Source of the DNA: Eledone cirrhosa
Lineage: Eukaryota
NCBI GenBank assembly: GCA_964016885.1
Contig: OZ024743.1
Span: 359,538,001 to 359,602,000 of the forward strand
Direction: 5' to 3'
DNA: 64,000 bases
The position numbers and the translations under genes were made by a program. The notes under the pieces were generated by a model. That model ran no database searches. It saw nothing but the letters and a program-made list of their open reading frames with translations, and was not told the DNA's origin. Shown here piece by piece: positions 1 to 64,000 of this stretch (the first letter of the stretch is position 1; each line of letters opens with the position of its first letter).

Positions 1-632
1 TCCCGAGTCGCCTCACTCCCTTTTTCTTTCTCATCTCCACTCTTTCTTTCTCTCTCTCATCCTCTACAGAATAGCGAACAAAAAATAAATAAAAGATAAA
101 TAACATTGGGAGAGTTAAGAAGTGTTTAAAAATAATAAATAAATAAAAGTTAATGAACGCTAGCTGCTTTCCCTCTCTCTCTCCCATCCCATTACTCTCT
201 CTCTCTCTTTTTCTCTCCCACATCCTCCCTCTCTCTACGGAATAGAGAACAAAACATAAAGAAAAGATAAATAACGTTAAGGAAGTGAGAGAGTTACAAA
301 GTGTGTAAAAATAATAAATAAATAAAAGTTAAGAACGCTGGTTACTTTCCTCCTCTCTCTTTCATCGTCTTTCTCTCTCATCCCCTTACTCTTTTTCTTT
401 CTCTCTCACGTCCCCTTACTCTGTCTCTCCCATCTCCCACTCTCTTTCTCATCCTTTATTCTCTTTCTTTCTTTCTCACATCCCCTTACTCTCTCTCCCC
501 AATCCACCCACTCTCTCTCTCTTTCTCTCTCACCCCTTACTCTCTCTCCCATCTCCCAATCTCTCTCTTTCTATCTCATCCCTTACTCTCTCTCTCTTTC
601 TCTCTCCCATCCCCCACTCTCTTATCTATAGA
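1..632. repeat. CT-rich low-complexity repeat with two copies of a ~110 bp AT-rich unit (~62-170 and ~233-345)
   Basis: Repeated ctctctc/atccccttactct units; ctctac(a/g)gaatag...aaagataaataac...aaaataataaataaataaaagttaa...aacgct occurs twice. Confidence 0.8.
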
Positions 633-1238
633 CTGGAGAACATAAAAAAACAAAATGGATGATCTCTTTTGATATTCATTAGAAAATAAGATAAATTGAA
701 TTTAAATGAATTCCTTGCTTTGCAAAGTAAAACCTTTTCGACCGTTACCTGTCCGAGTGTATAGTGAATATGTACATGTAATCTTGAGGAGTTTGGTCCG
801 GTAGTTTTCTAGTTTTAGGCGGACACACAGAATCGTAAACTTGCATTTATATACAGTATATACAGATAGATATCCATCACTACGTTTGGGTATACAAATA
901 CGAGGAAAAGTTCTAAATGCCAAATTAGAAAATATTGTATACTAGCAGCTGAGCTCGCTTGCACCCGGGGCCACTTTTTATTAAGTTAATAATTTGAAAA
1001 ATATTATTGAAAGTTTATTATAAATAAGCAGTTTCAGGAAAAAAAAATAGAAATATGCATTTGGGGCTGGAGGGCGTACAATGAGAAGTGGAGCGACGTG
1101 AAAAGCGTTGTTTATTAACAGCGAAATAGCAATGTCGAAGATATGAAATTTGAAAAATACTACTTACTGTTAGTGGTGGTTAACATGTATTAGAATTAAA
1201 ATAAAAACACGCGTCCCTTCTTCGCAATTTAAGGGTTT

Positions 1239-1753
1239 GGCGATACTTGGTTTTAGTGTCCTAAATTATCATCATCGACATTCAATTATTAGCTCCACCC
1301 ACTACACGATACGTCACGGCACGTCATCAGTTGCTGCTGCGGCTTGGCTTTTACATGTTCATTTTCTTACATGCTTCATTTTTACACGAAAAAACATTGA
1401 ATTTTTAGAAAAAATATTTATTAAAATATTAACAGAGAAAATTAGATTTTTGATTTATTTTTTGAACAAAATAAATATTTATTTATAGTTTTTCACAGAA
1501 AAACTATGCTTCATTTTTACATGAATATTTATTTACAGTTTTTAACAGAAAAAAAATTTGCTGCGAAATACATTTTTTTTTAACAGATTTAGTTTTTAAC
1601 AACAGAAAAAAATTTCTTTAAACATTATATTGTTGCGATATACAGTTTAAAATTCTTTCGAAACATTTACTTTCCTGACGTATCGTGTAGTGGGTGGAGC
1701 TAATAATTGAATGTCGATGATGATAATTTAGGAGACTAAAACCAAGTATCGCC
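1239..1753. mobile_element. MITE with 78-bp TIRs and 8-bp TSD (Mutator/MULE- or hAT-like)
   Basis: TIRs 1239-1316 and 1676-1753 (GGCGATACTTGG..., 1 mismatch); identical flanks AAGGGTTT at 1231-1238 and 1754-1761; AT-rich repetitive interior. Confidence 0.85.
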
Positions 1754-2075
1754 AAGGGTTTTATTTCTTTTGATGGAAAACAGTGACCGTACTGCAGAAT
1801 CGATTTCATATAACGGTACTGTATGATCGTTAAATGTAGAAGGATGATGAAATTGTATATAAGACAAAGGTATTAGAACAGGGGGAAATAACTCACCGAA
1901 CGCGATAGTTTTGGGGCCACAGGGACGATATTTTTCAAGTTAGAGATTTGAAACCTCGTATATTTGCTTCCTTGTCACCTTTTACATAGGTGTGTAAATT
2001 TTCATGTCAGTCCGACCACGTCTACTACCATTTAACCGTGCACATTTGAATTTCAACCACCGCCCATTTCACAAA

Positions 2076-2124
<49 letters not shown>
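2076..2124. repeat. (TA)n microsatellite
   Basis: Direct reading. Confidence 0.95.
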
Positions 2125-2125
<1 letters not shown>

Positions 2126-3098
2126 GATATTAAATAAATGGAAACTATATTTATAAAACCATATTTATTTCACTATATATATTTCAGGGATATCATATTA
2201 ACAATATGTTATGCCTTCCTCAGACAAAATACAATATAGACAGTTTTATAGATAAATAGATTTGACATACCGTTCAACATCGACTTGTATTTGAAAAAGT
2301 TGATTTGGCAGTGAAAAATTGTAAACAGAAAGAAAGAAAGAGAGAAAGAAGGAAAGAAAGAAAGAAAACGAAGAAAAAGAAGAAAAAGAAGAAATGCATG
2401 CGATAAAATAGAGAGATGGAAAGATAGATAAAGAGAAGAACTTCATGTAAAGAAACAGAGAGAGATATATATAGAGAGAGGAAATAGATAGAGATAAATA
2501 TATATAGAGAAAAGTAGGTAGTTGGACATCCGTTGAATGAACGTATCAATGATACATTTATTTATTTATTTATTTATTTAGCTCTAGTATTAATGTAAGG
2601 GGGATATATGTGGTTAGGAAAGAAACCAGCCGTTATATATAGAGAAAAATGAAAAGTAACCAAACATAGGCGAGGCGTAATTTAAAAACCCTATGTTTTA
2701 ATGTAGAAATATTAGTACGTATAAAAACCAGGCACTATAATGTAAATATCAGTATTCCTGAATGAGACACGTATCCATAATGTGTGAAAAGTAATGATCT
2801 TATGTCTAGTTTTAAAAATTCATATGTTTATATGATAACTACAAACATCGATGTGAATTTACGTGATCAACTCTGCAAACCCCTATTTCACACGGAGAGC
2901 ATTCTCATTGTGCTATAAAAATTTAAGTATACATATATGTGTATATATATACACATATATATAGAGTCTATATTAATTTTAACAATACTATTCTTGTCTT
3001 TACTCTACATGATTATCTATCAAGCAGAAATAGAGAACAGATTTCAATATATTAATAAAAAATATCAGAAACAAAAACAAAAAAATAATAATAATAAT

Positions 3099-3339
3099 AC
3101 AAACATAGAATATTCGAAAATATTCTGTATGTTTATAATAAACATTTTGAAGACCCAATTAAAAGTATTGGATATGTAGTCCTGAAGATTTCTAACAAGA
3201 ATGAAACGCGTAGATTACTTCCCTTACTTTTATCGAGAATCTCAAATTGTAATACGTGACGTATTCTATTCTATAGCGATTGGGTCTTCAAAATGTTTAT
3301 TATAAACATACAGAATATTTTCGAATATTCTATGTTTGT
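3099..3339. repeat. Inverted repeat (61-bp arms) enclosing a hammerhead motif; Penelope pseudo-LTR-type fold-back
   Basis: Arm 3099-3159 acaaacatagaatattcg...gaagacccaat is the reverse complement of 3279-3339. Confidence 0.85.
3176..3218 (+). ncRNA. Minimal type-I hammerhead ribozyme (HHR1)
   Basis: gtagtc-CTGAAGA-t-ttct-aaca-agaa-t-GAAA-cgcg-TA-gattac; helix I gtagtc/gattac (one G.U), helix II ttct/agaa, palindromic helix III ACGCGT, predicted cleavage after A3212. Confidence 0.75.
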
Positions 3340-4426
3340 CTTCACATATATATCGCTATTTCAGAGCATTAAATCCAAATAATAATAATAATAAATAATG
3401 ATAAACAAATAAATAAAATAGAAAACTAAAAAATATTACATATTAAAAATAAAAATATTAAAAATATAAAAAAATATTACAATAATAAAAATAAAAACAT
3501 AATAGAAACATAATATGCCACGCAAATCGACCACAAAGATCAACCCTTCAAAAATTAATTGACAATATATTGCCAAGTTCATTATAAGCATCAGAGTCGA
3601 AAACAGATAAAGCTAAAAATTATTTACCAAATCGCGTCTAGCAAAAATCATTTCAAAAAGTTTAGGATGCCCATTTGGTCTACTTATGTTCTTCTATTTA
3701 ATATAGAAGTTTATCTAGTGTAACGTTTATTCGAAATATTTGGAGCATCAACTTTTAGGGTAGTTTAATTTTTCATGAAGAATGTTTAAATAAAAATAAA
3801 AATAAAAATAAAAAGAAGAATAAAAAGAAGAAATCGAAAGATTTATCGGCTAGTTTCCCAAATAATTATAAATCAAACTAAATATACTACATTTTAAATT
3901 TAAATTTATATTTAAAAGTTGAGTTTAATCTATGTTTGCAGCAACTGAATAAATTTGTCCGTAGATTAAGGGAATTTTTAGATTTTAGTATAAAGAATAT
4001 CTCCTCTGCGCAGGGATATCATATTAACAAATATCTCCTATTTGTTAATATGATATCCCTGAAATATATATAGTGAAATAAATATGGTTTTATAAATATA
4101 GTTTCCATTTATTTAATATCGTAAATATACTCCAAATACTTGTTGAGTGCTTTTATATCAGTTATAAATATTTACTAGTTGTAACCCAACAATTTAAATA
4201 TAACTTTCCATATATATATATATATATATTAGATTTATTACATTACTGATATAACTCTCTGTTGCCAATTTGTGTCGCGGATTGCCGCTGATCACACAAC
4301 TGGGATTTATGTTTACGTGACAGCAGATGTACCAAATAAAATAGGCATGGCTATTATAATGATAAACTAGATGGGATTTACAGTCTTTTTTTATATTCAC
4401 ATTTATCAAATAGATGTTATGATTTA

Positions 4427-4550
4427 AAGAAGAAGAAGAAGAAGAAGAAGAAGAAGAAGAAGAAGAAGAAGAAGAAGAAGAAGAAGAAGAAGAAGAAGAA
4501 GAAGAAGAAGAAGAAGAAGAAGAAGAAGAAGAAGAAGAAGAAGAAGAAGA
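4427..4550. repeat. (GAA)n microsatellite, about 41 units
   Basis: Direct reading. Confidence 0.97.
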
Positions 4551-5352
4551 TAGAGTGAATAAATATTGGCACTAATTTAATCACTCAAAAGTACACATCC
4601 ACATTTCTACGCATACCAGTGTACAAGTCACCATAGTTGTACATGCCGCACGCAGTTCATTTCCGACTGCATGAATCGTCTCCGGGACAGGATCAACCTC
4701 AAACTAATTGAGAGCGGCGTTTCGGCTGCGCTACGTGTGTGACACTGTGCTTAGGCACAGACCGGATATCGTATCAACGCTTCGCCACAAACACCCAGAT
4801 CACCTCATCCCAGCCGATATTAGGGACGTCTTAGTCCCGGGCAGTAATCTTTTCTTGAGGACGTAGTAGCTTCCCTGTGATCCTTCTCAGTGAGCAGCAA
4901 GTGGCCTACGTGTGGGTTTGCTACTACGCGCTCCCAGCTTATTAAGTCTGTACCCATCACAGCTCTCATCAGCGCCGTAGCTCTTTTGAATGAAACGTTG
5001 TCTGTTATCTGTTCAAGGGTCTGAACGCTTCTGTGCGTGAATTTGATTATAGTGGACATGGCTTGCATAGAAACATGACCACTTTTCAAACAAAATCAGC
5101 AGGAATAGCTGATGGCCCAGCATAGGTTGGGACGGCCAGCAACTGATTCATCTTTATGGTTTATATCAGAGTTTTACACTCCTGATAAACGTTTGAATGA
5201 TATTTGACTCTTATGAATTCCTCCACCCTTTGACTTAATTTGATTTTCTTCCCATGAGATGCCCCTAAAATCCTTCTTATCAGCAAGCCAGCTTGATGGG
5301 ATTGCTTGCAGAGTCACCGGTGACTCAACTATGCAGCAGGTCGTACTGGGTT
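4551..5352 (-). mobile_element. GC-richer island, possibly the decayed 3' end of an RLE-type LINE
   Basis: Minus ORF 4820-5089 contains ...LEQITDNVSFKRATALMRAVMGT, loosely like CRE-type C-termini; the upstream piece GISWEEN resembles HERO-type VPWEE; ends at the (TTC)n tract. Weak similarity only. Confidence 0.3.
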
Positions 5353-5406
5353 ACATGCGACCTAAAATAACAAACAAACACACACACACATACAAACTCA
5401 CACACA

Positions 5407-5469
<63 letters not shown>

Positions 5470-5606
5470 GTATGTGCGTTTGTTTGTGTGTGTCTGTGTG
5501 TGAGTTTGTGTGTGTGTGTGTGTGTGAGTGAGTGTTTGTGTGAGTTTGTGTGTGTGTTTGTTTGTGTGTGTTTGTGTGTGTGTGTTTTTTTTTTTTAGGT
5601 CGCATG
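5353..5606. repeat. Fold-back of (CA)n / (TA)n / (TG)n with unique terminal inverted motif
   Basis: catgcgacctaaaa (5353-5367) versus ttttaggtcgcatg (5593-5606); the interruption caaactca in the CA arm is mirrored by tgagtttg in the TG arm. Confidence 0.75.
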
Positions 5607-5955
5607 ATATTTGTTGTACACTGTTTCATGATTATGCATACACATACACAACTACATTTATACATAAATATATACTTAGATATGCAGATATTACTAGAGA
5701 AACCAAAGACTTTGACACGCAGACATAGTGCAATTTTAAATATACTATCACATAGATATGCATATATATAGATTTATAAATATACAATTACATCAAGATA
5801 TTTCATAGAATCGTGTGAAAACGTTGTATGATTATTTACATTCGATCTTAGAAGAGACATGCAGCTGTAAATGGAAGTGTTTCTCATTCGCATATAATTG
5901 CGCATGCGTAACTAAAGCTCGACCGGAAAATATATTCCTATAATATTATCATATA

Positions 5956-5958
<3 letters not shown>

Positions 5959-6038
<80 letters not shown>

Positions 6039-6067
6039 AACACACACATATGCATGCATATTTATAT

Positions 6068-6098
<31 letters not shown>

Positions 6099-6133
6099 CA
6101 TATATACATATATATATATTTATATATACATAT

Positions 6134-6172
<39 letters not shown>
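5959..6172. repeat. (TA)n / compound TA-CA microsatellite
   Basis: Direct reading. Confidence 0.95.
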
Positions 6173-6178
<6 letters not shown>

Positions 6179-6221
6179 ATAACAGGAGGCTGGACTGGCG
6201 TAAATCCTTGAAAGGTTTATT

Positions 6222-6279
6222 ATACTATGATCATTTCAATAACCGGGTTCCATATGAATCCGGTGATATCATCAGGTAT
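6222..6279 (-). ncRNA. Type-I hammerhead ribozyme (HHR2'), left-arm copy
   Basis: Reverse complement of HHR2 with the core intact (CTGATGA...GAAA tgatca TA gtat). Confidence 0.65.
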
Positions 6280-6508
6280 TCGAAATATAACAAAGAAATA
6301 TGTAAAAAACCATGGGTCCGAAAAATCAGAGACAGAGATAGAGAGGACAAACGACCAACTAGCCGGTTTCACTTCGGCCAGTCGCCCTCAAAGCGTATGA
6401 GAGCGACTGGTCGAGGTGAAAGCGGCTAGTTGGTCAGTCGTCTTCTCTGTCTCTGTCTCTGATTTTTCGGACCCATGGTTTTTTACATATTCCTTTGTTT
6501 TATTTCGA

Positions 6509-6566
6509 ATACCTGATGATATCACCGGATTCATATGGAACACGGTCATTGAAATGATCATAGTAT
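6509..6566 (+). ncRNA. Type-I hammerhead ribozyme (HHR2), right arm
   Basis: atac-CTGATGA-t-[atcaccgg...cggtcat]-t-GAAA-tgatca-TA-gtat; helix I atac/gtat, extended helix II, palindromic helix III ATGATCAT. Confidence 0.65.
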
Positions 6567-6757
6567 AATAAACCTTTCAAAGATTTACACCAGTCCAGCC
6601 TCCTGTTATTTTATTTATAATTAACTCCGTCTTCGCACCACCAACTACACAAACGAAGACGGGTGAACTGCACTACGTTGAGTACCCTCCACAATATTAA
6701 ACCAAGATGACCATACGGAATGACCAATTCTATCCAGTGGTGGACCAACAAACCTAA

Positions 6758-6824
<67 letters not shown>

Positions 6825-6939
6825 CATATATATGTACATATATATATATATATATATAGAAAAGAATGAAACGAAATTTCATTTCTCACTCTTAGTACGG
6901 CTGATACTTAAATGTAAGTTTGTATGTATACGTACATAC

Positions 6940-7405
6940 ATATATGTATACAGACGTACAGTAGTATGTATATATATACATACATGCACACACATATATA
7001 TATATGTACGTATGGGTTTACCGAACATTTATTATAATGTTCGGTTTTGTTTCTAAACAAACAAAAAGCCCGAATTACGCCGTACAGTGTTTAGGCAACA
7101 ATCGTCGATATGCAGATTAGGCTGCTCCGCCGTTAATATGCATAAGGAAAGTATGTACTTTCAGACGTTCAATCGATGCTGACGATAGCTAATAAGCTTG
7201 AAACTAGTACATCGTTCCTGTGTCAGTGTCTAACAAAAAGGCGACAATGGTTTCCTGAACACTGTACGGCGTAATTCGGGCTGTTTGTTTATAAACAAAC
7301 CGAACATTATAATAAATGTTCGGTAAACCCATACGTACATATATATGTGTGCATGTGTGTATACATATACATATTACTGTACGTCTGTATACATACATAC
7401 TTACA
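6940..7405. repeat. Inverted repeat (~160-bp arms) enclosing a hammerhead motif
   Basis: ~6940-7107 (gtatacagacgtacagta...gcccgaattacgccgtacagtgtt) is mirrored at ~7242-7400. Confidence 0.85.
7174..7214 (+). ncRNA. Minimal type-I hammerhead ribozyme (HHR3)
   Basis: cgatg-CTGACGA-t-agct-aata-agct-t-GAAA-ctag-TA-catcg; perfect 5-bp helix I, 4-bp helix II, palindromic helix III ACTAGT, predicted cleavage after A7209. Confidence 0.85.
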
Positions 7406-7419
7406 CATATATATATACA

Positions 7420-8210
7420 ATAAAGTATGTCCATAGAATCAGTTGATAAAATATATACACTATCTCCTCTCCCAATCAGCATAATCAACCACACAAAAAA
7501 ACAATTAAACAAGGCTATAAGATTAAAAGGCACCTATGAAGAAATAATCGATAAATAAACGACAGCTATCTATCCACGATCAACAGCTATAGAATATTTA
7601 CCCACCATTTCTAATAGCACGTGGAAATCGATTAAATATATCGTCAACCATACAGAATTAGGTGAAATCAAAGTTAGAAGAAAAAATATATATAAGCATA
7701 CCAAAATTATGTTTCTACCCCATGGGGTTTCATTCGCTTTTTGGAAATACCCGATCAAGGATAAATTCACGAGTTTCGAAATCATCAGGAAACAAATTCA
7801 CTTGGACGAAGATTTTTCTTAAATGATCCACGCCAGAAACGAATTCAAAATGGCTAAGAACTGTGACGTGGCAGTGGTCAAGTCAGAAAGAATGTGATTG
7901 GTGCCTTACGGCGAGTGGGCTGGTTGCTAGAAAGCGCATCCTAATACTGCCTAAATTGCATCTCAACCATATGGGAGATTATCGAATATAAAGATTTACA
8001 TATACATAAACTAGACAAAGTCATATATATATATATATGTGTGTATTTTTGGCGACCATTCACGATGTGGCTCAATGACGAATCAATTAATTAAATAATC
8101 AACAATCAGAGCAATATACGATAAAGTATGTCCATAGAATCATTTGATAAAATATATACATCATCTCCTCTCGCAATCAGCATAATCAACCACACAAAAA
8201 ACCAATTAAA
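7420..8210. repeat. ~90-bp direct repeat pair (7420-7510 and 8121-8210), possibly tandem Penelope pseudo-LTR remnants
   Basis: ataaagtatgtccatagaatca...cagcataatcaaccacacaaaaaa..caattaaa occurs at both positions. Confidence 0.7.
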
Positions 8211-8232
8211 TATATATATATATATAAATATA

Positions 8233-8283
<51 letters not shown>

Positions 8284-8288
8284 ATTAG

Positions 8289-8390
8289 TGAAGGCGTGTG
8301 GCTGGGTGGTTAGAGAATTGTGAGTTCGATTCCTGGACCAGGCGATGCGTTATGTCCTTAAGCAGGACACTTTATTTCACGTTGCTCCTT
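8289..8390 (+). mobile_element. tRNA-derived SINE fragment with CORE-like segment
   Basis: A-box-like tggctgggtggttag, B-box gagttcgattcc, then tgtccttaagcaggacactttatttcacgttgctcc; a related inverted copy is at 48118-48255. Confidence 0.7.
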
Positions 8391-9086
8391 CTACCTGGAG
8401 TTGCGACCGATAGATAGTATTAGCAATTGGAAAGACCAACGGAAACATTGTTCCCTCGGTCTAATTTGACGAAAGTCGATCGTTCGTTTATATATGTGTG
8501 TGTCTGCGTGTTATTAATATTATTATTTTCCTGGAGTTTTGGAGTCTCGGACTCTGGTGTAACTTAACTGGAAAGTTTGTTCAAATGTTGAACTACTATT
8601 GCTTTTACATGTTCACAACACGTTTACCCTATAATCACATACGTTTTCTGTATAGAAATACGTAATAAATATTGTTAATCAAAGTGTGAATAATAGGTGG
8701 AAATTCACAGCTGGAAACATATTTTGATTGCCAGAGACATACATGTTTGTTTGACTAGAAAAGCGACCCTTCGTAAATAGATATTCATTTTTTTTATTAC
8801 CTATATGGAGAAATGTATTTGTATACTTAGGATACAGAGATATTACATTTCTTACTAACTGTCTCGTCACTGTCTCTACGAATAGTGTTTTCCTTTTTGT
8901 TCTTCCCTTTCATTATGAAGAATTTTCCAGTATCCGTTTTAATATTTGTGCCCAAATCAAATGATTTGTGACCTGGAAAATTTATTTATATTGGTATCTA
9001 TGATACATATCTTTACATTAAAACAATATACGGCTTAGGTAGAAAATAGTAAATGTCAGACCAAATAGTTAGTTAACGGTAAACCA

Positions 9087-9089
<3 letters not shown>

Positions 9090-9163
<74 letters not shown>
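9090..9163. repeat. (TA)n microsatellite
   Basis: Direct reading. Confidence 0.95.
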
Positions 9164-9166
<3 letters not shown>

Positions 9167-9754
9167 GGGTTAGATAGTGCAATAGAGTATGAGATCGGGC
9201 AAACAGGTTGATTAGCTTAAGTTTCGAAGAATTGTTTCACTTACTTTACATTTGTGAAAATTACTCTTTAACGCTAGTTCACTGAATCACATTAGGGAAT
9301 AAGAATACGTTTCTCTAAAACAAAACTTTTAGATAATTTCATTAACTATGTTGCCATTTTATTAATTAGGGTGTCTATATATGCTACTAGGAATCTGAAA
9401 GGATTGATGTCTCTATGATAACCGTATATAGCTGTAACTGTGGAATGTGTTGAACTAACCACCAACATCATCTTTGGGTTCTACCACCAAGTCATACCGA
9501 ATTAATCGAGGAGAGGGAGGATATATTTCGTCCTTTTGCTTACTTAGAATAGCAGATACAATACCCTTTCAAATAACAGAAAAACACATGCTACAAATGA
9601 AAAGAAAAGAAAAACAGTGTTCACGGCTGGAATACCTTCATCAAATAACTTCTCGATCAGGGCCTAAACAACATCCGAAACATTCTACCAGATCGTAAAG
9701 TAGAAATCATAGAATAGGTATCCTGGACACATTCTTTAAACAGTTAATTTAGAC

Positions 9755-10083
9755 CAGGGGCGTGCAACAGGCAGCCCGCGGGCCACAATCCGGCCCGCCA
9801 GTCCAGTCAGAGTGGCCCGCGATGACCGTTTTTAATTTTTACCTTGTAGGCTTATTTTTTCGTAACCGTAATACAATTTTCTGTTAGTTGACCTATACTA
9901 AAGGGCTTCACTGATAGGGTTATGTGTGTTATAATTTCCCAGTTCCATGTTATGGAAAGAAGTTGTGGTGAATCTTTGGAATAATGGTTTTCATTAGATT
10001 ACATATTTTTGACAGTGACTGGCCTTAATAGTTGTTCCAATGTTCAAAAGTGGCCCGTAAATGGAATATGTTGCACATCCCTG
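9755..10083. mobile_element. hAT (Charlie-like) MITE
   Basis: TIRs CAGGGGCGTGCAAC / GTTGCACATCCCTG; subterminal ggcccg motifs; degenerate 8-bp TSD atttagac / ctttagat. Confidence 0.85.
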
Positions 10084-10284
10084 CTTTAGATGCTTATTGG
10101 ATCAATGGAAACCGTTCAAGGTTTCAAACTGTGAATACAAAATTTCGTTGTTCGATAATCCTTTTCTATTATTATTTTCGGTTAATATCTTATGAAATGT
10201 AAGTACTTTATGATATACCTCTATTATTTATTGTTTATCTAGATTGACCTTAAATATTGAGCCAACGAACAGGACTCTACTACG

Positions 10285-10470
10285 TAATTCCACCTGCTAG
10301 AGATAGCAGTCCCAAAGCGAATATAAAATTCTTTCTCTAGTGTCTCTAAATCGAAGGAGATATTGGATAATAGAGCCCATGATATAAAAATGATCTGTGA
10401 TGGCCCTGCGTGGAAAACATATGTCTATATCTATGCTCATCGTGGTTGACCTAATACTAAAGAACAACAA
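10285..10470 (+). repeat. Old interspersed repeat (acctgctagaaatagcagccaaat-type); further degenerate copies near 11435, 15815-15990 and 45265-45420, inverted near 39950-40140 and 41740
   Basis: Recurring motif ctgctaga(g/a)atagcag...ggataat...ggttga(c/t)ct....ctaaa.aacaac. Confidence 0.5.
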
Positions 10471-10701
10471 AATTTAACTTCAAAATATCTTCAAGTGATT
10501 TCGTGTTGACCTTTAAATGTGATGTTTTCTTCAGCTATAATAATTATAAAATCCTTATTTATACAGGAAGAGTGACGTAATGTGTGATTTATAACTTTCC
10601 TTTGAACATTAATCACTGTGAATATTAATGATTTAGAATACCAGCAACGCCTCACTCAAATCAGATCCTGTAATCTTAGATACGGAAGGGAAACTATATA
10701 T

Positions 10702-11136
10702 AATTGTTTCTACTTTTGGCACAAGGCCAGCAATTATCCAGTACATTACTGGTACTTTATTTTATCGACACCGTAAGGATGAAAGGCAAAGTTAACCTCG
10801 GCGGGATTTGAATTCAGTTCGTAAAGGGACGTAACTATGCTAGAAAGCATGTCGTCCGACCCTCTACCGATACTGCCAATTCACCGCCCGAGAAACAATA
10901 TATAATTGTTTCTATTTTAGGCACAAGGCCAGTAAATACTCAGTACATTACTGGTACTTTATTTTATCGACCCCGTAAGGATGAAAGGCAAAGTTAACCT
11001 CGGCCGGATTTGAACTCAGATCGTAAAGGGACGTAACTATGCTGGAATAATATATAATTGTTTCTACTTTAGGCACAAGGCCAGCAATTATCCAGTGCAT
11101 TACTGGTACTTTATTTTATCGACCCCGTAAGGATGA
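10702..11136 (-). mobile_element. Head-to-tail trio of tRNA-derived SINEs with Meta-like domain (10702-10889 full length; 10904-11047 and 11056-11136 5'-truncated)
   Basis: Sense strand: ggcggtgaattggcagtatcggtag (A box)...gagttcaaatccc (B box)...gcctttcatccttacggggtcgataaaataaagtacc...ccttgtgcc.aaagtagaaacaatt. Confidence 0.9.
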
Positions 11137-13164
11137 CATTCATACTCATAAAACATAGGCGTGCAACTTTATATTCTCATCTGGTTAAATATATAGTTAC
11201 ATAGATAAAGATTGATTATTTTTTACTGACTAGAGATAACGAAGGGAAAAAGGAAATGAAAATTTGTCATATATTAGTGTATGTTTAAAATCAAGTTTAA
11301 CTTTATAGTATATATGGATAATTTTTGAAAATACATTATTGACAATAACTTGTTTATCTAGTCTGATCTTAATTGTGTCTATTTCACGTCTATTGATTAT
11401 AGAAAAACATTGCACCCATGACTGATCCTCTACGTAGTTGTTCGATTTGCCAGAAATAGCGGCAAAATCGTCATCAAAATTACTCTTAACTGTCTTAAAA
11501 CATGTTGGTTGATTTGAGGGTAGATTTAATACTCCCCTTGATTAATACTCCACTTGGCTCTTGGATGTCCTGGACGGAGTTCATGCATTTTGAGGATATT
11601 TTCCTCTCTCCTTCCCACTAGACACGCAGGCCCTTAAAATGATTACAGTCACTGCCTTTCCCTATTTGACTAAACATTAACATAATGATAGATTTACAAA
11701 TCATGAGCTGATCAAATTTTGTATGACTTTTATTATAGGTATGTTCAATTAGGGTCGATCTAGGGTTAAATAAATTGTAATATCATCAAACATATTTTAT
11801 ATCAATTAATGCTATCATCTAAACGATGATGCTGTTTAGCCTCAAGTCAGTCTTAATTCTGTAGATCTGTAATGAAAGTAATTCAAACTTTGGCCATCTC
11901 GTCTTTTGTTACATAATTAACAAATGTAGCTATTATATCTAGCTGTCAGTCGTCTAATTATAAATAGTAGTCAGAAAGAACCTAATATATGAGTAGCAAA
12001 ATATTTATTTATCAGTATAAATATGGTAGAATATATGAAATCAAATTTAGGTATCGAACTCGGTACGTTAGGAGCTTACTTCTCTCTCAGTACCATAACC
12101 ATAACCTTATATTGGTGTTTTTAAAGACAACGAACGTAAGATTATTTTTCTCGAAACTGAAATTCCTGATATGGTTCCATCGCGGCTTTTTAACCATTTC
12201 TTTTCACCTTCAACTCTGATGTTTCTAACAAAGATATGAATGTCACATAATGTTATATTTCTTCCTTTAGAGGTCGAGGCCTGAAGACAATCGATATTGT
12301 TTCATAGTTTATTGGAATGAAGTAATTTTTGTAGAGAAATGTTTGGTTTTGGCCATATGTATGTATGATATGTTTATAAATGTGCGTTGCTGTGATCAGT
12401 GCTTACAGCCTTTAAATAAGTGCTATAGATTATTATCTATTCGTATGATGTTTTATCTTTCAAATAACACTAGAAAAGTTCAAATTCCTTTAGCAAAACT
12501 AAGTAGTGAGAAACATCATTGTCATATATGATTTAGTTTTGTAGCTAGTTCGGTTCATGGAGTTGGCAGAATGATAGTGGGAATCTGGTTGCAGTGTGTA
12601 CTGAATTTCTTTACAAGCTGATGATGCATAATATGATAATAGACTTCAATAGGTTATTTAGATTATTTTTCTTTACTATGTTATTTTTCTCGTTTCTGAA
12701 AGCTGTATGTTATGATCTCGATCAATATATTTTGTTCATTACCTTTGGGCTGGTATTGCCTTGAAGCCTAACATATTTTTAAGAATAACAAATAAAGATT
12801 TTGTATAAAACTGTAATGGTGTCTATTTATTTGTTATATTCAATGTCAGAATCTTCATTATTTTGGTTGGGTATTTGCCTTTAAGTCTTACATTATTTTC
12901 AAGAAAATCAAAGATAAGACTGTGTGCAGGTGTGGTTTTTATCTATTAGAATGTTTACTATATATCTCTATACAATAACAATATGTGGCTTTGTTATTTC
13001 TAGTATGTCTCTTTAGCAAACTGAATGTCATAACAAACCGTGGGAAAATAGGAAATTCATTAAATTATTTGTCTATAAAACAGAATAGCTGAGCTATGAT
13101 TAATATTTAATATTTGGAAATACAATATTGGTAAGAATTAGTTCATCTATGCAAATTTGCTATT

Positions 13165-15660
13165 CTTCTTTGCCCATTTGTTCTTGAGAGTTCTTGAAAG
13201 GTTTCAAGACACGCCTCTAAAAGAATCCTATCACAATCAATCATTTCTAAATTATTCAGCTAGATTCCCAAGCGAGATTAACCGAACTTATAGATGCTAT
13301 CCAACCACATTGTCCTTTGTCTACCTCTCTGTATTCTGCCGGTTGGCTTTCTCTGTAAAATCTGTCCAACGAGTCCTTTGACATTTTAACGACATGTCCA
13401 TAGTAACCGAGCTGCGGTCTCTCAATGCTGAGAAGTAGCGGCTCTACCTTTAGCGAAACCTTCATTCATGAGTATCGTGTCATATTGAGTAACATTAATT
13501 CAAATACCTTCAGAAGAACCCAATTTCAGTTGATTGTATTCACAATCGCATTCCCTCGACTATTACCCAAGATTCGTGACCATAGGTACGGGTGGGTACC
13601 GAATTGAAAATAGCAAGGTTGGGTTTTACACATTCTTGTCTTTGTCGGATGACCAAGTACTGAAGCTCCAGAAATTCTTGCATGTAATTCAGCTTCTTGC
13701 AACATCCACGGAAATCAGCAACGAGATACTTGAACCTCTCCACCTGCTTCAGTGAAACTCTACTCAAATGCGGAGCCACTGCGTGGTCTATCTGTTGGCA
13801 ACAATGATGTTTATCCCCTTCTGGTGACATTTGGTAGCAGCCCTATCCAGTGCATGTCGGAGATCCGCCAAGCGAAATAGCACCACGTCATCTGCAAATT
13901 AAAGCCAATTGATCCTACACCCACCTGTCGTGATATCATTTCCATCATATCAATCATGTTCATACATGTTATGAACAGGAGAGGCTACATTACGTACTCC
14001 TGGTAGAATCTGATTCCCACATTGAATGGTTTTATTCGAACAATAATATTAGGGCATACTTATAGAGACGTGAAGGCAATAAGAAGCTGTCCATTAACAC
14101 CATATTGCTGCAAAATCCTCCTTGGTTATGTTCTCAACGACGTGCTACAGTAAACATTTTGTAATCTGTTCTGCGTTCAGGGCAAAAACCGTACTAGCTT
14201 GTTAATAACTCGATAATATCCCTATATCGTTTTGCCAGATATATAGCAGAGATTTTATCGGGTTGGATTAACAAGGAGATCCCTTTATAATTAAAGCAAT
14301 CTTTCTTTTCTCCCGCTTTGAAAATTGATATTACCACTCTCGAATGGCATTGCTTTGGAGCCTTTCCAGTGATTGAGACCCACCGATGCACACGAGTAAG
14401 CCAGATATTGCCTTCTCTATTTAAGGCTGTTAACATCTCGGACCGAATTTAATCCTCCCCGGGGCTTTGCCACATTTAAGCGATTTAATTATTCTGGTGC
14501 ATTAGAGGTTGCTCTTTGCCCCTAGGTGCACCTCTTGTAATCAGACGGTGTTGCTTTGACCGGATATAGATCAGGAAATTATTTTCTCTACATTGCAAGG
14601 ATGCACCAATCTTGCTGATTTAATATCGGATTACAGTTTATCACAAAAGTCCTACCATGTCTTAACTTTGGAGATATTTTACTAATTCTGCTGTGACCTT
14701 TTTTGTGCCTTCTTGTGCAAGAAGAAATATTTATTTGCAAGGCAAGGTTTGTAAGCCTCCTTTGTTCTCGCATGGTATCTTTCGTCTGCACCATTTAACC
14801 GCTTTCGTCCGCACCATTTAACCGGCGAGGCGTAAATTACCGAGCTGAACAGTCTTCACTCTATTTTAAAGTCCTCAGTTTGTTCAAGGAGTTCTCTTAA
14901 TTCTAATGCAATAGTAACTGCATACCTGGCCCTGTCTTCTTCGTCAGCTAGTGCTTCTTCCTACATTATCCTGTATGTCAAGCTGAACCTGCCAAGTTTT
15001 CCTGGCTTTATGTAGACACAGTTTTCAGGCAACTAGATGGTGACCAGTTGACAGCTCAGACCGTCTCTTAACACGAACATCTAGTACAGAATCAATGAGA
15101 TCAGAGACAAACAAACATCAGTTGTTTCCCTTCGTCCACGACTTTCATTATACTATGCATACTAATGGATATCATTTTTTGCTGTAAAAAGATGTTCACA
15201 ATAGAAAGTTCTTTACTAGAACAGAAGTCCTATAATAACTCTCCGTTTGCATTTCGATTGGATTCGTAGTTCCTTCTAGTCACTTATATCCATGTCAGGT
15301 AATCAGTACCAACATCTGCATTGAAGTCTCCCAGTAGGATATATGACTTTGTCATAACACATCTAACGCTGCAGTCACCCAGCAAGGTAGGATCCGTGTC
15401 AGACTTACCGTTTGGCTCATAAATTTGCTCCATCAACAAAGATCAACGTTTCAAGAGGTAAACTCCTTATGGGATTTATTCCATAACACAATCTGATCGC
15501 TTAGGACTTGTGAATATCCATATTCTCGCCCATGCAGTATTTTCTAACACCACACCAGAACCACGAAACTTTGTTGAAGAAACTCCGACAATATCTAGCC
15601 GCTTACATCTGATCCCCTCCACTATTTCCAGCGCGTTACCCACAGGCATTGTAACGTTAT
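13165..15660 (-). mobile_element. Decayed RTE-clade LINE (APE + RT)
   Basis: Fragments LDIVGVSSTKFRGSG and LLGDFNADVG (APE), IFKAGEKKDCFNYKGISLL and LKQVERFKYL (RT), IERPQLGYYGHVVKM (RTE C-terminal motif); many stops and deletions. Confidence 0.85.
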
Positions 15661-17569
15661 GGTTTTCTCTATTCTGAAATCTGTTTGGAGTCTAGGGACA
15701 CGCAAGTTTTGTTCGTCCATCCGACGCCTTCCTGAACGGGTCACAACCTTAATTTTGTATTCATCCTACTATTGGTTTTGGCAAATCATCTATCCAACAA
15801 CGGACACTTTGCGTAGTTACTTTCTAGAGATAGCAGTCAAGATTTTATTAATCTTACATCCTATTATCTTAAAAAAGAAAGATACAGTGGGTAATGTTGC
15901 TCTAGATACACACAAATACATGGCCACATATGTAATGCCTTTTATCTTAATGATTCCACTGGGGTTGATCTCGGCTAAAAAAAGAAAAAGAACAACATAA
16001 CAATATCTTGAAATCCTGAAATATTTTTCTCAGCTGTCATTTGAAATTTCTGACGAATATTTGTTACGATTAATGTATAGGTCATATAAAGTTTTCCATT
16101 TCTAAAAGCATCATTTTATAGGTATCATTAAATATATTTATCAATATAATTTGATTACTTACCTTTAGGCCGATATTTTATTTAGCTCCTATTATGTTTA
16201 GATTATTTAGTGTCCTGTTTATCAGTCTTTCTATGTTGTTACAACCAAATATCTTTATCAGTAACGTTTGTTCACGTAACGTCGTGTTGATATTGCCTTT
16301 AACTATTAAATTGTCTGCAAGAATAGTAAACATATATTGTGTGTAAAAGTGCAAAGTAGATGTTTTATCTGTAGAGTCGAAAGTAAGGATCTTCACTGTT
16401 TGGGTGCTGTTATTTGCCTTCATACATTATTTTCAAAAAACCGAACGAAGATTTTGTGTAACTGCGTAAATATTCATCTTTAGCTATTAGAATTATAACT
16501 TCTTTTGAGGTCAAATCTTTAGCAAACAGCGAATGCCAGAAAAAATGTTGAGCCAATAGAAAATTCATTAAATGATTAGAGATGGAAATATAGATTATTG
16601 AGTTGAGTAGTACGGGACTGGGTGAAATGGCCGATTAGCTTAGTTGTATGAGTTGTTTCCCTTACTTTACATTTGTAAAATGTCTTTCTGGAAGTGTGGT
16701 TACTGTTAATTATTTTCTCTATCAAATACCTTTCAGCTATTTTCATTAATTACTTTTCTATTCTATGTATTACAATGTCTAACTGCAATTTCTTTGTGTA
16801 ATATATTGAGTGAAAGAGGTAAGGATATATCGGATTATATAGTCAAAGAATGCCTTCTGATCACTGGTGAAATGTCTTTGAGTTTAGGTAGAAGTTAACA
16901 AGAAAAAGAATATTGAAATGGTAATATATTGTCTTCTAAATGGTTTTCTTAAGATGCATTGATTATAAAATTAACTAGAAAAGTACTTACGGAGAATAAT
17001 TAACATACTTTTTTGATATTCATAGCTTTTCTGGAGACAATAGACAATATCAATGAACTACAACATTTTGAATCTTTAATCAAGCGAAGGAAATTAGTCT
17101 GTAGAGTTAGACAGATAATTCCTTATGAGTAAAAGAGTACTGTCATACTAATACCTTCCTCCAAGTCAGTTGGCATGGTTAAAACGGTTGAATGTTTTCA
17201 AGTTTAATCAAATTTGAGTACCTAACTCAGTACGTAAGTTGCTGCCTATTCTCATTATACTGTACTCACGACCATATTGATGTTCGAAAATGATTTTCTA
17301 GCAAGTGAAAGTCCTGATCCAACTGTAGTCTCTGCTTTTAACCAATTCTTTTCATATTCAACTCTAATATTTCTGACAAAGACATGAATGTCGATTATTG
17401 TTATATTTATTCTTTTAGATGTTGTTTCTTAAGATGTTTCATCTTTCAAATGAAATTAGAAAAGTTGAAATTCCTTGAGATCAACTCGTCTACGTCGGTG
17501 AACTTGAACGTTACTTACGGCACTGTGTTTCGCGACCTCCGTCTCAGACATACGATCATTACTTCACTA

Positions 17570-18330
17570 GGTGCAGATGATTTTAGATGTTTTTAACCTA
17601 CTGTCATGCATCTCCTCTCATAAACCTTGATGTATGTATCCAGGTGTGGTGTTGTGGAGATATGCAAATGTCAGATATGCGACATCGGATAATAACAGGC
17701 CACTTTTACTTTGAGTTTGCCTTCCTCCCCAGTCTCATTGGTATTGCAGGCATTTCTTTCGCCGGTGACATTTGACCGTGTTCTCAGCAACAACGTTCTA
17801 CACAGACTATCAAAACCTACCGTTCTCTGGAACATGAGGCGGCTTACGCAACCTGAAAGCAGCTCTATCTCCGCTCTGTTGCGGGAGTCAAATACCCCGT
17901 ATAAAACACCACCCTCTCTATGTTCAGTTCCCTTAAATTAAACGGGCCGCAATGTAGTGCGCCAAGGCTTCTGACTTCTATATGCACCTTCTTGATCAGC
18001 ACCGTATGGTATGTTTCCCCTCTGCTTCCCAACCTCATAGCGGTGCCACGCTATCAGCCGGTACTCAGCTGGCATTGATTATCTGCGTCTCGGCCTCCAG
18101 ATCTGCAAGCGACACAAATGCCGCTGTGAATCCACGGTGCATACTTCTGTCCTTCACCCATTGTCATGCTGCTACTGTTCCGGTCACCTCATACAATATG
18201 CGACTCCGACCAGGATCATTAAACACGGCTTCGACACCACAGGCTTCCATTCGCAGCTCAGAGGGGACGGCAGAAAGTCAGATGTTATCACGATATTCCG
18301 GTTCTGTGGTGTTAAACCCTTCATCAGAGT
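17570..18330 (+). mobile_element. CRE-clade non-LTR retrotransposon fragment (Zn knuckle + RLE start)
   Basis: Translates LRLGLQICKRHKCRCESTVHTSVLHPLSC...RGDGRKSDVITIF, matching the CRE pattern LRLG..C..H.C.C...D..G.H.LSC...DGKRPDG.T. Confidence 0.75.
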
Positions 18331-19317
18331 ATTCTTTCTCATATTTTTGTTGTATTCGTAATTTGTTAAGCAGAGACAAACATTGCCACATGATAATATT
18401 GACTATGATAATAGTCTTCAATAGGTTATCTAGATTGTTTCTCTTTACTATTTTATTTTTTCATTTCTAAAAGCAGTATTTTATGAATATCCTCTAAGAT
18501 CTCGATCAATCAATTTTGGTCATTACCTTTGGACTAGTATTGCCTTGAAGTTTAACACATCTTTTAACAATAACAAGTTAATGCGCCTTTATATTTATTA
18601 TATTCAATGACAAAATCTTCACTTTATTGGTTGGATATTTGCATTTAAGCTTTACATTTATGTTTAAGAATATCAAGTATAGAGTTTGTGCGAAAATAGG
18701 AAGCACCGCTTCATATTCTTATCTGTTAATCTGTTTTCCTAACAGTAAAAACTGTACTGTATAGAAAAGATGTTCCTAGTAAATAGGGTCTGTAAACAGG
18801 AATCCAGTTGACAATTCTAAAAGTAGTTCTCTATCTTTCTTCTTTTCTTTCTGCATAATTATTAGTGATACTGATTATGATTATTAACAATGGGGCCGGC
18901 GTGCTGTTTGTATAATAAATGCATATAATGCAAGGTTTCATATATGTAATATAGTGATTAAAATAACTGCTATTATAAAAAAGGTGGCCGATCACTAACA
19001 CCTCGGTATTTTCTCGGGCTCACATCCTGACGATATATGCATCAAGTTGCATTGGCTAACGTGTGACTGATGGGGAGGATAGCTGTGTTCGTTCAATCAC
19101 CCTACGTCTTTTCTTAATGCCCCTCTCCAATTTCTTTAATCCTACACAATACGCTCGTGCTTACTTCTCTACCCCTCGACACCGTCAACTTTACCCCTCC
19201 CCCATACACACGTATACACACGCGCATACATATATCTCTATATGTAAAATGTTTTTGGGACTAGCGTCCGAAACATTAAGACACTTTTCCTACTATATCA
19301 AGCGTAAAACAAATAAT

Positions 19318-19503
19318 TGTTTCTACGTTAGGCACAAGGCCAGCAATTACCCCAGTGTATTACTGGTACTTTATTTTATCGACCCCCCCGTAAGGATGAA
19401 AGGCAAAGTTAACCTCGGCGGGATTTGAACTCAGAATGGCAAGGGCCGTAACTCTATGCGTCAAAGCATGGCGTCCGACCCTCTACCAATACTGCCAATC
19501 CAC
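19318..19503 (-). mobile_element. Meta-like SINE with 19-bp TSD
   Basis: Same family as 10702-10889; caagcgtaaaacaaataat is repeated at 19299-19317 and 19504-19522. Confidence 0.9.
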
Positions 19504-19577
19504 CAAGCGTAAAACAAATAATATTTTTATTCATTGTACTGTGTCGTTTGCTTTTTTATTTCCGTTTTTCTTTTGTA

Positions 19578-19718
<141 letters not shown>

Positions 19719-19924
19719 TTACTATACACATACAATCATGCGTGTATACATACATACCTTTATATATATACATATATGCATACATACACCTACGCACACG
19801 CAAACGTAGCAGGCTTACACACATACTTATCATAGTCGGTGTTCGAATTAAAAAAATGAAGTATCTTCAGCTATTCCTATGGTGTTGACCCACTAAATAT
19901 TTGTTATATTCTTGGATTAATTCA

Positions 19925-20110
19925 ATCGACATGTTCGCATCTATTCGGGGTCGTACTACATCGATCATGATCAGGGATCTGTACCAGGAAGTTCCCTCTC
20001 AAGCTACTGGCATGGGGAAGGTTTTCCAGAAGACCAGCAGTCACTATGGTATGCATGTCCCTTCTCCCGACAGCTCCAATGCTGTCCAAAGCAATGCAGC
20101 TTGACATCAA
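19925..20110 (+). mobile_element. CRE-like C-terminal fragment
   Basis: TTSIMIRDL...QATG...AVQSNAA resembles the CRE end motif AVQRGNAA. Confidence 0.45.
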
Positions 20111-20255
20111 TGGCATCGCAAGTAAACGCAAAACGCGATGGGAAAAGCCGTGTTCAATCTTGCAATGAAATAAAGAATCATTCAAGTATTGGGGTGGTTT
20201 TACTCTGCTGTACCGTACGCCAAAATGTCAGACCGTGTACCTAAGTTAGAAGCCA

Positions 20256-20882
20256 CGGTGAATTGGCAGTATCGGTAGAGGTTTGGATGCCATGCTTTCC
20301 AGCATAGTTACGTCTCTTTACGGTCTGAATTCAAATCCCGTCGAGGTTAACTTTGCCTTTCATCCTTACGAGGTCGATAAAATAAAGTACCAGTAATGTA
20401 CTGGGTAATTGCTGGCCTTGTGCCAAAAGTAGAAACAATTAGTATTATTATATTGGCAGTATCGGTAGAGGGTCGGACGCCATGCTTTCCAGCATAGTTA
20501 CGTCCCTTTACGATCTGAGTTCAAATCCCGCCGATGTTGACTTTGCCTTTCATCCTTACGGGGTCGATAAAATAAAGTACCAGTAATGCACTGGGTAATT
20601 GCTGGTCTTGTGCCTAAAGTAGAAACAATTATTATATTATATTACATATTATTATATCTAGGGGCGGTGGATTGGCAGTATTGGTAGAGAGTCGGACACC
20701 ATGCTTTGAAGCATGGAGTTACAGCCCTTTATGATGTGAGTTGAAATCCCGCCAAGGTTAACTTTACCTTTCATCCTTATGGGGTCGATAAAATAAAGTA
20801 CCAGTAACGCACTGAGGTGGATTTAATCGACTTTCTCCTCCCCCTAAAATTGCTGGCCTTGTGCCTCAAGTAGAAATCATTA
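20256..20882 (+). mobile_element. Head-to-tail trio of Meta-like SINEs (20256-20440, 20452-20630, 20661-20882)
   Basis: Three direct copies separated by attatt/attat tails; the third is a longer variant. Confidence 0.9.
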
Positions 20883-21163
20883 TTACATTATAATAGCATC
20901 GACCATCATAAAAACATGCATGGATATTTCCAAATCCACGGAAATAGACATCAACATTTAAGAATTTATACTAAAGTAGTGGAGAAACAACCGAGGAAAA
21001 TATTCAGACTGAATAACAACAGACAACAATACTTCCATGAAATCGAAAATATCCATTAATATCCACGAAATAATGACAAAGAAAACCTTAAAAAAATGAA
21101 ATGATGAAGGATACATGTGTTTGTCTTGCTTTAATTTAGGGTATTCTTATTGAAATTTCATCA

Positions 21164-21678
21164 TCTATATATATAAAACTGAGCATGTCTGTCTGTGTGT
21201 GTGAGTTTGAATCCCTAAAACTAGAGGAGCACCCAAGCAACTGTTTTCAAACTTGACACATATAATACTTATGTTTCAGGGAGTGTCCTGAGCAAAAATA
21301 AAAATTTAAATTTTCAATGCCCTAGGGACCGCATTAGGCGATTTAGCGATCTCTCTCTATAATTCTTAGTCTTTCCCTTTTTAGATAGATAAATACATAT
21401 AACGTAGCGCCCTTATAATATCTGTCTGTATGTCTGGCTGTCTGCTGCCTTCGGTTATTCTGTCACCCTTGCTCAAGACAAATCTCACACTCATTCCCCA
21501 AACAGTTGGTTAGTGCACACAACTTCTTCCTCACGTTTTAAGCCACAGTGTTGCTAACTTACGTACCACCAGACCCTTACTTCTTTGCCAGACGTGGTTG
21601 TGGCAATACTAAGCTTAGCTAAGGCGGTTATATATTTCACAATACCTTATCCCGTGCAACGCCGGGTACCACTGCTAG
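21164..21678 (+). mobile_element. Non-autonomous Helitron (515 bp)
   Basis: A|TCTATATATATAAAACTG...; 3' hairpin CCCGtgcaacgcCGGG (21651-21666) followed by CTAG|T; no TSD. Confidence 0.9.
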
Positions 21679-22814
21679 TAAGTTATATAATGTTAATTTT
21701 GGCACGGATAACTGATCATCCAACACGTCTAAACATACAAAAGAAAAATCAACACAAGTCAAATTCATTCTAAAACAATACAATTGAGAATCGTACCATT
21801 TGGCTCCTGTATAAAAGGGAATTCATAAGTTGAAATTACTTCATAAGAAATACGAAAAATCGAACGCACAATATCAACAGAAACAAACAATTCGAAACAT
21901 GATAAAATGACGATAATGTAAATAAAGGGGTTGATTTTGCCCCTAAAGTTTCCCAAATAAAAAAGAAATTGTACAGACTAAAGATAGATATGATTGCATG
22001 CATCAAAATATGATACCTCCAAAACTGAATAAACGTATACTATCTGGAGAGAAAATAATCCTGACCTGAAAGTAGATTTGTGTCCTAACAGATCAGCTAT
22101 TGTAAGAACCTACATTATAAATAGCAAACGAATATCAGTCATAGAAATAGACCACTTGAGAGAAAGAATTCATAACGAAGATACAAACAACGTAACGAAA
22201 GGAAACAAAAACAGACAATAAGAATGAAAACATTGTGATTGGATAGAGTAGCACAAATACAACAAATACAATAAATACAATAAATACAGAAATGAACCGG
22301 ATCATACCCTCGCATGCCTGAAAAATACTGAACAGCAATAACTGACTCATGACTCATGCATACGAATGCGAATATCAATACCATCAATAGACAATACTGC
22401 AACCAGAAACGTCCCGAACAATATGAGACCTTCCTCAAATTATTGATAACGTACATCTAATCTCAACAATCAACGTAGAAAACAAACGTACAGAGAAAGA
22501 TAAATGAAAACAATCCATGAAATTAGAAAAAGACACCAATAATAATAATAATAACAATGCGTTCTTTATTAACCACAAGGGTTTACATAAAGCAGACATT
22601 AAGGACAGCGCAGGGTAATACAGGACGATACAAATGGGCATTTCTGCGTTTAAAAAAAAACTAAAACAGGATGTAACAAAAATAACAATGATAAATTCCC
22701 CACTAGGGGGGGGGGGGAGACTTCCGAGGGACATTTGTGGAGAAAGCCCATTAAAAGGCCACAGTGACCCTGACCACCAGGGCAAGTGCCCTCTCCCAGT
22801 TTTCCACCTTTAAT

Positions 22815-25800
22815 TTACAGACACATACTCAGAGTAGGCCCATTCACTCGGGCCATACTTGCCCCTCTCACCCATCTTTCAACAAAATGCTGGGAAGAGA
22901 GCAATTCCCTCGCTACCCTGATTTTCCTTTTCAAATGAAATTTGAAAAAGTTAATCAAGGCATCACCGAAAAGGTAAGTGCTCGTTTTCAGCCCTTTCAA
23001 ACGTGTCCACCATACTATCTCTTTCGACATGGCCACCAGACAGATAAAAACTTCCTGCCCTTCCGGCTAAAGGAAGAGGGCGGGGCAATCCTCACGATGG
23101 ACTCAGCTGATAGCCGGATCCGTCCTTCACGTGACAGCAGGTGTTCGACATAAACCCACAAGTCAGCAATGCTCGGACAGTGGACGAGTGCATGCAGGAC
23201 GGTTTCGTCGCCCTGCGCGCATCTCGGACATGCCCGGTTGACGGCACCTCCATGCCTGTAGAGTTTATCCCGAACTGGCAAAGCTCCTCGGTAGCACTGC
23301 CCGGCCAGGGATTTCTGGGAGTTGTCCATAGGCCCCGGCCGGAAAGTCCTTCCGAGAAGATTGGCTAGTTGATTTTCGTCGACGCCTAAAGTTTCTCCAA
23401 GTACGTCGTCGCTCTTCCACTCCACTAATCCTCTATAGAACGCCAAGGTGGAGTTTCCACCGATCACATTGCCCGATTGGTCGAGGGCTGTGAGCGCCTG
23501 AAGACATTCCAGTGTCCAATCCCTCTCGGTCTTCGCTTGACCCAGGACTGCAGCTCCGTCAAGGAGACGAACTGGGGAAAGACGCGTCTAGCAAACGGCG
23601 ACCACATCTGATCACCGTCGAGGAAGAGGTGGAGATGTCGTAGCCTGAGCGCGTGTCTGCGCATCATCAGCCACGGCATGCCCAGCCCTCCACGTAGCGG
23701 GTCTTGACTGCAGATGGACCGCCTGACCATCGGAGCGCGTCCCTTCCACAAAAAGCGAAAGAGCAAACGTTCCAGCGCAGTCAAGCGGGGCTTAGGACAA
23801 GGTACGACGGTCAGGCAGTAGTAGATGACGGACGCGATGTATGCGTTAGCCACCTCCGCTCGACCTTTCAGGGATAGCTTTCTCTCCGCCCATTTCTGGG
23901 TGAGAGAAGCCACCCTGCTCGTCACCTCGTCCCAGTTTTTGTCCGTCGGGAGGTCCGGACTGAACCAGACCCCTAGCAATTTAACCGGTCCGTCCGTCCA
24001 GCGCCCGACGACGCTGTTGGACGGCATGGACCTGCCTCTCCAGGTGCCGAGCTGCAGGCCCACTGACTTTTCCTGGTTGATCATTGCTCCTGTCACCGCT
24101 TCGTATTCTCTTAGTGTAGTGCCGATCGCCTCGATGTGTTTGGCGTTCGACATCGTCCGCATATGCTGACACGGATCTTCCGAATCCTAGTTCGTGCGGG
24201 ACCCCATTCAACGTCTCCAGTTTGTGCACTAATGGCTCGAGAGTCAATACGTACAAGAGGGACGAGAGGGGACATCCTTGGCGGACCGAGCGCATGATGT
24301 TGAACGGTTCCGAAAGGTGACCGTTCACTCTCACCACAGAGCAGATGTCGCTGTGCATGGCAGCGATCCAGCCTCTGAAAACGGGCCCAAAGTCAGCCGC
24401 CCTCAGGACTGCCGCTAGGTAACGATGGTCGACCCTATCGAAAGCTTTCGACTGATCTAAATTGATCATGGACCCACCCGTGTCAGGTTCCCTACCTACC
24501 CTCTCTACGATGTATCGTATGAGGTGGAGGTTGTCGTGGATGGATCTGTCAGGAATGGCGCATGTCTGTGCCTCACCCACCAGACTACCAACGAAAAGCG
24601 CCAACCTCTTTGCTAGCAGCCAAAATCTTGAACTGTGTGTTTACCAGAGTTATGGGCCTGAAAATATCTGTTATCCCCCTTGTTCTGATCCTTTCTCAGC
24701 AGCCCCACAGCTCCTCGGCTCACAGAGCTGGGAATTCTCCCGTTCAGTAGCAGTTGCCAGTTGCAGTAGACGCCCGCCAAGAGGCCTCCGAACAAGACTG
24801 GCATCTGTACGTAAAGTTCATAGGGCAGACCATCCAACGAGGCGATTTACAAGAGGCAAATCGCTTGGTTTGGATGGTCTGCAGCCAGTCATTGCTTCCC
24901 GTACTTCAGCGGCTGTTATCGGCTTTTCGCAACACTCCGCCTCAGTGGCCGAGAGCCGCGACAGTCCATCCCTCGATCGGGCCCGTGGCTTCCCCTGAAC
25001 AGCTGTAAGAAGTGTCGCTGGAAAGCTTCACACATTTTCCCGGGATCGAGTAGCATGCGCCCGTCGTGGTCCACCAAAGACCGGATCGTGGCTTTGTTGC
25101 TACGACGGGCCTCCGCGACTCGGGCCCATTGAACGGCTTTTGTCCCCTCGTGTCTGAGAGCACGCACCCTAGCTCTGACAACGCAGCCTTCGTGTTTTGC
25201 ATTGAAGAATTGGCCAAGGGCCAATTTCGCCGCAAGTACGTCGGTCGCGATGCCTTTGCTAAGCGCCTCGTCTAATTTTCTAACTAATTCTCCCTCTGCT
25301 CTATTTTTCTCTATTGCTAAGCCTTACTAAACCTAATGGACTCTATTCTAATTGCTCTTTTCAGAGCAAACCACCACTTGTTGTTGACGATGGCCCCCGT
25401 CAACGCCCGCTTAACTAGTTCGCTAATCCGGTCTCTGTAGGCCTTGCGCGCTAGTAAATACGCGTTTAGCTTCCAGTAGCCAGGTCCTCGTCTATGAAGC
25501 CTATCTAAGTCAAGCACACAGATCACGAATTTGTGGTCCGTGTAGCTGACTATCTTGAATTGTGGACAGCCTATGCTAGACCTATCTATTTCCCTACAAC
25601 ATACTCTATCTAGATATGATCTGGATGACCCTATGCGATTGTCCAAGTCCACATTGGCACATTCGGGAAATCCAATCGGTACCTGTCAGACGATTGAAAA
25701 CGCCTGAGCAGGTTTGTGAGACTCTTGCACCCTCCTTCCCTATCCACTAATCCCACACAGTCCCAGCGTGCATCTAAGATCCCGTTCCAGTCGCCCACTA

Positions 25801-26212
25801 ACGCTAAAGAGCGGGACGTTCCAAGAAAGGTCTCCAGACGCCGGAAGAAATCGGGCCGCCCTGTTCCTGTCGGGACATATACGGCCACTAACCTGAAAGC
25901 TTGCCCGTCTCCGCTGGTCACGTCCAGCACCACCAACTTACCTTCTGGGTCCAGGAAGATGGCCCGTATGGCAAGATCCAAACCTCTCCGAAAAAGCACA
26001 GCAACTCCTTCCCCCGATCCCGGTCGGCTGGGAGATGCGTACACATCATAGCCGGCGATGATCGGTGCGAAGGCCCGTGCTTCGGAGATTTTGGTCTCGC
26101 TGATGGCCACCACATCTATGTTTAGTGACCTGAGGTCGTTGAGCAGGTGGCCCTGATTCCACGACGACCCCAAGCCACGCGCATTTATGCTGCCTATTCT
26201 GAGTGAGGTCAT
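22815..26212 (-). pseudogene. Tx1-A ORF2 (AP endonuclease, reverse transcriptase, C-terminal CCHC), frameshifted
   Basis: SINARGL, AISET, GDWNG, TDH; DQSKAFDRVDH, VRQGCPLS, AYADDV; CPRCAQGDETVLHALVHC. Confidence 0.92.
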
Positions 26213-26246
26213 GTTGAAATGGAGTGGAAAAGATGGGAAAGACCAC

Positions 26247-28137
26247 TTACCTTACTTTTCGTAGAGAAGGACGGTTTCTGCATCCTTTTCACTGCCTGTG
26301 GCCTCCTCGGGAAGGATGTCCTTATAAATCCTTCTGGAGAGTGCTTGTCGAAGTCTCCGATGTCTTTGGGGAATTTTTGTTTTAGTGTCATGTACGTTTT
26401 CTGTGTGATGCGAGTGATTTGTATGTGTGGAGGTTGAGTGAACTTTTGGGTTGTTCTGTAGTCTTTTTCTGTGATGCTGGTGTTGTGTTGGATGTAGTGT
26501 AATAATTGGTTGTTGTTCAAATTTAATGCTGTGTAGTGTGAATCGTTTTGGTTATTTTGTTTTGTTTGCGTTTGTTGAGGGTTTGTTTCTGTTTCGCTTT
26601 TTGGTGACTTTTGTGGTGTTGGTGATGGTGGTGTTGGGGTTAATGATGGTGATAGTGTTGGTGTTTGTGGTGATGGGGTTGGTGATGCTGGTGTTGATGG
26701 TGGCATATCTGTCCTAACTTTTTTGTTTGATAGTTTATTTGTTTGCCTCTGTATTTTGTTTTGGAGGGGGAAGGAAGAGATTTTTTTCTTTTTTGGTTTC
26801 TTTTTTTCTTTTTTCCTGATACCGTTTCCCACTCCTCGTCGTCACAATCTCTTTCCAGTTGCGATAGGCCGGGCAGTGGAAAATCCTCCACAGGCTTTGG
26901 TTTTGTTTGTGGCGTGGTGGATGATGTAGGCGCTGGTGCTAGATCTGGCGCGTTGGGTGGTGGTGGTTTTGGTTTTGCTAATGTTGCTGCGGTTGTTGCT
27001 GTTACAGTTGCTTCTGTTGTTGCTGCTACAGTTGTTGCTGCCACCTCTGCTGCTGGTGGTGTTGATGGTTGAGTCACTGGGGTGGGTAAGAGAGCAGAAA
27101 GCCCATAGGTGGGTTCCTTCACCACAAACTACACACCTAGGCCTTCTGCCCTCGACGATTACGGTGAGGTGGCTGCCGTCAGTAAGGTCTATTACCGCTG
27201 GGATCTCCTCAATGCTTTTATGGTCCGCTTGGGTCAGGAGCTCCATCGCAGATCCGGACCAGTTCTCCTGCTTTTCATTCGCTATTTCGATCATCTTGGT
27301 GTTGGCCTCGATGCCGGCGAGGACGGCAGCCATTAGCCAGGGAATTTCGATGGCCGGTGGAACGTGGGTCACCCTGATCTTCACGAGTCTCTGGCCACAA
27401 TAGCTTGGGACGAGTGTGATGTCGTCACTTCTTAATGGGCCATGGAGTGTTCTCTGGCCTCCTGTGGTGTTTTAAAGAACACGTGCACGGTTCCATATTT
27501 CTGCCCACGTCTGATGTGGGTTTTGTTTGCCCACACATGTCCCAAAGCTTTTTGGATTTGGGACTCGGATGCCCGTTCCACTCGGTGCGATTTTATGTTA
27601 ATTGTCCGATAAGACACGGTGCATAGGCGACGATGCTCCATTTTATTAGGGTTGGGGGCTGACCCTGTACCCATCTTTCTTTACCATTCTTTTGGCTTCT
27701 TCTAATTCCTCCTGGGTTACCTGGATCGCTTCGCACGTTTTTGCTACTCTCGCAAATGATAGGGTAGTTTTCTTAATTTCATTGTTGTTGTTATCGTTAT
27801 TTTTGTTATTGTTAATTTAAGTTTCAGATTTGGTGGTGGTGGCGTCAGTGTTGTTCGGTGTGGAAGAGTTCATTTTGGTTGAATTCATTTCGATATCACG
27901 AGTTCATTTTTTTCCTTTTGTTTCTGTTGTCGCTGTGGTGGTTGTGGTGGTGGTGGGGGTGACGGCTTTAACACCTGCAGTCATTGGTAATGGCGGGAAA
28001 TGAATGTCTGCCTGAGACAAATTTAAAATATTGCTACTGCTTATATTTTTAGTGTTGGCAAACGTAGTAATATTTACAATGGTGGTGTCGGTGTGAGCTG
28101 TTAGTTTGTGAGGAAGGTGTGACTCTAGGTCGGCCAT
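26247..28137 (-). pseudogene. Tx1-A ORF1 (RRM-like region, CCHC knuckle, Pro/Thr-rich), frameshifted
   Basis: ORF pieces 27904-28137, 27432-27674, 26842-27384 (CVVCGEGTHLWAFC), 26640-27125, 26209-26832. Confidence 0.85.
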
Positions 28138-28586
28138 GATATTTCAAAGAAATTTGTTTGTTTGTTTGATAATTATAAAAAGTTTAAATTTTGGGCTCAA
28201 GGCCCCAATCCTTTTGAGTGACCTTTTCAGAAATCAATGTATGTGCACTTATATACAGGTAACAATAAAGATTTTCCATAAATGGCAATTTGAAACAACT
28301 GATAATAACAAACCTTTGCGGAGCTCACGATGATACGATTTACTACGTAGGGGTCGCCAATAATAATAATAATAATGATAATAATAATGATTTCATTTAT
28401 TGGCCACACGGGCCGACATATAGGGGACAATACAAAAGACTGGGACAGTGGGGTTTTACAGAAAAATCGAGTAAACAATATGAATCACAATAACAAAGTA
28501 ACAATAACAAAGTAACAATAAAGTAACAATAAAATTACAACAAGAAAAAAATTCCCCAATAGGGGGGATGACCACCTAGTGTTCAC

Positions 28587-31500
28587 TCAGGTACCCCACC
28601 AGTCCTGAACGACCCGACGCTTCGAGAGCACCCTGGAAGGGCACCCCTCTCCTAATTTACCTACATACAGCCGCCTGACCAGAGTAGACCCACTCACACG
28701 GGCCATTCTCGCCACATTCACACACCTTTCAGCAAATGTACTGGGGGGCAGCACTTCTCTCTCCACTCTCACCTTCCTTTCCAGGTGAAACTCGAAAAAG
28801 TTGATGAGGGATTGGCCGATGAGAAAAGTGTCTGTCTTCAGTCCTTTCAACCTCGTCCACCATGCAACCTCTTTCGCTACTGCCACCAGACAGAGGAAAA
28901 TTGCCTGCCCTTCCTGGCCAAAAGAAGGCGGCGGGTCGATCTTCACTATGACTCGGCCGATAGCCGGATCCGTTCTACACGCGACAACAGCTGTTCAACA
29001 TAACTCCACAAGTCAGTAATGCACGGACACTGGACGACTGCGTGCAGAACGGTTTCGTCGCTCTGCGCGCATCTCGGGCAGGTCCGTCTGACAGCACTTC
29101 CGTGCCAGTAGAGTTTATCTCGAACCGGCAGTGACCCCCGGTAGCACTGCTAAGCGAGAGATTTTTGGAAATTATCCATCGTCCCCGGCTCGAAAGTCCT
29201 CCGGTACAGACTGGTTAGTTCGACTTCGTTGACTCCTAGAGCCTCTCCGAGTGCGTCGTCGCACTTGCCCACCACTAATCCTTTATAGAACTCGAGAGTG
29301 GAAGTTCCACTGACCGCATTGCCCGCCTGGTAGAGGGCAGTGAGTGCCTGGAAACATTCCAGATGCCAGTCACCCAGTCTCGGTCTCTTCTTGACCCAGG
29401 ACTGCAGCTCAGTCAAAGAAACGAGCTGCGGAAAGGCCCGTTTGACAAACGGCGACCACACCTGTTCACCGTTTAGGCAGAATATCTGGAGATGCGGCAG
29501 CCTCAGCGCGTGCCTGCGCATCATTAGCCACGGCATGCCTAGCCCTCCAAGTAGAGGGTGGTGGAAGCAGATGGACCGCCTCACCAGCGGAACCTGACCC
29601 CTCCACAAGAATTTGAAGAGGAGCCGTTCCAAGATGGCGAGGCGCGAACGGGAGAAAGGGACGACAGTCAGACGGTAGTAGATGACGGACGCGATGTACG
29701 CTTTCGCCACTTCCGCCCGACCTTTCAGTGATAGCTTCATCCCAGCCCATTTCTTGGTGAGACTGGCTACCCTGCCCGTCACCTCGTCCCAATTCGTATC
29801 CACCTGGAGGTCTGGCCCGAACCAAACCCCTAAAAACTTTACCGGTCCGTCCGTCCAGCGCCTAACGACGCTGTTGGACGGCATGGACTTGCCTCTCCAG
29901 GTGCCGAGTTGCAAGCACACTGACTTTTCCGGGTTAAGTTTTGCTCCCGTCAACCTTTTACATTCCTCCAATAAGTTGCCGCCCACCTCGATTTCTGAGG
30001 TGTCCGACACCATCACGGTGATGTCGTCCGCATAAGCCGACACAACCTTTCCGCGTCCCGGTTCGAGCGGGATGCCCTGCAACAGCTCCAGCTTCCGCAG
30101 TAAAGGCTTGAGAGTCAATACGTACAGAAGGGAGGAGAGAGGGAACCCTTAACGGACCAATCGGGAGACCTGAAACGGTTCCGAGAGGTGGCCATTAATT
30201 TTGACCATCGAGCAGGTGCCGCTCTGCATTGCAGCGATCCAGCTTCTGAAGACGGGGCCGAAGCCAGCCGCCTTGAGGACAGCCTCTAGGTAGCGATGGT
30301 CGACCCTCTCGAATGCTTTCGATTGATCTAAATTGATCAGAGCCCCAGCGAAGCCAGGTTTACACCCTACCCTCTCTATGATGTATTGCATTAGGTGGAG
30401 GTTTTCGTGTATGGACCTGGTTGGGATTGCGCAAGTTTGTGCCTCCCCAAACAAATCCCCGACGACAAGCGCCAACATCTTCACTAACACCCTTGCCAAA
30501 ATCTTAAAATCTGTGTTGAGCAGAGTTAAATGCCTGAAATTGTCTAATGTGTCCCTCTTGTTCTCGTATTTCCTTATCAGCGTCACTACGCCCCGGCTCA
30601 CAGAACTGGGAATACTCCCGTTTTGCTGCCAGTTGCAGTAGAGGGCTTCGAGGAGATTGGAGAACAAGTCTGGCATATTTACGTAAAGCTCGTAGGGCAG
30701 ACCATACAAACCGGTGACTTGCGCCTCATGCAGCCAACAAGGGCATCCTGAATCTCGGCTGAAGTAATTGGCCTTTCGCAGCGCCCAGCGTCAGCCGTCC
30801 AGAGTTGCGGCAAGCCATCCAGGTAGGGACTGAAGTCCGCCACCATCTCTGACCCGCCACCTCCCCCGAACAACCGAGCAAAATGTTGGCGAAAGGCCTC
30901 ACACATCCTCTTGGAATCGCTCAGCTCGTGCCCGTCTCGGTCCGTCAAAGACCGAATCGTGGTTTTATTACCACGCTGCGCCTCTGCCACGCGGGCCCTT
31001 CGAACAGCTTTGGTTCCCTCGTTTCTCAGAGCACGCGCCTTAGCTCTGACAATGCAACCTTCGTGTTTCGCATTGAAGAAATGGTCTAATGCCATTCTCG
31101 CCGCTGGCACGTCAATTGCAATACCACTACCAATAGCCTCGTCTAACTTATCTACCAACTCCCCCTCCTTTCTATTTTTCTCTAACGCTACTTCTTTGCT
31201 AAACTCTATCGACATTACTCTAATCTCTCTTTTGAGAGCCCCCCCCCCCTATTTTTGACGACTCCCCCTGTCAACATTTTCTTAATTAAATTGTTGACCT
31301 GATCCCTGTAAGCCTTACGTGCCGGAAATGACATGTTTAGCTTCCAGTAACCAGGTCCTAACCTACGCGTCTTATCTAGGTCGCCCACACAGATCACAAA
31401 CTTGTGATCTGAATAGGCGACCGTTTCAAAACGTGGACAGCTTACACTATTTCTGTCTATTTTCCTAATGAATATCCTGTCTATATACGATCTAGATGAC

Positions 31501-32083
31501 TCTATGCGGTTAGCCCAGGTCCATACTGGCGCATTAAGGAAATCTAGTCGGTACCTGTCAGACAGTTGGAACTGGCTGATCAGGTTCTTGAGGCTTTTGC
31601 ACCCCCGCTCCAATCGGATACTCCCACACAGTCCCAGCGTGCGTCTAATATGCCGTTCCAGTCCCCCGCTAACAGTAAAAGCCGAGACGTAGCCAGAAAG
31701 GCTTCCAGGCGTCTAAAGAAGTCCGGCCGTCCTACCCCAGTAGGAGCATAGACGGCCACCAGTCTAAAGGCACCGCCTTCGTTATTGTTCACGTCCAGGA
31801 CCACCAACTTCCCGTCCGGGTCCCGGAAGATCGACCTTACCTCGAGATCCAGGCCTTTCCTAAACAGCACTTCCACCCCGCCTCCCATTCCCGGCCGGCT
31901 AACAGATGCAAAGATCTGATAGTCGTCGTAAATGGGGGCTAGTGCGCGCGTGTCGGAAATCCTGGTCTTGCTGACTGGAATTACATCCATTTCTATAGAC
32001 CTGAGGTCGTTGAGCAGGTGACCCTGCTTCCAGGACGATCCTAGGCCTCGAACATTTAAACATCCTACTCTAAATACAGCCAT
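28587..32083 (-). pseudogene. Tx1-B ORF2 (APE-RT-CCHC), frameshifted
   Basis: CLNVRGL, GDWNG, YSDH, DQSKAFERVDH, SAYADDI. Confidence 0.92.
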
Positions 32084-32114
32084 GTTGGCAGGTTAAACAG
32101 AGAGAGAGGAAGGT

Positions 32115-34110
32115 TTACTTACCTTCCGGGCTCTTGTGAAGGTCGGGTTGTTCGACCTCCATAGTTGGTGGGCTTTCTTTTGGGAACCCCTTTAAAAGTC
32201 TTGAAGTTGGTTTTACGTTCGGGGTTCCCACGTCCCGAGGAAAGCTGTCTCGTATTTCTTTGTATAATTCGATCGACATTCGCACCAGAACCAAATCTTC
32301 CGGCACGCGAAATGTGCTCGATTTAAAAATTTCCCCCTCTTTTCGTATATTTTCACTTCGTGCTACGAGGGCCATCAGTTCCTTGTTGGCCCTCCTGACG
32401 AGCACGAAGTTTTGTATGTTTTGTTGGTGTGATTTTATTTGTTTGCGTGGCTGTGGCGGTGATGGTTTTGGTGGTGTTGTTTCGGTTGTATCTGTGTTTG
32501 TTATAAGTGCGGTGTCTGCGGTTTCAGATGTTAGTGTGTATATTTGTTCTTGCGTCTGTTTAGGTTGTTTGCGTTTGGGGGATGTTTGGGGGATTCTGGT
32601 GATGGTGATGGTGGTGTTGATGTTGGTGTTATTGGAGAGATGTTTGCGTGGGTGGTGTCTGCGTTTTTTATTGTGGGTGATTTTGTGCTTTGTTGAGTTT
32701 TCTTTTTCTTTTTGTGTTTCCTTTTTTGTATTTTGGGGGATTTTTGTTTTCCCTCATCTTCACTACTCGTAGATGAGGGGTCTGTGTCTGTAAGTGTGTC
32801 TGTATGTATGTTTATGGTTTTATTGGTGTGTGTATTTTGGGGTGGAGGGGGAATTTGACAGCTTTTCTCGTTTCCCCTCTGGGTGGTCAATGTTGGTGGT
32901 GGTCTTTCTATTGGTGTTGTTGTTGGTGGTTTTGCCGGTGCTGGTGTTGGTTGTGGTCCTCGCCCCGGCGTCGGCAGCAGTGGAACCTTTCGACCCCTTG
33001 CCTCTCTCAGCAGTTGAGGGCAGAAGGCTCGCAAATGGGTTTTTTCCCCACAAACAAAACACTGCGGCCTTTTGCCTTCGGTCATAATGTGAATGACCGT
33101 CACATTTTGAAGACGGATGTGGTCCGGGATTGTCTTCACATTCTCGGGCCTGATCTGGAGAAGGATCTCCAGGTTAACCCCGGACCAGTCCTCTCTGGCC
33201 GTTCTGGTCACTTCTATAGGGATGGTATCCGTCCCCTCCACAATCACACAACCCAGAATCCACCACATGTCAAGTCCTGGTGGGATTCTGGGAATGCGTA
33301 GACGGGTTGTTCTTTTTCCCATGTGGGAGGGGTACATTATGACCTTGCTGGTTTTGCATGGAATCATAGCGTGTTTCATAGCGAGGGCTTCTGACTTGAA
33401 CAACACCGAAATGGTGCCGTACTGTCTGCCCCTCTCTATGTATTCGGTGTTTTCTTTGATGCACCTCAGCGCGACTTCGAATTCTTCTTGTGGGATTAAA
33501 GCTGCCCTTTTGGTTTGTGCTGAGATGCATCTATAATGCACCGTTCTGCGTTCCACTGCCTCAATAGCTTCTACCGGGACAGTTAAGTTGGCCCAGGTTT
33601 GCTCTTGCTTGATGAGCTTCCATGCCTGGGCCGACTTTTCAGCTTTGTTTGAGAGGTCCATGTTGAAGCATGGCCTCTTTTTTGCTGCTTGCTGCTGACG
33701 CAGCGAAAGTGTTCTTTTTGTTTTCATTGGGGGTGTTGTTGTCGTTGTTCTTGTTGGTGTTGTTGTTAGCACTGCGCTGTTATCATTGTTGTTTTTGTTG
33801 CCACCGTTGTTCTCGGTGCAGTTGCTCTTGTTGCTGTTGGTGTTGTCGCTATTTGTTTTCATCTTAGTGGTGTTGATATTGTTGTTGCATTTGTTATTTT
33901 TTTTTGTTATCTGTATTTTCGTTGTCGCTGTTACTGTCATTTTTTTTCAAAATTAGAGTTCTCATTGGTATCATTGGTGTCTTTGTTTACATTGTTTGTG
34001 GTGGTGTTTGTGTTATCAATTTGTGTTAATTTCGCTGTAGCGCTCCTCACAACTTCTACGTCGTTGTCGCACGACGGCAGACATATCGCTGGGTGGCGTG
34101 GCTCAGCCAT
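32115..34110 (-). pseudogene. Tx1-B ORF1, frameshifted
   Basis: ORFs 33937-34155, 32531-33940 (RGRQYGT, CFVCGEKTHLRAFC) and 32115-32405. Confidence 0.85.
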
Positions 34111-34340
34111 GTTTTTTTTTCTCCGTAAATTTTTTAACATGTAAAAAAAGTTCAAATATTTGGGCCAAAGGGCCCAAATATTATACTTACCCCTTCACAG
34201 TGCAAAGTCTAAGGGCTTATATCCCTTACACAACAAGAAATATTTAACAACAAATAATGTTAACAGGCAAATAAAGCGACTTACTGGGAGCGAGCCAAAA
34301 AGACGTCCGAACAGACCAATAATAGTAATAATAATAATAA

Positions 34341-36852
34341 TAACATAATTCTCAAAAACCTTATCATCACAAACAAACTAAACATTACTGATTTAAATCA
34401 TCTCTATTATGCATCGGCTAAAGTCACCACTCACTTATGTGGAGTGAAAATGATAAAAACAAAGGAATTCCCACAAGAAACCTACTTGGCAAGAGAACAT
34501 CAATCGCAAAATAAACCTTCTCCGATCTGACATAGAAATTTTAACAAACTACAAAGTAGGTGAACATGTTAAACAAACTAAACTTAGAAAATTGAAAAGA
34601 AAGTACAGTATAAAATAAACAAGTGACATAGACATGCTGATAGAAATAATCAAGCAAAAAGTGTCGCCCAAAGCTGCTCGTATAAGGCGCTTTGAAAAAC
34701 GATCTAGATTCTATAAGGACAATAATATGTTCAAAAACAACCAAAGAAACTTCTACAGAAAAATTGGCAAGTCAACAATAACTGCTAAATCAATACCACC
34801 CAAGGAGGAAGTGCAAGAATTCTGGGAAAAGATCTGGGCCGAAGAAAAAGTTCATAATATACATACCCCATGGATAGACAGACAAATGAAAGATACAGCT
34901 CACCTTGAGGAACAAATATGGGAAAATATAACAGTTGAACAGTTGCGCTTGGCTCTAAGAAAAACCAGCAAATGGAAATCCCCAGGAAAAGAAAAAATTA
35001 CCAGATTTTTGGATAAATGCCTTCACAGAGTCTCATGAGCTGATAGCCTAACTTTACAATGAAATAGTTAAGGAGCCAGAAAAGATACCATCATGGCTAG
35101 TTAACGGCATTACATTCCTGCTTCCGAAGAATGATGAGACAAACAATCCCAAAAATTTCAGACCGATAACTTACTTGACCACAATGTATAACATTTTAAC
35201 ATCAGTCCTAACTGAATATACATATTATCATCTGATAACAAATGAGCTATTTCCCATTGAGCAGAAAGGGTGTAATCGAGGATCATATGGCTGTAAGGAT
35301 CAGCTTTTGGTTAACAAAATGATACTGGTAGATTGTCATAATAGACACAAAAATCTATCGATTTCTTGGATAGATTATAAAAAAGCATTCGATAGTTTGC
35401 CACACAGTTGGATTGAAAAATATTTAGAGATTTTCAAAATATCCCCCGTTTTCAGGAGGTTCCATGAAGACATGGAAAACGACACTTCTTTTGAATAGTG
35501 AAAAAAAAATCACTGGAAGCTGGAGAAGTTAATATTAATTGTGGAATTTTTCAGGGTGACTCTTTATCACCGCTTTTATTCTGCATCGCACTTATACCAT
35601 TAAGTAAAATGCTCAATGAAACAAACATGGATATAAAGTCTATGACAAAACCATTAATTACTTGTTCTACATGGATGACCTGAAACTATTTGCAAAAAAT
35701 GATGAACAATTGCAAGGGCTACTATCCACTGTGGAGCAGTTCAGCGATGACATTAAAATGGAGTTTGGACTAGATAAATGCGCCAAAGTAACGTTCACCA
35801 GAGGAAAGCTGCTGAAGAGTTCAGACATTAATCTTGATCGGGGGAATGTGATAAGAGAACTTGATCAAGAAAAAACTTACAAATATCTAGGTGTTTGTGA
35901 AGGAATCAAGCACTCGACAATGAGGGAAAGGATAAGGAAGGAATGTTACCGCAGAGTAAGAGCAATCTTAAGAACGGAATTGAATGCAAGGAATAGGATC
36001 GATGCCATAAATACGCTTGCCATACCAGTAGTAACCTACAGTTACAATGTCATCAACTGGTCAAGCACAGAGATCCGTAGAAAATTCTTAACCATGCACA
36101 GAATGCATCACCCTAAGGCAGATATAGATAGAATATATCTCCCTAGGAAAGAAGGAGGGCATGGGTTAATCCAGTTAGATATTGCGCTGAAAACTGCAAC
36201 AATTGGATTATCTACATACCTAAGGGAATCACATGATTGGATGATCAAACTCGTTTTGAAACACGAATGCATCAAAAGATCATACTCCATTACAAATGAT
36301 GCACAAAGATACAGTAATGGACTACAAATTTCAGAAGTCCCATTTACTGCTGAAATGGAAAACAGAGAAAAAGCAAAGCAGGTAAAAGTAACTGCAAAGA
36401 AAGAACTGCTACAGAAACTGGCTAAGAAATGACAAGAAAAGCCTCTGTATGGAAAATACCCTGATGTTGACAAAACTTTAACCCATCAGTGGTCGGCATC
36501 CTCTGGACTGAAATCGGAGATTGAAGGACTGATTATATCAGCACAAGATCAGTGTCTGCCAACAAAAAATTACCAAGCCAACATAATAAAAAATGGATGC
36601 AGCCCATTATGCGGTGTATGTAAAATACAACCAGAGACCATTGATGATATAATTTCAATGTGCAGTCCTATAGCTCCAACCGAATACCTAAACAGGCATG
36701 ACGAAACTGCACAATACATACATTGGATAATGTGTAAGCATTTTGACCTGCCCCATCAAAAGAATTGGTGGGAGCATCAACCAGCCCCCATACTTGAAAA
36801 ATATCACATCTCAATCTTGTGGAACTTTAGCATCCAAACAATGGGAACTGCT
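34341..36852 (+). mobile_element. R4/Dong-like RLE retrotransposon family A, 5'-truncated, internally deleted copy
   Basis: EQKG..GCKDQLL, WIDYKKAFDS, GIFQGDSLSPLLF, YMDDLKL, Zn knuckle, RHD; begins directly after (AAT)n; homologous to 58438-61462. Confidence 0.9.
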
Positions 36853-36949
36853 CCAATACGTCCTGAATATCTGAGTCTGCAGGTAGTGGCTTGATATTCA
36901 TATCCACAAACTTTCCAGTTAAATAACATCAATGACTGAGACTCAAAGA
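36853..36949 (+). mobile_element. R4-like family B 3' end
   Basis: Matches the reverse complement of 57619-57715 (QYVLNI* plus 3' UTR); followed by (AAT)n. Confidence 0.85.
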
Positions 36950-36975
36950 ACAATAATAATAATAATAATAATAAT

Positions 36976-37112
36976 GCTTTCCTTATTAACCACAAGGGTT
37001 TAAACAAAGTAGACATTTAGGACAGTACACGACAATACAGGACGGTACACATGGGCATTTCTGCGTGTAAAGAAACAAAAACAGAGGATGTAACCAAAAA
37101 AGAACAATGAAA
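36976..37112 (-). mobile_element. Tx1-A 3' UTR fragment
   Basis: Matches 22559-22692; AAT repeats on both sides. Confidence 0.85.
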
Positions 37113-37122
37113 ATAATAATAA

Positions 37123-37762
37123 CAACTGAATGCCCAAACTGGCACGACAGAGCTGCACAATACATATATTGGATAATGTGTAAGCATTTTGACCTGCCTC
37201 ATCAAAAGTATTGGTGGGAGCATCAACCACCTCCCGTACTTGAAATAGATCACATCTCAATCTTGTGGAACTTTAGCATCCAAACAGACCGAAAAATAGA
37301 TGCAAATAGACCTGATATAATACTGAAGGACTTAAAAAGAGGGTATGCCTGCTAATTGATATGTCCTTTCCAATAGACAAGAATGTATCTATGAAAACAT
37401 TTGAAAAATTGAGCAACTATAAGGACCTGGAGATAGAAATTGGAAAAATGTTGAAGTTGACAACTAAAACAATACCAGTAGTTGTGGGTGCTCTAGGAAT
37501 GATACCTAAGGGGTCTAATGATTACTTATCACAAATACCAGGAAACCCGCGTATAGAAGGAATTCAAAAGATAGTACTAATGGGAACTGCCCATATACTA
37601 AGGAAGATTCTGTCAATATAAGTACATCACAAGTCTAAGCACCTAAAGAAGCATGTGTGTGTATGTATGTTCTTTCTTGAACTTGGCGAACCCTGTTGTC
37701 TCTTGAGGTCACTGGTTGTGACTTGGTGATAACTCGTATGAACATAAAGCAAGATAAATGCA
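37123..37762 (+). mobile_element. R4-A 5'-truncated copy (RLE domain + 3' UTR)
   Basis: NRPDIIL...KDLEIEI...PVVVGALG...GTAHILRKILSI*; ends ataaagcaagataaatgc|aaataataat. Confidence 0.9.
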
Positions 37763-37780
37763 AATAATAATAATAATAAT

Positions 37781-38265
37781 TTCTTTATAAACCACGAGGA
37801 TTTCAATAAAGGGAAACATTAAGGACGGTACAAAATATGGGTTTATGCGTTATAAAAGGAAACACAATAAGAATAACAAAATATGTAACAAGAAAAAATA
37901 GAATCAAAAACAAGTCCACAATAACGGGGAGATCACCGAGGGTTACTCTTGAAGAAAGCTGGCAAAATCACGATCACCATGACAACTAGGTCAACCGGCC
38001 TCTCCCAGTTGTCCTCCTTCAAAACTACAGGTACCCACCTTTCAACAAACTGGCTGGAATGCAGCTCTTCCTTCTACAACCTGATTTTCCTTTACAGGTG
38101 AAACCTGAAAAAGTTAATAAGGGCGTCGCCGAAAATGAAAGTGCCCCTCTTCAACTCTTTCAGACCCATCCACCATACGACCTCTTTCACCATGGCCACC
38201 AAGCAGATAAAATCTGCCTGCCCTTCCCCGTTAAAGGAAGGTGGTGGGGCAATCATCATGATGGA
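37781..38265 (-). mobile_element. Tx1-like family D 3' fragment
   Basis: Minus strand encodes the ORF2 tail homologous to families A and B; ends cctcgtggtttataaagaa|att. Confidence 0.8.
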
Positions 38266-40503
38266 CTAAGGTCTACTAGTTATGTACATTCTGTGGCACC
38301 TGGGTTACTTCTTCAGTTATTTTGTCAAAAGTTATTCCGGTGTTGCTTCTGTTTCTTAGCATTCTGACTCATGACAATTTAACTAACGTGCAAAGGCTTA
38401 ACAAACTTGTAATGTCCATGCTTTGGCCCATGCTACTCAAATTGATGAGGTTTAAAGGTGACATTCTTGTCTCATTCAATAATGAGCTACTGTTTTTTTT
38501 CTCACGACAATTTATGTCTTGAATGATTTTGCGAAGAGCTTAATATATAGCAATTCCCAAAATGTAATCATAAATATACAAAATACATACAAAAACAATT
38601 GATGTTGAAAAGCATCTTCATGGTACCTCGAGGAGAAAAGAAATCTTAATTCCAACGACGTCTGTATCTCAAAAGATACAGCACTATAACTTGTCTGGGC
38701 TTCATGAGAAAGAGATGATGGTTTATGAAACATGACCGATACTCTCAGAATAACAGAAAGGGATTCTTAAAGACTTATGTGGAAGTAAAGATCGGTAATA
38801 TATATTCGGAAGCTATATCTAAAGACTATAGAAGAGAGATTGGATTAAACGTGGTATAAATTGATGCCAGTGATCGTTTGGCAGCAATTCCATATATAGA
38901 TGTAAAAATATGAACTAATATCACCGAAACCAATCATCGACATAAAATGTACCCTGAAAGTATTTTACAATACTCATGAAAGAGTGATTTTTCAAAACAA
39001 AATTGATTACTGCCAAGAGAGAAATATTTCACGAGGTCTACATTTGTCCACCCCATATCTACTTTAACAAATACGCAACTGCAACAAACTGGATACAGAT
39101 AAGAGTACTATAGGATGTTGCTGAACCGTAATATGTATGTTGCAGACGACAAACCATCTTGTTAGATACAGTAAACAAATTCTACGAGAGCTTCATGAAC
39201 TCATGTCAAATCTACACCAGCACTTCCGATTCAAACGTTTTTTCACCTCTTATCACCTATGTTGTATCCGCTACATTAAACACTATGCCCAGGTCTTCCT
39301 GTTCAGAACGTTTTCACCTTGAACCCCCACCTTGAACATGTCTTTCTGCACCACGGTTTCAGAAAGCCCTCGAAGACCATGGACTCCTCCTCCTCTAGAA
39401 TAACAATGACGACAACAACAACGATAAAACAACAACTACCACGAATTGGTTCATACATTGTACCATTAGAGACTATCGCATGTCTGTCAATTCTTGTTGC
39501 TGCCACTATCCAATAAACAATTTCATTATGTAAATGAAGGCATTATAATAGAATAATGCAATTCATAATTTTCAATGTTATCCGACAAAATTACCGTACT
39601 TAGTCTAAATGCAAACATGAATCTACAACAAATATCTATTCTATTGCATTTATTTAACAAAATGTTACACACCCACCAATATACAAACGGTCTGGCTATG
39701 CAAAACATTTACGCTAAGACTACACATAAACAAAAGAAACAATTGTCTTGGTCACATTTTATGTCAAATTGATACACTGCGAAGTTCATATACGTCAATA
39801 ATTTTCATAAACCTCAGTTTGTTAAAATTTATTAATTTGTTCTGGAGTGTCTAAGAAAGTTAATGTATCTTAAATTATTTTATGATTATATATTGTAAAA
39901 TATATAATCATCAAATATATATGTCTACTAAACCTTAATCGGTTGTTTAATGTTGCTGTATAGTTTGTTATTTAGACTCAGATCAGCCCCGATTCAGTAG
40001 CCATTCCCATTTATTATAAATTTCAATATGAACACTTTTGAAATAATGCTCCAGATATAGTAGGTATCCTTCTCTTTATAAAGATTGTTGGGTGTGAATA
40101 ATATGAAAATTAGCGGCCAATTTAGCAGTTTCAGCTAGAGGCTGCTTCACTGGCGCGCGTAAATTAGATTATATTTCTTGGCATTAGACGTATAAAAGAT
40201 ATATTCGATAAATATTCCAATGGATTGGAAAACGATGTGTCTCATAGAATACTTTTTAATTAATCTGATCTCTACTTCCGCCGCCGAAGTAAACTAAATT
40301 AATACTTTCAACATCAACTGCACGTTAATATATCAATCCCCTCGCCTCTATACTATATATTCCATATATTGAGACACATGAAATATATACAGGAATGTAG
40401 AGTACCAGGCAGATAATTGCCAGAATCATTAGATCGTAGGATATATCTGGTGATTTGTTTTCGTCTCTTTGCTTTTAACTTAAATTCAGCAGATGTTAAT
40501 GTA

Positions 40504-40658
40504 CCGTATTTCCCGGCGCCGATGACGCACCCTAATTTTGGCAACCAAAAATTTTGAAAAAAAAAAAAAAAAAAAAACCTTCGGCCTCCAGGACGCATGG
40601 TAGATATTTGAGACTTATTTTAGGAAAAAAGTAGCGTCTTTGACGCCGGGAAATACGG
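40504..40658. mobile_element. Tc1/mariner-pogo-type MITE (155 bp)
   Basis: TA|CCGTATTTCCCGGCG ... CGCCGGGAAATACGG|TA; internal gacgca/gcgtc motifs. Confidence 0.9.
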
Positions 40659-41146
40659 TATCTCTCATTCTTTCGGTTACGACAAAATAAAGTACTAATC
40701 CATGGCGGTAAAGAGGTGGATGTATTAGAGCGTCCCGCAAGATAATGTTGGTATCAATTCCATTTGGAATCCGAATTCTGCACAGGGATTAACATTCTAC
40801 AAATGACCAGTGCCAATATCTCGACTATGGACCACAACTGGTTGTGAAAGCTATAATGACTGACGGAAGATAGTGGCCGTATGCTACTACAGTTGAATGA
40901 TGGCGATGACGATGAAAGTTTAAGTAGCAATGACGTAGATGACGATGCAAGATTTTGAGGATATATTTAACCAATTTTTAAATTGTTTTAATTATTGATA
41001 ATATATCTAATTGCTGAAAGTAATTCATTCTTTAGGCAAATAAATGTTAGGCCAATATAAATCCTCGGGTTGTTAGCAGTTGTGCCCAACTCAGTTTCAT
41101 TGCAATCGTATCACACTACATAACGATATTAGGTACTTTTCATTAT

Positions 41147-41314
41147 AATTGTTTCTACATTTGGCACAAGGCCAGTATATTACTGGTACTTTATTTTATC
41201 GACCCCGTAAGGATGAAAGGCAAAGTTAACCTAGGATAGATTTGAACTCAGAACGTAAAGGGACGTAACTATGCTAGAAAGCATGGCGTCCAACCCTCTA
41301 CCGATACTGCCAAT
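41147..41314 (-). mobile_element. Meta-like SINE
   Basis: Same family as 10702-10889. Confidence 0.9.
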
Positions 41315-43745
41315 GACAGTATGCTGTGAACGTCCCATTGCTTAACGTGTTACATTGTTCAAGATTCCTTATACATGAGGATCAAATAGATTTTTGCATT
41401 TTCACACGTATAATTTATCCACCTGCATGCTGTTAGCGAATAATTACATGTGGACGCGGTCATGGCCGAGTTTTAAATGCATCTTGATGTGAAAACATTG
41501 TAAATATCCGAACACAACTTTTATTTCCCGTTAAACACGTCTGGTGGATTTCTCCCTCTCTACATCCATAAAGTGTTATGGAAAAACATGAAAGAATATA
41601 TTTTCCCTCCGATATAAACTTCAGCACTTATATTCAAATATGTATATAGCTAAAAGAAAGGCGGTGTCACTCCAGCTCAGTTGCGTCACTTTATGATCTA
41701 AGATATTCAGCTTTTATTTTCATGATTAAAATGAATGGATGTGACTTGAGGGAGAGGGAGATTTCGCTGCTACTTCTCGTACATCAATCTATCGCATTTG
41801 TAGTGAGATGGATACAGCGATGCAACATTCACTACTTGCAGTATTTATTTTAAACTCCGTACACTGAAAATGTATCTCCCTTCTCCGCTAGGGTTTCTTT
41901 GTATTTCATCCGTCTGGTTGCCGCTACTAGATGTATAAAGAATTTGTAAGACAAATCAGTAAATACATAACTACCCAATGCTCCAGTATGAAATTTAGAA
42001 ACTTTAATAATGTAAACTTGAGTGAACTGACAATCAAAATTCTGAATCACGCACTTGACATGTCTGGAATATCATGTTTTGTTACGTGATGTACGCTACA
42101 GATACACCATAATAGTAAACAGTGTCGTCGAGCAGTAAACAAGACCTTATGGAGCTGGGTTGAAAACTTAATATAATAGTTTCTCAAATGGAAGTCGTTG
42201 TTGCTGTGTCGAACAAACATTAACATTCTGTTTATGCATCCGTGGATTTACTGGCAACAGAAGTATTGATATTATTCCATGTAAGAAATCATATATACAA
42301 AACTGCTATAAGAATTCTGTCGCCAATAAGAATCTCAATGATGGAAAATATGTAGCATTAAATTATGTTAGATACCATGTTTGTGTATGGCAATATAGAC
42401 AAATATAGATACAGAAGCATTGCGTAACACATCTTATGATAATTACTTTATTTTTCTAATTTTGTCATGACATTAACGTCTAACATCTGTTTAAATTAAT
42501 GCTGCAATGACACAAGTCAAGACAAGCAAGACTGAACTAACCGTCGGAATTGCTCTTTACGCATTTACCAATATGAAATGAAGTCACCGTAACACTATAT
42601 TTGGCACCAGATAGGCTTAGAGGCTAGTAGAAATAACACAATGACTGCAACATCTTATAAACTAAAAATCTATTATCAAACTGTCTATCATTTCTTCGGT
42701 CAGGAGGTTGATGTTATAGATAGTTATATAAAGGAAGAAAACAAAATATATTCGGTGAACTTCAGTATTCAATAAATAACTGACAAATAGCGATCTTAAA
42801 TATGAATTTTGTAACCATATAATTATTGAATATTGTTTTCCTTTTTACTATTAATAGGCATTATAATCACTACACTTTCGTTGATCAATGCACTACTAAT
42901 AAAAGCTAAGTCTAACATTTTGTCTAAATATCGAAGAAAATATTATTTCCCTTAAAATATGCTGCAAGTAACTAAGATACCAAGTAGTAAGTGTTTACGA
43001 GACAGAATTAATTGATTTAATTAGTAAACATTTACAATTTAATGCTGTAGTTGCGTACTTAGTTTATGATTTGTGAAGTTGTACGTGTAGTGTATATTTA
43101 TTTTAACAAGAATAATGAGGAGGCCTATACTGGCACTCTGCCATAGATAATCTAATGGAGGAATAATGAATATGTCAAATGCTTTGAAGAGATAATTAAA
43201 CTAAACAAAAATGCCTGGCAGATTTGTTACTTACATTGTCAAAAAGGAACATTCTTTAATGAGCAAACGGAATAGCTGCTGAATAAAAGATTTGCTCTTG
43301 TTAGCATGTTTGTGGTTAGACTATTGATCTGTTTTTATATTTATGTATAGTTTGGAAAATATAGCTACATTTTCTAAAAATACTGAAGAATGACGCTATG
43401 GCTAGTTATACTTTCTAGCTAAAACTAGCGCCGTTTAATTTCATTCATATAAATGGAAACAACCATTACAACTGAAAGCAACTCCTACACATATATAAGA
43501 TATTAGTTTACAGCTAAAATATTAAAATTATGAATAAAGAAAATATAGAATAAAGAGAAAACAACTTAAAATTGCACATTAACTCCAATCTTCTAACTGT
43601 TTACCTATCTATCTTTCCTTACACCCACATATTTAATCGCCCGCTTTATTTACTATATACTCATACACAATCTTCCATATAAATAATGTTTACATCAACA
43701 ATTAATAGTGCCATCGTATCTACATTATATATCTAAATTATATAT

Positions 43746-43936
43746 GGGCAGTGGATTGGCAGTATCGGTAAAGGGTCGGACGCCATGCTTTCCATCATAG
43801 AGTTACGTCCCTTTACGGACTGAGTTCAAATTCCACCGAGGTTAACTTTGCCTTTCATCCTTCCGGGGTTGATAAAATAAAGTACCAGTAATGCACTGGG
43901 ATAATTGGTGGCCTTGTGCCAAAAGTAGAAACAATT
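43746..43936 (+). mobile_element. Meta-like SINE, full length
   Basis: gggcagtggattggcagtatcgg...ccttgtgccaaaagtagaaacaatt; aattatatat on both flanks. Confidence 0.9.
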
Positions 43937-44039
43937 ATATATCAAATAACTGTGTCGATAAATATACTCAAACAATAGATACAATCTTCACACATGTTGT
44001 AAACCCCCCAGCTTCATAGCTCGAGGTACACCCAAGCCT

Positions 44040-44210
44040 TGTACGCGAAACTGAGTTGGCAGAAACTGTTTGGAAGTTCAGCAGATGGACTCTACCTGTA
44101 ATTTATTGAGTCAGTTTTGTCAAACGCTGTGTCACGTTGAATCTTCCTGAGAATTATGTTAAGTGTAAGCGTGTCTGCGGAATACTCAGCCACGTACTTG
44201 TTAATTTCCC
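44040..44210. repeat. Degenerate SINE-like repeat; inverted relative at ~46740-47090
   Basis: gtgtcacgttgaa...gtctgcggaatactcagccacgt...ttaattt versus aaattaatatgcacgtgactgagaattccacagac...caacgtgatac. Confidence 0.5.
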
Positions 44211-45821
44211 AAATGGAACACTTTTCGGGAAACTGGCGGAGGTCTATTTATTTACTATTTCACAAGTCTTATACGATTTACTCGGAAAACGTTTAAATAT
44301 CTAGCCGTACAGACCATAAAATACAAAATAGCCATATATACTATATGTAAGAACATATAACCTCATCAAAACTCCAGTCACACTAGTGCTATTAATTATA
44401 TTATAAATACTACACATACCATAAATATAAATTCTACAAGCTATAAAGTCTAAGGTGTATTAGTCAAGAGTATACATTGCGCAAACTACTTTCTTTAAAT
44501 TTAAATATTCTCAATAATATATTGAGAATTGTAATCCGCGGAGAAATGAATGTGGGAGAAAACGAGATATTTACGAGTTTACTGAAGAAAGTGGTTGAAG
44601 CTAAGATATAGTTTTTGTTTTGTTTTTGGTTTTTGAAGAATGTAGAAAAAATTAAACGAAAGTTTAAAGAAACAAAAACCACTTAACGAAAAGATAAACT
44701 GATAAAAGTAAATAAAAAACAACAAAAAACCCAAAATGTTTGAAAAACATCAAATAAAAACAATAACAACGTTACTAAAATGTGTAAAGAAATTTAGTTG
44801 ATAGTGTTTAGATCTCATTGATATATTTATGAGATGAAATACTTTCCTGGCGTTATTCTAAAAATACTGAAAAAAGACGCTATGACTTCTTATTTATAGC
44901 GAAGAAGTAACGATTGAGGAGAGAAGAAAAAATCGATATATAGAAGTAGAGAGAACAATATAACAATGGCAAAGAAAAGAAAAATAAATGAAACAAATCA
45001 AAAGCTAAACAAATGGTGATTTAAAAAGAAGAAAGAGACTTACAGAATAGATTTCAAAACTTGATATTCTCAAAAGTTTTAAAATTGAACTTTATGCAAA
45101 GACCATGCAAAATTTTCCACAATTGAGTTAAGTCCGCGTGTCCCATTTTTATCGATTATTGAACCATCCCTTTACTGAACATCTTTATACGAATGTCACA
45201 ACTGCCATCTCCCCAAATAACTCAATGCAGCATGGGTGGTGGGTGGTTGATGCTTCTCTGTGGTCACTTGACCTGCTGGTAATGGCAGTCAGATCTCCCT
45301 CAAATAACACGCTACTGGCTTCAAGAAATGACACATCGGTCAATGTAGTCCTTCAATGCACACAAAGACGAGGTCGTCAATCACAGGTTTGTCTGATTAG
45401 GTCTAAACAACAATGACAACAACATTTATAACCTCAACTACAACATAAATCAAATAAAACATTGTTTATTTAATATCCGATTCTAATATCTAATATTTTA
45501 TACCTCATTTGATAAGAGCAACTTTAAATGGAATAGTTATTCTATAAGGGCCTGCCATTGTTGTCATTTTTGCTAGTGATGTGGTTAATGTATTTATGTT
45601 ATGGTGAAATAAAAGACTACCCCTGATTATGTACTCCCAAAATAATTCATAATGAATTAATTATGGAATATTTAAAGGTAAGAAGTGTTTCGGGCTCAGG
45701 GACATTTCAGATTTCCCATGATACGTCTGTTGCACTATATTCTAAGACAAAACGTTTAATGTTAACTCTCACGTTGAATCTAAATGCTAGAATATGGCTG
45801 CATTAGGTTTTAAAACAGTCA

Positions 45822-46290
45822 ATCCAGTTAAGCCCCATTCAATCCAGTCAGCACAGTCAACACTAGTCATCCCAACACGCCAACCGAACAGCCAGTCTAT
45901 GTCAGCAGAGCTAATTTCACCAAGTCCATGCAGAAAAGCGCAGCCCAAATAACACAAACAACCTCAACTAGCTAAGTCATCCTCAGCTAGTAGCACAGCC
46001 AGATCCAACCACCCCAATCAAGCCATTCCCGCCATCCACGCTAGCCCAGTCAGCCGATTCATCTCCAGTCGAACCAAATAAAGCTCACTCAAATGCAGCT
46101 AGCCCCAGTCATTTTCAACCAGCCTCAGCTATCCTCAACCAGTCTCAGCTGACACCAGCCAACCTCAGCAGGTCACAGGTAGCTCATCTAGTCTCAGCCA
46201 GCCACAACCAGCATCAAGCACCTCAGCGTAATTCAACTGGCCTCCGCCAATTCCAGCTAGTCTCAGTTGCCCTCAGTCAACCACTGGCAG
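45822..46290. repeat. Degenerate C/A-rich minisatellite (~10-bp cagctagcct-like units)
   Basis: Recurring ctcagc / cagcc / ccagtc units. Confidence 0.7.
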
Positions 46291-47449
46291 TTGAGCAAAT
46301 AATCTGAACTGGTATTGTATGAATAACCAGCTTTCATAACCAGCGTACTACAACCGCCAAATGAATATCTACATTATTGCTTGAACCAATAGAAATAAGA
46401 GTCACAAATTCTTTCAAATCACACTATATCATTTAAAAAAAACCATTAGGCGTGTAACGTTGTGGCGTTGTGGCTAGGCCACTGAGCATGACACTTTTTA
46501 CATGTTGCTTCAGTACATTAAAAAATAAGAAACAGTACCAGCCGCAGCAGTTGGGTGGAGGTAACATCCTGAAGAACTGGCCCTCTCAAATTTTGACTAT
46601 TACTTGATTAATATATTTTTAATATAAACTTACATCTCTTGTGTGGCATATCTTCAATATGCCTTAAATTTGATTGAATAACGACATAAAGTTTATGGTC
46701 TTCAAAAAACCATGCGCTTGTGCATATTTATGAAATCAATGGAATGGACCTTCGTCGGTTTCAACGATTTGTGTTCCAATTGTTCGTTCAAATTAATATG
46801 CACGTGACTGAGAATTCCACAGACAGCAGTACACTTAAACCATGAAACTTCAACGTGATACAGTGTGACAAGTCTAGCACTTTGAATTACAGGAGAGTCA
46901 ACGTGATAGAGCGTATGAAAAAGCTGACTCTGAATAACTGGTACAGTCCAACTGTTGGATTTTCAAACTGTTTCTCTCTACCCAGTTTCACTGAGAAGGC
47001 ATGGATATGTGAAACTTGCCCAAGATGCGACGCAATGGGATTGAACACGAAACTTAACGTTACGAGCAAACCTCGTAAACATTCTGTTAATGCTATTGCA
47101 TGTTCGATGCTATATTTTGTTTTCTATATCTTAGTATGCATAGATTAACTGACTGATTTCTACAATTGTAGCCTATATAGTTTACATTTACAAGCTGCGA
47201 CTGTCTGTCTATACTACATAAACTTACAATTCTCCTTTCTCGCGACAGAATTTGTCCATCAATGCCATATTTTCATAAGAGGGTGTATTCAATTATTGCT
47301 TTTATGCAGGTTGTCTATACTGAGTCAATATTGGCAATGAGTGTCAGTCTAGTTTCATTCTTATTATACGTAAAGTTAGAAATGATATACAAATACACAC
47401 ACACACACTCATACACACACATACGCATGCTCCTTTGTTCTTTAATATT

Positions 47450-47605
47450 TTCACGTGTTTCAGTCAGTAGACTGTAGCCATACTGGAGCGCTATCTTGAT
47501 TCAGTCGATCATATCAACCCCTGTAATTATTTTTTAAAGTCTGGGACTTACTTTATCAATCACTTTTTGCCGAACCGCTTGGTTACGGGGACTTAACACC
47601 GAGAG
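47450..47605 (-). mobile_element. SINE-like 3' fragment followed by CA-rich microsatellite
   Basis: gtttcagtca..gactg..gccat.ctggagc...tttgccgaaccgct..gttacggggac pattern. Confidence 0.5.
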
Positions 47606-48117
47606 ACACAAACGTAAACACAGACACACACGCCTGATATGAGAAGTAGGAGTAACACATTTTTTTAATGACACAAACATAGTGCATACACAAACATAGG
47701 CACACTCACAGACACATACACACACACTAAAAAACACACACATATTACACACTCATGTATATATAAAGCCACGATATTAGAGTGCTAGATAAAAATGTAA
47801 ACTGTAGTTTTAGATTAGCTTTTGTTTTCACTAATCTATTTCCAGTTTGTATTGTGCGGGGTTTTTAAAACAGTTTTAATGTACGCACACACACCCCACT
47901 CGCACACATACACCCCATACACACACACACACATATATATATATATGTGTATATATATATATATGTGTGTGTGCGTGAGTGTGTGTATATATATATCGAT
48001 AGTCATCGACAAGATGCCAGACCTCATTTGCTTAATGAGTGGGGTGGAGCTCATCAAATCGGACCGAAGAAACAATGTTTCCATTAGCCTTTCTAATTGC
48101 TAATACTATCTGTCGGT

Positions 48118-48255
48118 TGCAACACCAGGCAAAGGAAGTAACGTGAAATAAAGTGTCTTTCTCGAAGACATAACACATCGCCCGGTCTATGAATCGAAAT
48201 CACAGCCTCACGATTGCGAATCCAATTCTCTAACCACTCAGCCATGCGCCTTCGC
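48118..48255 (-). mobile_element. CORE-like tRNA SINE
   Basis: Inverted relative of 8289-8390. Confidence 0.7.
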
Positions 48256-48272
48256 TAATAGATATATATATT

Positions 48273-51200
48273 TCAGCGAGACCAGAATCTTCGAAGCACG
48301 AGCCTTCGCACCGATCTTCGGTGACTACGATGTATACGCATCTCCCAGCCGTCCAGGGGGAGGGGGGAGGGGACTTGCTGTGATTTTTCGGAGAGGCTTG
48401 GATCTCGTAATACGGGCCATCTTCCTGGACCAAGAAGGTAAGTCAGTGGTGCTGGACGTGACCGGCAGCGAAGGCAACGCTTTCAGGCTAGTAACCGTCT
48501 ACACCCCAACAGGAGTATGACGATCAGATTTCTTCAGACGTCTAGAGACCTTTGTGGGAACGTCCCGCTCTTTAGTTTTAGTGGGTGCCTGGAACGGTAT
48601 CTTAGTAGCACACTGGGATTATGTGGGGCTAGTAAATAAGGGAGGAGGATGTAAAAGCCTCACTAACCTGCTCAGACGTTTGCAACTGTCTGACAGGTAT
48701 CGATTGGATTATCCGAATGTGCCGATGTGGACATGGGCAAACCGCAGCGGGTCATCCAGATCGTATCTAGATAGGATATTCTGTAGGGAAACAGATAAGG
48801 TTATCGTAGGTTGTCCACAATTAAAAGTAGTCGACTACATGCCCCACGAATTGTGATCTGTGAAGTCGACTTAGATAAACTTCATAGGCAAGGACCCGGT
48901 TATGGAAGCTGAACGCGTCTTTCCCGTCGCGCAAATCTTACAGAGACCGGATAAGCGAATTAGTTAAGCGTGCGTTGACGGCTGCGATCGCCAACAACAG
49001 ATGGTGGTTCGCCCTGAAAAGGTCTATTAGCGTAGAAGGAGAGCAAGTTAGAAAGCTAGAAGAGACGTTTAGGACAGGCATCGCAACCGACGTGCTTGTG
49101 GCGAGATTGGCACTCGACGAATTCTTCAACGCAAAGCACGAAGGCTGCGTTGTCAGAGCTAGAGCGCGTACTCTGAGACACAAGAGGACAAAAGCTGTCC
49201 AATGGGCCCGGGTGGTGGAGGCGCGACGTGGCAACAAAGCAACAATTCAATCTTTGCCTGACCAAAACAGGCGCATGTTACTCGAAATCGAGCAGACGTG
49301 TGATGCTTTTCAGCAGCACTATGCTTAATTGTTCCGGAGCGGCGGCGGCGGGATCGGAGTATGAACTTCAGTGCAATCCTCGAGGGACTGCCGCAGCGCA
49401 GTATTGCGAGAAGCTGATAACAGCAGGTGAAATACAGGAAGCGATGTCTGAGTGCACGAGGGATAAATCGCCAGGTTTGGATAGTCTGCCCTTCGTGCTT
49501 TATGCGTACATGCCAAACTTGTTGGATGACATCTTGGCAGATGTCTACTGCAACTGGCAGCAAAACGTGAGAATTCTCAGTTTTATGATGGTGCTGTTAA
49601 GAAAAGACCAGAAAAAGGGGGACGTTATAGACAATTTCAGCCCATAACTTTGTTAAACGCAGAGTTCAAGATTTTGGCCAAGGTGTTAGCAACAACATGG
49701 CGCTTGTCATCGGTGATCTGGTGGGAGAGGCGCAGACATGCGCCATCCCAGACAGATCCATCCACGACAACCTCCTTCTCATGCGATACATCATAGAGAG
49801 GTTGGTTAAGGGCCCTGATCAACTTGGATCAATCTAAGGCATTTGATAGAGTCAACCATCGAGGCGGCCGGTTTCGGGCCCTTTTGCAGAGGTTTGATTG
49901 CTGCCATGCACAGCAACATCTGCTCAGTTGTGAAGGTGAACAGTTATCGGTCACAGCCGTTCAACACCATGCGTCGCTCTTGTAAGTATTTACCCTAGAG
50001 CCTTTACTGCACAAATTGGAAGCGATGAGAGGCGTCCCACGCGAACTGGAATGTGGGAGTCCGTATCGGCTTACGCCGGCGATGTCAGGCACCGGACATG
50101 TCCAAATGTTCGGCACCGCTCTCAACGAATACGAAGCAATGACAGGAGCAACGGTGGGCTTGCAGCTCGTCACCTGGAGAGGCAATTCTATGTCGCCCGA
50201 CAGCGTAGTGGGGCGCTGGACGAAAGGACCGGTTAAATAGCTCGGAGTCTGGTTCGGTTTGGACCTCCAGATGGAGAAAACTGGATCGACGTCACGAGCA
50301 GAGTGGCCTCTCTCACCCAGAAACGGGCCGAGAGGTAGCTGTCCTTGAAAGTTGGGTCGGAAGTGGCGAATGCGTTCATCGCATCCGTCATCTGCTACCG
50401 CCTAACCGTTGTGCCTTTCCCCGGCCCAACTCTGACAAAAATAGAGCGCGTCCTCTTCCGCTTTTTATGGAAGGGACGTGCTCCCATGGTCAGACGTTCC
50501 ATCTGCTGCCAACACCCGTTGCGTGGAGGACTGGGCATGGCGTGGCTGATGATGCGCAAACATGCGCTGAGGCTGCGACATCTCTGGTGCTTCCTTGACT
50601 GTGAACAGGTGTGGTCGCCGCTTGCCAGACGTGTTTTTCCCAGCTCGTCTCACTAACGGAGCTGCAGTCCTGGATCAGGAAAAGACTGAGGGATAGCGCT
50701 TGGAAGCTGGAATGTCTCCAAGCGCTCACAGCCTTCTACTAGCTGGGCACTAGTATCGGTGGAACATCCACCTCGGCGTTCTATAGAGTACTAGTGGAGG
50801 GGAAGAGTGACGACGTTCTCAGCGAGACCCTGGGCGTCGAAGACGATCAGCTTTTCACTCTCTTCAAGAGAACTTTCAGCCCGGGGCCTATGGACAACTT
50901 CCAGAAATCCCTGGCCTGGCAGTGCTACCGGGGCGCGTTGCCGGTTCGAGATAAGCTCTACAGTCACGGCCGAGCCGTCAGCTGAACCTGTCCAAGATGC
51001 GCACAGGGTGAGGAAACCATTGTGCATGCACTCGTTCAGTGTCCGAGCATTGCTGACTCGTGGAGCTATGTCGAACATTTGCTGTCACGTGTAGGACGGA
51101 TCCGGTTAACGACTGAGTCCATTGTGCAGATAGTCCCGCCGTCCTCCTTTAAGGAGTGGAAGGGCAAGCAGTCTTCATCTGCCTGGTGGCCATGGCGAAA

Positions 51201-51664
51201 GAGATTGTGTGGTGGACAAGGTTGAAAGGATTGAAGACGGACACTTTCCTCTTCGGCGAATCCCTGATTAACTTTTTTAAATTTCACTTGAAGAGGAAAA
51301 TCAGGGTGGAGAGGCAAGTGCTGTCTTCTAGTAAGTTTGTTGAAAGGTGGGTGAAAGTGGTGTCTGGTCCGAGTGAACGGACCCGCTCTGAGTATGTGCC
51401 TGTAGATAGAGGAGTGGGAAAACTGGGAGATGGCGCTTGATCTGGTGGTCAGGGTGGCCGTGGTCTTTTGTGTGGTTTTCGACACGAGTGACCCTCGGAG
51501 TATTCCTCCCTTTTGGAGAATTTTGGTTGTTTGAATTTTTTAATTTGCTTTTACACATTTCTTTCTTGTTATAACCATTTTACACGGCCCAAACCCAACT
51601 TTTTATCGTACTGCTCCGTTCTGTACCGTCTGTAATTTTAGCCCTTGTGGCCAATAGAGAAAAC
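48273..51664 (+). mobile_element. Tx1-like family C, 5'-truncated within APE, more decayed
   Basis: ORF2 fragments homologous to Tx1-A; distinct 3' UTR ending gcccttgtggccaatagagaaaac|att. Confidence 0.9.
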
Positions 51665-51904
51665 ATTATTATTATTACTATTATTATTGGCGACCTACGT
51701 AGTAAATCGTATCATCGTGAGCTCCGCAAAGGTTTGTTATTTTCAGTTGTTTAAAATTGCCATTTATGGAAACTTTTTATTGTTAACTGTATATAAGTGC
51801 ACATACATTGATTTCTGAAAAGAACACTCAAAAAGATTGGGGCATTGAGCCCAAGATTTAAACTTTTTATAATTATCAAACAAAAAAAATTTCTTTTAAA
51901 AATC

Positions 51905-53886
51905 ATGGCCGACTCAAATTCACACCCCTCACAAACTAACACCTCACACCCACACCACCGTTGTGATATTACTACATTTGCCAACATTAAAAATATAAGC
52001 AGTAGCAATATTTTAAATTTGTCTCAGGCAGACATTCATTTCCCGCCATTACCAATAACTGCAGGTGTTAAAGCCGTCACCCCCACCACCACCACCACCA
52101 CAGCGACAACAGAAACAAAAGAAAAAAAAATTAACTCGTGACATCGAAATGAATTCAACCAAAATGAACTCTTCCACACCGAACACCACTGACGCCACCA
52201 CCACCACAACTGAAACTAAAATTAACAATAACAAAAATAATGATAACAACAACAGCAGCAATGAAATTAAGAAAACTACCTTGTCTTTTGCAAGAGTAGC
52301 AAAAACATGCGAAAGCGATCCAGGTAACTCAGGAGGAATTAGAAGAAGGCCAAAAGAATGGTAAAGAAAGATGGGTACAGGGTCAGCAGCCCCCCCCCAC
52401 ACACACACCTAATAAAATGGAGCATCGTCGCCTATGCACTGTGTCTTATCGGACAATTAACATAAAATCGCACCGAGTAGAACGGGCATCCGAGTCCCAA
52501 ATCCAAAAAGCTTTGGGACATGTGTGGGCAAAAAAACCCACATCAGACGTGGGCAGAAATATGGAACCGTGGACGTGTTGTTTGAAACACCACAGGAGGC
52601 CAGAGAACACTCCTTGGCCCCATTAAGAAGGAACGACTTCACACTCGTCCCAAGCTATTGTGGCCAGAGACTCGTGAAGATCAGGGTGACCCACGTTCCA
52701 CCGGCCATCGAAATTCCCTGGCTAATGGCTGCCGTTCTCGCCGGCATCGAGGCCAACACCAAGATAATCGAAATAGCGAAAGAAAACCAGGAGAATTGGT
52801 CCGGATCTGGGATGGAGCTCCTGATCCAAGCGGACCATAAAAGCATTGAGAAGGTCCCAGAGATAATAGACCTCACTGACGGCAACCACCTCACAGTAAT
52901 CGTCGAGGGAAGAAGGCCTAGGTGTGTCGTTTGTGGTGAAGGAACCCACCTATGGGCTTTCTGCCCTCAGGCTAAAAGGTTGAGGCCACCTCTCTTACCC
53001 ACCCCAGTGATTCAACCCACCTAAGGGCTTTCTGTCCTCAGGCTAAAAGGTTGAGGCAACATCTCTTACTCACCCCAGTGACCCAACCATCAACACCACC
53101 AGCAGCAAAGATGGCAGCAACAACTGTAGCAGCAACAACAGAAGCAACTGTAACAGCAACAACCCCAGCAACAGTAGCAAAACCAATACCACCACCACCC
53201 AACGCGCCAGAACTAGAACCAGCGCCTACATCATCCACTACACCACAACCAAAACCAACGCCTGTGGAGAATGTTCCACTCCCCGGCCTATCACAACTGG
53301 AGACAGATTGTGACGACGACGAGTGGGAACGGTATCAGGAAAAAAGAAAAAAAGAAACAAAAAAAGAAAAAATTCTCTTCCCTCCCCCTCCAAAAAGAAA
53401 ATACATAGGGTAACAAATAAACTATCAAACAAAAAAGTTAGGGCAGATATGCCACCATCCACACCAGCATCACCAACCCCATCACTACAAACACCAACAC
53501 CACCATCACCAACACCACAAAAGTCACCAAAAAGCGAAACAGAAATAGACCCACAACAAACGCAAACAAAACAAAACAACCAAAACGAAACACACTACAC
53601 AGCATTACATTTGAATAACAACCAATTATTACACTACATCCAACACAACACCAGCATCACAGAAAAAGACTACACAACAAGCCAAAAGTTCACACCACCT
53701 CCACACATACAAATCATTCGCATCACACAGAAAACATACATGACACTAAAACAAAAATTCCCCCAAAACATCGGAGACTTCCGACAAGCACTCTCCAGGA
53801 GGATTTATAAGGACATCCTTCCTGAGGAGGCCACAAGCAGTGAAAAGGATGGAGAAACCGTCCTTCCTCTACGAGAAGTAAGGTAA
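51905..53886 (+). pseudogene. Tx1-A copy 2 ORF1, frameshifted, with ~70-bp internal tandem duplication near 52953-53095
   Basis: MADSNSHP...; CVVCGEGTHLWAFC; ends PLREVR*. Confidence 0.85.
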
Positions 53887-53920
53887 GTGGTCTTTCCCAT
53901 CTTTTCCACTCCATTTCAAC

Positions 53921-56900
53921 ATGGCCTCACTCAGAATAGGCAGCATAAATGCGCGTGGTTTGGGGCCGTCATCGAAGCAGGGCCATCTGCTCAACGACTT
54001 CAGGTGACTAAACATAGATGTAGTGGCCATCAGCGAGACCAGAATCTCCGAAGCACGGGCCTTCGCACCGATCTACGGCGGCTACAATGTGTACGCATCT
54101 CCTAGCCGTCCGGGATCGGGGGGTGTAGTTGCTGTGCTTTTTCGGAGAGTTTTGGATCTCGCCATACGGGCCATCTTCCTGGACCCAGAAGGTAAGTTGG
54201 TGGTGCTGGACGTGACCAGCAGAGACGGGCAAACTTTCAGGCTAGTGGCCGTCTATGCCCCGACAGGAACAGGGCGGCCTGATTTCTTCGGGCGTCTGGA
54301 GACCTTTCTTGGAACGTCCCGCTCTTTAGTGTTAGTGGGCGACTGGAACGGGATCTTCGATGCAGGCTGGGACTATGTGGGATTAGCGGATAGAGGAGGA
54401 GGGTGCAAGAGCCTCACCAACCTGCTCAGGCGTTTTGAACTGTCTGACAGGTACCGATTGGCTTTGCCGAATGTGCCAATGTGGACTTGGTCAAATCGCA
54501 TAGGGTCATCCGGATCATAGCTAGATAGAGTATTTTGTAGGGAAATAGATAGGTCTAGCATAGGCTGTCCACAATTCAAGATAGTCAGCTACACAGACCA
54601 CAAATTCGTGATCTGTGTGCTTGACTTAGATAGGCTTCATAGACGAGGAAGGACCCGGCTACTGGAAGCTAAACGCGTCCTTACCAGCGCGCAAGGCATA
54701 CATAGACCGGATTAGCGAACTAGTTAAGTGGGCGTTGACGGGGGCCATCGTCAACAACAAGTGGTGGTTTGCTTTGAAAAAGGCGATTAGAATAGAGTCC
54801 ATTAGGTTTAGTAAGGCTTTAGCAATAGAGAAAAATAGAGCAGAGGGAGAACTAGTTAGAAAATTAGGCGAGGCGCTTAACAAAGGCATCGCGACCGACG
54901 TACTTGCAGCGAAATTGGCCCTTGACCAATTCTTCAATGCAAAGCACGAAGGCTACGTTGTCAGAGCTAGGGTGCGTGCTCTCAGACACGAGGGGACGAA
55001 AGCCGTTCAATGGGCCCGAGTGACGGAGGCGCGTCGTGGCAACAAAGCCACGATCCGGTCTTTGGTGGACGGGCGCATGCTACTCGATCCCGGGCAAATG
55101 TGTGAAGCTTTTCAGCGACACTTCGTTCAGCTGTTCGGGGGCAGCGGTGGGCCGGGTCGAGGGATGGACTTTAGTGTCTACCTCGACGGACTGCCGCGGC
55201 TCTCGGCCACTGAGGCGGAGTGTTGCGAAAAGCCGATAACAGCCGCTGAAGTACAGGAGGCAATGACTGGCTGCACAAGGGGTAAATCGCCTGGTTTGGA
55301 AGGTCTGCCCTATGAACTTTACGTACAGATGCCAGACTTGTTCGGAGGCCTCTTGGCGGACGTCTACTGCAACTGGCAACAGAACGGGAGAATTCCCAGC
55401 TCTGTGAGCCGAGGAGCGGTGGCGCTGCTGAGAAAGGATCCGAACAAGGGGGATAACATAGATAATTTTAGGTCCATAACCCCGCTAAACACAGAGTTCA
55501 AGATTTTGGCCAAGGTGCTAGCAAAGAGGTTGGCGCTTGTCGTTGGTGGTCTGGTGGGAGAGGCACAGACATGCGCCATTCCCGACAGATCCATCCACGA
55601 CAACCTCCACCTCATGCGATACATCGTAGAGAGGGTAGCTAGGGAACCTGGCACGGGTGGGTCTTTGATCAATTTAGATCAATCGAAAGCCTTCGATAGG
55701 GTCGACCATCGTTACCTAGCGGCAGTGCTGAGGGCGGCTGGCTTTGGGCCCGTCTTCAGAGGCTGGATCGCTGCCTTGCACAGCGACATCTGCTCTGTGG
55801 TGAGAGTGAACGGTCACCTTTTGGAACCGTTCAACATCATGCGCTCAGTCCGTCAAGGATGTCCCCTCTCGTCCCTCTTGTACGTATTGATTCGCGAGCC
55901 ATTACTGCACAAACTGGAGACGTTGAGGGGCGTCCCGCGCGAACTAGGATGCGGAAGATCCGCGTCAGCATAAGCGGACGATGTCACCGTAGTGGTGTCG
56001 AACGCCAAACACATCTAGGCGAGTGGCACTACACTAAGAGAATACGAAGCGGTGACAGGAGCAATGATCAACCAGGAAAAGTCAGTGGGCCTGCAGTTCG
56101 GCAGCCGGAGAGGCAGGTCCATGCCGTCCAATAGCGTCGTCGGACGCTGGACGCACCGGTTAAATTGATAGGGGTCTGGTTCGGTCCGGACCTCCAGACG
56201 GAAAAAAACTGGGACGAGGTGACTAGCAGGGTGGCTTCTCTTACCCAGAAATAGGCGGAAACGAAGCTATCCCTGAAAGGTCAAGCGGAGGTGGCTAACG
56301 CGTACATCGCGTCTGTCATCTGCTACCGCCTGACCGTCGTACCTCGTCCTAAGCCCCGCCTGACTGCGCTGGCGCGATTGCTCTTTCGCTTTTTGTGGAA
56401 GGGACGCGCTCCGATGGTCAGGTTGTCCATCTGCTGTCAACACCCGCTACGTGGAGGGTTGGCCATGCCGTGGCTGATGATGCGCAGACGCGCGCTCAGG
56501 TTACGATATCTCCACCTCTTCCTCGACGGTGATCAGGTGTGGTCGCCGTTTGCTAGACACGTATTTCCCCAGCTCGTTTCCTTGACGGAGTTGCAGTCCT
56601 GGGTCAAGCCAAGACCGAGTAGGAGCGCCTGGAGACTGGAATGTCTTCAGGCGCTCACAGCCCTCGACCAATCGGGCAATGTGATCGGTGGAAACTCCAC
56701 CTCGGCGTTCTATAGAGGATTAGTGGAGGGGAAGAGCGACGACGTACTTGGAGAAACTCTAGGCGGCGACGAAAATCAACTAGCCAATCTCTTCGGAAGA
56801 ACTTTCGGGCCGGGGCTATGGACAACTTCCAGAAATCTCTGGCCTGGCAGTGCTACCGAGGAGCCTTGCCATTTCGGGATATACTCTACAGGCATGGAGG

Positions 56901-57333
56901 TGCCGTCAGCCGGGCATGTCCGAGATGCGCGCAGGGCGACCAAAACGTCCTGCACGCACTTATCCAGTGTCCGAAAATTGCTGACTTGTGGGTTTATGTC
57001 GAACACCTGCTGTGGCGTGTAGGACGGATCCGGCTATGATCTGAATCCATCGTGAGGATTGCTCGGCCCTCTTCCTTTAGCCGGGAAGGGTAGGCAGTTT
57101 TTATCTGTCTGGTGGCCATGGTGAAAGAGATAGTATGGTGGACACGTTTGAAAGGGCTGAAGACGAGCACTTACCTCTTCGGTGATTCCCTGATTGACTT
57201 TTTCAAATTTCATTTGAAAAGGAAAATCAGAGTAGAGAGGGAAGTGCACGCTTCCCAGCATTTTGTTAAAAGATGGGTGAGAGAAGCAAGAATGGCCTGA
57301 GTGAATGGGCCTACTCTGAGTATGTATCTGTAA
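53921..57333 (+). pseudogene. Tx1-A copy 2 ORF2 (APE-RT-CCHC); YADD disrupted by a TAA stop at 55971-55973
   Basis: ORFs 54023-54520, 54735-55973, 56291-57022, 56818-57039, 57112-57300. Confidence 0.92.
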
Positions 57334-57618
57334 ATTAAAGGTGGAAAACTGGGAGCGCACTTGCCTTGGTGGTCAGGGTCACTGTGGCCTTTTACTGGGC
57401 TTTCTCCACAAATGTCCCTCCGAGGTCTCCCCCCTATTGGAGAATTTTTCATTGTTATTTTTTTGTTACATCCGCTGTTTTTGTTTTTTACACCCAGAAA
57501 TGCCCATTTGTACCGTCCTGTATTGTCCTGCACTGTCCTTAATGTCTACTTTATGTAAACCCTTGTGGTTAATAAAGAAATCATTATTATCATTATTATT
57601 ATTATTATTATTATTATT

Positions 57619-58340
57619 CTTTGAGTTTCACTCATTGATATTAGTTAACTGGAAAGTTTGTTGAAATGAATATCAAGCCACTACCTGCAGCCTCAGATAT
57701 TCAGGACGTATTGGAGGGTTCTTGCTGTTCCCAGCAAGCATGCCTTTTGAAGCGTTCCAAAAAGCGGGAAGCGGCCAATTTTCTTTAACCATCCCTGGAA
57801 ACTTTTTGAGATAGTCCCTAGAGCGCCTATGACAATCGGGATAACTTTGACTTCATGGCAGTTCCAAATCCTTTTTCCCTCCCACTTTAAGTCCTGGTAT
57901 CGGTTAATTTTCTCCCTCTCCTTCTCTTGCACTCTCGTGTCGAATGGGCAGGCCACATCCACAATCAGGCACGATATTTTTTCTTTGTCCACAACCAACA
58001 GGTCAGGTCTATTTTTGTTCCTGTTTCTTGTCCGTCTGTATCCTAAAATCCCACAGCACCTTCACCTGATCGTTTTCTATCACCGACTCTGGCTTATGCT
58101 CATACCACTTCTCAGAATGTGGTAAATTGTTTACTTTGCATAGGTGCCAGTGGATCACCCTGCCCATCACATCATGTCTCCAGCCCTTATAGTGAGTCTG
58201 GGCTAGGTGTTTACACTCGGATACAATGTGAGCCACAGTCTCCTCTCTCCACAGATCCTGCACAGTGGGCTAGCCTCCTCCTTGTAAATATGGTGTTTCA
58301 ACCACTTCGTTTTGAGGGCCTGCTCCTGCGCAGCCATTAA
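57619..58340 (-). mobile_element. R4-like family B, 5'-truncated (Zn knuckle + RLE)
   Basis: LMAAQEQAL, ETVAHIVSEC, RHD, VLWDF, IVDVACPFD, KINRYQDL, PIVIGALG, LLGTARTL. Confidence 0.9.
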
Positions 58341-58402
58341 CATTAGGGAAGAAGACGCACATGGTGGAAAGAAGGTAATGAAATCGCTCCCGTAAGTTTT
58401 TG

Positions 58403-58434
<32 letters not shown>

Positions 58435-58437
58435 AGT

Positions 58438-61400
58438 TGCATTTATCTTGCTTTATGTTTATACGAGTTATCACCAAGTCACAACCAGTGACCTCAAGAG
58501 ACAACAAGGTCCTCCATGTTCAAGAAAGAACATACATACTCACACATGCATCTTTAGTGTTTAGACTTGTGATGTACTTATATTGACAGGATCTTCCTTA
58601 GTATATGGGCAGTTCCCATTAGTACTATCTTTTTTATTTGTCCTATACGCGGGTTTCCTGGGATTTGCGATAAGTAGTCGTTAGACCCCTTAGGTATCAT
58701 TCCCAGAGCGCCTACAACCACTGGTATTGTTTTAGTTCTCAATTTCCACATTTTTCCAATTTCTATCTCCAGGTCCTTATACTTGCTCAATTTTTCAAAT
58801 GTTTTTATAGATACATTCTTGTCTATTGGAACAGACATATCAATTAGCAGGCATACCCTCCTTTGAAAGTCCTTCAATATTATATCAGGTCTATTTGTAT
58901 CTATTTTTCGGTCTGTTTGGATGCTAAAGTTCCACAAGATTGAGATGTGATCTTTTTCAAGTATGTGAGGTGGTTGATGCTCCCACCAATTCTTTTGATG
59001 GGGCAGGTCAAAATGCTTACACATTATCCAATGTATGTATTGTGCAGCTCTGTCATGCCTGTTTAGGTATTCGGTTGGGGCTATAGGACTGCACATTGAA
59101 ATTATATGGTCAATGGTCTCTGGTTGTTTTTTGCATACACGGCATAATGGGCTGCATCCATTTTTTATTATGTTGGCTTGGTAATTTTTAGTTGGCAGAC
59201 ACTGATCTTGTGCTGATATAATCAGTCCTTCAGTCTCCGATTTCAGTCCAGAGGATGCCAACCACTGATGGGTTAAAGTTTTGTCAACATCAGGATTGTT
59301 AGCTCGCTCTGGGTATTTTCCATACAGAGGCTTTTCTTGCCATTTCTTAGCCAGTTTCTGTAGCAGTTCTTTCTTTTCAGTTACTTTTACCTGCTTTGCT
59401 TTTTCTGTGTTTTCCATTTCAGCAGTAAATGGGACTTCTGAAATTTGTAGTCCATTACTGTATCTTTGTGCATCTTTAGTAATGGAATATGATCTTTTGA
59501 TGCTTTCGTGTTTCAAAACGAGTTTGATCATCCAATCATTTGATTCCCTTAGATATGTAGATAATCCAATTGTCGCAGTTTTCAACGCAATGTCTAACTG
59601 GATTAACCCACGTCCCCTTCTTTCCTAGGGAGATATATTCTATCTATATCTGCCTTAGGGTGATGCATTCTGTGCATGGTTAAGAATTTTCGAATTTTTG
59701 TATCGAGCCATACGGATCTCTGTGCTTGACCAGTTGATGACATTGTAACTGTAGGTTACTACTGGTATGGCAAGCGTGTTTATGGCATCGATCCTATTCC
59801 TTGCATTCAATTCCGTTCTTAAGATTGCTCTTACTCTGCGGTAACATTCCTCCCTTATCCTTTCCCTCATTGTCGAGTGCTTGATTCCGTCTCCTTCAAA
59901 AACACCTAGATATTTGTAAGTTTTTTCTTGATCAAGTTCTCTTATCACGTTCCCCCGATCAAGATTAATGTCTGAACTCTTCAGCAGCTTTCCTCTGGTG
60001 AACGTTGCTTTGGCGCATTTATCTAGTCCAAACTCCATTTTAATGTCATCACTGAACTGCTCCAGAGTGGATAATAGCCCTTGCAATTGTTCATCATTTT
60101 TTGCAAATAGTTTCAGGTCATCCATGTAGAACAGGTGATTAATGGTTTTGTCATAGACTTTATATCCATGTTTTGTTTCATTGAGCATTTTACTTAATGG
60201 TATAAGTGCGATGCAGAATAAAAGCGGTGATAAAGAGTCACCCTGAATAATTCCACAATTAATATTAACTTCTCCAGCTTCCAGTGATTTTGTTTCACTA
60301 TTCAAAAGGAGTGTCGTTTTCCATGTCTTCATACTGAATGAAAAAAACCTCCTGACAACGGGGGATATTTTGAAAATCTCTAAACATTTTTCAATCCAAC
60401 TGTGTGGCAAACTATCGAATGCTATTTTATAATCTATCCAAGCAATCGATAGATTTTTGTGTCTATTATGACAATCTTCCAGTATCATTTTGTTAACCAG
60501 AAGCTGATCCTTACAGCCATATGAGCCTCGCTTACACCCTTTCTGCTCAATGGGAAGTAGGTCATTTGTTATCAGGTGGTCATATGTGTATTCAGTTAGG
60601 ACTGATGTTAAAATTTTATACATTGTGGTCAAGCAAGTTATCGGTCTGTAATTTTTGGGATTGTTTGTCTCATCATTCTTCGGAAGCAGGAATGTAATGC
60701 CGTTAACTAGCCATGATGGTATCTTTTCTGGCTCCTTAACTATTTCATTGTAAAGTTGGGCTAACAGCTCATGAGACTCTGTGAAGGCATTTATCCAAAA
60801 GTTTTGTATTTTGTCTTTTCCTGGGGATTTCCATTTGCTGGTTTTTCTTAGAGCCAAGCGCAACTGTTCAACTGTTATATTTTCCCATATTTGTTCCTCA
60901 AGGTGAGCTATATCTTTCATTTGTCTGTCTATCCATGGGGCATGTATGTTATGAACTTTTTCTTCGGCCCAGATCTTTTCCCAGAATTCTTGCACTTCCT
61001 CCTTGGGTGGTATTGATTTAGCAGTTATTGTTGACTTACCAACTTTTCTGTAGAAGTTTCTTTGGTTGTTTTTGAACATATTATTGTCCTTATAGAATCT
61101 AGATCGTTTTTCAAAGCGCCTTATACGAGCAGCTTTGGCCGACACTTTTTGCTTGATTATTTCTATCAGCATGTCTATGTCACATGTTGATTTTATACTG
61201 TACTTTCTTTTCAATTTTCTAAGTTTAGTTTGTTTAACATGTTCATCTACTTTATAGTTTGTTAAACTTTCTATGTTAGATCGGAGAAGGTTTATTTGGC
61301 GATTGATGTTCTTTGCCAAGTAGATTTCTTGTGGGAATTCCTTTGTTTTTTCATCTTCACTCCACATAAGTGAGTGGTGACTTTAGCCGATGCATAATAG

Positions 61401-62380
61401 AGATGATTTAAATCAGTAATGTTTAGTTTGTTTGTTATGATAATGTTTTTGAGAATTATGTTAGTCTTGTGTATTCTCTTTTGGTTCTGTTTGGAGTTCT
61501 GGATCTTAGGGAGGGTGTCTCGTTGCCCCATGTCAGATTCTTTCATTTTCATCCATTCGATCATAATTTCATCCTTCAAGTTGGCAAGTTCATTCTCATT
61601 CATTTCTTTATCATTTACGATCTCATTATTTTCATTTGGAGTTTCATCCTGAGCATGCACTCCCTCCACTTTTTCGATCCTTTCTTTAATTTGTTCTGTT
61701 GCCAGTGATTCCGCCCAGCCCTGGGTTTCAAATTGTTACAGTTTACCTCATTTTCACTGACACATGTTTCATTTTCTCTTCGCTGACTTTGTGCTAATAG
61801 CTTGATCTGATCAATTTCTATATCAGTTAGTAACTTTTTTCTTACAATATTTCTTCGTATATTGGCTAATTTGTTACTGTCAATATAGCCTCTGTGTTCG
61901 GGATGTTTCTTTTTCCAGTTGATATATGTCTGTTCTGTATTCGATGTATTTGATGGGTAGTACATGGCAGTGTAGAAAGCCTCAAGGACTTCTTTATTAT
62001 CTTCCCTTGACCATTTTTCTCTCTTTTTCTTTGGATTTCTTGGTGGTGAGCATGGAGGGCCAACAGTAGGAGGTTATGGGAGGTCTCCAGCTCCGAAGTG
62101 ATGGGAAGGTTTGAACCATTAGCTGATTTTTCGACCCCAGTCTGGTTCCTCTCTGAGGGACGCGGCCCTTTTTTACCCGGGTGACAGCCGATCCGGTATG
62201 AGATTTTATCATTAGACATTTATTTTATTTTGTCGCGTTTTATCCTTATCCGCCAAGGGGTAATCATTTCGTGTTACCACTTCTAGAACGAGTGTCAACC
62301 AAGACTAGAGGGGTCGTTCTCCCCTAGAGACACGGCTATTCCCCGCCGGCCGCCATCCCGGTATTTCTTGGTCACGGGGT
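58438..62380 (-). mobile_element. R4/Dong-like family A, apparently full length (~3.9 kb)
   Basis: GC-rich 5' leader, single long ORF, 3' end ataaagcaagataaatgc adjoining (AAT)n. Confidence 0.92.
58578..62219 (-). pseudogene. R4-A polyprotein (RT, CCHC knuckle, PD-(D/E)xK restriction-like endonuclease), several frameshifts
   Basis: ORFs 61866-62219, 61615-61965, 61292-61669, 59655-61367 (YMDD) and 58578-59585 (CRVC...HIISMC, RPDII...LIDMSVP...KYKDL). Confidence 0.92.
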
Positions 62381-62468
62381 TTTCTTTTTGTTGTTTTTTT
62401 TTTAAATTGTTATTATCATGAGTGGTTCCTTAATGTGAGCATTGCGTGGCTTAAGAATGAAATTATTA

Positions 62469-62518
62469 ATAATTGTCTCCACTCCAGGCACAAGGCCAGC
62501 AATCACCCAGTGCATTAC
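62469..62518 (-). mobile_element. Meta-like SINE 3' fragment in an AAT context
   Basis: aataattgtctccactccaggcacaaggccagcaatcacccagtgcattac|aataat. Confidence 0.7.
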
Positions 62519-63347
62519 AATAATATAATATACTTTTTGCTGTAGTTGCCTGTTATTGTTGTTGGCTATGTCGGTGGTGGTGCCGGGGCTTTTTATATTG
62601 TTGGTGAGGAAGGGGTGAGCCAGCAGTCCCATAGTTGTTGCTGTTGACGTTTGGCCGGTGGCCAGGTCACTAAGTCAATCTATTTATATCTTTTGCTAGC
62701 CTCTCCCTTGTCTAGTGATACCGCCACCTTCCCCTTTCTCTCTCAAGTTAACAGGGGAATAGTGGTGGTAGCAATGAAGGAGTGGTGGCGGCGGCGATGG
62801 GATAGTGGTAGCAAGATGATGGATGTGGTGGTGGCGGCGGTGGCGTTGTGGTTACTGGGTTTTGTGATATGTAGCATCTATGAGTTTGTGTTCGTATGTT
62901 TAATATATATTGTGTTGACATATTCCCGTAAAATTGGGATTAAACATTAATAGTAATTATTATTATCATGCCGGGATTGAAGGTGGTGGTGGTGAAATTG
63001 CCGTTATTTGGCTGTTATATTTAGTGTGATGGGATAGGTGGTGTATCAACTTTCTGGTATTGGTGAAATTGCTGTTATTTGGCTGTTCTATATAGTGTAG
63101 ACAGAGGGTGTTTTCTTCCATTTATAACCATTTTCTTTTTTTGAATACAAAATATATAATACAAAATTGAATATTTGAGCGATATAACAATATAATATGG
63201 ATCCGAAATTGTATGGGAATTCATTCGGTGGATTATGCAACATTTGTACTAAGAATTGTTATTTCACAATTGATTTAAATATGTTAAAAATCAAAAACTT
63301 ACGGGAGCGATTTCATGACCTTCTACCACCTCGTGCGTCTTCTTCCC

Positions 63348-63348
<1 letters not shown>

Positions 63349-63391
<43 letters not shown>
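63349..63391. repeat. (TTA)n microsatellite
   Basis: Direct reading. Confidence 0.95.
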
Positions 63392-63392
<1 letters not shown>

Positions 63393-64000
63393 TGCATTTA
63401 TCTTGCTTTATGTTAATATGAGTTATCTGAGATATATGCCGAGTGTCTTCCTGACACCTAGGTCAAATAAATTCACAGTGTGCATTGGTAAGCCAGTTAA
63501 TACAACACATTGATTATAAAAAAAAATCGGTATACATATATACACATGTGCATATGCATATGTAAATACAAGGAGGGATATCAATCTTACAGAGATAGTG
63601 TTCTGCTCAATACGTGTGCAGTACCAGTCAAAACAATTTTTTGCACCTCCTGCAGAGAGGGTAAACCAGGAATCATTCATGTTCTGTTCCTTTCTTGATC
63701 ATTCCCAGTCCTCCAACAATCACTGGTATTGTAACGGCCTTGATGTGCCACATGTTCTCAATTTCAATAAGCAGATCTTTATATTTTCGTAGCTTGTCAA
63801 ATTCTATTGCCGTGATATTGTGATCACATGGGATGCTCATATCTATCAATAAACAGACCTTGTTATGTTGATCTTTTATAATGATGTCAGGTCTATTTGC
63901 TTTTATGGTCCTGTCAGTATGTACAGGAAAGTCCCAGATAATTGTTACTTTTTCTCCTTCAGTTACAGCCTCAAGGTGATGATTGTACCAGTTGTCTTCA
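63392..64000 (-). mobile_element. R4/Dong-like family C, 3' part (runs off the window)
   Basis: IIWDF..., RPDII, LLIDMSIP, IPGLPSLQEVQKIVLTGTAHVLSRTLSL*; 3' end aacataaagcaagataaatgc|aat as in R4-A. Confidence 0.88.

Follow-up and report, generated by a model that had tools for sequence, protein, structure and literature searches.

The SINE that recurs in this window, by which we mean the whole 64,000-nucleotide stretch analysed, is probably mobilised by a stringent sub-lineage of Tx1-like LINEs with which it has a 3' terminal hairpin in common. A Tx1/SINE partnership had been proposed in an earlier sequence-only reading of this DNA. It is upheld by covariation in the hairpin stem, by target-site evidence and by independent relatives. 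Less well supported is the casting of the window families A to D as the actual mobilisers: the long SINE tail fits relatives from outside over a longer stretch than it fits A to D. The true partner family may lie outside this window.

SINE and LINE content of the window

Ten SINE copies were found, as previously counted, one of them a 3' fragment only. The element is short, non-coding, interspersed and of high copy number, with copies of about 185-225 nt (n=10). Read depth over copy S7 was very high in four of four runs, and head-to-tail SINE joints appeared in three of the four. SINEs and LINEs in the window insert into each other's tails. The SINE copies are:

10701 to 11136, minus strand: S1, S2 and S3, arranged head-to-tail; the target-site duplication of S1 is 15 bp long and begins ATTAT
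19314 to 19504, minus strand: S4, flanked by a perfect 19-bp target-site duplication that begins ATTAT
20256 to 20635, plus strand: S5 and S6, both of the short-tail form and in a head-to-tail run with S7
20662 to 20884, plus strand: S7, long-tail form, with tRNA-like head, body, 30-nt C-rich segment, hairpin (20854-20866), AGAAATC and ATT
41144 to 41314, minus strand: S8
43746 to 43937, plus strand: S9, with a target-site duplication of about 15 bp starting ATTAT
62467 to 62518, minus strand: S10, a 3' fragment with a decayed tail

The SINE head has A and B box-like motifs, recognised by eye only, and ARAGORN and Rfam report no tRNA. The earlier description of the SINE as Meta-type found no support. 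MetaSINEs are marked by a 66-bp Meta domain immediately 3' of the tRNA head. Comparison by eye with the bivalve MetaSINE rows in the supplement of PMC4824008, a comparison outside which SepiaSINE2 and the Meta consensus fall, showed no likeness, and three SINE body motifs had 0 matches in the supplement files searched. A pattern from the SINE body had no match in the viral or genome contigs searched. The loose 3' ends of the SINE read TTATTATT in three organisms.

The LINEs of the window comprise Tx1-like and Dong/R4-like elements:

22538 to 28358, minus strand: Tx1-like A2, full length; 3' hairpin 22571-22583, 5' UTR hairpin at about 28190-28207, ATT repeats at both ends
28359 to 34317, minus strand: Tx1-like B, full length; 3' hairpin 28402-28414, 12-bp 5' UTR hairpin at about 34155-34182, ATT repeats at both ends
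34345 to 37780, plus strand: Dong/R4-like E2, lying on the opposite strand within the ATT linker that separates Tx1-D from Tx1-B; ends (AAT)n
36952 to 37120, minus strand: family A 3' fragment, inside a Dong/R4-like element; ATT repeats on both sides
37781 to 38270, minus strand: Tx1-like D, 3' fragment; hairpin 37790-37802
48273 to 51688, plus strand: Tx1-like C, 5'-truncated; 3' hairpin 51640-51652, the best window match to the SINE tail
51689 to 57618, plus strand: Tx1-like A1, full length with broken ORFs; 3' hairpin 57558-57570, ATT repeats at both ends
57619 to 58340, minus strand: 3' part of a second Dong/R4-like family, tail-to-tail with Tx1-A1
58403 to 62400, minus strand: Dong/R4-like E1; ends (AAT)n

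The Tx1-like ORF2 matches Pfam Exo_endo_phos (an apurinic-type endonuclease), RVT_1 (reverse transcriptase, RT) and zf-RVT, with a C-terminal CCHC in A1, A2, B and C, and its best PDB match is human L1 ORF2p. An ORF1 with a CCHC zinc knuckle is a feature of the Tx1 clade (L1/Tx1 group), and this knuckle is present in A1, A2, B and the array relatives. In an RT tree, whose root is not secure (a partial Dong RT proved unreliable as outgroup) and which included no Repbase reference elements, a clade with support 1.0 comprises the window elements. Neighbours of this clade are elements whose flanks were recognised by eye as U2 or 5S RNA gene sequence, and a coral protein that bears the name TX1 (34%) falls beside it. 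SINE copies are 89% alike and A1 and A2 are 93% alike, so the ages of the SINE and of these LINEs roughly overlap.

A common motif at the 3' ends

The SINE and the Tx1 LINEs had been said to end in the same 3' motif, and all of the quoted strings were found, at 20857-20881 for the SINE, 57561-57585 for Tx1-A, 51643 (+) for Tx1-C, 37799 (-) for Tx1-D and 28411 (-) for Tx1-B. No SINE or Tx1 copy has poly(A) and all continue into ATT, again as first described. The suggested enrichment of CCTTGTG-N8-AGAAA was confirmed in the window, where 19 matches at up to two mismatches compare with 6.38 expected and 0 of 100 shuffles reach 19. Ten of these are exact (8 SINE, 2 Tx1), four have one mismatch (1 SINE, 3 Tx1) and five have two (one SINE fragment and four unrelated sites); all 14 with at most one mismatch are 3' ends of SINEs or Tx1-like LINEs. 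The copy at 22580 ends in AGAAC, and AGAAA is restored in 93-99.9% of contigs and reads (four runs, with 40 of the 375 variants listed, which do not bear on variation within the hairpin).

By itself, this linear likeness is modest. The terminal sequence common to SINE and LINE is short and individually sub-significant by BLAST. When the window outside the SINEs is scanned with gaps allowed, the Tx1-C end scores 33, tied with a chance site inside Tx1-B, and the 5' hairpin of A1 scores 21; in gapped alignment against SINE copy S1, the A and D ends are at or near null. With a matrix derived solely from SINE ends and excluding the ATT tail, the true 3' end is the top-ranking site of A1, of C, of D and of the A fragment, but comes fifth in A2 and eleventh in B, while a matrix from the four Tx1 families places 9 of 10 SINE ends within the top 37 of 127,956 positions. 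What raises the motif above chance is its terminal position, its strand, its recurrence in four families and the covariation of its stem.

The 3' signal as a stem-loop

From the pattern of base changes, the 3' signal is better read as a stem-loop than as a bipartite linear motif. The sequence-only reading had Tx1 elements recognising a bipartite signal with identical spacing. The common terminal signal stands; stem covariation replaces its linear form with a stem-loop. The spacing is 8 in families A, C and D and 9 in B, whose end the CCTTGTG-N8-AGAAA scan consequently misses, and neither it nor AGAAA is lineage-wide, since relatives outside the window keep the hairpin and neither the AGAAA spacing nor the ATT tail. 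The motif with fixed spacing was dropped on these grounds.

The hairpin has a five-base loop, mostly CUUGU, and a C-G closing pair, and its stem pairs swap between families. With one row per family, 19 of 21 cells are paired and 16 of 5040 permutations are equally good, figures that overstate independence because the families are kin. Both sides change in three of the four pairs, and slid controls come nowhere near. A conserved stem-loop with compensatory changes, a feature of stringent pairs, is thus present, with weak folding energy. The SINE stem is thermodynamically weak: on folding, the closing-pair probability exceeds 0.6 in only three of the ten SINE copies, against four of the six Tx1 copies, and the fourth stem pair is absent from 6 of the 10 SINE copies.

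This weakness would suit a hairpin that serves RNA 3'-end processing or stability, on a tail that does come from the Tx1 lineage, with a relaxed ORF2p accepting whatever RNA can pair its AUU end with the nicked target. The LINE hairpin always lies just upstream of an AATAAA-like signal, and stem binding by human L1 ORF2p is described as largely without sequence specificity (PMC10830416). However, loop and stem are kept in 9 of 10 SINE copies although these are without AATAAA, and at 45% RT identity the loop has kept its sequence whereas the remaining 3' UTR has not. We therefore consider this explanation unlikely.

Relatives outside the window

Independent relatives were provided by Tx1 loci from another assembly, of 4.5 Mb, with about 45% RT identity and placed in the same clade (support 1.0). 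The hairpin stands just before the end, 17-21 nt upstream of AATAAA, in 47 of 47 assessable loci (of 51), and is the top SINE-matrix site in 45 of these 47, which overlap and represent about two families from one assembly. When the complete SINE (236 nt) was run blind against this assembly by BLASTN, SINE tail/hairpin sites made up the top 34 of 40 matches. The long SINE tail matched the outside hairpin sites over 34 bases, 27 of 34 identical, at E-values of 0.17-0.9, and the highest-scoring of 86 control loci was surpassed by only 3 of 9 array loci. The hairpin motif was found in 0 of 80 more distant L1/Tx1 loci, taken from a metagenome scan at about 30% identity and used as controls. These more distant relatives end in poly(A) where ends are recognisable, a statement limited to such ends because ORF2 ends were located in under half of the 80 loci. 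In viral contigs, no LINE relative was found.

A better fit of the SINE tail to another LINE clade had been named as a case against the partnership. Within the 64-kb window there is none: Dong/R4-like, RTE-like and second-SINE ends score at null level, CR1, L2 and other clades of the genome lying outside this comparison, and the hairpin is absent from the ends of E1 and E2, which served as negative controls. Dong/R4 was rejected as the SINE partner, its sense strand ending in AAT and the SINE in ATT, with its tail at null. The present partner could still be a LINE of a clade absent from the window (CR1, L2, RTE or similar), the Tx1-like tail being a relic or a convergent short hairpin. Most known pairs do come from CR1, RTE and L2, with no Tx1 pair among the 58 in Table 1 of PMC3747384; our comparison of other LINE clades was confined to the window, and chance sites reach the same gapped score. 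Yet past the hairpin, AGAAACA and ATT the SINE offers no further sequence for another LINE to recognise, none of the three other element types in the window matches, and six related families carry the match at their ends, which makes a partner from another clade rather improbable.

Target site

Target-site duplications of SINEs are 15-19 bp long and start with ATTAT; of the 10 copies, three show them clearly and three suggestively, and four have none. ATT repeats occur at both ends in 4 of 6 Tx1 copies, and the remaining two have a short stretch of ATT at their 5' junction. A preferred target sequence is a frequent but not a universal trait of the Tx1 clade. SINE and Tx1 are both found at ATT, although Tx1 duplications are unreadable inside the ATT repeats. 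ATT is at least partly the target, and not the tail alone. Insertion of elements into one another's tails might suggest that the motif is a common landing site, or a chance likeness, outside the elements, but this is largely refuted and very improbable, as the motif terminates every copy, 5'-truncated ones included, the duplicated target begins 3' of it, it is missing at 5' junctions, and its stem letters are family-specific.

Discussion

If a stringent Tx1 sub-lineage does mobilise the SINE, the SINE would have acquired its tail from the 3' terminus of one of that lineage's members. By analogy with zebrafish L2 proteins and their own stem-loops, ORF2p may bind the stem and read the C-U-Y-G-U loop. 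The endonuclease would then nick the AAT strand of ATT-rich DNA, and the AUU end of the RNA would pair with the nick and start copying, so that no poly(A) is inserted. Each insertion would leave a new ATT site, which would give rise to the arrays in which SINEs and LINEs stand head-to-tail. In the LINE spacer, the AATAAA-like bases may be a Pol II cleavage signal, not needed by a putative Pol III SINE.

The L1 group is a stated exception to tail sharing, with more than 800 families and only three SINEs with an L1 tail, all from plants or algae (PMC3747384). In the monocot L1 lineage 1a (LINE1-1_ZM) with ZmSINE2 and ZmSINE3, and in Chlamydomonas L1-1_CR with SINEX-3_CR, an L1-group LINE has a conserved terminal hairpin in common with SINEs, and as here the loop is fixed and the stem variable with compensatory changes (PMC3472496, PMC3747384). 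Those pairs have about 50-80 nt in common, whereas the match here, in an animal Tx1-like lineage, is 13-35 nt, the loop is another one, the element ends in ATT and ATT is also its target. Crocodilian SINEU and Tx1-Mar are alike in that Tx1 mobilisation was deduced from a common target preference and that SINEs insert in tandem; as described there, the heads of SINEU derive from snRNA, its tails are poly(A) and no LINE was found with the same 3' terminus, in contrast to the common hairpin and absence of poly(A) here (PMC4494074). Eel UnaL2/UnaSINE and zebrafish ZfL2-1 and ZfL2-2 also combine a stem-loop with a short terminal repeat, the stem being bound generally and the loop specifically, but these stringent L2 pairs belong to another clade and were demonstrated by assay, unlike the pair deduced here (PMC4176376). 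The 'TX1' labels in PMC4176376 are names of mutants, not Tx1 elements.

Full-text literature searches returned no report of a Tx1 tail common with a SINE; Repbase Reports, Dfam, the SINEBase supplements and Ohshima and Okada 1994 were outside their scope, and any of these may already name the SINE or its partner. If the partnership is real, it would be the first tail-sharing SINE/LINE pair of the L1/Tx1 group in animals, and the proposal of ancestral stringent recognition in this group would extend to animals. The driver of a very abundant SINE would then be identified, and the ATT-centred nested clusters of LINEs and SINEs explained. A broader reading, which we put forward only tentatively, is that a widespread animal Tx1 sub-lineage is stringent, recognising a conserved C-[CUYGU]-G hairpin in place of poly(A), and that in this genome it drives a SINE which is among the most abundant. 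With its 13-nt hairpin, a stringent L1/Tx1 lineage in animals would allow direct comparison with the relaxed human L1 and, because naturally intact Tx1 copies are present in the outside arrays, the shift from stringent to poly(A) recognition becomes testable.

Insertion into simple repeats is known for Kibi in (TC)n, Koshi in (TTC)n and Dong in (TAA)n, and the Dong-like elements here lie in (AAT)n as described (PMC4494074, PMC3812793). ATT is not among the Tx1 targets that we found described in these papers, whereas the Tx1-like elements here are found at ATT. In this window, Tx1-like and Dong-like elements use one repeat on opposite strands and are nested in each other.

A shared 3' end in the SINE and the Tx1-like LINEs

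Ten copies of one abundant SINE (S1-S10), the number given by the sequence-only reading, lie in the window together with six pieces of Tx1-like LINEs from four related families, A-D, with 73-75% likeness among the coding regions of A, B and C. These families have endonuclease, RT, a C-terminal CCHC motif and an ORF1 knuckle, and their best relative of solved structure is human L1 ORF2p. They lie head-to-tail, D, B and A2 on the minus strand and C and A1 on the plus strand. The SINE and LINE ends quoted in that reading were found as stated, and CCTTGTG-N8-AGAAA is enriched within the window, where 19 matches with at most two mismatches stand against 6.38 expected. With one mismatch or none the matches number 14, each of them the 3' end of a SINE or LINE. 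The identical spacing claimed for all families fails in family B, which has a 9-base spacer and whose end was located separately, outside the N8 search.

A matrix built from SINE ends only gave the true end top rank in four of the six LINE pieces, rank 5 in A2 and rank 11 in B; the reverse matrix, from LINE ends, placed 9/10 SINE ends among the 37 best of 127,956 positions. In gapped alignment to the SINE tail, family C was best (0/20,000 null frames) and B next, the A and D ends were weak or null, and the Dong-like, RTE-like and second-SINE ends of the window were null. One chance site in the gapped whole-window scan ties with the family C end, so the claim would not rest on sequence alone.

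The shared end as a stem-loop

The motif had been proposed as a bipartite linear signal. We read it instead as a stem-loop: in CCTTGTG the initial C pairs with the final G to close a loop of five bases, the flanking bases pair as well, and the stems covary.

Hairpin stems by family
Family A: AACC/GGTT
Family B: GGCC/GGCC
Family C: AGCC/GGCC
Family D: AATC/GGTT
SINE: TGGC/GCCA

Across 16 copies, 89% of stem cells are paired (slid controls, at most 59%), and three of the four stem pairs show both-sided changes. With one row per family, 14/15 cells are paired and 4/120 permutations do equally well; adding two outside families gives 19/21 and 16/5040, although the relatedness of the families inflates all these pairing and permutation figures. 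Folding support is uneven, closing-pair probability exceeding 0.6 in 4/6 LINE and 3/10 SINE copies. The fourth stem pair is missing in six SINE copies.

Families A and B also carry a 5' UTR hairpin, in matching positions some 50 nt upstream of ORF1:

28190-28207, minus strand, family A (A2)
51840-51857, plus strand, family A (A1)
34155-34182, minus strand, family B

That of A2 resembles the SINE tail and scores above every 3' end with the SINE matrix; a chance site reaches the same gapped-scan score.

Related elements outside the window

A search of genome contigs yielded 51 loci, all belonging to tandem arrays of related elements within a single assembly (L081-L128, L131, L136, L137; 16 contigs of G001), labelled a bacterial MAG and most likely animal host DNA, probably misbinned. 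The arrays are long and head-to-tail, of seemingly intact Tx1-like elements in units of 6.4-6.8 kb with differing 5' parts; no spacer, poly(A) or target is visible between units, and nothing like the 5' UTR hairpin was seen in them. Their RT is 45% identical to that of A1, and they form one clade with the window elements (support 1.0).

GGC-CT(T/C/A)GT-GCC is present in 47/47 assessable loci (four of the 51 were too short and were dropped), which overlap and represent roughly two families from one assembly. The hairpin follows ORF2 by about 640-730 nt and precedes AATAAA by 17-21 nt; subfamily likeness stops there. It is the top SINE-matrix site in 45/47 loci. A C-rich run and an A-run precede it, as they do in the long SINE copy S7, whose tail matched best at the hairpin site in 8/9 loci tried, exceeding all 86 control loci in only three of those nine. 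In a blind search of that 4.5-Mb assembly with the whole SINE, the tail match made up the top 34 of 40 matches (E 0.5-0.9). A second hairpin is present in these relatives and the ATT tail is lacking, so the lineage-wide feature is the shared hairpin rather than the AGAAA spacing. The match of the long SINE tail to the outside relatives is better than to A-D, and the tail donor, perhaps also the working partner, may therefore be a family outside this window.

The hairpin motif was absent from 80 more distant L1/Tx1 loci, whose ends, where recognisable, are AATAAA plus poly(A). Among controls, the poly(A) ends of five Tx1-like loci (L005, L008, L013, L022 and L028) abut RNA-gene sequence, which we take to be U2 snRNA or 5S rRNA; such genes are known targets of Keno- and Mutsu-type elements. 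The 30-nt C-rich segment of S7 (20815-20847) is missing in the other nine SINE copies, and several distinct deletions cut across it in sequenced contigs.

Targets, timing and a proposed mechanism

Clear target-site duplications, all beginning ATTAT, are found in three SINE copies:

S4: 19 bp, perfect
S1: 15 bp
S9: 15 bp, with a gap

Duplications at S2, S6 and S7 are suggestive; none was found in S3, S5, S8 and S10. ATT repeats flank both sides of 4/6 LINE pieces. In sequence data from three organisms, TTATTATT follows the SINE end (1004, 1117 and 135 records, with an agreement of about 0.4); head-to-tail SINE-SINE joints were seen in 3/4 sequencing runs. Mean SINE copy identity is 89% and A1 and A2 are 93% identical, values compatible with activity that overlapped in time.

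Tail sharing between the SINE and Tx1 is real and better supported than on the first reading, with a stem-loop as its signal, and a partnership of the SINE with this Tx1 lineage is quite probable. By analogy, ORF2p of this lineage would most likely bind the hairpin, nick the AAT strand of ATT-rich DNA and prime on the RNA's AUU end. These steps are modelled on zebrafish L2 (PMC4176376) and on the way human L1 ORF2p anchors a stem (PMC10830416). The AATAAA-like LINE spacer, perfect in 3/6 copies, may be a Pol II signal dispensable for the SINE.

L2, CR1 and RTE elements are well known to share tails with SINEs (PMC3747384). In the accessible parts of the surveys, L1-group cases come only from plants and algae (PMC3747384; PMC3472496), and Tx1 figures in 0/58 listed pairs (PMC3747384). 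SINEU, in the portion available, is tied to Tx1-Mar solely through target preference (PMC4494074), whereas here the SINE and the LINEs share a 3' hairpin. The MetaSINE paper, in the text at hand, gives no partner for MetaSINEs, and the body of our SINE is unlike bivalve Meta rows, contrary to its earlier assignment as Meta-type. We found no report of this SINE paired with a Tx1 tail in the literature, the Repbase, Dfam and SINEBase files aside.

Other repeats of the window

ATT/AAT runs touch a LINE end in 13/17 cases in the window, as assigned by eye. Two R2/R4-like LINE families, by their motifs presumably Dong-like, lie in ATT linkers on the strand opposite to the Tx1-like LINEs and end in (AAT)n. 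Both groups use the same ATT/AAT repeat, nested tail-to-tail (34320-37780, 57590-58435, 63348-63430), an arrangement that would account for the dense LINE cluster. A 60-68 bp piece, which may be the 5' end of a further element, occurs twice beside Dong-like tails (58342-58409, 63285-63351), in differing orientation to the repeat. Within E2, a Dong-like copy, a 164-bp direct duplication (36677-36840 / 37123-37286), far above the usual target-site duplication length, stands either side of an insert. A second SINE-like family (8273-8472, 48051-48270), which we assume to be CORE-like, has a different tail without the hairpin. The decayed, old RT-like fragment at 13150-14250 (minus strand), presumably RTE-like, ends in sequence unlike the SINE tail. 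In its mix of repeats the window is similar to Octopus vulgaris as described in the available parts of two papers (PMC13282606; PMC8967140). Further high-copy repeats, at 21172-21475 and 21628-21703, are visible as depth peaks in sequencing runs.
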